In this document: in pieces, positions 1-53,315 of the stretch | Layout of the letters: each line of letters starts with the position of its first letter | How positions within the stretch are numbered: position 1 is the stretch's first letter | Assembly: GCA_046045965.1 (NCBI GenBank) | Contig: JBJOKS010000030.1 | Coordinates: 1-53,315, forward strand | Direction: 5' to 3' | Source: Cyanobacteriota bacterium | GTDB taxonomy: Bacteria > Cyanobacteriota > Cyanobacteriia > Cyanobacteriales > Nostocaceae | DNA length: 53,315 bases | Notes under the pieces: model-generated | Database searches by the model: none | Seen by the model: the letters and a program-made list of their open reading frames with translations, nothing else | What the model was told of the DNA's origin: nothing | Position numbers and translations under genes: made by a program

Positions 1-155
1 GTTATGGTCAGAAAGATCCTCTGATTGAGTATAAGAGTGAGGGTTATGAGTTGTTCTTGGATATGATGGTGAATATCCGCCGTGATGTGGTTTATTCGCT
101 GTTTATGTTCCAGCCTCAACCTCAGCCAACGGTGCAGACTTCAGAGATGGTTTAA
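1..155 (+). CDS. secA: Preprotein translocase SecA, 3' end (partial)
   Basis: Frame 3 reads [39 protein letters not shown]...EMV then TAA at 153-155; YGQKDPLxEYK is the SecA C-terminal signature. Confidence 0.95.
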
Positions 156-164
156 GGGTTTTTT

Positions 165-310
165 CACGCAGAGGAGGACACTTGCATGGGCGGGTTTCCC
201 GACTTGTGCAAAGTGTCCGTCACGCAGAGGCGCAGAGAGTCGTTTTCTGCGTCTTTTGTTTTAGGAGGATTGAACCACGAAGAAGCGAAGGACACGAAGG
301 AAGAGGAGGA
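165..310. repeat. Small dispersed repeats: hairpin ggacacttgca...tgcaaagtgtcc flanked by cacgcagagg copies, plus a gaaccacgaag-type repeat
   Basis: Inverted repeat at about 175-218 between two cacgcagagg copies; related cgcagag/cgaagg runs recur at 6585-6616, 23228-23268 and 25346-25369. Confidence 0.6.
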
Positions 311-350
311 AGAAGAGATTTGAGCTAGGATAGGAGGAAAGGGGGTTTTT

Positions 351-602
351 ATGATTTATCTTTCTGCTAGTGAGGTAAAACGGAATTTTGCAGAGTTTTT
401 AGATCAAGCTCAGAAAGAACCTGTTACTATTCAGGGTCAAGATGAAGATTTGGTGGTGGTGCTTTCTGTGTCTGAGTATCAAAGAATTAAAGGGTTATTG
501 AAAAGGGAGTTTCAGGAGTTTTGTGATCAAGTTGGAAAAGAGGCTGAAGCTAAGGGAATGACTGAAGAAAAGCTAAATGATATTCTTAACAGTGATGAAT
601 GA
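351..602 (+). CDS. Phd/YefM-family antitoxin
   Basis: N-terminus SASEVKRNFAEFLDQAQKEPVTI...VVVLSVSEY is the Phd/YefM pattern; RBS aggagg upstream. Confidence 0.85.
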   Translation: MIYLSASEVKRNFAEFLDQAQKEPVTIQGQDEDLVVVLSVSEYQRIKGLLKREFQEFCDQVGKEAEAKGMTEEKLNDILNSDE

Positions 603-1554
603 GTTAAGAATTGTTATGGACAAGTCAGAGGAATATCATAAAAGTTTGAATGTGCTTATCGACGCAGAAATAGCCATTTTGTACCGTGAATACAAATATT
701 CGCCTGTACCTCAAAAAAAATTAGACGCTAATAAAATAATAATTGAAGGCCCATATGCCCCATTTAGTGCTTTTGTACAAGCTACAAACGACTATATCGA
801 ACATTACTTACTGCCTCTTATTGATTTGATCATCGAGAGAATTTCCGAAATTAGAATAGAAAATCGACTCCCATTTCAAACAGAGGACACAAAATTGCTC
901 AAAGCTATCAAGAACATTGTCCTAGAGGAGTGGGAATTTGCCATTTACTCTGGTTACTGTATCAGCAGCTCCCATGTATTATACCATAATATGGGACATA
1001 CCCCCACATACAAGGATAGAGAATTAAGTGAGTATAAAGAACGTCAACTCAAAGAACAACCATCAGAGCTTCTAGAAATGGTCTCCGACAAAGTGAAGAA
1101 GATAGTAGGGGAAACTAATTTAAGAATTAAAAAGATGAACGAAATTGATGCCCAAACCCCACGCAAAAAGCCTGAAGAGATAGATAGAGGGAGTATCTAT
1201 ATTGATAGAATTGAAACATACATCGAGGAGATTTCATACATGGGCGATCAAATACAAGTAAATGGATCCGAAAATCATATTATCAACCGTTCAATTTTTC
1301 AGCATGCTTTCAACAAAGTCAAAGCTGATTATGATGACGAAACGGCTAACGCCATTAAGCGTGTGGCAGAAGAGATCAATAAGTCTGGCAATAAAGAAGC
1401 TGCTGAAAACTTTGAAGCATTCAGCGAAGAACTGTCAAAGCCGCAACCGAAGAAGTCTTTGCTTAAAAGTTTATGGGAAGGTACGTTATCCGCATTACCA
1501 ACATTGGCTCAAACGTCTAGCGTAGTAAGCCTCATTGTGAGATTGTTTAATTGA
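595..1554 (+). CDS. Hypothetical protein; first residues (MNELRIVMD) resemble a PIN-toxin start
   Basis: Long ORF overlapping the antitoxin stop; likely start at ATG 595 or 616; helical C-terminal domain; no PIN catalytic motif follows. Confidence 0.65.
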   Translation: MNELRIVMDKSEEYHKSLNVLIDAEIAILYREYKYSPVPQKKLDANKIIIEGPYAPFSAFVQATNDYIEHYLLPLIDLIIERISEIRIENRLPFQTEDTKLLKAIKNIVLEEWEFAIYSGYCISSSHVLYHNMGHTPTYKDRELSEYKERQLKEQPSELLEMVSDKVKKIVGETNLRIKKMNEIDAQTPRKKPEEIDRGSIYIDRIETYIEEISYMGDQIQVNGSENHIINRSIFQHAFNKVKADYDDETANAIKRVAEEINKSGNKEAAENFEAFSEELSKPQPKKSLLKSLWEGTLSALPTLAQTSSVVSLIVRLFN

Positions 1555-1935
1555 TTCACACAAGCAGTTCGTTACCAGACAGTTCCAACAATTACTCACC
1601 CAGTTTTACACTGTAACCCACATTCCGCACCCTCCAGTGTCAAAATCGGTAATCTCGGATTTTTGAACCTATTTAATGATTATTTTTATACAAAATAGTC
1701 TATATTTTAGGTGACGATAGCCTATTACAAATCTCCAAATGACCAATTTTAGTTGTGTGACAATTTAGGGTGTGGAAGGTAGGCTGTAAGAGGGTCTTAC
1801 ACCACCCGTAACAGGTTAAAAAAAGTGCATTTTGTCAATCAGTTAACCTTTATCAGATGACGATTTAGTGTGGAATGCTAAAGAACTTTTTGTAGAATTA
1901 GAACAACAATAAACAAATATTCAAATCTTAATGTT

Positions 1936-2175
1936 ATGACTTCCATTAATTTACAATTATCATCTGATTTAATTCACGAAGGTGAGCAAGCTATTCGTAA
2001 AGAATTAGCTTTACAATTGTATGAGCAAAATATCTTTACTTTTGGACAAGCGCGACGTTTAGCTAATTTATCTGTTTGGGAATTTCAGCAGCTTTTAGGA
2101 AACAGGAAAATTCAACGACATTATACTGAAGTTGATTTACTGGAAGATGTTAAGACCATTCAAGAAGGTTTTTAA
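1936..2175 (+). CDS. UPF0175-family antitoxin-like protein
   Basis: ELALQLYEQNIFTFGQARRLANLSVWEFQQLL...HY...DL motif; directly upstream of a PIN gene. Confidence 0.85.
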   Translation: MTSINLQLSSDLIHEGEQAIRKELALQLYEQNIFTFGQARRLANLSVWEFQQLLGNRKIQRHYTEVDLLEDVKTIQEGF

Positions 2176-2180
2176 TAATT

Positions 2181-2669
2181 GTGACTGTTATTTGCAATGC
2201 TACACCTTTAATTAATTTTGCTGCTATTAATCGTCTGGATATTTTAAAAGATGTATTTGGAGAAGTTCTAATTCCCCAAGCAGTTTATGATGAAACAACA
2301 GTTTCAGGTTATCTATGGTCACAATTTATTTTACAGGCTGTTGCTTCTGGATGGCTACAAGTTCGCAATGTTTCAAATATAGACCCTATTATTTCCCCAG
2401 AACTAGACGATGGAGAACGAGAAGCTATTGCTTTAGCTCTTGAAACTGGTATACATAAAATTTTGTTAGATGAACAGGACGCTCGCAAAGTAGCTCAAAG
2501 TGTAGGATTGCGATTAATTGGGACTCTTGGGATTCTTTTATTAGCTAAAGAAAAACAGATTATTGATGAAATAAAACCGCTACTTGATGCGATGATTGAT
2601 GTGGCTCAATATTGGGTAAATGCAAAGTTGTATGAACAAGTTTTAAAGCAAGCAGGAGAGTTAATCTAA
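2181..2669 (+). CDS. DUF3368-type PIN-domain (VapC-like) toxin
   Basis: VICNATPLI, IPQAVYDE, LDDGEREAIALA, LLDEQDAR and GTLGILL motifs. Confidence 0.88.
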   Translation: MTVICNATPLINFAAINRLDILKDVFGEVLIPQAVYDETTVSGYLWSQFILQAVASGWLQVRNVSNIDPIISPELDDGEREAIALALETGIHKILLDEQDARKVAQSVGLRLIGTLGILLLAKEKQIIDEIKPLLDAMIDVAQYWVNAKLYEQVLKQAGELI

Positions 2670-2736
2670 TTATTGAGCTATACTTAAATTAAGTATAATA
2701 AATTTAGTTAAAATGAGAAGAAAAAAATAAATAATC

Positions 2737-3054
2737 ATGACAGAAAATATTGAAATAAAAACCAGTAGCGGTAACGTATTTGTTGATTTAAATTTACCCA
2801 ACCCAGACGAAATGCTAGTCAAAGCAGAATTAGTTCGTAAAATTAGTAACGCTATCACTACTCGTCATATCACCCAAGCAGAAGCGGCTGAATTATTAGG
2901 AATTGATCAACCAAAGGTTTCTGCTTTAATGAGAGGAAGACTTACAGGTTTTTCGCTAGAAAGAATGTTTAAATTTCTGAATACTTTGGGAATTGATGTA
3001 GAAATTACCGTCAAACCTAAATCGAGAGATAATGCACGGATAACTGTAGTTTAA
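2737..3054 (+). CDS. XRE-family HTH (HTH_37/HigA-like) antitoxin or regulator
   Basis: SSGNVFVDL...TQAEAAELLGIDQPKVSALMRG...FSLERM pattern. Confidence 0.88.
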   Translation: MTENIEIKTSSGNVFVDLNLPNPDEMLVKAELVRKISNAITTRHITQAEAAELLGIDQPKVSALMRGRLTGFSLERMFKFLNTLGIDVEITVKPKSRDNARITVV

Positions 3055-3131
3055 TTTACTTTCTTATGACTTATCCCCACCTCCTGATTTTCAGAGACGG
3101 GGACATAATCATTATTAATTAAATGATTTCC

Positions 3132-3338
3132 TTAACGCGATGGATTACCCTGATTAGGACTACCCGCTACATTATCCTCACCAGCTGCTTCTGGTTTAGC
3201 GGTTTCTCTAGCTTGACTTTCTTCAGCAGTACCAGTTTTGCGAATATCCTCTTGTAGAGGAGTTTGATAACCACCAGAAGCAGCTGGTGTACTTTCTTTC
3301 TGTTCAGATTTTGATTGTTTTTTTGATTTGGAACTCAT
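3132..3338 (-). CDS. Small hydrophilic hypothetical protein
   Basis: 68-aa ATG-started ORF with ggag upstream; no motif recognised. Confidence 0.6.
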   Translation of the reverse strand: MSSKSKKQSKSEQKESTPAASGGYQTPLQEDIRKTGTAEESQARETAKPEAAGEDNVAGSPNQGNPSR

Positions 3339-3477
3339 GAAGTAAATAAACTCCGATTAATCTGCGTTTTATCTTAATAATTTAAGAATCACAAATTTAT
3401 CTATCTTCAGTATTGTTTTAACATCTATCACTTAATACTCATAGGAATAGGAAAAATTAACTAACTTATATCTAAAG

Positions 3478-3582
<105 letters not shown>

Positions 3583-3760
3583 TTAAAAACAAATGACTTA
3601 TGATGAATTATCTTCTTACCAATGGGGGATTTTCTGCTTTATTCCTTTGTGTACTTTGCGGTTAATCAAGAAAAAATTTGTCACCCACACTGAAACCGAA
3701 CTAATTCACCTCGTTTTATGGTAAAAATTAAATTGATCCAAAAAAACATCACTATTAATC

Positions 3761-4558
3761 ATGAGTTTAATTTGGCAAGTTGATTTTTATCGCAGTCCCC
3801 AAAAAGATGCAGCAGAACAGGTATTATGGGATCTGTTGATTTGTGATCCAAATCGCAGTTTTGAATATATCGCTACCTGTCCCCAGTCTCAAGCAAATTC
3901 AAATTGGTTAACAGAACATTTTAAGTTAGCAGCAGGGGAAAAATTACCAGATTTAATTCAGGTTTTTCGACCCCAATCTTTAAGTTTAATTACAGCAGCA
4001 GCAAATAATTTAGGTATACAAATTGAAGCTACCCGTCGCACTCAAGCATTAAAACAATGGTTACAAGAAAAGCAATATTCCTTAGTTATTGATAAACCAC
4101 CACCAGCACCATTACCAGAAAATCTCTGGGGTGAAGAATGGCAGTTTGCAAATATTCAAGCTGGTGATATTATTGATGAGTTTGCAGATCGTCCGATTCC
4201 GGTTTTACAAATCCCAGAATTTCTCCAACCAATTAATTTAGGTTTAGCTTCAACTGTTCCTATTCCCGGTGTAATCATTTATGGTGGTAGACAATGTTTG
4301 CGTTTAGCAAGATGGTTACAAGAAACCAACCCTGTGAGTTTAAATTATATTCCTGGTTCACCTGATGGTTTAATTTTAGAAGCAGGTTTAGCAGATAGAT
4401 GGGTTTTGGCAACTTTTGAAGATGCAGAAGTAAAAGCAGCAGCGAAAGTTTATGAACAACGTAAACAATTAAGTAAAGGATTGCATTTTTTATTAGTGCA
4501 ACCTGATCATTCAGGAGTGACCTTTACTGGTTTTTGGTTGTTACAGGAGGAAAATTAA
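3761..4558 (+). CDS. Tab2/Atab2-family RNA-binding protein
   Basis: WQVDFYRSP, CPQSQANSNWL, FRPQSL, PPPAPLPENLWGEEWQFA, LILEAGLADRW and GLHFLLVQPD motifs. Confidence 0.9.
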   Translation: MSLIWQVDFYRSPQKDAAEQVLWDLLICDPNRSFEYIATCPQSQANSNWLTEHFKLAAGEKLPDLIQVFRPQSLSLITAAANNLGIQIEATRRTQALKQWLQEKQYSLVIDKPPPAPLPENLWGEEWQFANIQAGDIIDEFADRPIPVLQIPEFLQPINLGLASTVPIPGVIIYGGRQCLRLARWLQETNPVSLNYIPGSPDGLILEAGLADRWVLATFEDAEVKAAAKVYEQRKQLSKGLHFLLVQPDHSGVTFTGFWLLQEEN

Positions 4559-4638
4559 AGTTATTTAAAAAAATTTAAAATTATTGTTGATGCTCCCAAA
4601 TATTCTGACTCCTGACTCCTGACTCCTAAAATCTGAAA

Positions 4639-5442
4639 TTATTTCCTCAATTCGTGCATACTTCTGACAATTTTGGTAACTATATTTCTAGGTGCAAATC
4701 TTACGGATCTGGCTAATATCTGATTTCTAATTCCGGGAATAGCAATGGTTTTATTTGCCATTAAACTATCATAACCAATTTTAGCCACAGTTTCAGTTGT
4801 CATCATTCTATTAACATGAGAAATTTTTGATTCTTCCATTGCTGCGGATTTTTGAAATTTGGATGCAGTAGGACCTGGACAAAGTGCGGTTACAGTGACA
4901 CCCGTACCTTCTAATTCATTGGCGATCGCCTCTGAAAATGATAACACATAAGCTTTACTCGCAAAATAAACCGCCATCAAAGGACCAGGTTGAAAAGCTG
5001 CAACAGAAGCAACATTTAATATCTTCCCAGATCCTTGACTAATCATATCCTTAACGAATAATTTAGTTAAATGGGTAAGACTTACAATGTTAATTTGTAA
5101 CAATTTTAGTTCTTGTGTTAGGTCAGTTTCGCTAAATACTCCATAAGTACCAATTCCCGCATTATTCACTAATACATCAATCTTAATTCCTTCTTGTTGT
5201 AATTCTGTAAATATTTCATCGGGAGATGTGGATACAGATAAATCTTTAACTAAAATCTTCACATCAACACCAAATTTTTGCCTAAATTCTTCAGAAATTA
5301 TTGCTAAATTTTCTGCATCTATATCTATCAACACTAAATTGTAATGATGTCTAGCAAAAATATAAGCTAATTGATAGCCAATTCCCTGTGCTGAACCTGT
5401 AACAAGTACATTTTTTGGTCGAGCTTTATGTTGATATTCCAT
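4639..5442 (-). CDS. Short-chain dehydrogenase/reductase
   Basis: TGSAQGIG, NNAG and YFASK (YxxxK) motifs. Confidence 0.95.
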   Translation of the reverse strand: MEYQHKARPKNVLVTGSAQGIGYQLAYIFARHHYNLVLIDIDAENLAIISEEFRQKFGVDVKILVKDLSVSTSPDEIFTELQQEGIKIDVLVNNAGIGTYGVFSETDLTQELKLLQINIVSLTHLTKLFVKDMISQGSGKILNVASVAAFQPGPLMAVYFASKAYVLSFSEAIANELEGTGVTVTALCPGPTASKFQKSAAMEESKISHVNRMMTTETVAKIGYDSLMANKTIAIPGIRNQILARSVRFAPRNIVTKIVRSMHELRK

Positions 5443-5647
5443 TTGTTTTAATAATAAATTTTACTTCCATTTAGCGAAATTGTTATGAAAATACCATTAT
5501 GCAAAATGAATTTTGTAGCAGTTATATTAACTTTATGAGTCATCAATTTTAAAATCTGTCTTATTTGATTCATTATTGATTGACAAATGTTTATAAATCA
5601 TGAAATACTAATTATTGTTTTCATTAATTGTTTAATTAAATACAGAT

Positions 5648-6541
5648 ATGCAAGCAAGTTTTTTAAGTGCAGTTGTTCTACCTCTATCCTTAGCGATTAT
5701 TATGTTAGGGATGGGATTATCTCTTGTACCAGAAGATTTCCAACGAGTAACAAAATACCCGAAAGCAGTCGCTATTGGTTTGTTCAGTCAATTAATTTTG
5801 TTACCGATTATTGGTTTGATCATTGCTAAAGTTGTACCGATGCAACCTGTAATTGCAATGGGGTTAATGATAGTTGCATTGTGTCCAGGGGGAGTATCAT
5901 CAAATATTATTACATTTCTTGCAAAGGGTGATGTTGCACTTTCAGTCACTCTCACTGCTTTTAGTAGTGTAATTACAGTGTTGACAATTCCCATTTTTGG
6001 CAACCTTGCATATCAACATTTTATAGGTGAATCTGCTACTATTGCTTTACCTATTTTACCGACAATATTACAAATTTTCATCATGACTATTGTTCCTATT
6101 TCCATAGGGATGATAGTTAGAAAGTTGTTTCCTCAATTTGCTATTTCTTTGGAAAAAGTCACCACCCGTCTCGCAGGAGGATTATTAGCTTTAATTATTC
6201 TTTTATTAGTTATTCGTGAGTGGGAAAAACTTCCTGGTTTTATTGTTCAAGTTGGTATTGGTGTTGTTTTGTTGAATACTATTTCTATGTCGCTAGGATT
6301 TTATTTGAGCAAACTTTTAAACCTGAAACCTGCTCAACAAATCTGTATTGCGATTGAAGTCGGGCTACAAAATGGTACACTGGCAATAGCTATTACTGCG
6401 GGAATTTTAAATAATCCTGATATGGCCATACCCGCAGCAGTTTACGCTTTATATATGAATGTTACAGGTTTTCTGGCTATTTTATATGGCAGAAAATTAG
6501 CTGCAAATCAATCTATTTCCAGAGGAGCATCTCAATTTTGA
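5648..6541 (+). CDS. Bile acid:sodium symporter (BASS) family transporter
   Basis: MLGMGLSL, CPGGVSSN, KGDVALSV and IEVGLQN motifs; multiple TM helices. Confidence 0.93.
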   Translation: MQASFLSAVVLPLSLAIIMLGMGLSLVPEDFQRVTKYPKAVAIGLFSQLILLPIIGLIIAKVVPMQPVIAMGLMIVALCPGGVSSNIITFLAKGDVALSVTLTAFSSVITVLTIPIFGNLAYQHFIGESATIALPILPTILQIFIMTIVPISIGMIVRKLFPQFAISLEKVTTRLAGGLLALIILLLVIREWEKLPGFIVQVGIGVVLLNTISMSLGFYLSKLLNLKPAQQICIAIEVGLQNGTLAIAITAGILNNPDMAIPAAVYALYMNVTGFLAILYGRKLAANQSISRGASQF

Positions 6542-6684
6542 AAAAATCAACTTAGCCACTCCAAAAACTCTCTAAAACTCTCTTACCTTTGTGTCCTTTG
6601 CGTCCTTTGCGGTTCAATTATATCAATCCTTAGAGCATTTTATTAGTTAGGTAAAAATCAACTTGTACATTTGGGATGCTTCCT

Positions 6685-7458
6685 TTATTTTTGTTGAGAG
6701 TTGACGTTTATCTGTGCTTGTTTATTGAGTAAAGGACGTAGATGATTTAACATAAAATTGGCGACAAAAAGATTACCTTGATCATTGAGATGAACTCCAT
6801 CACTGGTTAAAATACCTTTGTCAACTTTATCAGGATTATTGTTTTTAAGATACTGCTCAAACGCAGATCGCAAATCACACAAATGAGCGCCAGATGTGCG
6901 TGCTACTTTACGGGATATCTCTGCATATTCTATCAATAGCTGATTTACTGGTTTGCTGCTGTCAGGATCTTCCCCGATCACACTGGGGGTACATAAGGAT
7001 ACTTCAGATCCATTTTCCCGTATCTGTTTAATCAGATCCCGTAATCCTTGTTCAAATACCTGTCGCTGAGTTCCTGTTTCTTGTTTAAAACCGTAAAAAT
7101 GCCATACATCATTAACACCGATGTAGATGACAACATGAGTAGGACCCTTGGTGATCACATCTTTTTTTAATCGTGCTTGCAGGTTAGGTACTTTGTTTCC
7201 ATCAATACCAGATCCTATCACCTCAACGGTGGGGTTAGGATATTCTTTCTGTAAGGTGTCTCTGACAATTGTTACATAACCTTTTTGCTGATTACCTGCT
7301 CTGGTGATAGAATCACCAAAGAAGATGACGCGAGCAAATGTAGGTGTTAAGGTGCTGGTTTCTGGAGGTGCTTTTTCTTTGTTAAATTCCCTGATTAACC
7401 AGAATAGCAGTATAAGGATGGGTATTGGTAGCAGTAGGGTGAGTTTTTCGGTAATCAT
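6685..7458 (-). CDS. SGNH/GDSL hydrolase, membrane-anchored
   Basis: FFGDSIT, GVND and DGVHLN blocks; N-terminal hydrophobic anchor. Confidence 0.92.
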   Translation of the reverse strand: MITEKLTLLLPIPILILLFWLIREFNKEKAPPETSTLTPTFARVIFFGDSITRAGNQQKGYVTIVRDTLQKEYPNPTVEVIGSGIDGNKVPNLQARLKKDVITKGPTHVVIYIGVNDVWHFYGFKQETGTQRQVFEQGLRDLIKQIRENGSEVSLCTPSVIGEDPDSSKPVNQLLIEYAEISRKVARTSGAHLCDLRSAFEQYLKNNNPDKVDKGILTSDGVHLNDQGNLFVANFMLNHLRPLLNKQAQINVNSQQK

Positions 7459-7487
7459 ATTTAAACTTTAAACGAGGATTTGTTTTT

Positions 7488-9923
7488 TTATTTTTGCGGT
7501 GCTGTAAACCCAAATTTTGTAAACATCCAATGATACCATTCTTGATGAGTGGTAACAAAGGTTAATGCTGTTTCTAAATCAATATCTAAATCTTTGTTAT
7601 AAATACTAACAATTAAATCATAAATTAAATCAAATAAAATTCTATCTTGTTTATTGAATAAAATAAACTTCCCATTGCTGCTATTTTCTAGTTGTTTAAT
7701 TCTGTCTCTCCCCACTTTACCTGTAATTTCTGGTTGACGTTCATCTCTGATTAAAATAAACTGGGAATTAGGGTTATTAATAACTAATTGATTAAAATTA
7801 CCAATGCGAGTTGTAAAGGGAGTACCGCTAACTTCTAAAAATGCCATTACATGATATTTTGTTCCTCTTTCTATAACAATATGTTCTGGTAATACCTTTT
7901 TCCCAAAACGGTATTGTGTTAATTTGAATGACTGAATGTGAGTTAAAGCTTCAGCAATATTCCTCAATTTACCAATATCATCACCATCACTAATAATCGT
8001 TGCATTGTGATATTTATTTTCTAATTCTGCACGACGTTGTTTGAGATATTCAATTATTGGATTTTCCAAACTTCTAAAATTGACATCTTCACTCGGTGAA
8101 TAATTGGCTAAATTTGATAATTTATCCTGTAAGTTGCTAAAATCAGTAGTTTGAGAAAGTTGACTACCTTGAATTAATTGGTTTAAAACTTCTATGATGG
8201 TGTTTTGCTGTTGTTGTAAAAATTTTAATTGTTGTTCTATTTTTTCATTCTGATCTAATTCTCTAATTGCTTTTCTCTCATCTGGTAAAGGAATATTGTT
8301 CACTCGTAAATCATAATATTTAGCAGCACGGTTTAAAGCAGCACGAATGGGTGTTTTACTTAAAATATCCTCTAAGTCTTCAGATGCAAACAACTGTTCT
8401 AAGGAAATATCTAAAGTTTGCATTTTCACTTGGAGAATAGCTTTAATTTCTGCTTCTGTGGGTTGACGTAATGCAACTTGATATTGCGATATTCTTCCAA
8501 TAATAGATTGATCAAATGTTGTTTGCAACTTTTCCCATCTATCAGGAAATAAATTCAAAATAATTAAACTATTAGGAACATGAGTAAAAATCTCTTTTAT
8601 TGCTTCTCCAAAATTCCATAGAATATCTTGGTTGTGAGGAAGTCCTAAACCTTCTAATTGATCAAAAATAATAATTAGCGGTTCATCCAAAGTGGATAAT
8701 TTACCTAACACGGAAATTGCTTCTAAAGAAAATGCTTCTTTACTAATTTCCTCTCCCCAATTTGGTAAACCTACTTTTTCTGCTTCTTCCTCAGTTAACA
8801 TATTTCCTGCTAACCAACGAGTAGTAATATTTCTATAGTCATATTTTGTATAACTGCAATATTTCACCATTCCTTTAATGATAGATAATGCAAAACTTCC
8901 TGCTGCGTAATTATTCATCCACCATTCATTAATTGTCTTTTCTATATATTCCCAATATTCCCGTTTACGTTGAGTATTTTCTTTACCTAAAGCATTGATA
9001 TCATTATCTTCTAAATCATATAAAGCTTTTAAAATATCTATGTCTTTCTGTTTGACTTCTCTATCAGGTAAACTAACTATTTTTCTAAAGGTGTTAATCA
9101 TTAAAGAATCTAATTGATTTAAATTACCTACCTTTTCCACTAAAGATTCTAAAATTCTACTATAAATATGATAAAGTATAGATTGAGCATTATTAGGTTG
9201 ACGAATAAACAGTAATCTATTACTGGATAATCTTTCATGGGCAAGTCGCATCATTAAATGAGTTTTTCCTGTTCCTGGTTCTCCAATGACAACAACTCCT
9301 TTACTTTGATAATTGGGATCTAGTTTAATGTTATTTAATGCAGTTTGTAAAATCTGAAATTGTTGATGATATGTATCAGGATAGTCGGGATGATTTTGGA
9401 ACGGTGTATCAACGCGACTACTACTAAAGGGGTTAGGTTGTTTTTTGAGATTTTCTAATCTGATTCTTTGATAAAGATGATAGGTAAATATGGCATCATA
9501 ACGCGCACTATGCGCCATATCAGGATTAAAATATTGATGATTATAATCTTTCAGATTCAAATATTTACACAAATATTCTAAGGAATAACTGGCTAAATTT
9601 GGAAAACAGTCTTTAGCTAAAATCCAAGTACAATCAAATTGTAATTTAGGTTGTAAATTTTGCCAGGATAAACCAACTTGCTGGAAACTGCGTTTGAGGA
9701 TTTCTATATCATGTTCTGCATAGTGAAAGATGATTTTTTTATCTTCAACAATAGTCAAAAATTCTGTTAATAAGGTTTTCAAACTTTTGGTATTGAGAAC
9801 ATTTTGAAAACCATGATAACTACCATCACAAAAACCCTCATAAATTACCACACCTTGACTATCAACAATAGCTAACTCTGTGAGATATGGATTACCTTCC
9901 GTATCTAAAACAACAAAATTCAT
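7488..9923 (-). CDS. DEDDh 3'-5' exonuclease fused to a P-loop ATPase
   Basis: N-terminal LDTEG...HYAEHD...HSARYDA; Walker A GEPGTGKT; Walker B IIIFDQLE. Confidence 0.85.
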   Translation of the reverse strand: MNFVVLDTEGNPYLTELAIVDSQGVVIYEGFCDGSYHGFQNVLNTKSLKTLLTEFLTIVEDKKIIFHYAEHDIEILKRSFQQVGLSWQNLQPKLQFDCTWILAKDCFPNLASYSLEYLCKYLNLKDYNHQYFNPDMAHSARYDAIFTYHLYQRIRLENLKKQPNPFSSSRVDTPFQNHPDYPDTYHQQFQILQTALNNIKLDPNYQSKGVVVIGEPGTGKTHLMMRLAHERLSSNRLLFIRQPNNAQSILYHIYSRILESLVEKVGNLNQLDSLMINTFRKIVSLPDREVKQKDIDILKALYDLEDNDINALGKENTQRKREYWEYIEKTINEWWMNNYAAGSFALSIIKGMVKYCSYTKYDYRNITTRWLAGNMLTEEEAEKVGLPNWGEEISKEAFSLEAISVLGKLSTLDEPLIIIFDQLEGLGLPHNQDILWNFGEAIKEIFTHVPNSLIILNLFPDRWEKLQTTFDQSIIGRISQYQVALRQPTEAEIKAILQVKMQTLDISLEQLFASEDLEDILSKTPIRAALNRAAKYYDLRVNNIPLPDERKAIRELDQNEKIEQQLKFLQQQQNTIIEVLNQLIQGSQLSQTTDFSNLQDKLSNLANYSPSEDVNFRSLENPIIEYLKQRRAELENKYHNATIISDGDDIGKLRNIAEALTHIQSFKLTQYRFGKKVLPEHIVIERGTKYHVMAFLEVSGTPFTTRIGNFNQLVINNPNSQFILIRDERQPEITGKVGRDRIKQLENSSNGKFILFNKQDRILFDLIYDLIVSIYNKDLDIDLETALTFVTTHQEWYHWMFTKFGFTAPQK

Positions 9924-10021
9924 ATTGATTAAATTACGAATATTTTTTTAATGCTTGTGATAATTACATCATAACCTATGCAATAGTCGGTAGGCAATTA
10001 AACGGAGATTGCGTGAGAAAA

Positions 10022-12097
10022 TTATTGATAATGTCTGATCACCTCTGCAACAGACCAAGCTTGAGCGATCGCACCTCTGGGAAAATGGGGTTCATCACCA
10101 TCAAAAATTTCCGAAATTGAACCTAAACAACCATTAGATGAAAAATGATCTAACAACGGTTTCCAGTCAAAAGGTAAGGGTGTTTCCGGATAAAATCGTT
10201 CCCAAGCGCGAATATAAGCACCGATCAACCATGTCCAAACCGTACCTTGATGATAAGCGCGATCGCGTTGTTGCGGACTTCCTTCACATTTTCCCTGATA
10301 TTCTGGATCACTAGGATCAAGACTGCGTAAACCATAGGGAGTTAATAACCGCGAAGTTGCTAAGTCCACAACTTTTTGTCCCTGCTGTTGAGAAAAAGCA
10401 CAATGACGCAGAGATAAAGCTAAAATAGCATTGGGGCGAATTTGGGAATTACGACTATCATCTAAATCAATGAGATCATATAAATAACCTAACTGGGGAT
10501 GCCAAAATTTTTGTAAGGATATTTTTACCAGTTCTGCTTGTTGTTGATAACGTTGTTTTTGACTGATTAAACGACTAGAATGATCTATATATTCATGACT
10601 TAAATGTTCTGACCATTTAGTTAACCAACATAAAGCAGAATACCACAAGGCATTGATTTCTACTGCCTTACCGCAACGTGGTGTGACAGGTATTCCTTCT
10701 ATCAGTGCATCCATCCATGTTAATGCTACACCTTGAGCATCCCAAGAAACCAAACCATCAATAGCGTCAACTTGAATATTATAACGAGTACCGCTAATAA
10801 AAGCTTTATGAATTTGCTGCACAATGGGAAATTGTTCTAACAAAAATTCCCAATCTTGAGTAGTTTCTAAATAAAGTCCTAAAATTTCAATCCACCATAA
10901 AGCAGCATCAATACTATTATAAAATGGTTCGTTATCTACATCAGGAAAAGTATTAGGTATGAGTCCATGACGACAGTAACGTCCAAAGGTTTTTAACAGT
11001 CCTTTGGCAATTTCAAAACGTCCTGTTGTTAATGTTAATCCTGGTAAAGCAATTAATGTATCTCTTCCCCAATCATTAAACCAATGATATCCTGCAATCA
11101 CTGTAGGACCTGCTATGGAATCACGATAAACTATAAATTGATCACTAGCTTTGAATAGTTGTTGTTGAATAGGTGATAGCTGACAGGTAATAGGTGAAAG
11201 TAAAGAAGAAAGTGTCAGGTGAGAATTTTCTCCCCTCCTTCCTATTTCCTCATCTCCCCACTGAAAAATTTGAGCAAGTCTTTCTTGTTCTGCGTCTACT
11301 GCTTCTGTAAAACTATCAGGGGAAAAAATTTCTTGGGAGTCGGGTAAACCTACTTTAGCTTCTAGGGTGACTGTATCTCCTGGTTGCAAATTTACTGTTA
11401 AATATCCAGGACTATATAAATCTTGGCGATCGCCTAATCCCCTTTTTGTTTCTTCTGGTAAACTATAATTCCAGTACCATAACCCATCTGCTTGATATTT
11501 TCCCTGGGTCCAGCGTAAATGCCAAGGTGTACCAAAGTTACCACAATGGTTTATTTGTAAACACAGTATATTTTGATGGAGTAATTGGGAAAACTGGATT
11601 TTTTCATTACCTATTTGTTGATGGTGAAAATTGCGATCGCCTATTAACAACCTTAACCTTAAAATCCCTAAATCCTTACCCTCATACCGATATTGAATCA
11701 AAATTCTTTGGCTATTCTCCCTATTTCCCCATCTCTCCATCTCTCCATCTTTTCCTAGCAAACCATTTGGCATCATCAATTGTCTAGATAACTGCCAATT
11801 ATCCCCACTCCACACCCATTTGGGAACTGGGTGAATATCAAAATGGTGCAGAAACTTATAGCCTGTTGGTGCAATTTGACCACTACCCCATAAATTTGTC
11901 CCCAGTGCTATGACTTTCCCCGATATTTCTAAACTTGCTTCCAAGTGAGAAAGTAATAATTTTCGTCCTGAAGGTGGATTCGTAGCGGCAAATAACCAAC
12001 CATGATAAGTCCTTGTATGCACATCCGCAACTGTACCACTGGCAAAACCACCCAAGCCATTGGTTAGTAACCATTCTCTAGGATCTAAATCAGTCAT
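10022..12097 (-). CDS. Amylo-alpha-1,6-glucosidase (glycogen debranching enzyme)
   Basis: REWLLTNGLGGFASGT, AGYHWFNDWGRDT, TWMDA, YHQGTVW and QAWSVAE motifs. Confidence 0.95.
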   Translation of the reverse strand: MTDLDPREWLLTNGLGGFASGTVADVHTRTYHGWLFAATNPPSGRKLLLSHLEASLEISGKVIALGTNLWGSGQIAPTGYKFLHHFDIHPVPKWVWSGDNWQLSRQLMMPNGLLGKDGEMERWGNRENSQRILIQYRYEGKDLGILRLRLLIGDRNFHHQQIGNEKIQFSQLLHQNILCLQINHCGNFGTPWHLRWTQGKYQADGLWYWNYSLPEETKRGLGDRQDLYSPGYLTVNLQPGDTVTLEAKVGLPDSQEIFSPDSFTEAVDAEQERLAQIFQWGDEEIGRRGENSHLTLSSLLSPITCQLSPIQQQLFKASDQFIVYRDSIAGPTVIAGYHWFNDWGRDTLIALPGLTLTTGRFEIAKGLLKTFGRYCRHGLIPNTFPDVDNEPFYNSIDAALWWIEILGLYLETTQDWEFLLEQFPIVQQIHKAFISGTRYNIQVDAIDGLVSWDAQGVALTWMDALIEGIPVTPRCGKAVEINALWYSALCWLTKWSEHLSHEYIDHSSRLISQKQRYQQQAELVKISLQKFWHPQLGYLYDLIDLDDSRNSQIRPNAILALSLRHCAFSQQQGQKVVDLATSRLLTPYGLRSLDPSDPEYQGKCEGSPQQRDRAYHQGTVWTWLIGAYIRAWERFYPETPLPFDWKPLLDHFSSNGCLGSISEIFDGDEPHFPRGAIAQAWSVAEVIRHYQ

Positions 12098-12333
12098 TCG
12101 ATTTTGGATTTTGGATTTTATAGCAGGAGTCAGGAGACATGGGAGCAGGGGAGCAGAGGAGCAGAGGAGAAAATTCTTTCCCAGTCACCAATCACCTGTT
12201 CTCAAAATCGTAATGACTATGATATAGTCGTAACAGATCGTAACTAAACTGTGAGAAGCGTAGAAGGGTGAGTTTCAGTTGCCCCAAACTACCACACAAA
12301 AAAATGGATATAAATTGAAGGAGAACTAGGTTA

Positions 12334-12945
12334 ATGACGCTCACTTACGGAACAGAAGGATGCCTTCGTGTTGGTCAACAGGCTCCTGATTTTACAGCTA
12401 CAGCTGTGGCAGATCAAGAATTTAAGGATATTAAACTTTCCGACTATCGTGGTAAATATGTCGTTCTGTTTTTCTACCCATTAGACTTTACCTTTGTTTG
12501 CCCCACAGAGATCACAGCATTTAGCGATCGCTACGAAGAATTCAAAAATCTTAACACAGAAGTTCTCGGTGTCTCCGTAGATAGCGAATTTTCCCACCTG
12601 GCTTGGATTCAAACAGACCGTAAATCTGGTGGTGTTGGTGATTTAAATTATCCCCTAGTTTCCGACATCAAAAAAGAAATTAGCGCCGCTTACAACGTTC
12701 TCGACCCCGCTGCTGGTATTGCTTTGCGTGGTTTGTTTATTATTGACAAAGATGGCGTAATTCAACACGCTACCATCAACAACCTAGCCTTTGGTCGCAG
12801 CGTTGAAGAAACATTGCGTACATTACAAGCTATTCAGCACGTTCAATCTCACCCCGACGAAGTTTGTCCTGCTGGCTGGCAACCTGGAGAAAAAACAATG
12901 GTTCCCGATCCTGTGAAGTCCAAAGTTTACTTCGCAGCAGTGTAG
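12334..12945 (+). CDS. 2-Cys peroxiredoxin (AhpC/TSA)
   Basis: [14 protein letters not shown] and EVCPAGW motifs. Confidence 0.97.
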
Positions 12946-13084
12946 AAGGCAGGAGGCAGGAGGCAGAAGGCAGAAGGAAGAAGGAAGACAGGAGGTCTAT
13001 AATTCTCCGCATCTCCCCCATCTACCCATCCTCCTGGCTTTCTCTTTTCACATTATTTATTAAATTTTAATTTCTAATTATTTT

Positions 13085-13669
<585 letters not shown>

Positions 13670-13834
13670 TTAGAAGAATAATAATAAATGACTAATGAGG
13701 TAAAAAAATATTTGCGTTCATCTGCGTTCATCTGTGTTCAATTATTAATTCTTATCCCTCATCAGAATGGGAATTGTTATCACTGATCACTGATAATAAT
13801 GTAAAATAAAAATTGATAATTTAATTTAAGATGT

Positions 13835-14491
13835 TTGAGCATGATTACACTTTATCATACACCAATTTCTCCCAATTCTCGCCGAGTCTGGATCACACTC
13901 ATAGAAAAAGGATTGGAATTTGAACTGGTAGAAGTTAACTTAGGTGGAGATCAATTTAAACCAGAATTTTTAGCAATTAACCCTTTTCATCATATTCCCG
14001 CTTTGGTTGATGACGGCTTTAATGTAGTTGAATCCTTAGCAATTTTAGATTATTTAGAAGCTAAATATCCCACACCCTCAATGTTGCCAAAAGATGCAAA
14101 AGATTTAGCAAAAGTGAAAATGGTAGAAATGGTCAGCGTTAATGAATTATTACCTTCATTGACACCAATGATGTCTGTGATATTTGATTTACCAGGAAAA
14201 AATCCAGAAGCAATAGAACAAGCTAAAACTAAAGTTAGTACAGCATTACAATTTTTTGAGAACCTGTTGGATGAGCGTGAATATTTCGGTAGTGATAGCT
14301 TAACTTTAGCTGATGTGGTAGCAGGAAGTATAGTACCGTGGATTCCACAAACGGGTATTTCCTTAGATGAATATTCAAAATTAAAAACTTGGTGCGATCG
14401 CTTAGTTGCACGTCCAGCATGGGAAACTACCCAAGCGACACCAGAAATGATAAAAGGTTTTCGGAAACTGTTAATGGCGAGAATGGGATAA
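13835..14491 (+). CDS. Glutathione S-transferase family protein
   Basis: SPNSRRV, INPFHHIPAL, ESLAILDYL and LTLADV motifs; start may be ATG 13841. Confidence 0.93.
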   Translation: MSMITLYHTPISPNSRRVWITLIEKGLEFELVEVNLGGDQFKPEFLAINPFHHIPALVDDGFNVVESLAILDYLEAKYPTPSMLPKDAKDLAKVKMVEMVSVNELLPSLTPMMSVIFDLPGKNPEAIEQAKTKVSTALQFFENLLDEREYFGSDSLTLADVVAGSIVPWIPQTGISLDEYSKLKTWCDRLVARPAWETTQATPEMIKGFRKLLMARMG

Positions 14492-14586
14492 TTTAGCAGG
14501 TGATAGGGGACAGAAAATAGATAAAAATTCAAAAGCCAGAGACAAGAGTTTATTTTTTCCCCTACACCCCTACACCCTAACTAGGG

Positions 14587-14690
14587 TAAGCTGTTACCCA
14601 GCTAAATTTTATTATCGTTATATAGTTAAGTCTTGTGGTGCGGGCCGGACAGCCCGTTAGACTTATACAAATTAAATGCACAACAGCTTA
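14587..14690. repeat. ~104-bp MITE-like element
   Basis: Terminal inverted repeats taagctgtt/aacagctta; internal hairpin taagtct...cgggc/gcccg...agactta. Confidence 0.55.
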
Positions 14691-14705
14691 ATACAGGACG
14701 TAGGT

Positions 14706-15965
14706 TTACCAAGGTCCCCAGATAGCAAAGGTTATGCCTGGAGTCTGCATATTAACAAACATCGTCTGACCATCAGGGGAGAAGCAGACCCCAGCGAATT
14801 CTGATGTGTTGAGGGCATTTTTGGCAAACTTGTAAAGAGCGCCAGTGGGAGTAATACCCAGAATGTAATCTGTTCCATCCCCATCTTCACAGAGGAAGAT
14901 GTCCCGGTTGGGGAAAACCACAAGATTATCAGGATTGTCCAGTGTACCAGGATTGTTAGGTTCAATATAGAGTTCAACAGTATTATTAGCAGGGGAATAA
15001 CGCCATATTTGACCATCTCCAGAACTACCTCCACTCTTGCAAGTGAAGTAGACATAACCACTGCCATAAAAGATGCCTTCCCCACCTGAAAACCTAGCGG
15101 CACCATTGTTATACCCTTCTATTCTGACAGTATCAGAGGTGGGATCAGGATTGTTAATTTGTACCCATTCCACCGCCCTGGGCTGATTTTGGGGAAAACC
15201 TGTAGCCGTGTTGATTCCAGGCGACACTGTAATCTTTAAAGCATATAGGGAGCCGCCAGCACTTAGGTTATTGCTTTGGTTAGGAATGAAGCGGTAAAAA
15301 AGCCCGTCTCCCCGGTCTTCTGTCATGTAGATATACCCTGTGTTGGGGTCTACAGCAGCAGCCTCGTGATTAAAACGCCCCATCGCTGTTAGTGGGACAG
15401 GGGTGACAAAAGTGGTGGCGCTACTGGGTACTTCAAAAACATAGCCATGCTTCTTGGTGTTATTGGTTTCAAAAGTTTCCTCACAGCTTAACCAAGATCC
15501 CCAAGGCGTAAGACCACCAGCACAATTACGAATGGTTCCTGCTAGGACTCCCCGATGATCTAGCAAGATGCCGGAAGGATTAACAACTAATTTAGTGCAA
15601 CCGCCCCTCGCCTTTGTGTTGTACTTCTTGTTATTGGGAGCGCCCAAACCGTTACTAGAAGAGGGAGCGAGTTCGTGGTTGCGAATGAGAATTGTATTGC
15701 CATTAGAATCTGAAAAGGCACCCATACCATCATGACCACCTGGTACCTTGTAACCATCATTCATCGTTTGACCTGTTTCCGACAGTCTGCGATAGGTGAA
15801 TCCAGGTGGTAAATCTAATACTCCTAATGGGTCAGGAACTAAATTTCCGTAGGGACCAGCAGCGATCGCACGTTTGGCATAGAAGGCTTGCAAAGGAGAT
15901 AGAAGAAGCGCACCTGTAGCTGATGCCCCTGCCATCGTAAAAAACTTACGTCTCGATAGATTCAA
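14706..15965 (-). CDS. phoX: PhoX-family (DUF839) alkaline phosphatase, Tat-exported
   Basis: Tat motif SRRKFF; HDGMGAF, RNHE, NCAGGLTPWGSWLSCEE, GRFNHEA and DNPDN motifs; likely TTG start at 15965 behind RBS agggag. Confidence 0.88.
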   Translation of the reverse strand: MNLSRRKFFTMAGASATGALLLSPLQAFYAKRAIAAGPYGNLVPDPLGVLDLPPGFTYRRLSETGQTMNDGYKVPGGHDGMGAFSDSNGNTILIRNHELAPSSSNGLGAPNNKKYNTKARGGCTKLVVNPSGILLDHRGVLAGTIRNCAGGLTPWGSWLSCEETFETNNTKKHGYVFEVPSSATTFVTPVPLTAMGRFNHEAAAVDPNTGYIYMTEDRGDGLFYRFIPNQSNNLSAGGSLYALKITVSPGINTATGFPQNQPRAVEWVQINNPDPTSDTVRIEGYNNGAARFSGGEGIFYGSGYVYFTCKSGGSSGDGQIWRYSPANNTVELYIEPNNPGTLDNPDNLVVFPNRDIFLCEDGDGTDYILGITPTGALYKFAKNALNTSEFAGVCFSPDGQTMFVNMQTPGITFAIWGPW

Positions 15966-16049
15966 AGTATTATACTCCCTAATATTGTGGAGGGGGTTTA
16001 TTTTGTTGTAAATAACCAACCTCAATTATGTAGGAGGAAGATATTTTTG

Positions 16050-16079
16050 AAATTAATAATAGGTTAAAAAACGATTAAA
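16050..16079 (-). promoter_or_regulatory. Pho box (SphR/PhoB site) upstream of phoX
   Basis: Minus strand reads TTTAATCG-ttt-TTTAACCT-att-ATTAATTT: three YTTAAYYW-like units at 11-bp period. Confidence 0.7.
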
Positions 16080-16384
16080 CAATTATTTATCGTACTCTTT
16101 GTAGCGTAGGCTATTTGGCTTCTGTGGTATTACAAAAGTGTGTGTCGAAGTCATGATCTTGCTTTCATCCAACTGATAATCAAAAAAATAATTTCCTGGT
16201 TGTGAAATCCAAATTAATATTAAAAATTTTAACAGTTTATTATTAACAACATACAGCAAGCAGATTGCAGAAAAGCCAGACAGCAAGCCAGTTTTACTCC
16301 TGACAGCGTAGCTTGGCGTCAGCCATATTCTGCTGTATTAGCAATAGGGGAAAAAAACGGTTTTTCTTCCCCTACACCCTTGTT

Positions 16385-17377
16385 TTATAATTTAACCTGT
16401 GCCAAATGACTGCGGGGGTTGTAAGTGCGGATAGCCCGGAGTTTTTCATAATATTCTCGCTCCTGGGGGGTGAGGTCTTTTGGAGGTGCGATCGCTACCT
16501 TCACCATCTGATCACCACGTCCACCCTTAGCTAGAGGCCAACCCTTACCACGTAAGCGCAGAGACTGACCAGAACGGACTCCCGCAGGTAGCTTAACATT
16601 GACATTACCATCGGGTGTAGGTACATCAATAGCAGCACCCAAAGTAGCCTCATCAGGAGTAATTAGCACTTCACAAACGAGATTATCACCTTCTATTTGG
16701 AAAAAAGAATGGGGTTGTAGTTCTATCTTTAAATATAAATCTCCCCGTTGTTGAGTCATGGGGTTAACTTGACCCTTACCCCTTACCCGCAAACGAGTAC
16801 CAGTTTTTGCACCTGCGGGGATGCGAACATCAATAGTTTCGTTACCCAAATTAAAACGTTTTTGAACCCCTGCGAAAGCTTCAGCAAAAGTTAAGCTAAT
16901 TACAGCTTCGCTATCTTGGGCTGCACCAGCACCAGCATCTGGAAAACCAAAATCATTAAAACCGCCATAACCGGCACCTGGTCTACCTGTGGAAGTGCGA
17001 TAAGAGTAACTTTGTCTGCCAGTACGGGGTCCTGCGCCACCAAATAATTCATTGATGAAATCATTAAAACTACCGTATTGACTGAAGTCAAAGCCGCCCA
17101 TATCAGCACCAGCCGCACCACCGGGGAAACCACCTTCCCCTACTTGCTTCCAATATTGACCATATTGGTCATATTTTTTGCGTTTATCTGGGTCAGAGAG
17201 AACTTCGTAAGCTTCGTTAACTTCTTTGAATTTTGCCTCTGCTTGCTTGTTACCGGGGTTAACGTCCGGGTGGAACTTGCGGGCTAGTTTACGAAAAGCT
17301 TGTTTAATTTCTTCTGGACTGGCAGTTTTAGTAATTCCTAAAATTGAGTAATAGTCTTTAAAGTCCGTTGCAGCCAT
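16385..17377 (-). CDS. DnaJ-family chaperone (CbpA-like, no zinc finger)
   Basis: J domain with HPD motif, G/F-rich linker and C-terminal DnaJ_C domain. Confidence 0.93.
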
Positions 17378-17685
17378 CTACCAGCCTCCTGTAGAAATTT
17401 AAGTTATGTTTTTTTCTAAGATTTGAGATTTACTGTTTGCCTAGTCTAATGCCAGGCAAAATAATTCTGATATTAAATTAGCAAAGAATAGCAAAAATCA
17501 AGTGTGGTTGTCGCTCATAGTGGCAGGGAAATTACCGTACTTTTGAGGAGGTAGGAGGCAGGAGGCAGAAGGCAGGAGGTAGAAGGCAGGAGGTAAATAT
17601 TTCTTACCATCACCCTACACCCTATTCCCTGTTTTTTGACTTTTGACTTGATTTTTCTCCTCATCACCCCATAACCTCACCTGAT

Positions 17686-18141
17686 TTACTTATAAAGAAT
17701 TTCATCTAGTCCTTCGTCTAAACTGGGGGGAGCATCCCGGAGTTGGCGGTGCATTCGCAAAATAACGTCTTCTGGAACTTGGCGATCGCGCCTTTTATTG
17801 CGTGTCAAACACAGCCAAACTGGAGTTTTTACCCATAGCCCGGTAATGTGAGTAAAACCGAGTTCACGGGCTAATTCTATGATATCCCGGCGATGTCGTC
17901 TTTGGGCATTGGTAGCATCAAAAATAGTGGGTATCTCTGCGGTAGTGGCTTGCTGAAATTGTGTTTCTATTGCCCGCCAAATCAATGGCCAAGGTCCTTG
18001 AGTTGCTTGGGAACCAAAAAGCTGCCCCCGGATGACATCTGTGGAAATTAGCTGCATCTGGGGACATTCTGTCAGTAATTGTTTTGCCAATGTTGACTTG
18101 CCACTACCAGGAAGACCAATTAGCAAAAGTAGTTTAGTCAT
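17686..18141 (-). CDS. AAA_33-type P-loop kinase
   Basis: GLPGSGKST, FDATN and RNKRRDRQVPEDVI motifs. Confidence 0.85.
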   Translation of the reverse strand: MTKLLLLIGLPGSGKSTLAKQLLTECPQMQLISTDVIRGQLFGSQATQGPWPLIWRAIETQFQQATTAEIPTIFDATNAQRRHRRDIIELARELGFTHITGLWVKTPVWLCLTRNKRRDRQVPEDVILRMHRQLRDAPPSLDEGLDEILYK

Positions 18142-18145
18142 TGGG

Positions 18146-18252
18146 GACAGGTGACAGGTGACAGGTGACAGGTGACAGAAATCAATTAAAAATTAAAAAT
18201 TAAAAATTAAAAAACTCTTGCCTTTTGCCTCTTGCCTCTTGCCTCTTGCCTT
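18146..18252. repeat. Compound STRR runs (GACAGGT)n, (AAAATTA)n and (TTGCCTC)n
   Basis: Three consecutive heptamer/hexamer runs; similar (AGGCAGG)n runs at about 12946-12995 and 17551-17594. Confidence 0.85.
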
Positions 18253-18267
18253 TTACCAATTACCAGA

Positions 18268-19557
18268 CTAAATAACTGTGCCATCAGGAATGACAGCATT
18301 TTTGAGAACAACCACAATTCCACTACGAATGTAGAAGCCTTGTTTTTCTCGTTCGGCTTCTTGGACATTATCTTTATTGACAATTTTCACATCATGACCG
18401 ATGCGGGCATTTTTATCAATGATAGCTCGGCGAATGATGGTGTCTGTACCAATACCTACAGGTATGTCACCTTGTTCGAGGCTACATTGGCGTTCTACAG
18501 AGGGTTGATAATAGTCAGCACCCATGAGTAGGGATTCTTCAATTATACAGCCTGATTCAATCCGCGATCGCACTCCCAAAACTGAATGCTGAATGCGGCA
18601 GTTTTTCAAAATACAACCTTCGCCAATCATTGATTCTGTAATATCACAATTCAACAATTTAGAGGGAGGTAAATAACGAGCGCGGGTATAAATTGGTGCT
18701 GCTTCATCATAGAAGCTAAAAGGCGGCATTGGTTGTTGCGTCAGGGCCAAATTCGCATGATAAAAAGCCTCAATTGTGCCAATATCTTCCCAGTAACCAT
18801 CAAACAGATAAGCTTGAACGTTGTGATCTTTAGCCGCATCAGGAATAATTTCTTTACCAAAATCAGTCCGTTCTAAAGATTCTTTCAACAGTTTGATCAA
18901 AACATCTTTTTTAAAGACATAAATCCCCATCGAAGCGATGTAGGGCTGTAATTCAGCTTGTTCTTTAGTTAAACCCAGTACGGTAGTATCTACGCGCATT
19001 TGTGCTAAAGCTTCACCTTTGGGTTTTTCGCTAAAGTCAATTACCCTACCGGAGTTGTCGATTTTCATCAAACCAAAATCGGAAGCACGACGATCATCAA
19101 TAGGGATGACAGAAAGGGTAATATCCGCATTTGTGTCTCTGTGACGCTGGATAAACTGACGGTAATCCATGCGATAGAGGTGATCACCTGATAGAATCAG
19201 AAATTCGTCTACATCCCAATCCTGCAACATCCAGATATACTGACGCACAGCATCGGCTGTACCTTGGAACCAGTTGGGGTTTTCTGGTGTTTGCTGTGCT
19301 GCTAACACTTCCACAAACCCATCACTAAAGCCGCTGAAGTTGTAGGCGCGGGCAATGTGACGATTCAGGGAAGCTGAGTTAAACTGTGTCAGGACGTAGA
19401 TTTTAAATATCTCTGAATTGATGCAGTTGCTGACAGGGATATCTATTAAGCGATATTTCCCAGCCACTGGTACTGCGGGTTTAGCGCGGAGTTTGGTTAG
19501 CGGATATAGCCGTGTACCCGCACCCCCACCAAGTATGATTGCTAAAACTTTTTTCAC
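18268..19557 (-). CDS. glgC: Glucose-1-phosphate adenylyltransferase (ADP-glucose pyrophosphorylase)
   Basis: [41 protein letters not shown] and YWEDIGT motifs. Confidence 0.98.
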
Positions 19558-19894
19558 AAAATTTCTCCAGACTGCCTTTCAACTCTCACCTACAGTTTAG
19601 GACTCTATGTGGCAGCTGATAAGGGGGGATCAAAGAATCTTGGGGAAGAATTTTTGAGATGGGGGTTTGGTACGGAAAGTAGAACTAATGTATTAATGAT
19701 TGTAGAAACTGGGAAAGGGGGGTGGATGGGGTGCGATCGCTCTACAAACAGTCAAGCTGATAATATTGAGTTAAGCAAGAGGAAAAAACAAATCATGGTC
19801 TCATGTTTTCCTGTAGCATTCAAATTTAGTATGATTGCGAAAGAACTATTGATAGGCTCTTGTCTCCTTAATTCAGCGTAGAAAGTGTAACTAT

Positions 19895-21067
19895 ATGAGA
19901 TTAGATTTTGTAGAATATTGTGAAGATGAAGGTAGGCCAAGTGAGTGGCGTATAGATGGTTGTCAATTAGGTAATGTAAATTTAATAGTTGGTAAAAATG
20001 CCTCTGGTAAATCGAGAATACTTAAAGCGATTAATTTTTTAGCAAATTTGCTATGTGGTGACGAAATGCTGAGACCTGAACATAGGTCAAGAAAATGGAA
20101 ATTAATCTTTTCTAATACGGAAAAAATACATTATATAGATTACATATTAATAGTTGATAATGGTCTTGTAGTTAAAGAGAATTTTACTATTGACTCTAAG
20201 ACTTATCTTGAAAGGAATAATTCAGGCGAGGGTAAAGTTTGGGCTGAAAAACTAAAAACAGAAATCGACTTTCAGACTCCTATTCATGAAATTGCTGCTT
20301 TAAAACGGAGAGATTCTATCCAACATCCTTTTTTTGATGAAATTTACAATTGGGCAAACTCATTAAATTATTATCAATTCGCTACAGATTTAGGAAAAGG
20401 TCGCGTTGCATTTGCTAACTCGACAAAGATAGAATCAAAAGATACAGAGCAAGTCATTGAAATATTCAATTCAGGTCAAGAAGACTTCGGAGAAAATTTC
20501 ATTGAAGCTATAAAATCAGATATGGCATCTGTAGGTTATAACATATCTGAAATAGGAATAAAAATACCATATGATCTATTAGTGTTAACTGAAAAGGAAT
20601 TAATTCCAGATTATCAATATCTTTATGTTCAAGAAAGTGATCTAAAAGATAAAACTGAGCAAGCAATAATGTCTCAAGGTATGTTTAGAGTATTATCTCT
20701 AATCATTCAAGTAAACTATTCACTTTTAGCTAAAAAACCCAGTTGCATTTTAATAGATGATATTGGTGAAGGACTAGACTTTGAAAGATCATCAGCGATG
20801 ATTAAGTTACTTATTAGTAAAGCTGAAGCCGAAAATGGATTAGTTCAGTTAATTATGACTACCAATGACAGCTTTATTATGAATGGTGTTTCTTTAGATT
20901 ATTGGTCAGTTATTGAGAGGAAACCAGGATTGGCAAAATTGCATAATATACATAATTCACAGCAAATATTTGAAGATTTTAAATTTATTGGCTTAAATAA
21001 TTTTGATTTTTTTGAAACTCAATTTTATTTAAAAGGATTTGGCGATGAGGAGAATATAGAAGAGTGA
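19895..21067 (+). CDS. ABC/AAA_21-type ATPase (defence-associated type)
   Basis: Walker A GKNASGKS, signature MSQG and Walker B ILIDDIGEGLD. Confidence 0.85.
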   Translation: MRLDFVEYCEDEGRPSEWRIDGCQLGNVNLIVGKNASGKSRILKAINFLANLLCGDEMLRPEHRSRKWKLIFSNTEKIHYIDYILIVDNGLVVKENFTIDSKTYLERNNSGEGKVWAEKLKTEIDFQTPIHEIAALKRRDSIQHPFFDEIYNWANSLNYYQFATDLGKGRVAFANSTKIESKDTEQVIEIFNSGQEDFGENFIEAIKSDMASVGYNISEIGIKIPYDLLVLTEKELIPDYQYLYVQESDLKDKTEQAIMSQGMFRVLSLIIQVNYSLLAKKPSCILIDDIGEGLDFERSSAMIKLLISKAEAENGLVQLIMTTNDSFIMNGVSLDYWSVIERKPGLAKLHNIHNSQQIFEDFKFIGLNNFDFFETQFYLKGFGDEENIEE

Positions 21068-21765
21068 AAAAATTAGCTATCTTTGTAGAAGGTAAAACAG
21101 AACAAATTTTTGTAGAAAAATTACTTCAAGAAATTGCTGATAAAAATAGCATTGCGATAGAAATAATTGCAGTAAATGCTAATCAAAAAGGCAAAGATAT
21201 TTCTACAATCAAGTCGGCTGTTGTTACTTCCGAAACAAAATTTTATGTTTTAATTTATAACTCGTCTGGACACAAAAATGTAGGTTCAGATATGAGAAAA
21301 CAGTATAGTAAGCTAATTACATCTGGCTATGAGAGAGTTATTGGATTAAGAGATGTTGATCCAACACCCATACATCAAAAATCTAAACTGCAACATGATT
21401 TAGATTTTCTCTTACCCAAAGGATCAATTCCTATAAATGTAGTTCTTGCTGTCATGGAAGTAGAAGCATGGTTTTTAGCAGAATATAATCATTTTATTAA
21501 AATAGATTCCAGTTTAACACCTGATAAAATTAAGCAACTTTTTGGTTTTAATCCTCAAACTGATGATATGGAAGCACGTCTTAAACCTGCGGATGACATC
21601 AAACAAATTTATAATCATGTAGGAAAAGGTTATAATAAAAGTGAAAGACAAATCAATAGATTAGCAGCTAATTTAGATTATGAATTTATATATATTAAAC
21701 TTGTCAATCGTGTTCCTAGTCTGGGAGAATTTATTAGGTATATTGACAAATTCATAACTTATTAG
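21064..21765 (+). CDS. DUF4276-like TOPRIM-fold protein
   Basis: IFVEGKTEQIF, GLRDV and MEVEAWFLA motifs; overlaps the ATPase stop (GTGA). Confidence 0.75.
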   Translation: MKKLAIFVEGKTEQIFVEKLLQEIADKNSIAIEIIAVNANQKGKDISTIKSAVVTSETKFYVLIYNSSGHKNVGSDMRKQYSKLITSGYERVIGLRDVDPTPIHQKSKLQHDLDFLLPKGSIPINVVLAVMEVEAWFLAEYNHFIKIDSSLTPDKIKQLFGFNPQTDDMEARLKPADDIKQIYNHVGKGYNKSERQINRLAANLDYEFIYIKLVNRVPSLGEFIRYIDKFITY

Positions 21766-21770
21766 TAAAT

Positions 21771-23216
21771 ATGCAGATTCACACACCAGACTGGGTAAAA
21801 CACGCGGTTTTCTACCAAATATTCCCCGATAGATTCGCTAAAAGCACACAACCCCATAAACGCTTATTAAATAATCCAAAATGGGAAGACTGGGATGCTT
21901 TTCCCACACTTCAAGGTTATAAAGGTGGAGATTTGTGGGGAATTTTAGAACAATTAGACTATATCCAAAGTTTAGGAATTAACGCTATTTACTTTACTCC
22001 AATTTTTCAATCTGCTTGTAATCATCGTTATCACACCCATGATTATTATCAAGTTGATCCTTTATTAGGAGGAAATGCAGCATTTAAAGAACTGCTAGAT
22101 GCAGCACATCAACGTAATATTAAAGTAGTTCTTGATGGCGTTTTTAATCATGCAAGTCGGGGTATTTTCTTCTTTCACGACATCTTAGAAAATGGACCCC
22201 ATTCACCTTGGGTAGATTGGTTTAAAATTCAAGGTTGGCCACTTGCACCATACACAGGTGATGCACCTGCAAATTATGAAAGTTGGGCGGGTATTCGCTC
22301 TTTACCAGTATTTAACCATGATAACCCAGAAGTGCGGGAATATATTATGGAAATTGCCGAATATTGGCTTAAATTTGGTATTGATGGTTGGCGTTTAGAT
22401 GTACCTTTTGAAATTAAAACTCCTGGTTTTTGGCAAGAATTTAGAGAAAGAGTCAAAGCAATAAATCCTGATGCTTATATTGTCGGGGAAGTGTGGACAG
22501 ATTCCCGCGAATGGTTGGATGGAACGCAATTTGATGGGGTGATGAATTATTTATTTACTGGTCCAACTATTGCTTTTACTGCGGGCGATCGCGTAGACTT
22601 AGAACAGGTAAAAGGACGGGATTATGAAACCTATCCACCATTATTTGCTGCTGAATACGCGGAAAAAATTGAGGATTTATTAAAACTTTATCCTTGGGAA
22701 ATTCAACTCACACAACTTAATTTATTAGCAAGTCACGATACAGCGAGATTAATTACCATTGCAGGTGGTGATATTGCAACTGTAGAATTAGCAACTTTAC
22801 TTTTATTAACTTTCCCCGGTGCGCCAAGTGTGTATTATGGTGATGAAGTTGGTTTACCAGGTGCATTAGATCCTGATTGTCGTCGTGGTTTTCCGTTAGC
22901 ATCTAATTGGAATCAAGAAATACTGGAAACTCATAAACAATTAATTTCTCTACGTCATAAATACCCAGCTTTGCGGATTGGAAATTATCAAGTTATTCAT
23001 GCAGAAACAACGCTGTATGTATTTGTGCGAACTTTGGGAAATGAAGAATTAATTATTGCAGTGAATGTGGGTAATGAGTCAGTTACAGCTAGTTTTGATT
23101 GTAGTAATTTACAAAATCAACCGCAAACATTACTGTATGGAAAAGGGGAAATAAAATGGACTGCGAACAATGTTTATTTCAACATTCCTGCGCGTAGTGG
23201 TTGTATTTTGGGTTAA
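21771..23216 (+). CDS. GH13 neopullulanase/cyclomaltodextrinase
   Basis: FYQIFPDRF, DGVFNH, DGWRLDV, GEVW and SHD motifs. Confidence 0.95.
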   Translation: MQIHTPDWVKHAVFYQIFPDRFAKSTQPHKRLLNNPKWEDWDAFPTLQGYKGGDLWGILEQLDYIQSLGINAIYFTPIFQSACNHRYHTHDYYQVDPLLGGNAAFKELLDAAHQRNIKVVLDGVFNHASRGIFFFHDILENGPHSPWVDWFKIQGWPLAPYTGDAPANYESWAGIRSLPVFNHDNPEVREYIMEIAEYWLKFGIDGWRLDVPFEIKTPGFWQEFRERVKAINPDAYIVGEVWTDSREWLDGTQFDGVMNYLFTGPTIAFTAGDRVDLEQVKGRDYETYPPLFAAEYAEKIEDLLKLYPWEIQLTQLNLLASHDTARLITIAGGDIATVELATLLLLTFPGAPSVYYGDEVGLPGALDPDCRRGFPLASNWNQEILETHKQLISLRHKYPALRIGNYQVIHAETTLYVFVRTLGNEELIIAVNVGNESVTASFDCSNLQNQPQTLLYGKGEIKWTANNVYFNIPARSGCILG

Positions 23217-23271
23217 GGATTTTGTTTAACGAACCGCAGAGACGCAGAGGACGCAGAGAAAGGAGGAAATT

Positions 23272-23517
23272 TTAAAGATCGAAATGTCGGTGAAACCGAT
23301 GATCAATTTTATTTGTTTTGCTTTTATTACAAGTTAAACAGAGAGTTTGTAAATTGCTAATATCGTTTTTTCCACCACGAGACAAAGGGATAATATGATC
23401 AATGCTGAGGTTGGTTTCTTGGGAAGTTTTACCGCAGCTTTGACATTGATATTTATCCCTTTGATAAACATAGTTTCTCACTTCTGGAGGGATGGTAATG
23501 CGGGGTGTTTTATTCAT
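23272..23517 (-). CDS. Small HNH endonuclease
   Basis: CQSCG...IDHIIPLSRGG...NLQTLCLTCNKSK. Confidence 0.92.
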   Translation of the reverse strand: MNKTPRITIPPEVRNYVYQRDKYQCQSCGKTSQETNLSIDHIIPLSRGGKNDISNLQTLCLTCNKSKTNKIDHRFHRHFDL

Positions 23518-23535
23518 AATTTTCTGTCTTTCCTT

Positions 23536-24111
23536 CTATTTCTTTAAACCAGCATTTTTAAATATTTCATCAGGTGTAATTTGCAAATTTGGTAATACTT
23601 CGTGACTGATAATTTGCTGATTTCTATAAGTAGTAGGAAGAGAAGATGAGGTAAAAACAGTGATAGTTTGAGATATTGTATCTACTATCCAAACTAAAGA
23701 AATTCCAGCTTGTAAATAATAGGTAGCTTTTTCAATCATATCTCCAAAAGTTTGACCAGGAGAAATAATTTCAATTACTAATTCTGGTGTAACTGGACAA
23801 GGTTCATCTTTTAACCAGTCAATAGGAAGACGATTATAAGACACATAAGTTAAATCTGGTACGGGTATCCAATCTTGTTGATTTTTTGTTAATTTTACAC
23901 TCCATTCAATCACAACGCGACCTTTTTCTTGCGACCATTTAGATAATAATATAAATAGTGATCCTGTGGTTGAACCGTGAAAAAATTTAGGAGACATTTG
24001 CTCATTTTTATATTTAGGTAACGCTTCACCATTCACCAATTCATATACAGTATCACTTTCAGGAAGTGAGAGAAATTCTTCAAGGGTAAGTTTATTTTTA
24101 ATTTGAATCAT
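23536..24111 (-). CDS. Uma2-family (DUF820) endonuclease
   Basis: LTLEEFL, YELVNG, VPDL, PELVIEIISPG and YLQAG...VWIVD motifs. Confidence 0.92.
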   Translation of the reverse strand: MIQIKNKLTLEEFLSLPESDTVYELVNGEALPKYKNEQMSPKFFHGSTTGSLFILLSKWSQEKGRVVIEWSVKLTKNQQDWIPVPDLTYVSYNRLPIDWLKDEPCPVTPELVIEIISPGQTFGDMIEKATYYLQAGISLVWIVDTISQTITVFTSSSLPTTYRNQQIISHEVLPNLQITPDEIFKNAGLKK

Positions 24112-24232
24112 AGTTAGTTGTCTGAATCAGGATGTCCAGGATTTAAGGATTTACAGGATGTTGTTTAATATTTCAATCTTAACCACAAAAGATAGTGAAA
24201 AACCAGATATATCCAATTTATGAATATTGTAT

Positions 24233-24451
24233 TTATGCAGCTTGATTAAATGTTGGTTGTGGAAGATTTTCACCTGTCGTTTGATAAGCTATTACTAATG
24301 ATTCTAAAGCCTCAATTCCATTATTAACTGCTTCTTGATAAGTGTCTCCATGTGTCCGCCAAGTTTGTCCAGGAAAATCGGGAAATCCTACCAAAAAACA
24401 GTTATCTTCTTCTGACCATTGAATTATCATTTGATATTTAAGGTTCATCAT
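24233..24451 (-). CDS. hicB: HicB-family antitoxin
   Basis: WSEEDNCFLVGFPDFPG...THGDTYQEA motif. Confidence 0.9.
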   Translation of the reverse strand: MMNLKYQMIIQWSEEDNCFLVGFPDFPGQTWRTHGDTYQEAVNNGIEALESLVIAYQTTGENLPQPTFNQAA

Positions 24452-24656
24452 TTTCTGTTTTATGTTCTATTTCTTGAATAGCTTGTTTGACTTCTTTTTC
24501 TTGATACTTTTTAGCATCAGCACTATCTTTACCAGAAATAGTGATTTTTCTATTATATAATGGATGTATCCAGTTTGTGTGACTTCCTTTACCGGGAATT
24601 TCTATAAAACCAGCTTGTTTGAGAATTTGTTTTAATTCTCTAATTTTTTTAGGCAT
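24438..24656 (-). CDS. hicA: HicA-family toxin
   Basis: LKQAGF...GKGSHTNWIHP motif; directly upstream of hicB. Confidence 0.9.
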   Translation of the reverse strand: MPKKIRELKQILKQAGFIEIPGKGSHTNWIHPLYNRKITISGKDSADAKKYQEKEVKQAIQEIEHKTENDEP

Positions 24657-24971
24657 TTATTTAATATTTGTCAGAATCAGGATTTACAGGATTTAAGGAT
24701 GTACAGGATTTGATTGGATGTTTAAATTTGGGTATTTGGTGATTATTTAATTTTAGCATATTTTTTATATATTGTATCTAGAAATTAGACTAAATAATAT
24801 TTGTAAAATTATTGTTTTTAACATAAATTAATTTTCCGCATATAAGGTCAGTATATAATTTTCAGCTTTTTATAAAATCCTGTAAATCCTTAAATCCTGG
24901 ACATCCTGATTCTGACAATTAATTAAAATCGCGTCTACACAAACAAAGTCCACCGAAGTGGACTAATTTAT

Positions 24972-25337
24972 TTATGATGTAGCTTCATTTATCTTACGTC
25001 GTAAATCATCAAGCGGTGATTCTGGTTCTTTGATTTCTGTGTCTTCTTCTTCAACATAGAATTCAACGCTGAGTTTTAATTTCACCTTTCCTTTCTTCCA
25101 AGATTTAGAACCTAAGTTTAAAAATTCGCAATCTATACCTTTCTCAAACCAATTATCAGACGGTTTCTGGTTGATTTTGACACCTTTATTACTTAATTCA
25201 CGCTGTAATGCGTATGCTAATGGTTGATTAGATGATTCATTTACAGCTTGTCTCATTTTACTGACTTTATATGTTTTGTTTCCAAACTCAATCACATCAT
25301 CATCGTTACACTCTATCAACTTCAATTTCTCTTCCAT
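24972..25337 (-). CDS. KGK-domain protein
   Basis: WFEKGIDCEFL...WKKGKVKLK...PESPLDDLR; true start is likely MEEKLK at 25337. Confidence 0.88.
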   Translation of the reverse strand: MEEKLKLIECNDDDVIEFGNKTYKVSKMRQAVNESSNQPLAYALQRELSNKGVKINQKPSDNWFEKGIDCEFLNLGSKSWKKGKVKLKLSVEFYVEEEDTEIKEPESPLDDLRRKINEATS

Positions 25338-25422
25338 CTCTTTCCTCCTCTGCGTCTCTGCGGTTCGTTCAAAAAAAACATCAGGTGAACACAGAAAAAC
25401 CGCATTCACCCAAAAAATTATA

Positions 25423-27807
25423 CTACACCTCTTCTCCCCCAATTACAGGTAAAAGATGTTCATATAACTGCATAGCTTGTAAACAACTATTAATTCCCAA
25501 AACAGCAGAATTATACTCCTGAATTTTCTCCTCAACTTGATTTAACAAACGTTGATTATTAGCAATCTTTTCCTCAGCTTCCTGTTGCAAAGTCTTCTCT
25601 AAATAAGCACGCGCATGGGGATAAAGTTGTAAAATCTCATCTGCTTGGGTTTCCCCCATTGGTAATAACAGAGTTTTGATAGTTTGGTTGATAGTTTGAC
25701 GGAAAGATTTACGAATGGTAACTTCAACTTTTGGTTCAAAATCTAACTTCAATAATTGTCTAATTGCAGGTTCAGCTTCTCTGATACTTTCTGCATCGTA
25801 AGCTTGGGATGTTTGTTGTAATGTTTGTCGAAATTGATAAATTGAAAAAGTCCCTTCATCATAAAATCTCGGACTTTCTCTGACAAATCTATCGCATTCA
25901 ACACTAGCAGCAGTTACCAAAGCTTGAGAAATCAATTTTTCAATCGCTTTTACCTGTAATTCAATTCCCCCATCATTACCTAATAAGCGATACAATTGAC
26001 GGTAATATTCTGATTTTCTAATCTTTTCCATTATCTGTCGGAATAGATTAGCAATTACTTGTTCACAAGACTCAATTAAAATGTCTTCCAACTGATTTGA
26101 TAAATAATAAAATGCTTCCACCAAAATAGCTAGTAAAGGTGCAGTTGCATTTCTTGGATGACTTAAAGTTGCACGACGATAAGCATCAGCTACAGAAAAA
26201 CTATCCAGTAATTCATCCAAACGACGAATCATTTTTGATTGTAATTGTCGAAAATCAGCTTCAAAATCCTCACAATGATTATTAATGATTTTGTTGACTT
26301 CATCATTAATGTGCTGATGAAAATCTCTACCAACTTGCTGGAGTTGCTGATTTAATTTTTGCAACTCATATTCTTTCATGCTTTCGATTTCTCGCGGTTG
26401 ACTATCTAAGTCTCGTTGTACACTTTGATAGTGTTTTTTGATTTTGATGCAAATATCTCCTAAGTCATCCGCGAGATTTTTAAATAACTGGGGACGTTTT
26501 TCTTCCGTGAGATAACGAGTAATTGAAGTGCGGAATTCTTCAATTCCACTATCTTGAATGAGTTGGTTAATTAATGGTGTTCCCTGTTCTTTTAAAATTC
26601 TCACATAGTTTTGATTAGGAGTTTCAAAACCGTGGAGAGAAATTTGGAATTGACTAGGAGAAAGTTTACCAGCATTAACGCAATAATTATTGAAAGCGTA
26701 AACAAATTGCGGTGTGTCTTCTTCTCCTTCTAAACTTTTAACACTTTCCGCAAAAATCGAATCCAAACCAAATCTATCTAATTGACTGGTTTGCTTGAGT
26801 TGACTACCATAAAAACCTAATAAACCACTGGTTTTATAAACCCTGCTACTATCTCGAAATTGACTGTTAATCAAATTTTCTAATCTTTGTCGTAATTGGT
26901 TATTGTACCAAGTTTCATCAATGCGGTTGAAGATATAAAAAACCCTGTCTCTAATACCTGCATTTTCCCGCATGGTTTCTAACAATTCTGTTTCTTCTTT
27001 TGTCATATCTCCTGCGGATGCAGGTTTGAGAACACAGACTACTGCTGATGTATCTGGATGTTGAATTTTCGCATAAGTTAATTGTGCATCTTTCTCTACA
27101 GGTGCATCAATTCCAGGTGTATCAATAATGATATTACCATCTTCTAAAAGCGGATGATAACAATAATATTCAATTCGTTTCAAAACCGCACTATTACTAC
27201 CTCTTCGTGCATATCCCGCAGCTTCTTTAAGGTTGGTAAAATTAAATTGTTCCATTGAATAAGTAGCATTATTGAAGGTATTAATTCTCTCACGGTTCGC
27301 TACATATCCATCCAATAATAAAGTTAACGCTTTTGCTTGTTTTGCAAGTTCTGATTTGCTTTCTCCACCTTCTTTTTGAATAATTGCTTGACAACCTTGA
27401 TGCAATAAATCAATTACATCTTGTTTATTGATATTTTCAACAGTATTGAATCCCAATTGTTGACACAAAAAAACAGCTTGTTCTTGTATTTCTGCTTCAC
27501 TCAAAAAGGTTAAAACTACCCTTTCTTCATTTGCTGGTGCATATTCAATTTTGCATTCTGTACCAGTCGCGTGTCCTTCTGCACTATATAATAATTCTCT
27601 CTCTAATAGTGCATTAATTAACATTGATTTCCCTGCACTAAAAGCACCTGCAAACACAATTTCAAACTTGGGAGAAATGGCTTTATCTAAAGATATCTGC
27701 ACAGATGTAATATCTTGCGATCGCAAAGCTACTTCTTGATGTAATAGTTGTAGAATTGTCTCAACTTGTGCTTGCAGTTGCTGACACTGGGGGGCTAAAT
27801 TTGACAT
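25423..27807 (-). CDS. Dynamin-like GTPase
   Basis: G1 GAFSAGKS, G2 ATG, G3 DTPG and G4-like NRID; long helical stalk; adjacent KGK gene. Confidence 0.9.
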   Translation of the reverse strand: MSNLAPQCQQLQAQVETILQLLHQEVALRSQDITSVQISLDKAISPKFEIVFAGAFSAGKSMLINALLERELLYSAEGHATGTECKIEYAPANEERVVLTFLSEAEIQEQAVFLCQQLGFNTVENINKQDVIDLLHQGCQAIIQKEGGESKSELAKQAKALTLLLDGYVANRERINTFNNATYSMEQFNFTNLKEAAGYARRGSNSAVLKRIEYYCYHPLLEDGNIIIDTPGIDAPVEKDAQLTYAKIQHPDTSAVVCVLKPASAGDMTKEETELLETMRENAGIRDRVFYIFNRIDETWYNNQLRQRLENLINSQFRDSSRVYKTSGLLGFYGSQLKQTSQLDRFGLDSIFAESVKSLEGEEDTPQFVYAFNNYCVNAGKLSPSQFQISLHGFETPNQNYVRILKEQGTPLINQLIQDSGIEEFRTSITRYLTEEKRPQLFKNLADDLGDICIKIKKHYQSVQRDLDSQPREIESMKEYELQKLNQQLQQVGRDFHQHINDEVNKIINNHCEDFEADFRQLQSKMIRRLDELLDSFSVADAYRRATLSHPRNATAPLLAILVEAFYYLSNQLEDILIESCEQVIANLFRQIMEKIRKSEYYRQLYRLLGNDGGIELQVKAIEKLISQALVTAASVECDRFVRESPRFYDEGTFSIYQFRQTLQQTSQAYDAESIREAEPAIRQLLKLDFEPKVEVTIRKSFRQTINQTIKTLLLPMGETQADEILQLYPHARAYLEKTLQQEAEEKIANNQRLLNQVEEKIQEYNSAVLGINSCLQAMQLYEHLLPVIGGEEV

Positions 27808-27973
27808 GATAAGTAATAAACTAGGTATAGCAGTATTGTAATACTACTTATCACAATTTAGCTACATTGTAACCAAATTACTACGAGTCATATCATGCCT
27901 GAGTATTTTCAATACCCTTTTCTTCATCTTCACAGGTTCATTTTATGCCCTTGTCTACTATATTCTGTAAGCA

Positions 27974-28702
27974 CTATTTAGCTACAAGTTGTTTAATAGT
28001 GTCTATTTCAGATTCAGTAGGAACGATCCATTGTTCAATATTCAATTCATTTAAAATATCTTTTCCTTTGGGATTTTGATTCATTTCTAAAAGAATTGAA
28101 GTTAAAGTATTCTGAATTTGAGTTGCTTTTGATGCTAAAACAATCTCATGAAAAATGGTTTTTCTTTCCGATGTTGCTATATATTTCACTAGATTTTTTG
28201 TTGTTTCTCCTAATTCATCATAAGTATCCTTATAAACAAAACCCAAGGATGCGTCAGTTTCCTTATTAGCGATCGCTTTAATCACAGCTAACCAACTAGG
28301 TTTATCAATCACTTCAGAAGGTGTAATTCCCTGAATTTCCAAGGCATTTAATCCCACTTTAGTGGCTACCATCTTCGACACACTCACCACTTTAGAACCT
28401 TGAAATGATTGTAGAGACGGGTTATCTAGATCAGGATGGGCAATAAAAACCACTTCATCATATAAATTAGTTGAACGTGCTACAGAAATAAAATTGTTGT
28501 TCAACAAATTTACTGTATCACCTGGATTAGCATAAACGATATCAGCATCATTCATCTTTTGATGAAATTCCTGAAAATCCATTGCTAATTCAAAATGGAC
28601 TACTTGATCAAGATTTTGGCTTAGATATTGTGCAAATCTAAACCAGCGATCTGGTTTTTTTGCTGTATCATGAGGGCAAACCATTAAATTTAGTTTATCC
28701 AT
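27974..28702 (-). CDS. PhnD/SsuA-like substrate-binding-fold protein, no signal peptide
   Basis: DIVYANP and a LLEM...GKDILNEL C-terminal pattern typical of phosphonate-binding folds. Confidence 0.6.
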   Translation of the reverse strand: MDKLNLMVCPHDTAKKPDRWFRFAQYLSQNLDQVVHFELAMDFQEFHQKMNDADIVYANPGDTVNLLNNNFISVARSTNLYDEVVFIAHPDLDNPSLQSFQGSKVVSVSKMVATKVGLNALEIQGITPSEVIDKPSWLAVIKAIANKETDASLGFVYKDTYDELGETTKNLVKYIATSERKTIFHEIVLASKATQIQNTLTSILLEMNQNPKGKDILNELNIEQWIVPTESEIDTIKQLVAK

Positions 28703-28895
28703 TGTTAATTCTTCCTTAAATTTAGAGAATGAAGTTTATTGTGTTCCTCTTTGTATTGTTGCTCAGTATACTGCCTTAATATTGATACGAGTTACAGAAT
28801 TTAACATATATTCTGCAAACGCCTAAAGTTACATTTTTTTCAGCATTGAGTATATTTTAGCAAATTCTAGTTGGGTAAGACTTCAGTAAAATCCC

Positions 28896-31382
28896 TTATA
28901 TTACACCCAAAGCACCACGAGTTACACCTAATTGGTTTTGCAACTTCAATTTTTGCCAAAGTTGAGAACCAGTGATTTCTCCTTGCAGAAGTTGTTGATA
29001 ATAATGTATTGTTGTGGTTACTTGTTCTGGTGTTTCGTTGAGAAATTCAATTCTCAAATGTTGTAAACCCAAACTTATCAATCTCTGCACATATTCCGCA
29101 CCAGTTTGTGCAGTTGCATTGTATACTGTATTTCTGCATCCTGCGTCAGCTTTAAGAATGTGTTCACTACCTACTCTGTCTCTTATTTTTACTTCCTGTT
29201 TTTCGCAAGGTCTACCGCAGTTGGTGTAGTCTGTTCCTTCAGAAAGAAAAGCACAAAATACACAATGTTCCATGTGAAACATAGGGATATGTTGATGTAT
29301 TGTCACTTCCAAAAATTGAGGTGAGTAACTGGTAATTAAATCTTCAAGTTGGTTAATATTTAAGTCGTAGGATGCTGTTAACCTTTCTAAATTAAAACGT
29401 TGTTGAAAGTAATCTGCGGTTAAGGGGTTAGCAACATTTAAAGAGAAATCTCCAATACATCTTGCATCAGCAAAATATTCTAATTGGTCATAATTTCTAA
29501 TTAAATAACCATCAGCACCAGTATCTTTAACTTGTTTTAAAATCCAATTTTCTCCAGATTTAGTAATACGCGGTGGTGCAACAAAGATATTTGCGGATTT
29601 TTGCGATTCTCTGAATATTTGTACTGCTTCTCGATAATTGCGCGGGTCTTCAAATTCACAGTATATGGTTTTAATGTCTGCGGTTACTGCTGCTTTTAAT
29701 TGTTTGATATTTCTCACTAAAACAATGAGAGAAGGAGACGCGGTAATATGTGAGGATTTAGGTTTAATTAAATCTGTCCATTTTGCATGATGATTTAATT
29801 GCCAAAGTTTGGGTTTACTTCTTAATTCTTCCAACTGCTTGACAATTTCCCGACGCATCTTATTTAATTCACTCACGGGTAACATCACCTTACCAATAAG
29901 ATGATTTTTCAAAGTTTGTAAATAAAATGGTGTATTACCTAAACGTCCCAATTGTTCCTTTAATTTTTCATCTGTTAAAGGTTTAGTGTGTGCTTCTACT
30001 AACAATATTTCCGATTCGATTTTAACGATGTTACCCAGTTCATCATCAGCTATAGCTATTAATTTCTCTCCCACTTCACCATACACATCTATATTAATAG
30101 GTCTGGTAAATTGCGGATGTTCTCCCTCATAACTTTGACGAATTTGTTTATCTAATTCTGGGTCACTGGTTTTCCAAACTTTATCACCTCTATGAATTTT
30201 CAACCAATTCAAATCATCTCTACCAAAAGTTAAAATTACCTCTTTTCCTTTGGGAATAACTTCATATATTCTTCCCCCTTCTTCCCTCGCTTCTGGATGT
30301 CCGCAGTCAAACACCACACCATCACCGGGTTTTACAGGTGCTGCTATTTTCACGGTTATTTGTTCATTTCTAACGCGGGTAACTTCTCCTAAATAAACAC
30401 CGCGTTTTTTTCCGAAGTTTGCGTGAACTAATTCTTGATTATTTATTCCCTCAAACCAACCAGTATACAGTCCGCGAGAAAATGCCATTTCTAAATTATA
30501 TTGGTCTTTTTCCCTACTAAAAAATTGCTCTATATTCTGTTCTTTAATTTTATCTAATGCTTTTCTATAAACTTGCGTAACATTAGCAACGTATTCTGGT
30601 GCTTTTAATCTTCCTTCAATTTTTAAAGAAGTAACTCCAGATTTTACCAACTCCGGTAAAACTTCTAAACCTGCTAAATCTTGAGGACTAAGTAAATATT
30701 TACGATTACCTAAATCGACAATTTCACCATCTGCAATTAAATCATAAGGCATTCTACAAGCTTGAGCGCATTCACCTCTATTTGCAGAACGTCCTCCTAA
30801 TGCTTCGCTGGTTAAACATTGTCCAGAATAAGCAACACACAAAGCACCATGAACGAAAACTTCTAAAGGTAAAACTGCTTGTTTTTGAGATATTTGTTGT
30901 TGAATTTTATTGATTTCAGAAATCGAACATTCCCGCGCTAAAACTACTAATTGACATCCCAAAGATTTAGCAAATTCTACCCCCGCAGCACTGGTAATAG
31001 TCATCTGCGTTGATGCGTGAATAGGAAAGTCGGGGGAAAGATGACGAATTAAACGACAAATACCCACATCTTGGACGATGAGAGCATCGACACCCGCAGA
31101 AATGATAGTTTTGAGGTATTGCTGTGCTTCGGTGAGTTCCTGGGGAAAAATCAGGGTATTGAGAGTGATATAACCTTTGACTCCCCGTAGGTGCAGAAAT
31201 TCCATTAATTCGGGTAAGTCTGCTTCTGTGAAATTCTCAGCCCTCATTCTCGCGTTAAACTTGTCTAAACCAAAGTAAATCGCATCTGCACCATTTTCTA
31301 CTGCTGCTTCTGCACATTCCCAGTTACCCGCAGGTGCTAGGAGTTCGGGGAGTTTGATTTTTTTTGTGGTGGTGCTTGTCAT
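28896..31382 (-). CDS. U32 peptidase-family protein with DUF3656 (RlhA-like)
   Basis: ELLAPAG, HASTQM, EVFVHGALCVAYSGQC, NRGECAQACR and KIEGR motifs. Confidence 0.9.
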   Translation of the reverse strand: MTSTTTKKIKLPELLAPAGNWECAEAAVENGADAIYFGLDKFNARMRAENFTEADLPELMEFLHLRGVKGYITLNTLIFPQELTEAQQYLKTIISAGVDALIVQDVGICRLIRHLSPDFPIHASTQMTITSAAGVEFAKSLGCQLVVLARECSISEINKIQQQISQKQAVLPLEVFVHGALCVAYSGQCLTSEALGGRSANRGECAQACRMPYDLIADGEIVDLGNRKYLLSPQDLAGLEVLPELVKSGVTSLKIEGRLKAPEYVANVTQVYRKALDKIKEQNIEQFFSREKDQYNLEMAFSRGLYTGWFEGINNQELVHANFGKKRGVYLGEVTRVRNEQITVKIAAPVKPGDGVVFDCGHPEAREEGGRIYEVIPKGKEVILTFGRDDLNWLKIHRGDKVWKTSDPELDKQIRQSYEGEHPQFTRPINIDVYGEVGEKLIAIADDELGNIVKIESEILLVEAHTKPLTDEKLKEQLGRLGNTPFYLQTLKNHLIGKVMLPVSELNKMRREIVKQLEELRSKPKLWQLNHHAKWTDLIKPKSSHITASPSLIVLVRNIKQLKAAVTADIKTIYCEFEDPRNYREAVQIFRESQKSANIFVAPPRITKSGENWILKQVKDTGADGYLIRNYDQLEYFADARCIGDFSLNVANPLTADYFQQRFNLERLTASYDLNINQLEDLITSYSPQFLEVTIHQHIPMFHMEHCVFCAFLSEGTDYTNCGRPCEKQEVKIRDRVGSEHILKADAGCRNTVYNATAQTGAEYVQRLISLGLQHLRIEFLNETPEQVTTTIHYYQQLLQGEITGSQLWQKLKLQNQLGVTRGALGVI

Positions 31383-31753
31383 TGCGGTCAGGGTTTACGT
31401 CAGTTTATAGATTGTATCTAAGTTGGTGGGGAGTTGTGGGAAGCATCGGGTAATTACATCTACCCTGTTCAAAATATACAAACATAAATGATTTCAAAAT
31501 TTACTTTTTGAGTTTATTGTTTGCATATTTAGGATTTACTAATAAGAAATTATTAACTTGACATCCTCTAGGATGCCTTGCAATTTACTTTCTTCTATTT
31601 TATCAATAATTCTTTGCTTATGTCATATAGTAAATTTATACAAACTTAATTTGTATAAAGTGTAACATAATTAAATTGGCATTTGATGAAAATCATGGAA
31701 ATGAAGCAAATAAGGACTAGTGTGAGGATAATGATTCAGGAAATAGGTAACAT

Positions 31754-32299
31754 CTAAACTGTAGAAGTAACACCCACAGACGATAAAAACTTAATCAAAT
31801 CCTGTATCAACGTATGTTGTTGCAATATCTTAATTTCATCATCGCTGATATTGCTAAATATTTTCTCAAAAATTGGCGTATCTTTGCCTAAAACTTCTAC
31901 CAAAAACTTTTTTGGCTGACTTTTAGCAAATTGCCATTCTAAAGCATTAAAGCTACGTTCAGCTATTTTCTCAATTAAGAATTTATCTTCTAAGAAAATA
32001 ACTTCTATTTCTGGAACTGCGAGGATAACTTTGTAAGGAATACCAGGTGAAGCCCTATGTAATAAATAATTAACTACATCAGATTTTTCATAAATTTGAT
32101 TTTCATTTTCTGTATCTGCATCTAAAACAATAGCAACAGGAGTTGACCTAGTAGCCAGCAGAGAACTTGCTAAGGAACGTACTCCATACTGTCCTTCACC
32201 CGCTACAAATTTAATATCTTGAATAAGATATTGTGGTAATAATCGCTTTAAAATTTCTATATCTGTTTTACCTTCTGTAATAATATAAGCTAGAGTCAT
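31754..32299 (-). CDS. TOPRIM-like hypothetical protein
   Basis: IITEGKTD and IVLDAD acidic motifs; overlaps the upstream gene (ATGA). Confidence 0.6.
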   Translation of the reverse strand: MTLAYIITEGKTDIEILKRLLPQYLIQDIKFVAGEGQYGVRSLASSLLATRSTPVAIVLDADTENENQIYEKSDVVNYLLHRASPGIPYKVILAVPEIEVIFLEDKFLIEKIAERSFNALEWQFAKSQPKKFLVEVLGKDTPIFEKIFSNISDDEIKILQQHTLIQDLIKFLSSVGVTSTV

Positions 32300-32850
32300 T
32301 CTATAGCCTCCATTGTAATGTTGTAATTAGGAAGACCTTGCTCAATGCAGAACCAATATTTTTTTAGTAATGCCTTACTTATACATTTATTTTCCAGTGA
32401 GTATTTAATTTCTGATCCCACCCATAATAGGATGGTTTGAGGAGCAACAAACCCAGCTAAAGTTTCAGCAGCTTCTGTAAATCCTTTCCGACTAAATACG
32501 CTACCAATAGTTGTTACAGGTCTTCGGAGTAATTGATTTCGTAGCTTGGCTATAGGTTCAATTTTAGCTGGCTTATCCATATCTTTACATTCTATCAAAC
32601 AAGCTAAACTAGCTACATAAACTACTCCATCAATTTGCTCTATTTCTTCTCCATCAATTCTCACACTATAAGGCCAAGTTACATCAGCACCATCAAGTTG
32701 AAATGCACGTAGAACTAAATACTCTAATGCTTTACCTGCATCCCAACCCAGAGTCTTAGTATTACCTAACTCAATTGCTGTCCATAGTTTAATTAAATCA
32801 TCCCAGCCATATTGTGAAATTTTGGCTTCATACTCTGCATTTGTAGACAT
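32296..32850 (-). CDS. Mrr-like restriction endonuclease domain protein
   Basis: GKALEYLV...EQIDG...LIECKD PD-(D/E)xK pattern and a GFT motif. Confidence 0.75.
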   Translation of the reverse strand: MSTNAEYEAKISQYGWDDLIKLWTAIELGNTKTLGWDAGKALEYLVLRAFQLDGADVTWPYSVRIDGEEIEQIDGVVYVASLACLIECKDMDKPAKIEPIAKLRNQLLRRPVTTIGSVFSRKGFTEAAETLAGFVAPQTILLWVGSEIKYSLENKCISKALLKKYWFCIEQGLPNYNITMEAIE

Positions 32851-33005
32851 AATTTCATTTAAACATTTCTATTGCGGCTATTAAATTAAATCAAAATACT
32901 ATTAACCAGCACTGATTGAAATATCAATACTAAACACTAGCCTGTAAATCAGGGACAGTTTAGCATTTAACCAGTGCTGGTATAAGATGCTTATTATTTT
33001 TTAAA

Positions 33006-33051
33006 TGGCTCAGGTCAGAATTGAACTGACGACCCCAGGCTTATGAGTCCC
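33006..33051 (-). tRNA. 3' half of a tRNA(CAT), probably tRNA-Met; displaced att core, not an intact gene
   Basis: Minus strand GGGA-CTCATAA-GCCTG-GGGTC-GTCAG-TTCAATT-CTGAC-CTGAGCC-A gives anticodon loop, T-arm and acceptor 3' strand; no D-arm or 5' acceptor strand upstream. Confidence 0.85.
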
Positions 33052-33100
33052 CTAACAAAGCCAACTATATCAAGAGCTTCAACTTCTGACATCTTATTTT

Positions 33101-33120
33101 ATAGTCAACTAATAGTCAAC
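33101..33120 (+). promoter_or_regulatory. Putative integrase arm-type sites (ATAGTCA x2, 11-bp period)
   Basis: The same doublet occurs at 53268-53285 near the integrase start. Confidence 0.6.
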
Positions 33121-33199
33121 TCCCTTACTCCAAAAGACTTATACACTCCTTTTTGAGATAAACTTGACATCCTAGAATCCCAAGCTTAGGATTGACTCA

Positions 33200-33350
33200 G
33201 GCTATAGTACCCAAGTCAAGTTGAAAACAATGGTTAGTAAACTCTGACTTAACCCGCATCTGTGGTGGAAAGCTTCGCGTTAGTACATCCAGGTGAACTG
33301 AATACCCAACTTACCTGGAGAGAAGTATACAGGTCAACTCTCCTATAGCT
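33200..33350 (+). ncRNA. Putative small structured RNA with two GAA/AGUA loop-E hairpins
   Basis: Closing stem ggctatag/ctatagct; hairpin aagtca-agtt[GAAAACAATGGTTAGTA]aact-c-tgactt; variant gtg[GAA agc ttcgc gtt AGTA]cat. Confidence 0.6.
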
Positions 33351-33484
33351 TTGTGCTGCAATTTGGGTGTTTTAAGGGCTTATAATTTTCTTAATTATAT
33401 TCAAATAAATCTTCTCACAAGAGGCTAGGTGTCTTTCTTGACAACCTAGCTGTGTGTTTGTTATTCCTCTAAAGAAGCTAAATA

Positions 33485-34612
33485 CTAAATAAATAATTTA
33501 ACTAGAGCAAGTATTCCAATTGGGCTCCACGCAAGCTCTCTAGGTGCTTCAGCTATTTTAAGTATTTTATTTAAGATTAAACCTATCACAGCAGTTACAA
33601 AGAACCAACCATTAAATAACATTGTTAGACCCCCTACTGTTAAGAGAATAGTAAGTCTAATTGCAAAGTGAGGTGTGTTGTTGTGGATACTAACATACAT
33701 TTTTACAATATCTTCCCACCATATTAGCAAGATAAAGTTAAAAGCAGATAAGGTAGTTAGTAACCAGAAGCATTCAGCATTACCAAACACTTCCTTTATA
33801 GAAGGTATACTAAAAGCTGCTGCATTACTACTGCGTCCAATAGTTAGTAAGATAGCTAACCCAGTAGCACTAGCAACTGCATCAGCTACAGCATGTCTGC
33901 TAACAGTACAAGAAGCTGATTCATTCTCTTCTTGAAGTAATCTGCATACTGCATTGGTAGGTAGCCCCCATAGGAAACCACTTACTAAGCCAGCCCATAT
34001 TCCTTCTAATCTAAACTCTTTTGGGTCATGATACTCAGCATTCTCAATCTTCTCAGGTTTGTATCTGAACTCATTGATTAAGTTAACTGAGAATAGAGAA
34101 CTAGCTAATACAAATATAGGCTGTTTGATTGGCAGTTCTACAATGAGTAAGGTGAATACTACATAGAATACAAATCCAAGAGTTGCTGCTTTCCAATGTT
34201 TAGAGGCAGAGATTAGTAGCACCCACAATCCTACACCAATACAGACAGAGAGTTGTCTGACTAACTCAATATCTAGGATCTTAGTACCCTGAGTTAAGAT
34301 AGCAAAACCTAAGGCAGCTAACCAGCCAGCTTTTACTAGTTGATAAGAGAACATAGATGAATACATTAACTCATTCTTATTGGTATTTTGAGTAATGTTG
34401 TCATCTAAATCTTCTCTATGTTTAGAATGCAATAAAGATAAGTGTTTTAAAGAGGAGCTTGTAATGTCAACTCCTATTACTAATCCTATTGCAAACCTGG
34501 GTGCAGGTATGAAAGGTGCTAGAAGATAACCTAATCCCATATTGAATCCTGGTATTAGTGAACAAAGGATTCCTAATACTAAGCCAACAATTAAACCAAC
34601 TATTAACTCCAT
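33485..34612 (-). CDS. Multi-pass membrane protein, TctA/DUF112-like permease
   Basis: About 11-12 TM segments; N-terminal GLVLGILCSLIPG and internal repeat AGLVSGFLWGLP resemble the duplicated TctA motif. Confidence 0.6.
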   Translation of the reverse strand: MELIVGLIVGLVLGILCSLIPGFNMGLGYLLAPFIPAPRFAIGLVIGVDITSSSLKHLSLLHSKHREDLDDNITQNTNKNELMYSSMFSYQLVKAGWLAALGFAILTQGTKILDIELVRQLSVCIGVGLWVLLISASKHWKAATLGFVFYVVFTLLIVELPIKQPIFVLASSLFSVNLINEFRYKPEKIENAEYHDPKEFRLEGIWAGLVSGFLWGLPTNAVCRLLQEENESASCTVSRHAVADAVASATGLAILLTIGRSSNAAAFSIPSIKEVFGNAECFWLLTTLSAFNFILLIWWEDIVKMYVSIHNNTPHFAIRLTILLTVGGLTMLFNGWFFVTAVIGLILNKILKIAEAPRELAWSPIGILALVKLFI

Positions 34613-34632
34613 AATAGAAATCCTTTGTTTAT

Positions 34633-35217
34633 TTACTCAACGTCAACTACAACTGGATTACTGAATTCCCCTTCTTGGTAATACCAAGTTTGCTCAATGT
34701 CAGGTTTAACTTTACTAATTACATGTTCAGGAAACTCATAACTAGCTTCACTGGTATGAATAGTAAAGTATTTTTTGCCTCTCATTTTGTCAGTAATATC
34801 TTTGGGTACAGTATGTTTAACTGTTTTGACTTCTGGAACATTGCCAGTTGTGTCAACTACAGTTAAGTCTTCTGTAACTTTGTCAAACAGTAAATTACCA
34901 CTACCTCCAGACTCTACTTCTACTAGAGCTTTAACTCTAGTACCAGGTTTTCTTAACATGAAGTGGTCTCTATGCAAAATGGTAAACTCACATTGGTTAT
35001 TAGAGATAGTGGAATAGTAATTTTTAGCATTCCAGGTGTCTCTTCTAACATCAGTGACTATTCCCTTTACATAACCTCTAGTGTTTGGGGATAGTTCCTC
35101 ACAAGTATTAAGGTTGCCTATGACTACTTTTTTTGAATGTTGTGCTGCTTGGTCTATTGCGAAAAATAAAGGGATAAGCAACCCCACAGAAATTAATAGC
35201 TTTTTTGCTTTAGTCAT
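34633..35217 (-). CDS. Membrane-anchored protein with a probable OB fold
   Basis: Basic N-terminus plus hydrophobic anchor; GYVKGIVTDVR...YSTIS...PGTRVKALVEVE beta pattern. Confidence 0.55.
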   Translation of the reverse strand: MTKAKKLLISVGLLIPLFFAIDQAAQHSKKVVIGNLNTCEELSPNTRGYVKGIVTDVRRDTWNAKNYYSTISNNQCEFTILHRDHFMLRKPGTRVKALVEVESGGSGNLLFDKVTEDLTVVDTTGNVPEVKTVKHTVPKDITDKMRGKKYFTIHTSEASYEFPEHVISKVKPDIEQTWYYQEGEFSNPVVVDVE

Positions 35218-35375
35218 GTATTTGTAAGAACATAAGTCTTTATTTAAGTTTATCTAAATAAATGATACTCTCAGTATTGGTAGATTAAACAATATTAACT
35301 CTAATAAAAACTTATGTGTAATTTTACTAAATCAAAAAAAACTTATAAATTACTTAATCTAATAAATAAACATAC

Positions 35376-37040
35376 CTAACCAGCCCTCAACATTGACAAC
35401 TCAGGAACTTCCTCTACCTGCTCACCCCACAAATCATCACCATAAATATTACTGCTATCTCTCCTCTTCCAAGCATAAGCAGCCAAAGCTAAAGCCATCA
35501 CACAATCAGTAGCTAACCCTTTATCATCCAGTTTATAAAACCTTAGCTCTGTTTTAAGCTGTTTTAACCTATCCTGCTCATCATAAGGAATTATCAGCTT
35601 ACCCTTTTCAACCACCCCAGCAAGGTTAGATAGCATCAAAGTTTTGTGATTATGCTTTTGATTTCTGCCAACCTTCTTGTTAGAGTTAATAGGTGTACAT
35701 AACTCAGCTAAATCAGCAGGTAATTCCTTCTCCAAACTCTCCTTCAAATACTGACCTGCTAATGCAGTAGAGTCATAAAACAGGCTACCTGGGAATTGAT
35801 TTAACCTACGTCTAACCCTCTCTAGCACACCATTCTGGTCAAACAGAGGAGTTTTACTAATCCTTTCAAAAGCAACAATTCTCAACTCCCTATCAATAAA
35901 CTGAAGTGTGATCAGAACTGTACTATCACCATTGGTACTACCAGCCACATCACAACCAGTATAGAACTGTGAACCTGGACCACCTTTAGGTAAGTAGGGG
36001 ATGTCTAAACTAGCACCAGCTTCAGGTAAACAATCTCCTGTAAGTGGGTCATCAAGTGGAAAGAAGCAGCTATGTTTTTCACCTTTTTCAATAGCTAAAT
36101 CTAAATAATTGCCTGCAAAGAAAGTAGAACCATAATTAGCAAATTTACCATAGATTTCTTCCCTGACTTGAGCTTGAGTCATATTCACCATATTTGCCCT
36201 AATTGTTTCTTCAGGGTTACATGGATTATCAAATTGACTGAACTCAGCAATCACTACAGATTTATCCTGTTTAAGCCTTCTATCCTTAAACTCATTCCAC
36301 ATTTTCCTAAAGTAAATAGCACCCTGTCCAGCAGTGTCACCTTCACCTTGAGGAGTAGAAATAAAGTATTTACGTCCACTAACTTCAGTACCCCTAACAT
36401 TTAAAATCTTCATCCTTAAATGTTCTAGGGCATATTCAGAAGCAGCTTCATCTAATGTGGCAATATCTAAATAGAAACCTAAAATAAACCTACCCTTCTG
36501 AACAGTAGCTTGAAACCAGATAATACTATTCAGACAAGTTTCAATATAAGGTTGCTGTCCATCAGCAATGTGTTTAATAAATCCTATACTGTTCAGGAAT
36601 GGACTATCATTAACCAGGTTGATAATTTCATCCTTAACTAACTTGGCTTGCTTTAAACTAGGAGCGCAATTTAAAGATTGAAACCTTTTACTATAGTCAC
36701 CATAGAAAACAGAACTAACAGGTCTTTTTCTATAGAATAGAAACCATAAGTGCATGAGAGCAGTAACAAATGTTTTGCCACTTCTAGAGCCAGCTTTTAG
36801 CACACCTTCCTGAGACTTTACAGCTTGCCTCAACCATTGTCTTTGCTTAGGATGTCCATACACTATATCACCTGTTTCTGGGTGGATTCTTTCAACTTCA
36901 TTGAGGTAATAGTTTACCTTCTCACCAAGGAAATACTTGACAAATAGAACAGGGTCATTAGCACCAGCTATATATTGAATCCTTAATTTCTCTGACTTCA
37001 AAATACCTTCTAAATCAGAAGGAATAGAATGCAAATCCAT
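35376..37040 (-). CDS. terL: Terminase large subunit
   Basis: Walker A AGSRSGKT, Walker B ATLDEAA, motif III ISTP, nuclease GCDVAG...D...DCVMALALA. Confidence 0.92.
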   Translation of the reverse strand: MDLHSIPSDLEGILKSEKLRIQYIAGANDPVLFVKYFLGEKVNYYLNEVERIHPETGDIVYGHPKQRQWLRQAVKSQEGVLKAGSRSGKTFVTALMHLWFLFYRKRPVSSVFYGDYSKRFQSLNCAPSLKQAKLVKDEIINLVNDSPFLNSIGFIKHIADGQQPYIETCLNSIIWFQATVQKGRFILGFYLDIATLDEAASEYALEHLRMKILNVRGTEVSGRKYFISTPQGEGDTAGQGAIYFRKMWNEFKDRRLKQDKSVVIAEFSQFDNPCNPEETIRANMVNMTQAQVREEIYGKFANYGSTFFAGNYLDLAIEKGEKHSCFFPLDDPLTGDCLPEAGASLDIPYLPKGGPGSQFYTGCDVAGSTNGDSTVLITLQFIDRELRIVAFERISKTPLFDQNGVLERVRRRLNQFPGSLFYDSTALAGQYLKESLEKELPADLAELCTPINSNKKVGRNQKHNHKTLMLSNLAGVVEKGKLIIPYDEQDRLKQLKTELRFYKLDDKGLATDCVMALALAAYAWKRRDSSNIYGDDLWGEQVEEVPELSMLRAG

Positions 37041-37783
37041 TAGTCATCATCTCCCAACTCATACTGAATCTCTACATCTGCTGGTTTAAGTTGTAATAAC
37101 TCATCAACTCTAGCTTCAGGATTAGCTGTTAGGTATGCTTTAACTAAATCTTGGATCAACTCTTTGGGTTCTACACTTAACTGTTCATATAAACCTTGAA
37201 GTGTAAGTTCATTTTCATTTTTATCTCTGAGTTCTTTTTTAGTTTTCAAAGTAGCATTAATCTGAGCTTGATGAATCTGGATTATTTTGGAAACATCAGA
37301 GATAGCTTTACTCAAACCATTGATATTATTAGTAATAACTTCTACTTCTCTAACTGATTCTCCATTTAGAGAATTACTCATTTCTACTGCTGCATTGTAC
37401 CTTTCTATTAACTCTGTCTGATGGTCAATAAGCCTACCAATCATAGCATCAGACAACATAATACTGTCTTCTAGTAGACGTTCTTTACTGTAATCAGTAG
37501 CTAATAACTCCTTTCTTTCTTTAGCAGTTAATGATTTAATTGCTCTCATATTTTCTTGTTTAACTAATTTAGAATGTAGACCATGTGTGATTCTTGCTTT
37601 AGCTGCTTTACCTCCATGAGTAGCACAACATTTGTAGCCAAGCATCACATTATTTTTACACTGTGTACCATCTTTTTTAATAACAGGACACCTTTGAGGT
37701 TCAGGTCTTCTACCTGATTTATATCTGTGTTTATAAACTGGACTTTTTTTATAACTTTCACTAGCAATGTGAGGCATTGACAC
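37040..37783 (-). CDS. terS: Terminase small subunit (HGGxSTG-type)
   Basis: RC-x9-C-x9-C-x2-HGG...HGLHSK followed by a helical region; coupled to terL. Confidence 0.75.
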   Translation of the reverse strand: MSMPHIASESYKKSPVYKHRYKSGRRPEPQRCPVIKKDGTQCKNNVMLGYKCCATHGGKAAKARITHGLHSKLVKQENMRAIKSLTAKERKELLATDYSKERLLEDSIMLSDAMIGRLIDHQTELIERYNAAVEMSNSLNGESVREVEVITNNINGLSKAISDVSKIIQIHQAQINATLKTKKELRDKNENELTLQGLYEQLSVEPKELIQDLVKAYLTANPEARVDELLQLKPADVEIQYELGDDD

Positions 37784-37854
37784 TAATAAAAAACTTACAT
37801 ACTAATAGTGTAATTGATAAAATATAGTTATATGTGTACTTTATTTAAAATAGT

Positions 37855-38562
37855 ATGTTAGACAATCAACAAACCAAAGTCACTCCAATCATTGAGACTA
37901 AAAGTTCAGAAGAGCAAATTTATGGTATTTACAACAGGTATTTAAAAACAGGTAATATAAGTTTATTTGAAATTATTATTTTACTTATAGCATTTGGCAG
38001 TTTAGCTTTAACTTGGATTAATCATATCAGGCTAATAAAAACTCCAATTAGCAACGCTATTACTTATCTAACAAATAATCATCTGCATGAGGTTAGGGAA
38101 ATAGAAAATACCTTATCAGAAATGTTAGCAGTAGCTCAATGTCATAGAATAGCAGTAGGCTTATTCCATAATGGTAAATCTGTAGGTAAACATCACTTTA
38201 ATAAAATGAGTGTATTTTATGAAGTAGTAGCTCCTGGTATAACTCCACTAAAAGATGAACTTCAAAATATATCACTTTCTAAAATATATGATGATATAGA
38301 AAGCAGCAGTGGACAAAGTTTTATTAAAGTTTCAGCAGAAGATAAAAGTTTAAAAAGTAGATGTGTAATGCACTTAGACAGTATTGGAGTAAAAGAATTA
38401 TTATCTAGATTATTAGTAGCCCCCAATAAAGGTATCTATGGCATCATCCAACTACACTGGGTTGAAAATACCACAGAGAACATATTAGAAAATCCTGCAA
38501 TGGTAGCTCAATTAAATAAGCTATTTAACAGATTGGTTATTTCAATAGAGGAGAATCAATAA
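37855..38562 (+). CDS. Single-TM protein with GAF-like C-terminal domain (possible T4-T-like holin)
   Basis: One TM at about aa 36-55; RIAVGLFHNG...KMSVFYEVV...QNISLS...GIIQLHW pattern. Confidence 0.5.
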   Translation: MLDNQQTKVTPIIETKSSEEQIYGIYNRYLKTGNISLFEIIILLIAFGSLALTWINHIRLIKTPISNAITYLTNNHLHEVREIENTLSEMLAVAQCHRIAVGLFHNGKSVGKHHFNKMSVFYEVVAPGITPLKDELQNISLSKIYDDIESSSGQSFIKVSAEDKSLKSRCVMHLDSIGVKELLSRLLVAPNKGIYGIIQLHWVENTTENILENPAMVAQLNKLFNRLVISIEENQ

Positions 38563-38564
38563 AT

Positions 38565-39980
38565 TTATGGAGCTATTTCCATTATTACCATATAGTTAGG
38601 AGTAACTGAACTAACAGTTAAACTACCACCACCAGTTTGATTTACTCTAATGCTGTAAAGTCTAGAAGTTGTTGAATCAGCAGTTGTGTAATAAACAACA
38701 GTTACAGGCTCAGGATAAGCATCACTTCTTCTACCAATATTATTTTGATATTGCGTTTTAATTGTACTATCTTGATATACAGCTAAACTATAGTAATGAG
38801 TATTATTACTGGTAGATTTAGTTACACCTCCTATAAATGCTGTTATGTAAATAGTTGAAGTAGCACTTAAAGGAGTTATGTTAGCTTGAATAACAGAAGA
38901 CCAACTTCCATTAGTATTTACAATCCAACCAGGAACAGATGCAGTTACTACTTGTATTACTTTACCTCCTCCACCAGCAGAAGGAGTTTGTGGTTCCCAT
39001 CTGGTATTAGCAGTGTTATAAGTTAATACTTGACCATTTGTAGGGGTTACATTATGTACAGTTCTACTTTGAAGTTGGTTAGCATTCCATTGAGCAGTAG
39101 TGTTTCCTACCTGGGCAGCAGTAACACTATGTGGATTACTTGTATTACCAGTATGTGAAGTTAAATCAGTAGTAGAGGGTACACTAAGATTTGTTCTAGC
39201 AGCAGCAGCAGTAGAAGCTCCTGTACCCCCTTTTCCAATAGAAAGAGTATTTCCTATATTGTTTAAATTTAGACTTGATTCAATTACATCTAAATCAATT
39301 TCAGAATTAGCAGCGTCATCTACAATACTCATTCTGATGCTGGGAACTAACTTTTTAAACTCTAAATCAGTTCCTACTTTTTGTTTAAATACACCTATTC
39401 CTATACCAGTAAGTCCAACATTACTTGCTGTGTTAACTTCACCAGTAGAAGGTAATGTTTGATTAGTCCATTCTCCAGTAGAATTATTATAAATTAATGC
39501 TTGACCATTAGCAGGTGAAGTAATAGTTACATCAGTTAAACTATCTAAATTAGAAGCACCAGCAGAAACAGTATCAAATTCTAAATTAGTGGTAGCAGCA
39601 TTATATTTTAAAACCTTACCATCACCTATAGCAGAATCATCTACATTTATTCCTCTAATTTTATCTGCATTCCATTGAGCAATATTATTACCTACCTGAC
39701 TAGCAGTAACATTGTGAGGATTAGATGTATTTGCAATGTGATTACTAATAGTAGAATCATCTATAGTTGTGCCTTGAGCTATTAAATCCCAATCTAATGC
39801 AGTTGCACTAGGTTCTTCACTTGTAGTTTTGTTAGCTCTGTAACTAGACCCTTCATGAAATACACCTTCATTGCGCCTATAAACACTAGCATTATCCCAA
39901 TCACCTAACCAAATAACAGAGATACCATTAACAGTAGGAATAGGACTAGAAGGAGTGCTTGGATTAATTTCTATAGCCAT
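38565..39980 (-). CDS. Virion fibre / receptor-binding protein
   Basis: Duplicated H..NTSNPH.VTA.QVG...AQWNA blocks, GQ(A/V)L.YN repeats, KGGTGASTAAAARTNL and a C-terminal GKVIQVV domain. Confidence 0.8.
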   Translation of the reverse strand: MAIEINPSTPSSPIPTVNGISVIWLGDWDNASVYRRNEGVFHEGSSYRANKTTSEEPSATALDWDLIAQGTTIDDSTISNHIANTSNPHNVTASQVGNNIAQWNADKIRGINVDDSAIGDGKVLKYNAATTNLEFDTVSAGASNLDSLTDVTITSPANGQALIYNNSTGEWTNQTLPSTGEVNTASNVGLTGIGIGVFKQKVGTDLEFKKLVPSIRMSIVDDAANSEIDLDVIESSLNLNNIGNTLSIGKGGTGASTAAAARTNLSVPSTTDLTSHTGNTSNPHSVTAAQVGNTTAQWNANQLQSRTVHNVTPTNGQVLTYNTANTRWEPQTPSAGGGGKVIQVVTASVPGWIVNTNGSWSSVIQANITPLSATSTIYITAFIGGVTKSTSNNTHYYSLAVYQDSTIKTQYQNNIGRRSDAYPEPVTVVYYTTADSTTSRLYSIRVNQTGGGSLTVSSVTPNYMVIMEIAP

Positions 39981-39981
39981 A

Positions 39982-40989
39982 TTAATACCCCTTTAAAGTT
40001 CCTCTGATAAAGATTTGTGTGTCAGCTTGAGTACCTGTAACTTCTATTTTGATAATATTTGTATTCACCAATGAATAACTTTTCACAATAGTATTATCAG
40101 TAGTCAAAGTACCAACATCTTGCCAAGCAATACCTACTAATTCTTTGAGAATAAAACTGACATTAGCTGTAGCAACAACCTCAATATCTAATCTCTTATA
40201 ATTTTTAACATCAATGAATCCACCTATGTAAGTTTGTACATTTACAATAGTTGGAATACCAAAGGAATCATTATCTAAATCTAACTGGAATAAAGGTACA
40301 GTGTCTTCCAATTCAGTTTGATGATCAACTAGATAAGAAATAGTAAATTGTCCTGCTGAAGTCCATGCACCATTAGTAGCTGACTTTTCAATTAATGCAG
40401 CTTTATCTTCTAATTGATATTGTCTTTCAAGTTGCTTTAACTCAATAGCAGTTAATCTTTTCTGATCACCAATAGTTAAATCTTTTTGTTCTTCCCTAGC
40501 AATTAAAGCTAACTTATCTTCCAAACTGTCCTTACAACAAGTTTTAGAAGCTCCATTAGCAATCAAATCTAAAACATCTGATTGAGTCCAGAATTGAGCA
40601 GCAGTTAATGTACCTAACTTGTGAATAGTAATATAAGCTTTCAGATGTAGAAAATAATCTGTTTGTGCTTTTTCTATTAATTCCCTGTCTCTAGTAATGG
40701 AAGTACCAGAAGCAGAATCATATTTAACTACAGGGTCACTAACAAAGTAATATTTAACCCCAAATCCTATTAAGTTCCAAGCATCAATAAAGTCTGCCTC
40801 TAATGAAGTAATAGCTCCACTAGACACAGTAGAAGTTATATCAGTTAAACCTTTAGCTTGAAGATCAGATATTACAGATAGTGTAAGTAAATTAGCTCTA
40901 TTACTATCAACAATGCTAGTGGTAGTGTCATTTAAAGCAGGGCGTAAATAGTTATTAAAAAAGTCATTCCAACTAATTGATACTGGCAT
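39982..40989 (-). CDS. Putative virion (head-completion/adaptor-like) protein
   Basis: Position after the capsid gene; helical N-terminal half and beta-rich C-terminus; no firm motif. Confidence 0.45.
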   Translation of the reverse strand: MPVSISWNDFFNNYLRPALNDTTTSIVDSNRANLLTLSVISDLQAKGLTDITSTVSSGAITSLEADFIDAWNLIGFGVKYYFVSDPVVKYDSASGTSITRDRELIEKAQTDYFLHLKAYITIHKLGTLTAAQFWTQSDVLDLIANGASKTCCKDSLEDKLALIAREEQKDLTIGDQKRLTAIELKQLERQYQLEDKAALIEKSATNGAWTSAGQFTISYLVDHQTELEDTVPLFQLDLDNDSFGIPTIVNVQTYIGGFIDVKNYKRLDIEVVATANVSFILKELVGIAWQDVGTLTTDNTIVKSYSLVNTNIIKIEVTGTQADTQIFIRGTLKGY

Positions 40990-41007
40990 AATTTTAAATT
41001 CATATTT

Positions 41008-41679
41008 TTAAACTAATCTGTCAGGAAATCTTTTTACATAATTGATAATAGTATTCTTGGGTAGACTTTGAATGCTACTACTAGAGGTGTATTGTTGATA
41101 AGTCAAACTAGAAGCAGTGACTTTAACATTTGCATTATTATTAAAAGCTGGATTAACTGTAAAAGCTTCTGACAAGTTTTGTAAAAATAATCCTGACTCA
41201 TCATATTGATAAAAATCAGCAAGCCCTCCATAAGTTTTAGAAGTACCTATATGAAAGAAGAAACTTTCTTTAAAAGGTTGCTGTCTAGGTCTACCCCATG
41301 AACCAATAGGATAAGTATTAGGATACCAATATTCAGGGTCTATGTGGGTTATTAATGTTTCATTATCAGATAACTCTAACAAGCTAGTTGCAGGTGAACT
41401 TATATTAATACCTGAACCAAATCTGTTAATTATATTAGCAGTGCTGTTGATATATCCTGGAATGAAATAAGCAGCATAAACAGTAGGACTACCATCTAAA
41501 ACACAAGTGGCATTATCTACATTTATAGTTACTCCCCCAGCAGTTTGTAATTCATCTCTGTTAGTTAAAAATGATAACTCTGGAACATAAACTAATCCAG
41601 AAAACTGATTGATAATTGATGCTAATAACAAATCTTTTTCTAGTGATTTGTACCTTTCTAAATCTGCAAACATAATCAT
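41008..41679 (-). CDS. Hypothetical structural-module protein
   Basis: 223-aa ORF co-oriented between the capsid and adaptor-like genes. Confidence 0.55.
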   Translation of the reverse strand: MIMFADLERYKSLEKDLLLASIINQFSGLVYVPELSFLTNRDELQTAGGVTINVDNATCVLDGSPTVYAAYFIPGYINSTANIINRFGSGINISSPATSLLELSDNETLITHIDPEYWYPNTYPIGSWGRPRQQPFKESFFFHIGTSKTYGGLADFYQYDESGLFLQNLSEAFTVNPAFNNNANVKVTASSLTYQQYTSSSSIQSLPKNTIINYVKRFPDRLV

Positions 41680-41703
41680 TTAAGGGGGAATTTCACCCCC
41701 TAA
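41680..41703 (-). terminator. Hairpin immediately after the major capsid gene
   Basis: Minus strand ttagggggtgaaattccccctta; a typical attenuating position after MCP, but with no U-run. Confidence 0.45.
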
Positions 41704-41717
41704 TTTTTAGGAATTAA

Positions 41718-42791
41718 TTAAAGATTAGTAGGTACAGAATAGCTGGTAGCATTCAATTGTAGAACTGCACAAGCACCTCTATGGTTAGGAGCATAACCCC
41801 AGCCGTCACTCATCACAGTATTCTCTAAAGCAAAGCTAGATTTAACTTCAGTTTGTAACCCAGCTAAACTTGCAATAGCAGGAATTCTACTGAGGAAAGG
41901 TGCTTTGTTAGCTCCTCCATCAACACCACAACAAATTGCATAACCTACAGGAACAATGGGTGTTTTAACAATAGGAACATTACTAATGAAACCAACTAAA
42001 CCCTCCCAAGGAGATAGCTGTCTCATTCTTTCATTTGTAACTCCACCAGTAGCAATTTCAAGGTTACGTCCAATTTGGTTTTCTGCTGGTACAAAACCAC
42101 TTAAAGCTTCCAGAGAATATTCATAATCAGAAATCCATATTTCTAATTGCTTGTAACCATGATGTCTAATTTTATCAATTAGCTTTGTGCGTATCTCAGA
42201 TACAGTAGGACTACCAGCAACAGCAACAGCATTGTAATGTTGTAAATCTCCAGGTTGGAAACTATAGCCATTTACAGCAGGTGCAGCAACAGAACTATCA
42301 GAATTATAGAAAGGAATAGTAGTAGTTTGATATTTGTTAATTGAGTCAATTACTACTCTGTTAGTGTTGTTGAAAATAGCTTGACGTAATGCACTAAATC
42401 TAGCTTTTTGGAAAGAGGTTAATTTAGCTTGTACATACCCAGCCAACTCATCAGAAGTCATCATTTTAACTGCTCTAGTAGAAAGAGTTAATGCAGTAAA
42501 AAACTCTTCAAAAGGAACTTCTTGAGTGTAGTCCCAAACAGTAGAGCGAGAACTAGGTCTAGCTGATTCAGTTAAACTTTCAAGTTCTTCACCATCATAA
42601 TATTTGACAACTTTCTGAGGGGTACTAATTGTTTCTACTAATGGAGAAAAGAACCTAGAGTTCATGTCATTGTAGAACATCATATCCTGGTCTAATTCTC
42701 GCAGGATAGATACTACAGATTGATTATCAATAGTTACTAACTCAGTATCATTAGAGCTAAGTTCACCAAAAAAAGTAGTTGAATAAACCAT
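41718..42791 (-). CDS. Major capsid protein (probably HK97 fold)
   Basis: 357 aa; position after portal, scaffold and cement genes; LTESARP E-loop-like and VGFISNVPIVKTPIVPVGY C-terminal patterns. Confidence 0.75.
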   Translation of the reverse strand: MVYSTTFFGELSSNDTELVTIDNQSVVSILRELDQDMMFYNDMNSRFFSPLVETISTPQKVVKYYDGEELESLTESARPSSRSTVWDYTQEVPFEEFFTALTLSTRAVKMMTSDELAGYVQAKLTSFQKARFSALRQAIFNNTNRVVIDSINKYQTTTIPFYNSDSSVAAPAVNGYSFQPGDLQHYNAVAVAGSPTVSEIRTKLIDKIRHHGYKQLEIWISDYEYSLEALSGFVPAENQIGRNLEIATGGVTNERMRQLSPWEGLVGFISNVPIVKTPIVPVGYAICCGVDGGANKAPFLSRIPAIASLAGLQTEVKSSFALENTVMSDGWGYAPNHRGACAVLQLNATSYSVPTNL

Positions 42792-42818
42792 ATATTTTTA
42801 GATAATTAATTATTTGAA

Positions 42819-43232
42819 TTAAACAGAAATTTTAACTTTGTTAGCAGTGAGAGCAATCCCAACTTTCTTAGTTCCTGTACCTGCTACAATCCCAGCAGCA
42901 CCAGCATAGACAACTGTGCCAGGAGTCAACCCTAAAGTAGTACCTTTATTTTCAATAATGCAATCACTATCAATTGCTAAAGTTGTACCTGCTTTTCTAC
43001 TGTATCTAGCCACTCCTATAGGCTCAAGAGAAGCAGTACATAGGATTGCTTGACCTGAAGAATTAACAGCTACTACTGCACCTTCTGGAATGTCTACTGC
43101 ACACACTAAATTAACAATAGAACCATCCAAATGAGATGAGTTAATAAATCTATAAAGGACTGTATTGTAAGCTACGTTTTGCATAATTTTAAAATGTATA
43201 AATAGATAAATTAAATTTAATAACCACGCCAA
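42819..43232 (-). CDS. Capsid cement/decoration-like protein
   Basis: Small G/A-rich beta protein (GAVVAVNSSG, PIGVA, LTPGTVVYAGAAG, KVGIAL); start may be the internal MQNVAY. Confidence 0.6.
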   Translation of the reverse strand: MAWLLNLIYLFIHFKIMQNVAYNTVLYRFINSSHLDGSIVNLVCAVDIPEGAVVAVNSSGQAILCTASLEPIGVARYSRKAGTTLAIDSDCIIENKGTTLGLTPGTVVYAGAAGIVAGTGTKKVGIALTANKVKISV

Positions 43233-43597
43233 GGTTTAACTTTGCGTTCTTCTTCAGCAGAAGTTTTACTAACAGATACTCCAGGCTTTGTAACCATAGA
43301 TTTACTATTATTAGTAGAGTTTTTAGTTAAAGCAGCTTGCAATGCAGTCTGTATTTTAGGAACTAAATTCTCTTTTAACTCTGCTTCTAAAGCTTGCTGT
43401 TTGGCTAACAAATCTGAAACCACTTCTTCTTGGGTAGAACCAGTTGGTTTAATACCTAACAGTTTAGCCATCCTTTGAAAATCAGGTTTAGTTTGAGCTA
43501 ATGCAGCCTCATAATCAATCTCAGGACTGGGAGGTGTAATAGCCTCTAAACCTAAATCTAATTCTTGGTTTTCTATTACTTGTGTTTGCTCATCCAT
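43217..43597 (-). CDS. Putative scaffolding protein
   Basis: Acidic N-terminus, coiled coil and basic C-terminus; lies between portal and capsid genes. Confidence 0.55.
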   Translation of the reverse strand: MDEQTQVIENQELDLGLEAITPPSPEIDYEAALAQTKPDFQRMAKLLGIKPTGSTQEEVVSDLLAKQQALEAELKENLVPKIQTALQAALTKNSTNNSKSMVTKPGVSVSKTSAEEERKVKPWRGY

Positions 43598-43599
43598 AG

Positions 43600-44952
43600 T
43601 TAGTCAATTGCGCTATCTTGAAATAATGTACTGTCATCAACATTAGGTTTATCTTTAGAGTCAGTCAAAGCAGCAGAATATTGAATGTTTAGACCTTTTT
43701 CATTATCTAACTGTTCTAGCTCTTTTAATGCTTCCTCTTCAGTTAAACCTTCAGTTTCAATTAGGTATCGCTTCCTAGAAATTAACTTATGTCTAACAGC
43801 TTCAATTTGCAGTTTCTTATCTTGTAAATCTCTAGGCATCATGTCAGGTAATTCAACCCTAAATGGAATGTCAATACCTAACTCTAGGAATATAGTTTTA
43901 ATAGCTGAAATTAAATGGTTAGCTCTGGTTAATGTACTTTTTTGCAATGGTTCATACAAAACAGAAAGAGAAGATGAACTAGAAGCTGACCTAGCATTCT
44001 GTAGCTCTAAAACCATTACTCCAGTTAGATTATAAATATCTTGGAGAATGATTAATCTTTGCCTTTCTAAGTATGGGCTATCAATTGGTTGTAGGTATCC
44101 AATTTTAGGAACTATCCCCAATTCAGCAGCAGCATTAGAGATAGGAAGATGGAGAATTGAAGCACCATCATTAGTAAATGCTGTTTGGAAAGCTGCACTA
44201 CCTGTAGGTGAATCTACACTCTCAAGTTGACTTGAATTAGTTCTACCAATAATAGCAGGTGCAGATGTTCCAATTGTGTAGACTTGAGGTTTATGATGTT
44301 TGCCATTAAGATTAATTCTAGACCTGACTTCACAATACTCAAGCTGCAAATGAATTAATCTTTCAATAGCAGACTGAGCAGTGCGTCCATCCAAGGAATT
44401 CACTAACCTAACTATAGGAATGTGATCACCTAAGTCTACTGGTTCACCTCCATCTTGTTTAACAAAATATCTATAAGATGGTAAGTTGAATAAATCTAAA
44501 CTTGACTGATTCTCTGTGGGGAGAGTCAGATAATGTTCTACCTTTACCTTTTTGTAAGTGTTAGTAACTGGGTCATAAATTTCTCTATTTTCCTTTAGGT
44601 ATACAACCTTCAATGGATCAAGAGGGTCAACCTTTACATCATCAATATCAATTGTTCTAATATGACGTAAGTTGCCATCAGAAACCTCAATATAAGCCTC
44701 TCCAAAGATGGGAACATCAGTGTAAACATCATTCAGTAAACTATAAAGTTTAATCTGCTCTAATTGAGAATTTAACTCTGATTGCTGCTCAGGATTGATA
44801 GCTAAGAATTTAATTTTCTTTGCAAACCCATCACCCAGTAAAAATGATTTAAGTTGCTCAACTACTAGCTGAATTAATTTAATTGGTAACTCTCTATTGC
44901 CAGCAGGATTTATACCTTGATAAGCATCCTTTAATTCTTGTTTGCTTGCCAT
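43600..44952 (-). CDS. Portal protein
   Basis: 450 aa, first gene of the head operon; FGEAYI, IPIVRLVN...SAIE, SASSSSSL and LISRKRYL...TEEEALKELEQL patterns resemble SPP1-type portals. Confidence 0.78.
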   Translation of the reverse strand: MASKQELKDAYQGINPAGNRELPIKLIQLVVEQLKSFLLGDGFAKKIKFLAINPEQQSELNSQLEQIKLYSLLNDVYTDVPIFGEAYIEVSDGNLRHIRTIDIDDVKVDPLDPLKVVYLKENREIYDPVTNTYKKVKVEHYLTLPTENQSSLDLFNLPSYRYFVKQDGGEPVDLGDHIPIVRLVNSLDGRTAQSAIERLIHLQLEYCEVRSRINLNGKHHKPQVYTIGTSAPAIIGRTNSSQLESVDSPTGSAAFQTAFTNDGASILHLPISNAAAELGIVPKIGYLQPIDSPYLERQRLIILQDIYNLTGVMVLELQNARSASSSSSLSVLYEPLQKSTLTRANHLISAIKTIFLELGIDIPFRVELPDMMPRDLQDKKLQIEAVRHKLISRKRYLIETEGLTEEEALKELEQLDNEKGLNIQYSAALTDSKDKPNVDDSTLFQDSAID

Positions 44953-45169
44953 TTAAAAATAAGAATTTACTTATATTTATTATATACATTAATTTGGCTG
45001 ATGAAAAGTAGGCTGAATGATAAGAAGTATAGATAGTTGGTTTAATATGTATGTTCTGTACCAGTAGGCTGGGGCAGGTGACTTATGGCGGGGGGTGTAA
45101 TAAAGTTGTCTATAATATTCAAGGTGGCAGACAGCTACCCTTTTTAATTGAATCATGCCCTTAACATTC

Positions 45170-46123
45170 AGTGGTCTTAGGATTGTGTGCGGAACTTATT
45201 CTGCCTACTTAGTAGGATGTGTGCCAGTTCCTATTCTGCCTGAGACCAAAGGTGTTTAGATGAAACCATTGAGACTTCTACATGAAAGACTCTTAGGAGG
45301 CTGACTAGTGTGGAGGTGTAGATAGTTGACTTAGTGAAAACTTCTTAGGAAGCTGATTAGCTTTGTTAACTGTCTGCAACATAGGTTGATGGGATTAAGT
45401 TCTCGCCCTGTGTTCTACAATGCGGATTAGTCTGTAGCCTATAGAAGGAATTGTAACAGTCCCAAAAGACCTCTATGGTTAGGGAAATGTTTAAGCCTTC
45501 TATACTCTCTGCAACTGTAACTCCCTCAGAAGACCCTAGTGGTTAGAGGTTGTAGTTTAAGGTAGAGAGCTGAATGGTCTGTTGCTGAAAGCTTTAGTTT
45601 AGCTAATATCTTACAGTGAAAACAATGGTTAGTAACTGTGAGGTACATGACTGCGGTAAGTTGGGAAAACAATGGTTAGTACCTAATTGCCAGAAGCAGC
45701 ATGAGCTAAACTAATTGGGCTAGTAAGCAGCAGTTGGGTGTATACTCCCTAAGTTTATAGTTAGTCACTCTTTATTCTGTTCTTCTTTAAGAGACTGTTT
45801 AGCTTCTCACCTGTAGTTATCTAAGGTCACTCACCTAGTGCTGAACGCTTCAGTGGTAAGACCTCAGTTAGCCCCTCACTAGAAGAGATATCTAGGGAAC
45901 AGCTAGGTAAACTTAGAGTACAGCTCTAGGTAACTCACTACTGAGCCTACTAAATAGATGCTTCAGTAGTCAGCCTGTAGTGTCTAGATATACAGTCTAC
46001 TTAATCTTCACTCACTAAGAGACAGTGGGAACAGTAAACAGCACATACAGGAATTAACAATCTTTAGTTTGCAAACAATCTTTATTAACACATCTCTTCA
46101 ATAGCTGTTAATAGAGTTTTTTT
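45170..46123 (+). ncRNA. Putative large (~0.9-1 kb) modular structured RNA
   Basis: ORF-free; consecutive stems with G-U pairs on the + strand, duplicated covarying modules and three loop-E motifs; TATAAT at 45111-45116 and a hairpin plus U7 at 46080-46123. Confidence 0.75.
46080..46123 (+). terminator. Putative intrinsic terminator closing the structured region
   Basis: ctttattaaca/tgttaatagag stem followed by T7. Confidence 0.5.
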
Positions 46124-46171
46124 AACAATAGACAGGCACATCAATAATCAGTAAATAAGGAAATCACAAAT

Positions 46172-46612
46172 ATGAATACATACTTTCAAGAAGCCTTAAT
46201 GGTAGTTCAATCAGAACAGTTTAGTAATGAGTTCAAGTCAACAGTTAAGTTTATTCTAAGATTAGTTAACTTATTGTTTTTAGTAATAGCTGGTTTATTT
46301 ATTTTAGTTAGGGGATTTTTCTGTAGACAGCCTAAGCATAAACAATTAACAGAAGTAACAGAAAACAGTAATGAGTCTACTAATGAGGACAGCAATGATG
46401 TAGAGACTTTAGAGGAGCAGGATATTAGTGATTCTAGTTTAGAGAATCAGACTGAGGTTGATAAATCAGGGAGGCATAAAGAGTTAAAGTTAATGAAGGC
46501 TGCTCAACTTAGACAGCTATGTGGGGCATACTCAATTGACTATAAAAATAAACTTACTGCTATTGAATCAATACTTTCACATGAATACTGTGATGTAGAA
46601 ATTCCATTCTAA
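46172..46612 (+). CDS. TM-anchored protein with acidic linker and a C-terminal HeH/Rho-N-like domain
   Basis: TM at about aa 28-50; ELKLMKAAQLRQLCGAYSI...KLTAIESIL; RBS aagga; ends EIPF. Confidence 0.6.
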   Translation: MNTYFQEALMVVQSEQFSNEFKSTVKFILRLVNLLFLVIAGLFILVRGFFCRQPKHKQLTEVTENSNESTNEDSNDVETLEEQDISDSSLENQTEVDKSGRHKELKLMKAAQLRQLCGAYSIDYKNKLTAIESILSHEYCDVEIPF

Positions 46613-46627
46613 GTTAACTCTTTTTAT

Positions 46628-46655
46628 TTAGGGAATAAATAGTTATACTCCCTAA
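46628..46655. terminator. Hairpin between convergent genes
   Basis: ttaggga...tccctaa stem. Confidence 0.5.
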
Positions 46656-46665
46656 GTTTATCTAG

Positions 46666-46806
46666 CTACTCATCTTCATGAGGATTATAATTGGGGTTGC
46701 TCAACTTAGCAGACTTATCTAAGTTCTTCTTTAGTTTCTTCCAGCTAGGGTCTTCAACAGTATTACAATACTTATTTGGTTTCTTATCTTTATTATCTTC
46801 TGTCAT
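46666..46806 (-). CDS. 46-aa hypothetical protein (below the ORF-track cutoff)
   Basis: MTEDNKDKKPNKYCNTVEDPSWKKLKKNLDKSAKLSNPNYNPHEDE*; converges on the hairpin. Confidence 0.4.
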   Translation of the reverse strand: MTEDNKDKKPNKYCNTVEDPSWKKLKKNLDKSAKLSNPNYNPHEDE

Positions 46807-46913
46807 AACTAATCCAATTTTATTACTACTTAATTAAATAACTACATGACATCTCTATAATAATAGTATATGTAGTTAATAATGTAGTTATTTATAAATC
46901 AGTTAACTAAATA

Positions 46914-47186
46914 ATGGAAATTCAATTTATAGGTGGTTTAAGGGTTTCTCATAAAGAACTAAGTAAATTGTTTAATGTTAAGCCCTCTCAACTTAAGAAA
47001 ACTATAGAACAGTATCATAAACACTTTGAAGACTATGGTTTCCTTTATGAATCAGCAGGTGAATATTACTTGAGCTATCCTCAATGTGAGGTTGCTGTTC
47101 TCTTTACTGTATCAAGTAACCTTGAGGCTAGAAGTTTATTCAGTAAACTAAACAAAGAGTTTGCTAACTTTAAGAAATCTTATTGA
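46914..47186 (+). CDS. Rha-like phage regulatory protein
   Basis: VSHKELSKLFNVKPSQLKKTIEQY...FEDYG...YYLSYPQC pattern. Confidence 0.55.
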   Translation: MEIQFIGGLRVSHKELSKLFNVKPSQLKKTIEQYHKHFEDYGFLYESAGEYYLSYPQCEVAVLFTVSSNLEARSLFSKLNKEFANFKKSY

Positions 47187-47617
47187 TTGATTGCTCTGCG
47201 TACAGGAAACCAATATAGTAGGCTGTAGTATAAGTGTACTATGCGTGATTACTAAAGTGAAGTATACTAAATATGGCACACTAAATTCAGCAGACTATCT
47301 GTAAGTTAACTAAGCTCCAGTCACCTAAATGTCAGTCAACTAATCTCAAGCAAACTCAATTCAGGCAACTAATTCTGTAGATTAGAATCACTCCACTAAA
47401 TCAAAGGCAACTGAATAAGTTATCTCTTCATTAAACAACTTAAATTTAGTTGTCTTATTGTCAAAATTTCATATTTTACACTTTACCAAGTTTTACTTCT
47501 CTGCAAGTTTTAGTCATCTGTTATTTTCTTTTATTAGGGTTAGATATATATAGGGTTTTATGTAGCGGGCTGTTTGTTAAATGCCTAGATTATGCGGGTT
47601 TTATTGTAGTGAGCTAA

Positions 47618-47646
47618 TTGACTTGTATTCTATTAAATGTTATATT
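47618..47646 (+). promoter_or_regulatory. Sigma70-type promoter for the RHH-antirepressor-Rep operon
   Basis: TTGACT, 17-bp spacer, TATATT, with extended -10 TG at 47638-47639. Confidence 0.7.
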
Positions 47647-47701
47647 ATATATAGAGTTCATTAGAACTCACTTAATAATATAACTAACTAAAATAAAGAT
47701 T

Positions 47702-47854
47702 ATGCGACTAGATAGAATTACTTCAATCAGACTATATGCAGGTCATGGTGAACAACTACAAAAGATTGCTGATTTGAAGGGGCTAGATAAAGCAGACATC
47801 ATCAGAACAGCAGTCAAAACATATTTAGACAATTACAATAGTCAATCCCTATAA
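47702..47854 (+). CDS. Ribbon-helix-helix (CopG/Arc-like) repressor, 50 aa (not in the ORF track)
   Basis: MRLDRITSIRLYAGHGEQLQKIADLKGLDKADIIRTAVKTYLDNYNSQSL*: beta strand TSIRL followed by two helices. Confidence 0.8.
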   Translation: MRLDRITSIRLYAGHGEQLQKIADLKGLDKADIIRTAVKTYLDNYNSQSL

Positions 47855-47929
47855 ATAAATAGTCTCCTTATTGAGGGAGACTTAATTAAATTACCTTTTA
47901 TAAATTAACCAATATATATATATTCTAAT

Positions 47930-48736
47930 ATGACTAACTTAAATATTTCTATTCAATCTCAGATTAAAGCTACAGTTGAGGCAGGTGGACAATTTCCAGT
48001 AGACTTTGAATTAGCTTGGCAATGGTTAGAATATTCTTCTAAGGGTAATGCTAAAAGAACTTTGACAGCTAACTTTGTAGAAGGGATAGATTATTCCTCA
48101 CTTATCACTATTGAGAAGCGAGAAATTGGGGCTACCAGAGTTGAAGAAATCTATTTAACAGCAGACTGTTTCAAACAACTTGCTATGCTTTCAGGTACAC
48201 CTAAAGGAAAGGAAGTTAGATTATACTTTATTGAATGTGAGAGACAATTAAAAGCTATTTACTCTGGTGATTATTTAGCTACATTGAAAGCTTTAGTGGC
48301 AGCACAAGAAGAGAAGCAGGCATTATTATTGAAGGCTGCCCAAGCTGAAGAGAAAGTAATTGAGTTAGCTCCTAAAGCTGAAAGTTGGGAACGACTTTGT
48401 GGCACTAATGGACTAATGACTATTGGTGAGGTTGCTAAGAATTTGGCTATCCCTGGTTTGGGTCCAAATAAGTTATTTCAATTGCTAAGAGATAAAGGAT
48501 ACATATATTATGATTATCAAGGCTGTAATGTTCCTAAATCTACTCTTGTAGAGAAAAAATATATGAAAAGTGTAGAGAAATATGACTTTAAAAGAGATAA
48601 AAAATATTCAGTATGTGCAGTTACTTATAAAGGTTATGAGTTTATAGTCAGATTGTTAAAAAGACTTGGATATATTTCTGATACTCCTGTTCCAAATGCA
48701 GGCGTGTTACCTATACCTTATCAAGTAGCAGCCTAA
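47930..48736 (+). CDS. Phage antirepressor (AntA/B-like N-terminus plus KilAC/ANT C-terminus)
   Basis: FPVDFELAWQWL...FVEGIDY...KGKEVRLYFIECE; ELAPKAE...IGEVAKNL...GPNKLFQLLRDKGYI. Confidence 0.88.
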   Translation: MTNLNISIQSQIKATVEAGGQFPVDFELAWQWLEYSSKGNAKRTLTANFVEGIDYSSLITIEKREIGATRVEEIYLTADCFKQLAMLSGTPKGKEVRLYFIECERQLKAIYSGDYLATLKALVAAQEEKQALLLKAAQAEEKVIELAPKAESWERLCGTNGLMTIGEVAKNLAIPGLGPNKLFQLLRDKGYIYYDYQGCNVPKSTLVEKKYMKSVEKYDFKRDKKYSVCAVTYKGYEFIVRLLKRLGYISDTPVPNAGVLPIPYQVAA

Positions 48737-48742
48737 ACTAAT

Positions 48743-48780
48743 AATGGAAGAAGGTCTGTCTCCTAAAACCCTCTTCCATT
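48743..48780. terminator. Hairpin after the antirepressor gene
   Basis: aatggaaga...tcttccatt stem. Confidence 0.5.
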
Positions 48781-48859
48781 TACTACAAAAATAACATATA
48801 ATACTCACCTGAATAGTAATATTATACTACAAAAATACTTATAATACAATTGAATAAAT

Positions 48860-50911
48860 ATGCAAAGAATTAAACTAAATCAACAATACCTCAACTTTAA
48901 GAATCCTAATACTAGAATTTTAGTAATTGAATCAGGTAAAGGAACGGGCAAAACTAGATGGATGGAAGATAACCTAGCTGAAATTCCCGCTTTATTTTTA
49001 AGTCATAGAATAGCATTAACAAAAGATTTAGCTAACCGCACTGGGTCTGCTCATTACTTAGATAACTCTGCTCATCAGTCAAAAAGGTTAGTAATATGTG
49101 TTAACTCTTTAATGAGTTTACTTCATTCTGATACTCACAAAGGCGCAACTATAGTAATTGATGAAGCTACCCAAGTATTAAGACATCTAATAGGGGAAAC
49201 TTGTTCAGCTAACAGACAAGAAATACTGAATACTTTAGGTAACAAAGTATATAACTGCTCACAGTTAATATTGCTCGATGCTGACATGAATCAGGAGACA
49301 CTAGACTACTTTGTTAAATTGTTCAATTACAAGGATGTGCAAGTAACTCCAGAAGACATTACTTGGGTGACTAATAGTTATCAGCCTAAAAAGAGAGTAT
49401 TTAAAGAGTTTCCCACTTCAGAAAGCTTGCAGTTTCATCTTATTAATGACTTAAAAGCTGGCTTAAACTTATATATTGCTGCTGATACTCAAGCTAGAGT
49501 GGAAACAATTAACTCCCTGATTGATTCTGCAAAGATAGAACTTAAAGGAAAGCTAACTGTACATGGTTCTAACTCAGCCCAAGAGAAGCAAGTAGACTTT
49601 ATTGCTAACGTCAATGAGTTACAGAAAAACTACCAAGTTGTTATAGCTTCTCCAAGTCTGTTTACAGGCGTTGATATTAACCAACCTCACTTTGATAAAG
49701 TATACCTGTTTGCTGATGGGGCTTCTGCTACTGCCACTGACCTATTACAAGCTTCAGCAAGAGTAAGAACTGTATCAGAAGTTAACTTCTGGATCACTTC
49801 AAAGAAAAATAATGAGCTTACCTCTTGGGAAGAAATCTTAAGTAACAAGGAGAGAGTTGCCTTTGGTACAGGTTGGATGAATAGTGTTGACTCTGAGTTA
49901 AGAGCAGCAAGAGGAGGAGATGTTTGGGCTTGGGACTTTGATATAGCTACTGGAACTTCAAAGGTTAGAGACAGTGTGTATATGACTATGTTCTGCCAGC
50001 TACAAGCTCTACAGAATAAATCTCTTAATGATTTACATAGTTCCTTTGTTGAGGCTGCTGCTAGAGAAGGTAAAGTTGTAACACATAAACCTACTGAATC
50101 AGAGATTAAGCAATTAGAGATAGTTAAAGAAGCTACAAAGATTGTTAGAAGACAAAATAAGCAAGCTAAACATCAAGCAATCATAAATGCTCCTGACCTT
50201 ACTCCAGAGAATTGGTTCTTATTAGATACTGATCCTGATGTACTGTCTGTACAAGAAGCTAACTCTCTTAAGAAACATAAGTTGCTGAAGTTAATTGGAG
50301 GCTTAACTGAGTATTTACCTGAAGTAGTGAAGAATGAATCTAAGTGGTTTAAAGCTATTTACTATCAAGGGTTACTGAATAGAGACTTAGAAGATTTGGC
50401 TCAACAAGATGAACTAGATGTTAGAACTAAAGCTCCTAGTGACCGTAAGTACAGAGTTAAGACAGTAAACTTGATTAGAGAGTTCTTAAAGAGAGTTAAC
50501 TATGAAGGTTCATTACTAAGAGGTGAAGAGTTATCAGCTTTCTATTCTGAGTCTGAGGTTAATGCTCCCCGCGCTAACCATAGTTGGTTTACCACTCATG
50601 CTATTGAGTTTAAAGAACTTCTGAACTTATCTGTACCCAAGAATGTAGAAGATAAACCATTTCAGTTTATTCAATCAGTATTAAGTGTACTAGGACTGTC
50701 TACTACAGATAAGCAAGTGACTGTGCGTACAGGGGATGTGATGGTTGCTATGGGTTCTCTAGGGGTTTATCCAACTAAAGATGCAGATAAGAAAATCAGA
50801 ATCAGAAAGTATTATATTGACTCTTCTTCAGTTGATATAATGAACTCTATTTTGGCAGCTAGAGAAGCTAAATACAGTAAACAAGAGGAGTTAGTAGAGT
50901 TACCATTTTAG
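48860..50911 (+). CDS. Origin-binding SF2 helicase / replication initiator (CyRepA-like helicase domain)
   Basis: SGKGTGKT, LSHRIAL, ICVNSL, VIDEATQV, LLDAD, IASPSLFTGVDI and QASARVR motifs. Confidence 0.85.
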   Translation: MQRIKLNQQYLNFKNPNTRILVIESGKGTGKTRWMEDNLAEIPALFLSHRIALTKDLANRTGSAHYLDNSAHQSKRLVICVNSLMSLLHSDTHKGATIVIDEATQVLRHLIGETCSANRQEILNTLGNKVYNCSQLILLDADMNQETLDYFVKLFNYKDVQVTPEDITWVTNSYQPKKRVFKEFPTSESLQFHLINDLKAGLNLYIAADTQARVETINSLIDSAKIELKGKLTVHGSNSAQEKQVDFIANVNELQKNYQVVIASPSLFTGVDINQPHFDKVYLFADGASATATDLLQASARVRTVSEVNFWITSKKNNELTSWEEILSNKERVAFGTGWMNSVDSELRAARGGDVWAWDFDIATGTSKVRDSVYMTMFCQLQALQNKSLNDLHSSFVEAAAREGKVVTHKPTESEIKQLEIVKEATKIVRRQNKQAKHQAIINAPDLTPENWFLLDTDPDVLSVQEANSLKKHKLLKLIGGLTEYLPEVVKNESKWFKAIYYQGLLNRDLEDLAQQDELDVRTKAPSDRKYRVKTVNLIREFLKRVNYEGSLLRGEELSAFYSESEVNAPRANHSWFTTHAIEFKELLNLSVPKNVEDKPFQFIQSVLSVLGLSTTDKQVTVRTGDVMVAMGSLGVYPTKDADKKIRIRKYYIDSSSVDIMNSILAAREAKYSKQEELVELPF

Positions 50912-50935
50912 TTGGGGTAAGGGCAGCTAACCCAA

Positions 50936-51407
50936 CCCCCTTTCTAGCAGCCTGCACAACCCTTTCTCTTTATATAAAATAATAATTTAGGTTGTGCAGC
51001 ATTACTAAGTATAGAGTTAATTTAGAGTATAATTTATTAGTAAGTATTACTTAGTTAAATGTAAAGTAAATATAGAGGTAATCTAAGTTTAGAGTAAATC
51101 TTCTTATCTCTATACTGCAAGAAGGTTTTTTATAAAAACAGATTTCCTTTTGAGATAGAAAAAATACTAACTTTAAGCTACCTCTTTCAGTTATAGACTG
51201 AAACTTATTAGTTACACAGTCCCCCTTCTAGCAGACTGCACAACCTAAATTATTTATTTATATAAAGAGAAAGGGTTGTGCAGCATTAGTTAATATTTAG
51301 TTAATTAATTACTAATGGTAACAGTAAACCAAGTTTAGCTAATCTCAAGTTATAGGTAATCTAAGTTTAGGGTAAATCTTCTTACCTTTATACTGCAAGA
51401 ATGTTTT
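50936..51407. repeat. Duplicated origin-like unit with an inverted hairpin loop (putative ori)
   Basis: CTGCACAACC-N28-GGTTGTGCAG at 50952-50999 and 51236-51283; second shared block aggtaatctaagtttag...tatactgcaagaa at 51076-51123 and 51354-51401. Confidence 0.85.
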
Positions 51408-51502
51408 ACGGGCTGTAGTTTAGCCAAGTGGCTACTATAAATTACACACAAAATTAGTGACCAACATCACACAAACCTTTAAAACCATGCTTTAGTGTTG
51501 GT

Positions 51503-51781
51503 TTGTTAATTAGCCAGGTGTATATTATGACTGATAAACAAAATCAAGAAACACTTAAATTAGACCCAGTGAAAGAAGAAGTGGGTACTAAATTACAACA
51601 AGTTCTCCAGTTGCTAATAGAAGTACAGGCTACTCGTATAGATGGGGATCTACCTTATAGTGCTAATAAGGCAATAGCTAATATAGTGAGGAATCCTCCA
51701 GAGTATACTGCTATGGTGGATCACTTATTAGACAAGACTGGAGAACTTATAGATTATATAAACAATGGAGAAATAAACTAA
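51503..51781 (+). CDS. Hypothetical protein (likely start MTDKQ at 51527)
   Basis: Helical ORF; aggtg upstream of ATG 51527. Confidence 0.55.
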   Translation: MLISQVYIMTDKQNQETLKLDPVKEEVGTKLQQVLQLLIEVQATRIDGDLPYSANKAIANIVRNPPEYTAMVDHLLDKTGELIDYINNGEIN

Positions 51782-51810
51782 CTAATATCTCTAACTTTTT
51801 AATATCAAAA

Positions 51811-51852
51811 AACCTGATGAGTCAACTTATAAAAATAGCTGCTCATCAGGTT
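51811..51852. terminator. Hairpin between convergent small genes
   Basis: aacctgatgag...ctcatcaggtt perfect 11-bp stem. Confidence 0.6.
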
Positions 51853-51859
51853 ACTTCAA

Positions 51860-52090
51860 TTAAGTATTCTTATTTACCCTATACGTATAAAGCCTTCTTT
51901 GCAGGGCATCTAACCTGTTGTAGACGCTAGTGAAAGTATCATGAAGCATACTAGAGGCAGTGCTTAATGCGGTGTCTGGATCATCTTTGAGGTGAGTGTC
52001 ACATATCTTTATAACTCCCACAATCTGCTGTAACTCCTCTATGCAAGTCTCTAGGTCTTCAGCCATTTCTATATAAATTGGGTTTTCCAT
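51860..52090 (-). CDS. Hypothetical protein downstream of the integrase
   Basis: 76-aa ORF with RBS gagga, co-oriented with int. Confidence 0.6.
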   Translation of the reverse strand: MENPIYIEMAEDLETCIEELQQIVGVIKICDTHLKDDPDTALSTASSMLHDTFTSVYNRLDALQRRLYTYRVNKNT

Positions 52091-52110
52091 TTGACTATTC
52101 CTCTTGACTT

Positions 52111-53235
52111 TTAGAATATTTCTGGAACTTCAAGTTGTTTGATTACTCCTGAATAATGCTTGTATATTACTTCAGGAGAATTACCCACCATATCAGCAAC
52201 TTGTTTCACTGAAATACCAGATTCTAGACATAAAGTGATAAAGGTGTGACGGCAACTGTATTGAGGCAGATAATATCTAATCAACGTATCATTGACTAAA
52301 TTAGTTAATACTGGTTTCCATACTCTATTGAGAAAATTATGAGTATTTAGCTCTCTACCATTGCGGTTATAGAAAAGTAATTTCTCAGCTTCTTTATACT
52401 CAATATCATTCAAAAGTTCTCTCAATTGGTTATTGATAGGAAACAATCTAGTTTGATGAGTTTTTGTGTCTTTCCTTATCCTGACATCAGAAGGTACAGC
52501 TTCAGCAAAAGTGATATGTGTTGAGCTAATATGTTTCCATTTCAAGGCTACAGCTTCTTCAGGTCTGCATCCAGTGAGGAATAAAAGTCTGACATAGTTG
52601 GTGTAGTAAGAGTGAGGTAAGGGGGAATATTTAGGACAATACTTGTTACCAGCAAAAGCATCAATGATAATGGCTATCTCCTGTTTATTGAAAGTAAGAA
52701 TAGTATTATCTTTCCTTTTGGTTTTAATGCTTTTAGCTAAGTCTTTGAAGGGATTAGTTTCTAGCAACCCAGATGTGATAGCCCAATTACAGCAAGCATT
52801 AATTTGTTTAATAGTACGCTTGGCTGTTTCAGCAGAATAATTACTAAGTAAATGATTCCTGATTAGCACTGCATCCTTAATGTCGCTAGTAGGTAGTGCT
52901 TTAATTCTTTTCTCTATTAGTGAGTAATCTCTGATAACAGTAGATTGTTCCACTTGACTGCTCTTAAACTGAACATACTCACACCATAAGTCCAGTAAAG
53001 TGTATGTTTTTTCCTTCTTGGCAGATTCATAGTGAGGCTTATATTTACTTAAAGTAGGGTCAAAATAACCAGCTAGGATATCTAACTCTATCTGCCTTGC
53101 TTTCATCTCAGCAAGCACTTTATTCTCAGCAGTGTCAGCTAGATTCAGAGATAAGTATTTCTGATTACCACCAAATAAAGCTCTAGGAAATCTTAATCTA
53201 AGTTTACCTCTAAAGACCTCAATACCAACTTTCAT
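52111..53235 (-). CDS. int: Tyrosine integrase with N-terminal arm-binding domain
   Basis: GKLRLRF...KYLSLNL arm domain; catalytic TGCRPEE, KT, YSCRHTF and VGNS...HY motifs. Confidence 0.95.
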   Translation of the reverse strand: MKVGIEVFRGKLRLRFPRALFGGNQKYLSLNLADTAENKVLAEMKARQIELDILAGYFDPTLSKYKPHYESAKKEKTYTLLDLWCEYVQFKSSQVEQSTVIRDYSLIEKRIKALPTSDIKDAVLIRNHLLSNYSAETAKRTIKQINACCNWAITSGLLETNPFKDLAKSIKTKRKDNTILTFNKQEIAIIIDAFAGNKYCPKYSPLPHSYYTNYVRLLFLTGCRPEEAVALKWKHISSTHITFAEAVPSDVRIRKDTKTHQTRLFPINNQLRELLNDIEYKEAEKLLFYNRNGRELNTHNFLNRVWKPVLTNLVNDTLIRYYLPQYSCRHTFITLCLESGISVKQVADMVGNSPEVIYKHYSGVIKQLEVPEIF

Positions 53236-53245
53236 GGTAATTTCC

Positions 53246-53285
53246 TGACTATTCTAGACTTAGCTTGATAGTCATTTGATAGTCA
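53246..53285. promoter_or_regulatory. Putative integrase arm-type sites near the right att
   Basis: ATAGTCA at 53268 and 53279 (11-bp period) plus an inverted TGACTAT at 53246. Confidence 0.6.
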
Positions 53286-53315
53286 AAAGGGTGTGAAAAC
53301 AGATATTCAGCCCTC

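Follow-up and report, generated by a model that had tools for sequence, protein, structure and literature searches.

Among the described systems closest to the locus analysed here, the capsid-forming PICIs (cf-PICIs; PMC10085698 and bioRxiv 10.1101/2025.02.11.637232) are integrated elements of 10–18 kb with their own genes for capsid and portal, for both terminase subunits, small (TerS) and large (TerL), and for a head-tail adaptor and a connector; they have no tail shaft or lysin, and their neck genes vary faster than their head genes. They also carry a prohead protease and an HNH nuclease, an AlpA/MerR/Stl regulator and a primase. According to the preprint, adaptor and connector occur without a tail and are the two proteins that set tail specificity. 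The Streptomyces satellites MulchRoom (PMC10690885) and Ando (PMC13587820), of 13–15 kb, encode a tyrosine integrase, terminase, portal, scaffold and capsid, have no tail, lysis or replication genes and no reported fibre, and carry tails of the length of those of their virulent helper. MiniFlayer (PMC10690885) has a linear genome of 17.4 kb with terminal repeats; it encodes head proteins, an adaptor and a fibre but neither tail shaft nor integrase, and binds the neck of its helper's virion. Helicobacter phage KHP30 (NC_019928, PDB 7wmp) is a small, integrase-bearing phage of 26 kb with a small nozzle, a primase, a helicase and an annotated holin. In Nostocales, the compact phage-like remnants of Anabaena sp. 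90 (11–13 kb, one near a truncated tRNA; PMC3542288) reportedly have neither terminase nor capsid genes, the opposite of the gene set found here. Little has been described of intact temperate viral elements in heterocyst-forming cyanobacteria, and the main text of a large satellite survey (PMC10085698) makes no mention of cyanobacteria.

The window analysed is one entire contig of 53,315 nt from a filamentous member of the Nostocaceae. It ends in a mobile element of about 20.36 kb integrated at a tRNA gene (Table 1), which belongs to a conserved family of elements in bloom cyanobacteria that encodes a head, a predicted neck and a fibre and has no recognisable tail shaft or cell-wall enzyme. 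The last 127 nt of the contig are identical to a second contig, C2, and stop 53 nt short of the intact tRNA-Met there, which forms the other end of the element; no room is therefore left at that end for tail genes. In genome G693, of the same genus, the site is empty: an intact tRNA-Met runs directly into the host genes that lie to the left of the element here (93% identity over 1347 nt). The G+C content of the element is 34.3% against 38.1% for the genome, and it holds no HIP1 octamer where about 10 would be expected at the genome rate. The att copy, the 53-nt gap and the empty site bear out the original prediction of a compact integrated element of about 20 kb with intact open reading frames, all of which are present and open; the tail genes that might have lain between the window and the tRNA are not there.

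Table 1. Features of the integrated element, in window coordinates
Feature	Position	Strand	Evidence
att core, 46-nt copy of tRNA-Met(cat) 3′ end	33006..33051	-	100% match to C2:227505-227550
375-aa multi-pass membrane protein, accessory	33485..34612	-	8 hydrophobic segments
194-aa protein, N-terminal hydrophobic helix, accessory	34633..35217	-	hydrophobic segment
TerL	35376..37040	-	phrog_2 E 8e-20
Likely TerS	37040..37783	-	HGGxSTG motif E 4e-4, under cut-off; partly position
235-aa single-helix membrane protein, putative holin at most	37855..38562	+	phrog_30125 (unknown function) E 4e-9
Fibre, mosaic and variable	38565..39980	-	PHROG tail and tail-fibre families, best E 8e-9
Predicted head-tail adaptor (residues 1-130), long helix (156-200), XepA/YomS-like jelly roll (231-335)	39982..40989	-	AlphaFold2 pLDDT 73.7
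Predicted head-closure (stopper) ring protein, low confidence	41008..41679	-	model pLDDT 52.2
Major capsid protein (MCP)	41718..42791	-	phrog_3990 E 1e-25
Cement/decoration protein	42819..43184	-	PF09956 E 1e-4, 23.1 bits vs cut-off 24; partly position
Likely scaffold	43217..43597	-	position only, between portal and cement in 12/12 regions
Likely portal	43600..44952	-	phrog_533 E 5e-4, partial (58 residues); size and position
Non-coding region (~1 kb) dividing divergent late and early arms	45157..46171	.	18-nt repeat, two copies (45617, 45664)
146-aa protein, one hydrophobic helix	46172..46612	+	homologs in 4/12 regions
90-aa protein without named family	46914..47186	+	Pfam/PHROG profile searches
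Ribbon-helix-helix (RHH) regulator	47702..47854	+	phrog_876 E 6e-6; PF01402 E 0.0075
Ant/KilAC antirepressor-family protein	47930..48736	+	PF03374 E 2e-19; phrog_63 E 5e-36
CyRepA1-family replication protein	48860..50911	+	NF042913 293 bits, cut-off 200
Repeat pair 3′ of rep (~190 nt, 73% alike, inverted 48-nt core), possible origin	50937..51407	.	function proposed
92-aa ORF	51503..51781	+	open reading frame
76-aa ORF adjoining integrase	51860..52090	-	homologs in 4/12 regions
Tyrosine integrase (tRNA-Met type)	52111..53235	-	phrog_1 E 1e-42

The head and packaging module stands as it had been proposed, firmly for MCP and TerL, less so for portal, cement and TerS, and by gene order for the scaffold, which matched no family in profile searches. 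TerL forms an isolated lineage; neither it nor the portal had a tblastn match among 50,697 phage records, and the MCP is 21–26% identical to annotated actinophage MCPs. TerS adjoins TerL in 10 of 12 relatives' regions at 71–84% identity, and a stretch of 30 residues in it also matches an HNH PHROG (E 0.003). The cement protein, 121 aa when counted from the ATG common to the relatives, is 73–90% identical in all 12 regions. Five pairwise comparisons gave dN/dS values of 0.07–0.29 for TerL (0.07–0.13), TerS, portal (0.12–0.19), scaffold, cement and MCP; by this measure, purifying selection acts on the head and packaging genes.

When the two proteins between capsid and fibre underwent the fold check suggested in the original prediction, their models pointed to an adaptor and, weakly, to a stopper-like ring, and to no propeller nozzle. 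All 13 matches of the adaptor N-domain within the top 50 were phage portal-tail chains, from phages that we take to be short-tailed; the best, KHP30, had Z 10.1 (rmsd 3.4, 109 residues aligned). The C-domain superposes on XepA with Z 11.9 (rmsd 1.9, 97 aligned), and in a Foldseek comparison of the adaptor model with viral models, unnamed jelly-roll proteins made up most of the matches. The protein is predicted to be a head-tail adaptor, an assignment fairly firm for a predicted structure, extended by a coiled coil and an XepA-like jelly roll. For the ring protein, the best viral-library match was 'head completion, neck' at E 4e-3, with none at 1e-3. Its best PDB match, a T4 neck entry, reached Z 5.3, below what unrelated models often reach, and neck or connector appeared in 7 of the 10 top titles. 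Tail knobs and tubes contain the same barrel (C1 gp12, Z 4.4; phi29 gp9, Z 3.8), but stoppers ranked first and knobs lower, and necks of long-tailed phages led both libraries. This low-confidence model hints at a stopper ring of the long-tailed type rather than a propeller nozzle. A language-model search (Atlas) linked the ring protein to crAss muzzle clusters only at a score (0.79) below threshold.

The ring gene is only 46–61% identical between copies, against 69–90% for head genes, and its dN/dS (0.37–0.56) is similar to that of the fibre (0.43–0.66). A second neck type is dispersed over the capsid tree, requiring at least three changes; by these sequence comparisons, the stopper-like gene is fast-evolving and swapped among copies. 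Half of the relatives add a protein of 732–763 aa (the 740-aa protein) and one of 260–295 aa (the 270-aa protein), neither with a known fold. The former shares only a 17-residue motif with the ring protein and gave only sub-threshold leads in Atlas, and the latter has no profile similarity to the ring protein. Sequence searches of the PDB with neck, 740-aa, 270-aa and MCP alignments returned nothing meaningful. The single fibre that had been predicted is present, with partial matches to fibres of cultured phages; some relatives have two to four fibre-like genes.

In the early arm, the integrase, antirepressor and CyRepA-like helicase of the original prediction were firmly recovered, the RHH regulator by a weaker match, while two names did not hold. 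The 'Rha-like' gene matched no named family. The 'holin-like' gene lies on the strand opposite to the late operon, encodes one weak hydrophobic helix and matches unnamed PHROGs only; one of 12 regions has a homolog, and seven relatives have a different single-helix protein of 102–140 aa in the slot. CyRepA1 is likewise common to one of 12 regions, three unrelated families filling its place elsewhere. The integrase is 77–81% identical to those of five tRNA-Met relatives against 24–31% to those at Ala, Pro and Val. The two accessory genes beside the att core had no homolog in the 12 regions, and the larger matched no family in profile searches. The 18-nt repeat recurs at 33222, and a related repeat lies upstream of the portal gene in 4 of 14 relatives' regions.

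Searches of the 20 element proteins against PHROGs and Pfam (E<=0.1) agreed with the absences first noted, in that nothing matched a tape measure, a tube or sheath, a baseplate, a polymerase, an endolysin or CI. Profile searches likewise found no prohead protease or HNH nuclease. The largest ORF is 683 aa.

The same architecture recurs in relatives. The capsid gene was found at 71–88% identity in 13 of 388 other Nostocaceae genomes (about 3% of sampled species genomes), and family proteins are source-assigned to Dolichospermum, Aphanizomenon, Anabaena, Cuspidothrix, Nodularia, Nostoc and Gloeotrichia. Nine of 14 fetched regions have both att repeats, 16.8–21.7 kb apart (19.9–21.7 kb in the seven without large deletions), with the same late-gene order and largest ORFs of 552–763 aa. 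None of the nine carries the full tail module that would have marked our copy as a deletion remnant. A representative set of 28 variable proteins yielded no match to a tube, sheath, baseplate, tape measure or lysin, save one weak exception, a 94-aa protein against the appended part of a major-tail profile (E 0.0015). Members carry an integrase of their own and occupy four tRNA types (Met, Ala, Pro and Val), and copies have swapped modules for integration, replication and the neck. Genome G545 holds two copies at different tRNAs and with different integrases, whose late genes match at 99.9% identity over 11.3 kb, a sign of recent mobility. The family was not found among cultured phages, and no tailed relative with the same head genes emerged from IMG/VR and phage-record searches. 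Scans of IMG/VR with alignments of the adaptor, of TerL and of MCP, and with a sister TerL, gave no locus, a single-MCP scan gave two contigs (22% identity), and a metagenome scan one contig of 2.1 kb.

How does such an element spread? Because no tail shaft or lysin is recognisable, it likely borrows tail and lysis, and we consider that the family likely spreads by tails taken from other viruses. That it is a capsid-forming satellite served by an incoming phage is our preferred reading, though in our judgement an even call. Once de-repressed, it would excise and replicate with its own replication protein, and its own motor would package about 20 kb of DNA into a small head, which the predicted adaptor and stopper rings would cap. 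The stopper would then offer a docking face to the helper's tail terminator, and a co-infecting cyanophage would supply a ready-made long tail and lysis of the host, fibres and adaptor jelly-roll domains perhaps serving as accessory adsorption aids. The helper would usually be an incoming virulent phage, since resident tailed prophages are rarely found: a tape measure matched in one of 14 carrier genomes and a second strong TerL in two, with none in carrier G000. Short-tailed phages such as T7 and P22 need large ejection proteins. The conserved late genes of this subtype are all head, neck, fibre or packaging genes, and so leave no candidate for such proteins, nor did any match a lysin.

The original prediction had put forward, without choosing, a cyanobacterial capsid-forming satellite, a minimal podovirus-like phage and a tail-less particle with a different entry route. 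The adaptor and stopper-like folds and the lack of an ejection-protein candidate favour the satellite, which would work like cf-PICIs, MulchRoom or Ando, but not its filing as a cf-PICI. In common with cf-PICIs are its own capsid, portal, TerS and TerL (portal and TerS by weak, partly positional matches), the predicted adaptor, and the lack of a complete tail module and of lytic-gene matches, the putative holin being a possible exception. Unlike them, the family measures 20–22 kb; where cf-PICIs have protease and HNH it has scaffold and cement, and in place of AlpA/MerR/Stl and primase it carries RHH and Ant with CyRepA1 or another replicase. TerL is unrelated, the host is a cyanobacterium, the adaptor is extended, and the element has its own fibre, a tail profile of the kind that the cf-PICI model of SatelliteFinder forbids by its description (PMC10085698). 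The virulent helper presumed here would be a trait in common with MulchRoom and Ando, from which the family differs by its larger size, replication protein and fibres; from the elements of PMC12822802 it differs by the lack of a tape measure. Several observations weigh against a satellite: the adaptor matches all come from phages that we take to be short-tailed, the fibre is its own, the 740-aa and 270-aa proteins of half the relatives could form a short tail, rapid evolution of the ring would suit binding to a host receptor as well as to a helper tail, the ring model is poor, and no resident helper was found in most carriers.

Some of these observations also suit a minimal, autonomous temperate phage with a tail made up entirely of portal, adaptor, one small ring and fibres, which we regard as unlikely but deserving real weight. 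An adaptor with a fibre is what a podo phage would have, a structure entry for the KHP30 tail contains a 265-aa nozzle, and the element has its own replication protein. Its DNA might cross the envelope by way of the XepA-like domains or of the host's machinery for DNA uptake, and a holin together with host wall enzymes would allow exit; a single-helix membrane gene does lie between the fibre and TerS genes, both here and in eight relatives. PMC6834076 describes XepA as toxic to bacterial cells, with membrane action proposed, but also the domain common to XepA and YomS as insufficient for toxicity. There is no endolysin match, nothing here compares with the 551- and 1633-aa ORFs beside the KHP30 adaptor, which may act in ejection, and profile comparisons found no similarity to KHP30 gp25 (ring protein included) or gp12, or between nozzles or adaptors. 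The ring matches, moreover, are led by long-tailed phage necks. More doubtful still is a self-sufficient temperate virus whose particle is head, neck and fibres, without tail shaft, ejection proteins or endolysin; its 20 kb of DNA would have to enter by a membrane-active jelly-roll crown on the adaptor or by host DNA uptake.

We likewise see a rather slim chance that a sealed head grips a helper virion by its own fibre and enters with it, as MiniFlayer's gene set and neck binding might suggest and as a fast-evolving, mosaic fibre would allow. Attachment in MiniFlayer is read as an adaptation to the lack of an integrase (PMC10690885), whereas this element integrates and encodes a replication protein; attachment alone also leaves DNA delivery unexplained. 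A host-kept, GTA-like head module, or heads docking on a host contractile injection system, is very unlikely. T4 gp19-type tube genes, possibly of such a system, occur in 10 of 14 carriers and a T4 neck entry leads the ring matches, but we rate docking low because no tube genes were found in the other four (G000, 92% complete; G230, 99%; G451; G536). The patchy distribution, four tRNA types, own integrase and lack of HIP1 sites argue for a mobile element rather than a domesticated locus. A decaying prophage that lost its tail and lysis genes is scarcely credible: copies are damaged in G585 (both terminases lost), G625 (early arm lost), G543 and G653 (split portal) and G344 (transposase insertions), but size and layout persist at 71–88% capsid identity under purifying selection, near-identical duplicates sit at different sites, and no tailed relative was found.

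Members of the family are present in named cultured strains, which makes both the satellite and the helper-free reading directly testable. If no helper is needed, a head-tail virus would have an unknown way of entry into the cell. If tails are indeed borrowed, the family would represent an independent origin of that strategy, with a bearing on gene flow and phage control in cyanobacterial blooms.

The element is delimited by a duplication of the 3'-terminal 46 nt of tRNA-Met(cat), the intact copy of which lies on another contig (C2) of the same Nostocales genome (92% complete). The window comprises contig C30 in full, and the final 127 nt of this contig are identical to C2 sequence, at a point 53 nt from the intact tRNA. 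In consequence, the element measures ~20.36 kb and no genes are hidden past the window on the integrase side, which excludes the tail genes that might have lain there. The empty site was found in a genome of the same genus (G693). The element has a low G+C content and zero copies of the octamer motif known as HIP1.

All the ORFs listed in the original prediction are there with open reading frames. Profile scans firmly supported integrase, TerL, major head protein, Ant and fibre, and placed the CyRepA-like helicase, a replication protein, above the curated CyRepA1 cut-off. Portal, cement, TerS and RHH received profile support, albeit weak, and the scaffold label follows from gene position alone. 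The Rha-like label found no confirmation and neither did the holin-like one: this gene lies on the strand opposite to the late operon, encodes one weak hydrophobic helix and is present in 1 of 12 relatives' regions, its slot being occupied by a different single-helix protein in 7 others. As anticipated, families of tape measures, tubes, sheaths, baseplates, polymerases, lysins and CI repressors found no match among the element's 20 proteins.

Coordinates of the features discussed (window positions unless a contig or region is named)
Feature	Location	Observation
Mrr-type restriction endonuclease and TOPRIM-like genes	31754-32850	Just outside att; also at the empty site of G693
Duplicated tRNA end	33006-33051
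18-nt repeat	33192-33239, 45617-45681	Copies at 33222, 45617 and 45664
Holin candidate	37855-38562
Predicted adaptor gene	39982-40989
Predicted ring gene	41008-41679
Rha-like gene	46914-47186
Early-arm variant	C2:227477-231137
1040-aa ORF, another contig of the source genome	C29:4394-7516	30% identical to element Rep over 333 residues; among host genes, no head genes nearby
Large protein, second neck type	L031:16154-18418, L039:15898-18102	With homologs, starts with the 17-residue motif that terminates the first-type ring protein
Two small virion-type proteins after the fibre	L028:4929-6142 and L029 (both G545 copies)	Repeated 90-residue domain
Fibre of the G585 copy	L034:6429-8204	Weak lectin and GDSL matches

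An integrase-to-rep variant, 93–94% identical but with different small genes, lies behind the same intact tRNA-Met on C2; its rep is truncated at the contig end by sequence common to several contig ends. Contigs from the likely source sample contain both early-arm variants over a single shared late module. From these sequences we interpret the variants as alleles that coexist in the population, although they might instead belong to a tandem pair of elements. In contigs of two sequencing runs of one sample, with loose contig ends, sequence left of the first 18-nt repeat is fused directly to the second. Such a join would delete all 12.4 kb of the late module, and the remaining derivative, with only integrase and rep, might be a satellite of the satellite.

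What do the two genes that the original prediction left unnamed encode? In the adaptor gene product (pLDDT 73.7), residues 1–130 gave an adaptor fold, since all 13 covering rows in the top 50 structural matches were phage portal-tail chains, presumably all from short-tailed phages. The best was KHP30 (Z 10.1, rmsd 3.4, 109 aligned) and the titles name Sf6 gp7 and P22 gp4; helical Z values below 13 can be commonplace, as the search tool warns, and it is the uniform identity of the matches, not Z, that carries weight in this predicted assignment. Between this domain and residues 231–335, which match XepA (Z 11.9) and YomS (Z 11.8), come a helix of 45 residues and a linker modelled with low confidence. 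The second protein was poorly modelled (pLDDT 52). In the viral library it best matched proteins named for head completion, neck or closure (top E 4e-3, none at 1e-3), and its best PDB matches are necks of T4, Chi, Pam3, Milano, Douge, 812 and phiCD508 (Z 4.4–5.3), with tail knobs and tubes scoring below them for this low-confidence model. These matches point tentatively to a stopper ring. Among relatives the ring gene shows 46–61% identity and a dN/dS of 0.37–0.56.

A second type of neck occurs in 7 of 14 regions. It comprises a large protein of 732–763 aa (578 aa in G344), a 189-aa ring homolog (hhalign 95.5% to the ring protein; absent in G344), an extra protein of 260–295 aa and an adaptor enlarged by an insert of 110 aa. 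The large protein has no family match and 11 homologs, all named ones from Nostocales. On the capsid tree, the two neck types require at least 3 changes.

The capsid gene, near full length and 71–88% identical, was found at 15 places in 13 of 388 other Nostocaceae genomes, plus one weak partial match; an order-wide sample of 400 genomes contained it in 3, all of the same family. Fourteen of the 15 places were examined. Both att repeats (44–55 nt) bound nine of these regions, 16.8–21.7 kb apart, while four are interrupted by contig ends and one has no detected second att. Insertion sites comprise tRNA-Met, -Ala, -Pro and -Val, integrases are of two types and the replication slot holds four unrelated protein families. 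Whichever late genes a region has, they run in the order portal, scaffold, cement, capsid, neck genes, fibre(s), TerS, TerL. The longest ORF in the nine att-bounded copies is 552–763 aa, and scans revealed no tail module: 28 representatives, a subset of the variable proteins, matched fibre, spike, TPR and unnamed families, the sole tail-like exception being one weak match to the appended part of a major-tail profile. Head and packaging genes have dN/dS values of 0.07–0.29 against five relatives; visible damage affects five copies (G585, G625, G543, G653 and G344). G545 has a pair of copies with 99.9% identity across 11.3 kb, yet these occupy different tRNAs and have different integrases in front of them. 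Runs from two other studies hold most of the element (29/30 and 25/30 bins). We found no published description of this family, though individual copies may be recorded as incomplete prophages in paywalled articles or in supplements to genome papers.

How would such an element complete its cycle? It would probably excise through its own integrase, replicate via CyRepA1 and package itself into a cemented head closed by the predicted adaptor and stopper; a long tail and lysis functions, both borrowed, would then complete the particle cycle. This is the simplest completion, because first-type elements have nothing left for crossing the Gram-negative envelope or breaking the wall, and, judged from anatomy, we give it an even chance. 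An autonomous stub-tailed phage would agree with the podophage-like adaptor, the element's own fibres and the precedent of the 265-aa KHP30 nozzle, but would require a new kind of entry route; we consider it unlikely. Hitch-hiking on a helper virion appears rather improbable, and a domesticated head, or one docking on an injection system, more so. That the element is a remnant is very improbable.

As far as its genes tell, borrowing of tail and lysis would make the element work like cf-PICIs (PMC10085698 and bioRxiv 10.1101/2025.02.11.637232) and like MulchRoom (PMC10690885) and Ando (PMC13587820). It departs from four listed cf-PICI features, namely size, protease plus HNH, regulator plus primase, and absence of any tail-profile gene (PMC10085698), and for this reason is not classed as a cf-PICI. 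Using one Pfam family per part, a narrow test, we found a tape-measure match in 1 of 14 carrier genomes and a second strong TerL in 2; TerL matches in G344, G543, G545 and G230 were limited to the elements' own, and the source genome gave no tube or sheath match. With so few tailed-phage parts in carriers, a helper, if needed, likely comes from outside the carrier genome.

Among 1.84 billion representatives, the TerL has three full-length sister clusters (464–540 bits) and, beyond them, no full-length match above 108 bits; by sequence, the lineage is isolated. Altogether, there is a Nostocales family of head-and-neck elements that is real, bounded, selected and mobile. The longest contigs of the TerL sisters (P0084, P0085 and P0086) span 5–21 kb (maximum 20.8 kb), which may be a sign of related small elements in other hosts.

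What the first reader, a model, noticed from the sequence alone, without database searches (positions are those of the whole stretch)
33200..33350. Second structured RNA near att shares the exact 17-nt loop found 12 kb away
Seen: TGAAAACAATGGTTAGTAA at 33222-33240 is identical over 19 nt to 45617-45635 but is closed by a different stem (aagtca-agtt/aact-c-tgactt). A variant gtg-GAA-agc-ttcgc-gtt-AGTA-cat follows at 33265-33288, then ccaggtga/ttacctgg, all inside ggctatag/ctatagct. It is on the same strand as the large RNA. Inference: the element makes two RNAs carrying the same recognition module, either partners in one RNP or a small regulator of the large one. A conserved loop with replaced stems argues against simple duplication.
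Basis: partly seen in the sequence, partly recalled or inferred. Interest (0 to 1): 0.75.

Follow-up and report, generated by a model that had tools for sequence, protein, structure and literature searches.

The report
Two prophage RNAs share hairpin module
A virus dormant in filamentous cyanobacteria carries two undescribed folded RNAs built on the same pair of hairpins; they probably bind the same kind of partner rather than each other, and their function is unknown.

Summary
Observation confirmed. The 17-mer occurs three times in the 5.29-Mb genome (33223, 45618, 45665), all in one ~20-kb tRNA-integrated prophage. It is a GAA/AGUA internal loop (E-loop type, label recalled) with a short cap.

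The att-side element recurs in related prophages and remnants, behind a sigma70-type promoter kept in 8 of 9 loci. Its covariation is modest (4 of 59 pairs). The distal domain covaries strongly (28 of 55) and lies in a ~590-nt stretch with contig depth 500-1000 in one metatranscriptome. A model of the small RNA finds that domain as its only hit in genomes lacking the small RNA, so the two share the whole two-hairpin architecture.

The partner idea is weak. The exact cap is a family consensus (8 of 30 hairpins), no cap is shared in the other genome holding both, and among 10 capsid-bearing genomes 2 have both, 1 small only, 3 large only, 4 neither.

Best reading: paralogous RNAs that independently present one recognition module, probably to a host protein. 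No Rfam match or paper found.

The parts
33006..33049 (-). att site: 3' part of a tRNA with CAT anticodon, left end of the prophage
   Evidence: Partial tRNA match; 98% copy in a full tRNA-Met(CAT) on contig C2 followed by a related integrase
33164..33192 (+). sigma70-type promoter TTGACA-17-TAGGAT; inferred start about 33199-33200
   Evidence: 10 of 12 consensus; TTGACA + 17-18 nt + TAnnnT in 8 of 9 loci examined
33200..33350 (+). small RNA core, closed by P1 (33200-33207 with 33343-33350)
   Evidence: Alignment of 9; P1 93% of cells paired, no two-sided change; contigs in RNA libraries X2 (33214-33358) and X5 (ends at 33343 in adapter), low depth
33213..33250 (+). hairpin H1: 10-bp stem, GAA/AGUA loop, 3-bp cap with AAUG loop
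   Evidence: Stem 98.8% paired, 1 two-sided change; cap variable
33313..33342 (+). most conserved block: hairpin P5 GAGAG/CUCUC, whose loop CAGGU can pair with the adjacent ACCUG (pseudoknot or alternative fold); absent from the large RNA
   Evidence: Both helices 100% paired in 9 of 9; P5 has one two-sided change, the ACCUG pairing none; low probability in single-sequence folds
33360..33460 (+). conserved AT-rich tract and inverted repeat holding a second TTGACA (33438); may be a 3' hairpin of the RNA or the promoter region of cargo genes
   Evidence: the tract or repeat survives without the RNA core in G134, G169 and G217
45140..45727 (+). large modular RNA (~590 nt) between the portal gene and the Ant/rep operon, made of duplicated hairpin modules whose number and order differ among relatives
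   Evidence: 100%-identical contigs 45140-45450 (depth 1052) and 45421-45720 (526) in run X1; alignments; module scan. Strand inferred from pairing, not measured
45579..45727 (+). 3' domain of the large RNA: outer GAA/AGUA loop plus two capped hairpins (17-mers at 45618 and 45665)
   Evidence: z -4.09; 28 of 55 pairs with two-sided change, 0 of 500 shuffles
33485..44952 (-). prophage late genes and cargo, convergent on the small RNA: terminase large subunit 35376-37040, tail-fibre-like 38565-39980, major capsid 41718-42791, portal-like 43600-44952
   Evidence: PHROGs and Pfam; portal match weak (E 5e-4)
46172..53235 (.). 146-aa membrane-anchored ORF, antirepressor, replication protein, integrase

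Best explanation
The att-side element is a separately promoted small non-coding RNA of a Nostocaceae prophage family. Its 5' half is a paralog of the 3' domain of the prophage's large modular RNA. Shown: both have a closing helix and two tandem hairpins in which a GAA/AGUA loop and the next 2-3 pairs are kept while stems and terminal loops change, and each RNA occurs without the other. Inferred: the kept loop is a docking surface. The two RNAs present it independently and bivalently to the same ligand, most likely a host RNA-binding protein, and act as decoys or scaffolds: the small one from a host-type promoter in the lysogen, the large one as an abundant multi-module version. The exact 17-nt identity is the family's preferred cap, not a base-pairing or partner signal.
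For: The small-RNA model's only whole-genome hits in G169 (E 1.4e-6) and G217 (2 hits) are the large domain; in the own genome it is the second hit, E 1.4e-5; alignment. Two cap sequences recur in both RNAs across different genomes. Promoter kept in 8 of 9 loci. Variable pairs show 58 G-U against 3 A-C cells on the + strand (partly by construction). Large domain covariation 28 of 55. Independent occurrence among 10 capsid-bearing genomes: both 2, small only 1, large only 3, neither 4; the small RNA or its 5' part is also in 4 genomes with no capsid match and no large domain. The adjacent phage protein p146 was not found in 0-of-5 test genomes and is missing beside the G028 large RNA, which points away from it as the ligand. 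Large-RNA modules are duplicated and reordered among relatives, as expected of independent binding sites.
Against: No ligand was identified; protein binding is inference. Small-RNA covariation is weak: 4 of 59 pairs, 17-24 of 500 shuffles reach it, and folding energy is not significant. The GAA side is altered in some hairpins (G187 H1, G184 H2). The RNA is truncated or deleted in several loci (G068, G215, G129, G028, G169, G217). Transcription of the small RNA rests on low-depth unstranded contigs, two of which reach upstream of the promoter and may be DNA or read-through. The p146 genome search had no positive control. Related genomes are not independent samples.
Confidence: 0.45

Rival explanations
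1. Cis-acting antiterminators like HK022 putL/putR: each two-hairpin module folds on the nascent transcript, binds RNA polymerase and lets it pass terminators, one right after the att-side promoter and one upstream of the Ant/rep operon.
For: Same layout as put: two related two-stem RNAs in a temperate phage, one just after its promoter and one a few hundred nt downstream (PMC9378689, passages). H1 starts about 14 nt after the inferred start. A host ligand would explain independence from phage proteins.
Against: A same-strand gene follows the small RNA in only 3 of 8 loci (G225, G222, L077); 4 have a convergent gene and 1 an IS fragment (and the window ORF list). A second promoter-like site lies in front of the cargo anyway. 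Five of 10 capsid-bearing genomes have no large domain. The large RNA appears as a high-depth piece.
Confidence: 0.2
2. One reading: the two RNAs are partners in one particle, either an RNA-only assembly like ROOL/GOLLD with the loops as tertiary docking sites, or the small RNA binds and regulates the large one.
For: An E-loop docks a helix onto the core in raiA RNA (PMC12968392, passage). Prophage RNAs ROOL and GOLLD form RNA-only cages (10.1101/2024.12.08.627333, passages). The P5 loop can pair with 45730-45744 at -13.3 kcal/mol.
Against: Both RNAs together in only 2 of 10 capsid-bearing genomes, and no cap shared in G187. The P5 duplex is matched by 2 of 30 shuffles against the large RNA and is no better than the best site elsewhere in the prophage. 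Module order in the large RNA is not fixed.
Confidence: 0.15
3. The small RNA is a decaying paralog: once functional, now often lost, with the shared 17-mer simply inherited or refreshed by recombination.
For: Partial deletions at the same slot in 6 genomes; weak covariation; no significant folding energy.
Against: Full-length copies at 78-88% identity in G184, G225, G187 and G222 keep the promoter and 94.7% of paired cells; the P5 block is nearly invariant; changes are mostly G-U compatible.
Confidence: 0.13
4. The repeats are DNA sites (operators or packaging signals), not RNA.
For: They lie near a promoter and near the probable packaging region; other short DNA-like repeats exist there.
Against: Stems covary, wobble pairs fall on one strand, the terminal loop length varies, and the large region has high depth in an RNA library.
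Confidence: 0.04

Closest known systems
ROOL RNA (about 581 nt) and GOLLD RNA (about 800 nt)
   Same: Large structured non-coding RNAs of prophages, often near tRNAs, function unknown (PMC5737381 passages; 10.1101/2024.12.08.627333 passages). The large RNA here is of ROOL's size.
   Different: No Rfam match even at relaxed E-value. The host is cyanobacterial; modules are duplicated and shuffled; a small paralog has its own promoter; oligomerisation untested.
HK022 putL/putR antiterminator RNAs
   Same: Two related two-stem RNAs in one temperate phage, one promoter-proximal and one further downstream (PMC9378689 passages).
   Different: put is about 70 nt and works in cis ahead of early genes. 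Here the module is embedded in ~150-nt and ~590-nt RNAs, and the small one often faces convergent genes.
E-loop (loop E / sarcin-ricin, bulged-G) motif
   Same: 5'-GAA opposite 5'-AGUA between helices (consensus recalled, from no call); such a loop serves as a docking surface in raiA.
   Different: A generic motif, not a family. Here the hairpin cap lies between GAA and AGUA, and it occurs in tandem.
CsrB/RsmZ-type protein-sponge RNAs (recalled)
   Same: Repeated hairpins with one conserved motif on variable stems, and paralogous RNAs of different size.
   Different: The motif is an internal loop and not a GGA terminal loop; the RNAs are phage-borne; no ligand is known.
manA motif RNA
   Same: Structured RNA found in cyanophages that forms closed oligomers (10.64898/2026.07.01.735769, one passage).
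   Different: No Rfam match for either RNA.

Membership tests
Any Rfam 15 family (ROOL, GOLLD, raiA, manA and HEARO are recalled to be among them) | Match to the family covariance model | tested here: not met
   0 at gathering score in the window; only chance-level hits and the tRNA fragment at E up to 10; only tRNAs in 8 homologous loci
ROOL/GOLLD-like prophage RNA | Encoded in a prophage, often near tRNA | tested here: met
ROOL/GOLLD-like prophage RNA | Large (over 500 nt) with many multistem junctions and pseudoknots | tested here: inconclusive
   Small RNA is about 150-230 nt (not met). Large RNA is about 590 nt, but only its 3' domain was tested for covariation and module order varies
ROOL/GOLLD-like prophage RNA | RNA-only oligomeric cage | not testable with these tools
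   Needs native gels or cryo-EM
HK022 put antiterminator | Two related two-stem RNAs downstream of two phage promoters | tested here: inconclusive
   Promoter clear for the small RNA; no + strand consensus promoter for the large one
HK022 put antiterminator | Genes downstream on the same strand that need read-through | tested here: inconclusive
   3 of 8 small-RNA loci; the large domain precedes a same-strand operon
HK022 put antiterminator | Binds the RNA polymerase beta' zinc-binding domain and suppresses termination | not testable with these tools
   Needs an in vitro transcription assay
E-loop motif | GAA opposite AGUA, flanked by helices, conserved while the helices vary | tested here: met
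   Invariant in 5 of 5 aligned large domains; GAA kept in 8 of 9 small H1 and 8 of 9 small H2, AGUA in 9 of 9 and 8 of 9. Consensus recalled; 3D geometry untested
RNA anti-CRISPR (solitary CRISPR repeat mimic; recalled) | Similarity to host CRISPR repeats | tested here: not met
   Best exact match 8 nt, E at least 0.2, against 8 repeat candidates from the own genome, 3 of them CRISPR-like arrays
Dispersed host DNA repeat | Many copies across the chromosome | tested here: not met
   3 copies, all in the prophage

The most novel reading that the evidence does not exclude
These prophages build several RNAs from a kit of interchangeable binding modules: a very abundant multivalent scaffold whose modules are duplicated and shuffled, and a stand-alone small RNA that carries one module fused to its own switchable pseudoknot. 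The small RNA would titrate the same host factor during lysogeny and so tune or replace the large one. That would be an RNA-only, mix-and-match system for sequestering host proteins, not described in phages as far as my searches reached.
Probability: 0.2. Interest if true: 0.85.

Novelty: new variant of a known kind. Interest (0 to 1): 0.6.

Why it matters
Large prophage RNAs such as ROOL and GOLLD have structures but no known function. Here a new cyanobacterial pair isolates one shared module in two different settings, with natural variants that show which letters matter, and with natural single-RNA lysogens. That makes the ligand question directly testable by one pull-down with an AGUA mutant. 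Temperate phages of bloom-forming Nostocaceae are little described; the closest capsid in the phage record collection is only 22-26% identical.

Tried and rejected
Rfam, at gathering score and by E-value: nothing. Phage and plasmid record collections: no DNA match for the small RNA, nor for the large RNA in phages. Viral contigs: 14 exact 17-mer hits, none with a closing pair; the small-RNA pattern found 0; the tandem pattern gave 2 hits in a lysine/serine-rich coding repeat. The small-RNA model found nothing in 150 class-level genomes besides the own one. The large-domain model found 1 of 150 family genomes; its G222 hit is a short tandem repeat. CRISPR-repeat mimicry and spacer targeting: no support. 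Antisense target for the P5 loop: none beyond shuffles, apart from its own complementary strand. p146 as ligand: only leads to a SAP/Rho_N-like domain (Pfam E 0.11, Atlas score 0.89). In run X1 the small-RNA core is not among the listed pieces (10 pieces not shown) and the 33261-33721 bin averages depth 1.9, while no piece covers 45721-46600; contigs cannot show absence or level and short RNAs may be lost in library preparation, so I draw no conclusion. Resemblances to hairpin and HDV-like ribozymes were considered from memory and dropped because strand order and spacing do not fit; no call tested them. Earlier findings of the scan: none returned. The original GOLLD/HEARO paper could not be read, so nothing is claimed from it.

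Full report
Setting. The window ends in a ~20-kb prophage. It starts at a tRNA 3' fragment at 33006-33049 and holds terminase, tail-fibre-like, major capsid, portal-like, antirepressor, replication and integrase genes. The capsid has relatives at 71-88% identity in 9 of 300 family genomes, 11 loci, and in 3 of 400 order genomes, all in the same family. A pattern scan of the genome collection for the small RNA returned 5 titled records: Cylindrospermum, Nodularia, Dolichospermum, Nostoc and an uncultured cyanobacterium. They overlap the handle set and are not added to my counts.

Observation. The 17-mer occurs at 33223, 45618 and 45665 and nowhere else in 5.29 Mb at 0-1 mismatch; about 1e-5 copies are expected in the element. 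A descriptor search gave 13 genome hits, 3 in these RNAs and 10 unrelated weak ones. Read as RNA, the motif is stem-GAA-3 bp-loop-3 bp-AGUA-stem, which I recognise from memory as an E-loop with a short cap.

The small RNA. A DNA search matched 19 of 300 family genomes at E 0.01 or better. Six were strong (G184, G225, G187, G068, G222, G215), two were informative fragments (G134, G129) and 11 were weak hits that I dropped. Three more copies came from metagenome contigs. The six strong copies lie next to a tRNA gene or att fragment, at Ala, Val, Arg and CAT-anticodon sites. G225, G187, G222 and G215 have phage genes or fragments nearby; G184 and G068 show none in 20 kb. A TTGACA-17/18-TAnnnT promoter precedes it in 8 of 9 loci. 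On nine aligned rows the proposed fold has 94.7% of cells paired and 4 of 59 pairs with a two-sided change, and 17-24 of 500 shuffles reach these values. Folding energy is not significant. Variable pairs hold 58 G-U and 3 A-C cells on the + strand, which favours that strand but is partly built into the structure chosen. The segment CAGGUG has two possible partners, and single-sequence folds split 5 to 3 with one undecided, so a switch is possible and unproven. The most conserved block (33313-33342) has no counterpart in the large RNA. Contigs from RNA libraries cover the small RNA in three studies at depth 5-12; two of those contigs reach upstream of the promoter, so they may be DNA or read-through. 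Transcription is likely, not shown.

The large RNA. The domain 45579-45727 has three GAA/AGUA loops and folds at z -4.09. In 5 aligned copies 28 of 55 pairs change on both sides and 0 of 500 shuffles reach that; a sixth copy outside the training set scores 135 bits. In run X1, 100%-identical contigs cover 45140-45720 at depth 1052 and 526, against 3-7 for four equally identical contigs elsewhere in the prophage. Contig depth is a poor measure of expression and gives no strand, and this is one run of four, but the contrast is large. Upstream of the domain the RNA is made of other duplicated hairpin modules whose number and order differ among relatives.

How the two relate. The covariance model of the small RNA, trained without the large one, finds the large domain as its only hit in G169 and G217 and as second hit in the own genome. 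The alignment shows a closing helix and two tandem hairpins in register. The reverse search is weak (19-21 bits). The cap is not fixed: the exact 17-mer is in 8 of 30 hairpins, and a shorter 16-nt variant occurs in three small second hairpins and one large first hairpin from a genome without the small RNA. In G187 no cap is shared between the two RNAs. Among the 10 capsid-bearing genomes, 2 have both (G000, G187), 1 only the small (G225), 3 only the large (G169, G217, G028) and 4 neither (G018, G050, G245, G283). G217 and G225 are single-contig assemblies; in G169, G028 and one G217 element the att-side slot is assembled and shows only remnants. The other genomes are drafts, so absence there means 'not found'. 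The RNAs are therefore not obligate partners, and the exact identity in this window reflects the family's commonest cap.

Mechanism. A loop kept on replaceable stems, twice per RNA, in two RNAs that occur alone, is best read as a docking surface for an outside ligand. The phage protein next to the large RNA (p146, weak SAP/Rho_N leads) is missing beside the G028 large RNA and was not found in small-only genomes, and the small RNA persists where no phage genes remain, so a host ligand is more likely. I put decoy or scaffold at 0.45, put-like cis antitermination at 0.2, direct partnership at 0.15, decaying paralog at 0.13 and DNA site at 0.04. The ligand and the biological effect are inferred, not shown.

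What is known. No Rfam family matches. Nine paper searches listed nothing whose title or abstract start describes these RNAs; I saw listings only, and most subscription journals and all supplements were outside the search, so a listing in a supplementary table of predicted RNAs cannot be excluded. I read passages of PMC5737381 (ROOL), 10.1101/2024.12.08.627333 (GOLLD/ROOL cages), 10.64898/2026.07.01.735769 (manA), PMC12968392 (raiA E-loop), PMC8450098 (one general statement on loops as binding sites) and PMC9378689 (put). The finding resembles ROOL/GOLLD in setting and putL/putR in layout, and belongs to neither by the tests I could run.

Verdict. Interest 0.6; new variant of a known kind.

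Noticed in passing
window 45140-45727: The large RNA is the stronger finding: very high contig depth in one metatranscriptome and several kinds of duplicated modules that are shuffled among relatives. Only its 3' domain was tested for covariation.
   Followed up: partly
L029:16250-16500, L030:9060-9275, L062:2140-2375, L063:12160-12420: A third conserved, foldable leader sits in the att-side cargo slot of four relatives and is absent from this window. One of its repeated motifs also occurs inside large RNAs (window 45393; L035 15306 and 15356).
   Followed up: partly
window 46172-46612: 146-aa protein with an N-terminal membrane helix, acidic linker and SAP/Rho_N-like tail (leads only). It follows the large-RNA region in 5 relatives but not in G028.
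   Followed up: partly
window 45743 and 46646: A 14-nt repeat, TACTCCCTAAGTTT, occurs 1-2 times upstream of the portal in nearly all relatives, including those without the large RNA; probably a DNA site.
   Followed up: partly
window 45065-45100: A GC-rich box upstream of the portal gene is conserved in relatives; possible packaging or genome-end signal.
   Followed up: no
G000:C2:227477-231137: The intact tRNA-Met(CAT) is followed by a related but not identical integrase, origin-like repeat and replication-gene end, suggesting a second element at the same site.
   Followed up: no
window 50930-51407: A pair of 48-bp inverted repeats and direct repeats right after the replication gene; likely origin.
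   Followed up: no
L060 1548-2014 (G184) and L061 18038-18497 (G068): Promoter and small RNA remain beside a tRNA with no other phage gene in 20 kb; full length in G184, 3'-truncated in G068.
   Followed up: partly
window 33485-44952: The late region shows no tape-measure or tail-tube match, only a fibre-like gene; a small short-tailed or satellite-like element is possible.
   Followed up: no

What the first reader, a model, noticed from the sequence alone, without database searches (positions are those of the whole stretch)
45170..46123. Large modular non-coding RNA candidate (~1 kb) in a cyanobacterial prophage-like element
Seen: 1.2 kb with no ORF of 60 aa or more, between the divergent portal and TM-HeH genes, folds almost continuously on the + strand. 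Stems include tggtcttagg/cctgagacca (45172/45248), acttctaca/tgtggaggt (45274/45317), gtagatagttgac/gttaactgtctgc (45318/45377), tatagaagg/ccttctata (45440/45504), ctctctgc/gtagagag (45505/45569), ctgttgct/agcagcag (45579/45733) and ctgttta..ttctcac/gtgggaa..taaacag (45795/46041). Most non-Watson-Crick stem positions are G-T on the + strand (A-C on minus), the signature of selection on a + strand RNA. Modules come in pairs with conserved loops and different stems, i.e. internal covariation. A TATAAT at 45111 and a hairpin plus U7 at 46080-46123 bracket it. Known: large phage-associated RNAs exist (GOLLD, ROOL, phi29 pRNA), but I do not recognise this as any of them. Inference: a possibly undescribed large RNA acting as a scaffold, protein sponge, anti-defence RNA or packaging RNA.
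Basis: partly seen in the sequence, partly recalled or inferred. Interest (0 to 1): 0.92.

Follow-up and report, generated by a model that had tools for sequence, protein, structure and literature searches.

The report
Large structured prophage RNA in cyanobacteria
A small prophage of filamentous cyanobacteria carries a roughly 600-base, heavily folded non-coding RNA built from repeated hairpin modules, which is abundant in environmental RNA samples and matches no described RNA family.

Summary
Window 44953-46171 has no ORF of 60 aa or more and no coding signal. The + strand of 45140-45760 folds far better than shuffles (z -5.6; minus strand -0.9). The 3' part, 45761-46125, does not (z -0.65). 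The gap lies between the portal gene and the early genes of a 20-kb or larger prophage integrated at a tRNA-Met gene. Syntenic homologues occur in five other Nostocaceae genomes and one metagenome contig. Hairpin modules recur in pairs, with invariant internal loops and covarying stems. The three-way junction is 95.9% paired, with double changes at 26 of 51 pairs. G-U outnumbers A-C, which points to the + strand. In two metatranscriptomes from different studies, contigs over 45140-45720 reach depth 526-1052 and 16-56. The flanking phage genes reach 0-9, and DNA runs are flat. Rfam 15 has no match. I read it as a new, abundant, modular structured RNA carried as an insertion in the early leader of one lineage of these prophages. 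It appears to be expressed while late genes are silent. Its function is inferred only: most likely a multivalent scaffold or sponge. The main rival is a cis-acting leader that controls early-gene read-through. Strand and ends were not measured directly.

The parts
45036..45100 (+). Conserved 5' block upstream of the RNA. Invariant runs in the six-genome alignment include GGGGCAGGT and TGGCGG. Probably the shared promoter or control region of the early side.
   Evidence: Alignment A2. By eye it is also present in G285 and in the RNA-less relative G101. Its function was not tested.
45111..45116 (+).
   Evidence: Sequence. The promoter scan did not call it. By eye, A/T-rich -10-like hexamers sit at the same place in G157 and G053.
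45123..45145 (+). Six-pair hairpin followed by CTTTTT. It sits directly before the point where the RNA contigs begin.
   Evidence: It is the only terminator-like site found in 44800-46400. By eye, the hairpin is kept with different letters in G086 and G285. RNA contigs of two studies begin at 45140 and 45145 without a loose end.
45172..45248 (+).
   Evidence: MFE fold and repeat D16. The full hairpin is aligned only in G086. By eye, related GTGTGCG...TATTCTGCC units occur elsewhere in G053, G148 and G285.
45274..45377 (+). Two A-type modules, at 45274-45317 and 45318-45377. Each is an outer stem, then GAAA, a short CUC/GAG hairpin, and ...AYUAG.
   Evidence: All 9 regex matches from 5 loci were aligned (A6). 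They are 90.5% paired against 26-47% in slid controls, 11 of 13 pairs show changes on both sides, and 0 of 500 shuffles reach the score.
45379..45413 (+). D-type hairpin (GGUUGAU, an inner hairpin, then GCCC).
   Evidence: MFE fold. Two copies of the same module, with a compensated inner stem, sit at another place in G157b (by eye).
45440..45569 (+). Two B-type modules, at 45440-45504 and 45505-45569. Each is an outer stem, AAYUGUAAC, an inner hairpin, and GUUUAAG.
   Evidence: Repeat D3. RNAalifold on 3 sequences gave 35 pairs, 7 of them with compensatory change. The same module type is differently nested in G157 and G148. Metatranscriptome contigs carry a one-module variant, shown by loose ends at 45469 and 45555.
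45579..45733 (+). Three-way junction. Its base helix and both arms, C1 (about 45610-45642) and C2 (about 45655-45691), each carry a GAA ... AGUA internal loop around a 3-bp helix.
   Evidence: A4, 6 sequences: 51 pairs, 95.9% paired against 26-39% slid, and 26 pairs with change on both sides. All 15 C-type hairpins (A3): 83.8% paired against 28-40% slid, and 11 of 11 outer pairs covary. Model R1 scores the metagenome locus L066 at 60.6 bits.
45740..45754 (+). Invariant motif GTATACTCCCTAAGT, which marks the 3' edge of the structured domain.
   Evidence: It is invariant in A2. TACTCCCTAAGT with at most 1 mismatch lies on this strand in the portal-upstream gap of 12 of 13 elements (WIN plus 11 of the 12 other loci), at +180 to +312 in the five RNA-less elements that carry it (absent from G194) and at +647 to +872 in RNA-bearing ones. 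The local fold is not better than shuffles.
45761..46060 (+). Sequence-conserved 3' region with five CTCAC motifs, CGCTTCAGT repeats and ACAG repeats. It is not demonstrably structured and may be the leader of the early operon.
   Evidence: Conservation in A2 and A5. z -0.65. One RNA contig of run X6 runs on to 45946.
46073..46123 (+). Terminator-like hairpin (11 pairs) followed by T7, 48 nt before the 146-aa gene.
   Evidence: Inverted repeat I1 and fold. A hairpin plus a run of 7 to 9 U stands at the same place in G086, G157a, G157b and G148, and a weaker one in G053. The scan tool did not call it because the stem is A/T-rich.
46647..46657 (+). Second exact copy of ACTCCCTAAGT, after the 146-aa gene.
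   Evidence: 3 matches with at most 1 mismatch; 0.91 expected by chance. In five other elements the second copy lies just before the terminator instead.
33206..33299 (+). Second, weak site with two more C-type hairpins, near the left prophage end. One carries the identical 17-nt loop.
   Evidence: R1 scores it at 20 bits, E 0.008 over 144 kb. The local fold is not better than shuffles on either strand. It was not found in the 20-kb stretches of the 12 related elements.

Best explanation
Shown or strongly supported (about 0.9): 45140 to about 45740 encodes a + strand, non-coding, highly structured RNA of about 600 nt.
- It consists of at least eight hairpin modules of four or five recurrent types, mostly in tandem pairs. 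Each type has an invariant internal-loop sequence and freely covarying stems.
- It lies in a prophage of 20 kb or more, integrated at a tRNA-Met gene, between the late operon (portal, capsid, tail, terminase; minus strand) and the early operon (146-aa membrane protein, small RHH repressor, antirepressor, replication protein; + strand).
- Compared with relatives that lack it, it looks like an insertion into the early leader. It sits between a promoter-like block shared by all elements and a motif (TACTCCCTAAGT) found in 12 of 13.
- It is abundant in natural RNA samples in which the late and early phage genes are close to silent. I take that as expression from the resting prophage, with transcription stopping before the early genes.

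Inferred mechanism (about 0.4): the RNA acts in trans as a stable multivalent scaffold or sponge.
- Its repeated identical internal loops are the working surfaces.
- These loops would bind several copies of one or a few proteins, or dock onto each other.
- The number of modules changes by duplication and unequal recombination.
- The partner and the benefit to the phage or lysogen are unknown.
For: Folding and strand:
- z -5.57 on the + strand against -0.94 on the minus strand for 45140-45760.
- G-U against A-C at paired positions: 22 v 9, 17 v 4, 12 v 1.
- A hairpin plus a U run on the + strand stands at the 3' end in 5 of 6 elements.

Not coding.

Conservation and synteny:
- DNA matches to the gap lie upstream of the portal gene in G086, G053, G157 (two copies) and G148.
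- G285 was found by nhmmer.
- The same architecture scores 60.6 bits in metagenome locus L066, between two other phage genes.

Covariation.

Modularity:
- Modules are gained, lost, duplicated or nested among relatives.
- Expressed variants differ in module content, shown by loose ends and a replacement joint.

Expression:
- RNA run X5 has contigs 45140-45450 at depth 1052 and 45421-45720 at depth 526. Its other pieces on 36000-53315 are at 2.3-9.0.
- RNA run X6 shows 56 and 16.4 against 2.0-4.2.
- DNA runs X3 and X4 are flat, with bin depths of about 0-9.
- X5 and X6 belong to different studies.

Insertion reading: the position of the TACTCCCTAAGT motif, and G101, where the block is followed at once by the motif.

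No Rfam match.
Against: - Only contigs were laid, so strand, ends and true level are not measured. The runs were chosen because they hold this stretch.
- No protein partner is known, and no gene is specifically linked. The 146-aa and 223-aa genes co-occur with the RNA, but so does the whole tail and terminase module of that lineage.
- The position, directly upstream of and co-oriented with the early operon, fits a leader as well as a gene. In L066 there is no terminator between the RNA and the next gene.
- Minus-strand folds of some relatives also beat shuffles (G086 z -5.78, which timed out after 4 of 13).
- The loop E assignment rests on a recalled consensus, not on a 3D test.
- The family is rare: 4 of 388 other family genomes by DNA with a real match, plus G285.
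Confidence: 0.5

Rival explanations
1. Cis-acting leader or immunity RNA. The structured domain is part of the 5' leader of the early operon. A constitutive promoter fires in the lysogen and transcription is stopped before the early genes, at the U-rich tract after the motif or at the 46073-46123 terminator. The folded RNA and the repeated motif set how much reads through, as in P4 CI RNA immunity, or it modifies the polymerase as the put RNAs of HK022 do.
For: - The RNA is co-oriented with and directly upstream of the early genes, which include an RHH repressor and an antirepressor.
- RNA depth is high while downstream genes are at 0-9.
- A conserved terminator stands before the first early gene.
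- Two direct copies of the motif lie in the leader.
- In L066 the element sits as a 5' UTR without a terminator.
Against: - Relatives manage the same early region without the 600-nt domain.
- Eight or more modules with copy-number variation are far more than known attenuators need.
- No conserved stretch in the domain is complementary to the motif. The best duplexes have z -0.3 to -1.5 and lie at different places in 7 elements.
- A weak second pair of C-type hairpins lies where no + strand gene follows.
Confidence: 0.3
2. RNA-only assembly. Like ROOL and GOLLD, the RNA forms a homo-oligomeric cage or lattice through its repeated motifs, without protein.
For: - It is a large, ornate, prophage-borne RNA of unknown function with repeated motifs.
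- The abstract of the bioRxiv preprint 10.1101/2024.12.08.627333 (search listing only) reports cryo-EM structures of natural ornate RNA-only complexes, GOLLD among them.
Against: - No similarity to either family.
- No self-complementary loops were seen.
- Module number varies between relatives, which fits poorly with a fixed symmetric assembly.
Confidence: 0.1
3. Packaging or structural RNA of the virion, analogous to phi29 pRNA.
For: - It lies next to the portal gene.
- The element is small and encodes portal, capsid, tail fibre and large terminase genes.
- A 223-aa structural-module gene co-occurs with the RNA.
Against: - It is abundant while portal, capsid and terminase genes are at depth 0-7 in the same RNA runs.
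- No match to the pRNA model.
- Relatives with the same portal and capsid genes (G101: 80% and 85% identity) lack it.
Confidence: 0.04
4. A DNA-level element (replication origin, pac site or single-strand origin), or neutral decaying sequence that is only transcribed by accident.
For: - Intergenic position between divergent operons.
- The relative G101 has iteron-like direct repeats in its gap.
- The 3' third has same-strand CTCAC and ACAG repeats and no significant fold.
Against: - Compensatory changes keep the helices.
- G-U bias and a 70 kcal/mol strand asymmetry.
- Invariant strand-specific loop sequences.
- RNA depth is 10-100 times that of the flanks.
- This rival may still hold for 45761-46060 alone.
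Confidence: 0.05

Closest known systems
GOLLD and ROOL (large ornate RNAs of phages and prophages, Rfam)
   Same: Hundreds of nucleotides long, many helices, carried by prophages, no known function, found as abundant or conserved non-coding stretches.
   Different: No match to either covariance model at gathering score, or at E up to 10 over 44900-46250. It is not next to tRNA arrays. It is built of tandem pairs of a few module types and restricted to Nostocaceae elements. Self-assembly was not tested.
Multi-hairpin protein sponges such as CsrB and RsmZ
   Same: Repeated hairpins with an invariant motif on variable stems, copy number varying between relatives, and high abundance.
   Different: The motif is an internal loop (GAA/AGUA and others), not a GGA hairpin loop. 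Several motif types share one RNA. No partner protein is identified. As far as I recall, CsrA is not typical of cyanobacteria.
P4 CI RNA and P1 c4 RNA (phage immunity RNAs made from the leader of the operon they control)
   Same: Encoded upstream of and co-oriented with the early or antirepressor operon. The transcript is abundant while downstream genes are off. Direct sequence repeats lie in the leader.
   Different: Those RNAs are under 100 nt and act by base pairing to the repeats. Here no conserved complementarity to the repeated motif was found, and the RNA is about 600 nt.
Bulged-G (loop E, sarcin-ricin) motif
   Same: GAA on one strand opposite AGUA on the other, flanked by helices. This holds in all 15 C-type hairpins and, in 5 of 6 sequences (GAC in G148), at the base of the junction.
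   Different: This is a sequence-level match to a recalled consensus. The 15 hairpins were picked by a pattern that contains these letters. No 3D evidence exists. Here the motif is reiterated three times in one junction.
phi29 pRNA
   Same: A phage non-coding RNA encoded beside head and packaging genes.
   Different: No model match. About three times longer. Expressed while late genes are silent. The host element integrates with a tyrosine integrase.

Membership tests
Any Rfam 15 family (including GOLLD, ROOL, OLE, HEARO, raiA, pRNA, 6S, tmRNA, riboswitches, ribozymes) | Score at or above the family's gathering threshold against its covariance model | tested here: not met
   0 matches in the whole window. 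0 in eight related loci, 62.6 kb. At E up to 10 on 44900-46250 there were 4 matches of 14-22 bits against thresholds of 38-96, all implausible families.
Structured non-coding RNA (general) | Fold more stable than dinucleotide shuffles | tested here: met
   45140-45760 + strand: z -5.57, 0 of 20 shuffles as good. Not met for 45761-46125: z -0.65.
Structured non-coding RNA (general) | Compensatory base changes among homologues | tested here: met
   A4: 26 of 51 pairs. A3: 11 of 14. A6: 11 of 13. Slid controls are 26-47% paired against 84-96% observed. The sequences are kin and partly paralogues, so these are not independent events.
Structured non-coding RNA (general) | Transcribed, on the predicted strand, with defined ends | tested here: inconclusive
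   The stretch is present at high depth in 2 RNA libraries of 2 studies. Strand and ends cannot be read from contigs. The two contig sets begin at 45140 and 45145, which is a weak hint of a 5' end.
Bulged-G / loop E motif | GAA opposite AGUA between two helices (consensus recalled) | tested here: met
   The letters are invariant in 15 of 15 C-type hairpins, which were selected by a pattern containing them. Both flanking helices are supported by pairing.
Bulged-G / loop E motif | Characteristic non-canonical pairs and S-turn in 3D | not testable with these tools
   No RNA 3D tool or probing data were available.
Intrinsic terminator at the 3' end | Stable hairpin directly followed by a U run on the transcribed strand | tested here: met
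   WIN has 11 pairs plus U7. G086, G157a, G157b and G148 have about 10 pairs plus U7-U9. G053 is weaker. The stems are A/T-rich, so the consensus scan missed the WIN one. Termination itself was not measured.
P4 CI-type immunity RNA | A segment of the stable RNA complementary to repeated target sites in the same leader | tested here: not met
   Best duplex between the motif and the 5' domain: -13.6 to -15.3 kcal/mol, z -0.3 to -1.5 against shuffles, at non-homologous places in 7 elements.
Temperate phage (context) | Integrase, att duplication, and head, tail and packaging genes | tested here: met
   Integrase E 1e-42, large terminase 8e-20, major head protein 1e-25, antirepressor 5e-36, portal weak at 5e-4. 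A 54-nt copy of the 3' end of a tRNA-Met gene lies at 33001-33054, and the whole gene is on another contig.

The most novel reading that the evidence does not exclude
This is a new class of large ornate bacterial RNA. It is a prophage-borne, lysogeny-expressed RNA built by reiterating a few internal-loop modules (three loop-E-like GAA/AGUA units in one junction, plus other types). It works as a multivalent platform that titrates a host or phage factor, or self-assembles, and so sets the lysis-lysogeny balance or superinfection immunity of bloom-forming cyanobacteria. Its module number evolves by unequal recombination and tunes that capacity.
Probability: 0.3. Interest if true: 0.88.

Novelty: new variant of a known kind. 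Interest (0 to 1): 0.78.

Why it matters
- Bacterial non-coding RNAs above about 500 nt with strong covariation are few, and each has opened a question of its own (OLE, GOLLD, ROOL, HEARO, raiA).
- This candidate comes with three things such candidates often lack:
  - a clear genetic setting, in the early leader of a small temperate phage;
  - natural relatives with and without the RNA;
  - evidence of very high abundance in environmental RNA while the rest of the phage is quiet.
- The named hosts are culturable: Cuspidothrix, Nodularia and Nostoc strains are named. Deletion, pull-down and structure work are therefore feasible.
- If the RNA governs lysogeny or immunity, it bears on phage control of bloom-forming cyanobacteria.
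- If it is a scaffold of reiterated loop-E units, it is a new design principle for natural RNA architecture.

Tried and rejected
- **Rfam.** Nothing at gathering score, and only chance-level hits at E up to 10.
- **blastn against 50,697 phage records.** No match.
- **Portal-guided scans.** No relative in viral contigs or metagenome contigs.
- **15-mer motif scans.** 5 viral and 119 metagenome stretches matched. nhmmer with the core profile was run on the 93 loci L044-L136. It kept 1 of the 80 fetched metagenome loci (L066) and 0 of the 5 viral loci, plus L047 among the 8 genome loci.
- **Two-hairpin pattern in viral contigs.** 120 stretches matched, and 0 of the 80 fetched loci matched model R1 at E up to 0.1.
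- **R1 over genomes.** In 151 sampled family genomes it found only G000 and G053. The sample left out the other known carriers.
- **L066 RNA as DNA query over 401 phylum genomes.** Only short matches. The best (G077, 40 nt) scores 12.9 bits with R1, and the rest fall in an A/T-rich stretch.
- **Whole-gap fold z-scores for all 13 elements.** The script timed out after 4. The + strand gave -2.3 to -5.1 and the minus strand +0.6 to -5.8, so z alone does not settle the strand.
- **RNAalifold on 45733-45892.** Essentially no consensus structure. By eye, small CUCAC hairpins form in shifting registers. I make no claim from this.
- **Small hairpin presenting UCCCUAA as a loop.** The local fold is no better than shuffles, so I dropped it.
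- **P4-like complementarity.** Not found.
- **Loop-to-target idea.** TTAGGGAG with at most 1 mismatch occurs 37 times against 40.9 expected.
- **Second site at 33206-33299.** Its fold is not better than shuffles.
- **Partner by co-occurrence.** Confounded by lineage. The downstream gene of L066 is unrelated to the 146-aa gene.
- **No RNA contig was laid on 45947-46123, or in X5 beyond 45720.** Related strains differ there, so this says nothing about the 3' end.
- **Adapter-like loose letters, table 7.** One flanks an RNA contig at 45720 and two flank a portal-gene contig. They would fit + strand RNA if the library is of the usual stranded type. That rests on recalled adapter orientation and an unknown protocol, so I treat it as a hint only.
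- **Literature.**
  - Four full-text searches found no description of this RNA.
  - In PMC3610870 I read 12 passages found by term search.
  - In PMC10690425 five terms had no occurrence.
  - I did not open the supplements of either, and a TSS table could bear on a related strain.
- **Earlier findings of this scan.** None.
Full report
**What is at the coordinates.**
- Window 44953-46171 lies between a 450-aa gene on the minus strand (43600-44952) and a 146-aa gene on the + strand (46172-46612).
  - The 450-aa gene has a weak portal match, PHROG E 4.7e-4.
- No ORF reaches 60 aa.
- Each of the six frames of 45140-46125 holds 25-35 stops.
  - Substitutions against the closest relative fall 58/56/56 on the three phases.
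  - Only 3 of 16 indel runs are multiples of three.
- G+C is 0.41 in 45001-46000, against 0.30-0.34 in the flanking kilobases.

**More than chance, but not over the whole length.**

| Stretch | Strand | MFE (kcal/mol) | Shuffle mean | z | Shuffles as good |
|---|---|---|---|---|---|
| 45140-45760 | + | -209.0 | -169.7 | -5.57 | 0 of 20 |
| 45140-45760 | minus | -139.6 | -133.4 | -0.94 | 3 of 20 |
| 45761-46125 | + | -85.9 | -82.7 | -0.65 | 25 of 100 |
| 45761-46125 | minus | -97.1 | -91.1 | -1.11 | 16 of 100 |

- So the finding is a well-folded domain of about 600 nt, followed by a 3' region of about 360 nt whose structure is not demonstrable.

**Context.**
- The surrounding 20 kb is a small temperate phage.
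  - On the minus strand it carries large terminase, tail fibre, major head protein, a scaffold or cement-like protein, and portal.
  - On the + strand it carries a 146-aa membrane protein, a 50-aa RHH repressor (PHROG E 6e-6), an antirepressor and a replication protein.
  - A tyrosine integrase sits at the right end.
- A 54-nt copy of the 3' end of a tRNA-Met(CAT) gene lies at 33001-33054, and the whole gene is on another contig. The prophage therefore runs from about 33.0 kb to beyond the window's end.
- Named relatives are Cuspidothrix issatschenkoi, Nodularia chucula and Nostoc MAGs.

**Relatives.**
- The portal gene was found in 12 of 388 other genomes of the family.
  - The 12 full loci examined, like the window, have an ORF-poor gap upstream of it. 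Its extent to the first sizeable + strand ORF is about 0.7 to 1.7 kb.
  - G239, which holds only a partial portal gene, and the second G148 contig were not examined for this.
- DNA similarity to the window's gap is limited to five loci in four genomes.
  - These are G086 (78% over 937 nt of the query), G053, G157 (two copies) and G148.
  - G113 and G158 gave only 24-39-nt matches at E about 0.008, which I discount.
- Two further homologues were found.
  - nhmmer found part of the G285 gap.
  - It also found one metagenome contig (L066), where about 400 nt of the same architecture sits between two other phage genes.
- The remaining six elements (G101, G194, G198, G185, G268, G155) share portal, capsid and neighbouring head genes. 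They have a different tail and terminase module, no 146-aa gene and no such RNA.

**Structure and covariation.** The domain is a chain of hairpin modules.

| Test | Set | Paired | Slid controls | Pairs changed on both sides | Shuffles reaching the score |
|---|---|---|---|---|---|
| C-type hairpins | 15 matches from 7 loci (A3), 14 pairs | 83.8% | 28-40% | all 11 outer-stem pairs | 0 of 500 |
| A-type modules | 9 matches from 5 loci (A6), 13 pairs | 90.5% | 26-47% | 11 of 13 | 0 of 500 |
| Three-way junction 45579-45733 | 6 sequences (A4), 51 pairs | 95.9% | 26-39% | 26 of 51 | 0 of 500 |

- To avoid choosing examples, I took every match of a loop-only pattern and then asked whether the flanks pair.
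- C-type hairpins read GAA, a 3-bp helix with a 4-5-nt cap, then AGUA.
- A-type modules read GAAA, a short hairpin, then ...AYUAG.
- B-type modules (45440-45504 and 45505-45569) fold alike in three relatives and are nested differently in three others.
- Two cautions apply.
  - The sequences are kin and partly paralogues.
  - The junction structure was derived from the same alignment it was scored on.
- Modules are shuffled among relatives.
  - The first hairpin is aligned only in the window and G086.
  - G157b carries a second junction nested around the first, and two copies of the D-type hairpin.
  - G285 has A-type but no C-type modules.

**Strand.**
- At paired positions G-U outnumbers A-C: 22 v 9 (A3), 17 v 4 (A4) and 12 v 1 (A6).
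- The energy gap between strands is 70 kcal/mol over 621 nt.
- The invariant loop sequences are strand-specific.
- A hairpin followed by 7 to 9 U stands at the 3' end on the + strand in 5 of 6 elements, with a weaker one in G053.
- Fold z-scores alone do not decide. In G086 the minus strand scored -5.78 against -3.14 for the + strand (4 of 13 elements before the time limit).

**Expression.**
- The run search returned 21 runs, of which 19 hold at least part of 45100-46130.
  - Two are on record as metatranscriptomes from different studies, holding 0.56 and 0.48 of the sampled words.
- I laid these two and two DNA runs on 36000-53315.

| Run | Kind | Depth on the RNA region | Depth elsewhere on 36000-53315 |
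|---|---|---|---|
| X5 | RNA | 1052 (45140-45450); 526 (45421-45720) | 2.3-9.0 for the pieces listed, several without any differing letter |
| X6 | RNA | 56 (45145-45469); 16.4 (45555-45597 joined through a replaced junction to 45736-45946) | 2.0-4.2 |
| X3, X4 | DNA | about 1-6 | 0-9, flat across the stretch |

- The stretch is therefore strongly over-represented in RNA, and only in RNA.
- The late genes are close to silent, which I read as expression from the resting prophage.
- Limits:
  - these are contigs, which carry no strand, no ends and only one depth figure each;
  - the runs were found with this very stretch;
  - 57 further pieces were not listed.
- The two RNA contig sets begin at 45140 and 45145 with no loose end while the DNA goes on. 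The tool calls this a weak hint of an end. It lies in the U run just after a conserved 6-pair hairpin (45123-45145), not at the spot expected from the TATAAT at 45111.
- Loose ends at 45469/45555 and 45597/45736 show expressed variants with one B module instead of two, and with a different junction.

**An insertion in the early leader.**
- The motif TACTCCCTAAGT (at most 1 mismatch) lies on the + strand of the gap in 12 of 13 elements.
  - It starts 180-312 nt from the portal start in the five RNA-less elements that carry it (it is absent from G194).
  - It starts 647-872 nt from the portal start in the RNA-bearing ones.
  - A second copy lies about 250-320 nt further on, just before the terminator. 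In the window the second copy lies after the 146-aa gene.
- A 5' block (GGGGCAGGT ... TGGCGG) is shared by the six aligned gaps and, by eye, by G285 and G101.
- In G101 the motif follows this block directly.
- The simplest reading is that the 600-nt domain, with its 5' hairpin, was inserted between the early promoter region and the motif in one lineage.

**What it is not.**
- No Rfam 15 family matches the window or eight related loci at gathering score. At E up to 10 there is only noise.
- It has no match among 50,697 phage records or in IMG/VR by the portal gene.
- Four literature searches and two papers, read only in passages, gave no description of it.

**How it most likely works.**
- Shown: a conserved, covarying, abundant RNA made of reiterated modules.
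- Inferred: the invariant internal loops are the functional surfaces.
  - GAA opposite AGUA around a helix is, as I recall it, the bulged-G or loop E consensus, a common protein- and RNA-docking motif.
  - It occurs three times in one junction.
  - The exact 17-nt loop recurs in a weak second site at 33206-33299.
- Repeated identical sites on variable stems, with copy number varying between relatives, are the signature of multivalent scaffolds and sponges. I give this about 0.4.
- The main rival, at about 0.3, is a cis-acting leader that determines how much transcription reaches the early genes.
  - It explains the position, the terminators and the silence of the downstream genes.
  - It does not explain why relatives do without the domain.
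  - Nor does it explain why no conserved complementarity to the repeated motif exists.
- Self-assembly like ROOL or GOLLD, a packaging role, and a DNA-level element are less likely, for the reasons given under the rivals. The DNA-level reading remains open for 45761-46060 only.

**Verdict.** This is a real feature, well beyond chance, and very probably a new family of large structured prophage RNA. The claim 'about 1 kb, folded continuously' should be trimmed to about 600 nt. Strand, ends and function still need direct measurement.

Noticed in passing
window 33001-33054 (minus strand): A 54-nt copy (98% identical) of the 3' end of a tRNA-Met(CAT) gene. The complete gene is on contig C2 of the same assembly. 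It is probably the att duplication that marks the left prophage end.
   Followed up: yes
window 33206-33299 (+): Two further C-type hairpins near the left prophage end, one with the identical 17-nt loop (R1 20 bits). The local fold is not better than shuffles. A DNA-run loose end at 45635 resembles this sequence, which suggests recombination between the two sites or with a related element.
   Followed up: partly
window 47702-47854 (+): A 50-aa ORF matching RHH/CopG-like phage repressors (E 6e-6), directly upstream of the antirepressor gene. The layout resembles arc-ant of P22 (recalled). It was found in all 12 related elements by tblastn (50-75% identity).
   Followed up: partly
12 of the 13 elements examined; window 45744-45754 and 46647-46657: TACTCCCTAAGT is kept on the early strand of the portal-upstream gap in 12 of 13 elements, whether or not they carry the large RNA. 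Its role (RNA signal, operator or promoter part) is unknown.
   Followed up: partly
L044 (G101) 1700-3420, minus strand: The RNA-less relative with the third-closest portal (80% identity) has a 95-aa ORF and several sets of iteron-like direct repeats in its 1.7-kb gap. This may be an origin of replication.
   Followed up: no
Gaps of G194, G198, G185 and G268 (L045, L046, L048, L049): The RNA-less elements share their own conserved sequence in the gap, for example 589 nt at 72% between G198 and G268. I did not examine whether this is another RNA, small genes or DNA sites.
   Followed up: no
L018 5250-5560 (G157b): One of the two copies of the element in genome G157 has a second three-way junction nested around the first, plus two D-type hairpins. 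This is a natural duplication of modules.
   Followed up: partly
L066 1224-1700 (minus strand): A metagenome contig carries about 400 nt of the same RNA architecture between a 733-aa gene (PHROG 30979, unknown function) and an unrelated 284-aa gene. A terminator-like hairpin stands before the RNA and none after it.
   Followed up: partly
window 45036-45145: A conserved block is followed by a hairpin plus a U run on the + strand, immediately upstream of where the RNA contigs begin. It could be a short separate transcript, an attenuator or a processing signal.
   Followed up: no
window 50941-51226: One RNA-run contig and one DNA-run contig join 50941 to 51226, skipping 284 nt after the replication gene. 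This is a deletion variant in related strains.
   Followed up: no

Follow-up and report, generated by a model that had tools for sequence, protein, structure and literature searches.

A modular and apparently undescribed structured RNA with repeated internal loops in prophages of Nostocaceae

Small RNAs of the CsrB/RsmZ type are sponges that repeat a GGA motif in their apical loops and bind one protein, and the hairpin ribozyme carries a loop A beside a loop-B-like element. To our knowledge no function is known for GOLLD, ROOL and comparable large RNAs of phages. According to the respective reports, cages are formed by the prophage-borne RNAs ROOL and GOLLD (PMC12286853), ROOL is very abundant (PMC12286853, PMC5737381), the OLE RNA is localised to the membrane through a partner protein (PMC3413148), and the pseudo-ToxI of phage PhiTE is a repeat-expanded RNA mimic which serves as a protein decoy (PMC3594212). 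An 800-nt transcript of ICP1 has, according to its report, a similar setting to the RNA described here (PMC7567579).

The window, i.e. the whole stretch of 53,315 nucleotides that was analysed, is contig C30 of a Nostocaceae genome (G000) and carries a prophage of about 20 kb, which extends from about position 33006 to the contig end. The minus strand of the prophage encodes terminase, fibre, capsid and portal proteins and the plus strand an antirepressor and a replication protein, with an integrase at the end; the partial tRNA at its left end is likely a remnant of the attachment site. Domain D, the branched element picked out by an earlier sequence-only reading, is sited on the strand opposite to that of the head operon, in 1.2 kb of intergenic DNA that separates the portal gene from a 146-aa ORF (p146) (Table 1). 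Searches of 389 family genomes located the portal in 13; named relatives belong to Nostoc, Nodularia and Cuspidothrix. Portal searches revealed 0 viral loci and matched one short metagenome contig, and BLAST against phages and plasmids gave no meaningful match. A 50-aa ORF upstream of the antirepressor gene (47702-47854), presumably similar to a ribbon-helix-helix repressor, is kept across these prophages. The replication gene slot (48860-50911 in the window) holds unrelated proteins in different prophages: an origin-binding helicase type in the window and in L026, and other proteins of 475-575 aa elsewhere.

Table 1. Coordinates of the RNA, its domains and the neighbouring features in the window
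Feature	Position	Strand	Remarks
Partial tRNA, CAT anticodon	33006..33062	-	Rfam tRNA, E 2.6, under gathering score
Second RNA-like element, ~170 nt	33164..33372	+	two GAA/AGUA hairpins (33223-39, 33268-85)
Portal gene, first of divergent head operon	43600..44952	-	phrog_533, E 5e-4
G+C-rich element upstream of portal gene	45071..45098	.	similar in prophages without the RNA
Terminator-like hairpin + T run just before the RNA	45123..45147	+	stem sequence varies between orthologues
Whole structured RNA core, ends approximate	45155..45741	+	z -4.5 on +, -0.7 on -, 12 shuffles
Domain A, long hairpin	45170..45248	+	two copies of U-rich internal loop (AUUGUGUG/UUAUUCUG)
Domain B, branched	45255..45435	+	three GAA/AYUA loops
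Type F hairpin inside domain B	about 45377-45415	+	read by eye
Domain C	45438..45571	+	two copies of AAYUGUAAC/GUUUAAG internal loop
Domain D, three-way junction with three GAA/AGUA motifs	45579..45733	+	fold, orthologue alignment, covariation
Domain D GAA/AGUA sites	45587-89/45722-25, 45618-20/45631-34, 45665-67/45678-81	+	
Conserved box TACTCCCTAAGT	45743..45754	.	second copy at 46646
Tail region	45806..46124	+	five CTCAC copies; hairpin + T run at about 46081-46124
p146, 146-aa ORF	46172..46612	+	hydrophobic helix, linker, C-terminal domain

Domain D proved to be one domain of a larger RNA of about 590 nt, and not the complete element as which it had been presented. Comparison of this RNA with the closest described systems revealed partial likeness to several of them. 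Like GOLLD and ROOL, it is large (several hundred nt), highly structured and prophage-encoded; however, GOLLD and ROOL often lie near tRNA islands, whereas the window contains 0 tRNA genes and its partial tRNA lies 12 kb away, and unlike them the RNA carries repeated motifs in domains that are lost or reordered, and conserved apical loops are missing from domain D. With OLE it shares a length of about 600 nt; OLE reaches the membrane through its partner protein, and the RNA described here has a gene for a protein with a hydrophobic helix downstream of it. OLE is chromosomal, whereas this RNA is prophage-borne; the sequences are unrelated, and the product of the neighbouring gene is 146 aa long, has a SAP/Rho_N-like domain and is a candidate partner. 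A putative binding motif repeated along the RNA resembles CsrB/RsmZ, but four or five kinds of internal loop are found here. The multiplication of a folded unit by a phage RNA is shared with pseudo-ToxI (PMC3594212); pseudo-ToxI, in contrast, consists of tandem 36-nt repeats, whereas several types of internal loop on branched helices are found here. A search of the array for the type III antitoxin feature, a tandem family of near-identical direct repeats of ~36 nt, detected none, and there was no Rfam match. The domain B loops are 6x8 in size, like hairpin ribozyme loop B; Rfam gave no hairpin ribozyme match, and no loop A was seen by eye. An RNA anti-CRISPR, being a solitary repeat, would resemble a host CRISPR repeat. 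When the three types of host CRISPR repeat were compared with the RNA by eye, domain C shared just GTTT/AAC-like ends with them. The CRISPR arrays of G000 are located on C6, C45 and C66 and have up to 52 repeats.

In the Rfam search the window gave no match that reached the gathering score, and matches in the region and in seven other loci were at chance level only; the best match (E 0.14) was to an unrelated microRNA model, and there was no match to GOLLD, ROOL or OLE. The RNA fails the tested defining features of each known family compared. No description of it was found in the literature; an earlier unnamed prediction is possible in the supplements of PMC5737381 and PMC10690425, and two motifs of the RNA are absent from the six supplementary files of the latter that were searched.

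The sequence-only reading had described domain D as a branched fold with three GAA/AGUA motifs and twin identical 17-nt loops. All eight of the quoted helix strands that were looked up sit where they had been placed, and exact copies of the 17-mer start at 45618 and 45665. A third exact copy at 33223 had been overlooked (the genome holds three matches at ≤1 mismatch). The 17-mer is the longest exact repeat in the 1.2-kb intergenic stretch, where 1000 mononucleotide shuffles reach at most 14. The described fold on the plus strand has a predicted energy of -57 kcal/mol (z -6.4), a stability that none of 200 shuffles equalled; on the minus strand z is -2.5. Arm 2 of the window needs one bulged U for the GAA/AGUA register, and the minimum free energy fold pairs the G of GAA. 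Its apical pair probability is 0.40-0.46, against 0.78-0.90 for arm 1; arm 2 pairs cleanly in L047, L052 and L054. The identity of the two arms is a property of the window and not a conserved feature, as it occurs in one of six orthologues. Among candidates from viral contigs, 14 matches to the 17-mer were attributed to chance because the flanking stems are missing, and 11 matches to the domain D pattern were rejected as they gave no score with model R1.

Alignment of six orthologues showed that GAA/AGUA is kept at 18 of 18 domain D sites, each of which parses as GAA-NNC...KYU-AGUA, while the stems covary. As in the loop E 3D motif, GAA lies opposite AGUA between helices at all of these sites and stays constant while the helices change. 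Of the cells predicted to be paired 95.7% are so, and 28 of 52 predicted pairs show two-sided change; 0 of 500 shuffles scored as high and slid partners were paired in 27-39%, controls that overstate the covariation somewhat, because the structure was derived from the same, related sequences. In arm 1 the change is two-sided in 9 of 11 pairs, which on this alignment would be hard to obtain otherwise. Invariance was found for 20 of 21 motif columns, against 39 of 132 other columns; the one exception is an alignment shift, and one block was indexed one column early in this count, so that it included an invariant U in place of the equally invariant final A. The apical loops differ from one another in both sequence and length (AATG, CTTGT, TATAT, TTTGG, TTTG, AAG, AATT). 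Judged by the alignment, the structure of domain D is under selection. The earlier proposal of protein-binding or docking sites is upheld in so far as the loops are conserved as expected of loop E or bulged-G surfaces under selection; its second part, mimicry of rRNA, is not. A conserved loop need not mean a protein site, however, since sarcin-ricin-type motifs are common architectural elements of which bulged-base variants exist (PMC8450098).

The GAA/AGUA core of domain D is common to the sarcin-ricin motif and the loop E of eukaryotic 5S rRNA, but its polarity to the hairpin tip is reversed with respect to the sarcin-ricin motif and a GNRA cap is missing. In the 23S rRNA of a related genome the AGUA strand comes first and the GAGA cap follows one pair later, whereas in domain D the GAA strand comes first and the cap lies on the opposite side. 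The pattern of the sarcin-ricin loop (SRL; AGUA on the 5' side, one pair, GAGA tetraloop) matched 0 of 8 arrays. A search for it in the window's own genome gave no match; the rRNA comparisons use related genomes. AGTA is absent from the 5S rRNA of G565, which speaks against a 5S loop E mimic. Sarcin-ricin mimicry is unsupported because the motif faces the wrong way and has no GAGA cap.

The whole RNA is closed by a long-range helix of 45155-45160 with 45734-45741, which is predicted in the folds of all seven orthologues. The seven orthologous arrays have z values of -4.5 to -10.3 on the plus strand and weaker ones on the minus strand in every case (12 shuffles each). As in domain D, the stems of domains A, B and C covary around constant loops: two-sided change was found in 9 of 25 pairs of domain A (5 sequences), 11 of 13 pairs of domain B (12 hairpins) and 8 of 13 pairs of domain C (8 copies). 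Each domain repeats one type of internal loop in two to four copies; those of domain B are loop-E-like, with a pyrimidine replacing the bulged G. The domain order is A, B, C, D in the window and B, A, C, D in L021. L047 is without B, L052 is without A and has C nested inside B, and L054 lacks A and B by pattern and carries two F hairpins on a D-type scaffold. In L030 domain D is absent (model R1 ≤17.7 bits) and four B loops are present. The second C variant and the F hairpin of the window are readings by eye, and the sample comprises seven arrays from six genomes, several of them closely related. Read from these sequences, the RNA is modular: orthologues differ by the loss, duplication and reordering of whole domains.

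L052 and L054 are two related prophages of one genome (G565) with identical portals and different sets of RNA modules; L047 and L048 are likewise a pair within one genome, with identical portals and different sets. Model R1 matched 2 of 151 family genomes, which had both been used in building it. Patterns for A and B detected 0 viral stretches, and the B pattern over 401 genomes gave four matches, three in known prophages and one at a stemless site.

The hairpin of domain D is also found in an unrelated small RNA scaffold at the left end of the prophage, with GAA/AGTA kept in five of six hairpins in three prophages (window, L059, L097), one of which lacks the array; in L097 one of the two GAA strands reads TAA. 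This second element sits behind TTGACA-17-TAGGAT, a near-consensus sigma-70 promoter; of 11 genomes of a related genus, two carry it.

Expression of the RNA is moderately supported. Sequencing runs were searched with the orthologue L052 and not with the window sequence. The L052 array was detected in 20 of the 24 runs listed, 17 of which are recorded as RNA, from 12 studies, and half or more of the L052 words were present in seven runs. Metatranscriptome contigs lie on the L052 array in all four runs compared (four studies), and those of three runs all end at 11058-11067, with no loose end, in the 5' strand of the closing helix; as the contigs carry neither strand nor level and RNA runs only were compared, the shared end is a weak hint only. 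The contig of one run also covers the L052 tail region, and loose ends of the L052 RNA contigs run into an L054-type module. No contig was found on the flanking phage genes in the four runs, a gap that carries no weight.

Several elements border the RNA. The G+C-rich element upstream of the portal gene is possibly a cos site. By strict pattern, 12 of the 13 prophages whose upstream region is intact carry the box TACTCCCTAAGT, in one to three copies on the same strand (L048 is too short for the count). Since prophages that lack the RNA have it too, it is probably a DNA site. In the minus-strand reading it begins with a TANACT-like hexamer, and a late promoter and a terminase site are both possible. 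The tail region folds no better on the plus strand; the CTCAC copies (five in the window, three to six in orthologues) and GCTTCAG repeats at 45806-46015 may be DNA-binding sites.

The best reading of these data takes domain D as one plug-in domain of a non-coding RNA, about 0.6 kb long, that the prophage encodes. As to the function of this RNA, we tentatively prefer a multivalent decoy, or a platform to which proteins bind, because constant internal loops sit on variable stems in several copies per domain, and because domains come and go and the D hairpin is reused in another scaffold. Independent binding units fit these features better than one rigid architecture. The RNA would be made in lysogens and act in trans; each loop type would be a putative binding site for one ligand and the repeats would give avidity, so that the RNA would titrate several RNA-binding proteins of the host or of rival phages, e.g. 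nucleases or sensors of defence systems. Up to three copies of a protein that recognises stem-GAA-NNC/KYU-AGUA-stem would bind to domain D. Against a decoy stands that the searches revealed neither a ligand nor a host counterpart: the host genome contains short GAA/AGTA hairpins in numbers no higher than those of control motifs (7 vs 4-10), and the arrays match an rRNA operon only in stretches of 10-17 nt. A pure decoy role also leaves the tight link to p146 and the virion gene block unexplained. Host look-alikes at C4, C27 and C72 turned out not to be such hairpins. A more elaborate form of the decoy is doubtful: interchangeable domains would neutralise different RNA-binding proteins of the host or rival phages, the repertoire would evolve by duplication and exchange of domains like a cassette of accessory genes, and the RNA would be held at the membrane by its own small protein.

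It is rather unlikely, and compatible with the decoy reading rather than exclusive of it, that p146 forms an RNP with the RNA, in which its SAP/Rho_N-like domain would bind the repeated loops and tether the RNA to the membrane as the OLE partner does. Six of seven arrays are followed directly by the p146 gene, which none of six array-less prophages carries; among 389 family genomes it occurs in five, always behind an array. A hydrophobic helix (residues 28-46, mean hydropathy 2.7) is followed by an acidic variable linker and a C-terminal domain of three helices in a helix-extension-helix arrangement resembling SAP/Rho_N; in the six members the helix and the C-terminal domain are conserved around a free linker. 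Weak matches to SAP, Rho_N and HeH were found, five of the six members matching Pfam SAP (best E 0.005) and three of them Rho_N (best E 0.001), although the window protein scores 15.1 bits against a cut-off of 23.9. The C-terminal fold resembles the C-terminus of T4 endonuclease VII (Z 6.6, rmsd 2.2, 51 aligned) and the N-terminus of Rho (Z 6.2, rmsd 1.9, 44 aligned), both with Z <8, and an Atlas match (0.89, Rho_N on 20% of members) can serve as no more than a lead. However, L021 has a full array and no p146, L030 has p146 and no domain D, and G563 has the small GAA/AGUA RNA and no p146. SAP domains usually bind DNA, four loop types would be hard to read for one small domain, and neighbouring genes can travel together without interaction.

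A virion or self-assembly RNA is unlikely. It would form an RNA-only oligomer as the cage-forming ROOL and GOLLD do (PMC12286853) or be a component of packaging or the neck, with the loops as tertiary docking sites. The RNA adjoins the portal gene and the possible cos site, and an ORF of 578-763 aa after the capsid gene is absent from all six array-bearing prophages with visible head block and present in all seven others (the upstream region of L060, one of the seven, is missing, and the head block of L021 lies off the contig). Comparison of the window (41718-39982) with L029, L049, L050, L051, L056, L058 and L060 revealed a short head-neck block with the RNA (capsid, 223 aa, 335 aa) and a long one without it (capsid, 578-763 aa, further ORFs, about 457 aa). 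The division into two types also shows in the neck protein. Neither type has a recognisable tail tube or tape measure gene; the short-block prophages may be satellites that need a helper. For the large ORF a low-confidence model (pLDDT 44.8) gave no fold match, and the Atlas returned a weak, discoidin-like lead (0.80). Array presence changes at least three times on the portal tree and on the capsid tree, with clustering no greater than for shuffled labels. The link between array and head block may be functional, or it may reflect two phage lineages that swap head genes. A fixed assembly is hard to fit because whole domains are dispensable or reordered and apical loops are not conserved, and the RNA lies on the strand opposite to the head operon.

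A cis-acting leader or put-like antiterminator for the downstream p146, repressor, antirepressor and replication genes is improbable: the RNA lies on the same strand as these genes with terminator-like hairpins on its flanks, and one RNA contig covers the L052 tail region, but array-less prophages keep the downstream genes without the RNA, no alternative fold was seen, and the D hairpin also occurs in a stand-alone small RNA which faces convergent genes. Very improbable is a mimic of the rRNA SRL or the 5S loop E which would decoy ribotoxins or translation factors. The motif is of the sarcin-ricin class and its conserved U before AGUA is also found in the SRL of the related genome, but SRL enzymes need the GAGA cap at a fixed distance, the bacterial SRL is AGUA/GAC and not GAA, and the polarity, the missing cap and the 5S comparison speak against it.

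The modular prophage RNA is real and apparently undescribed, and its structure is well supported. Natural deletion and duplication variants make each domain testable alone, and a candidate protein partner adjoins the RNA. Should the domains be decoys, identifying what they bind would bring to light RNA-sensing proteins of bloom-forming cyanobacteria, and the array would represent an RNA-only counter-defence with several specificities.
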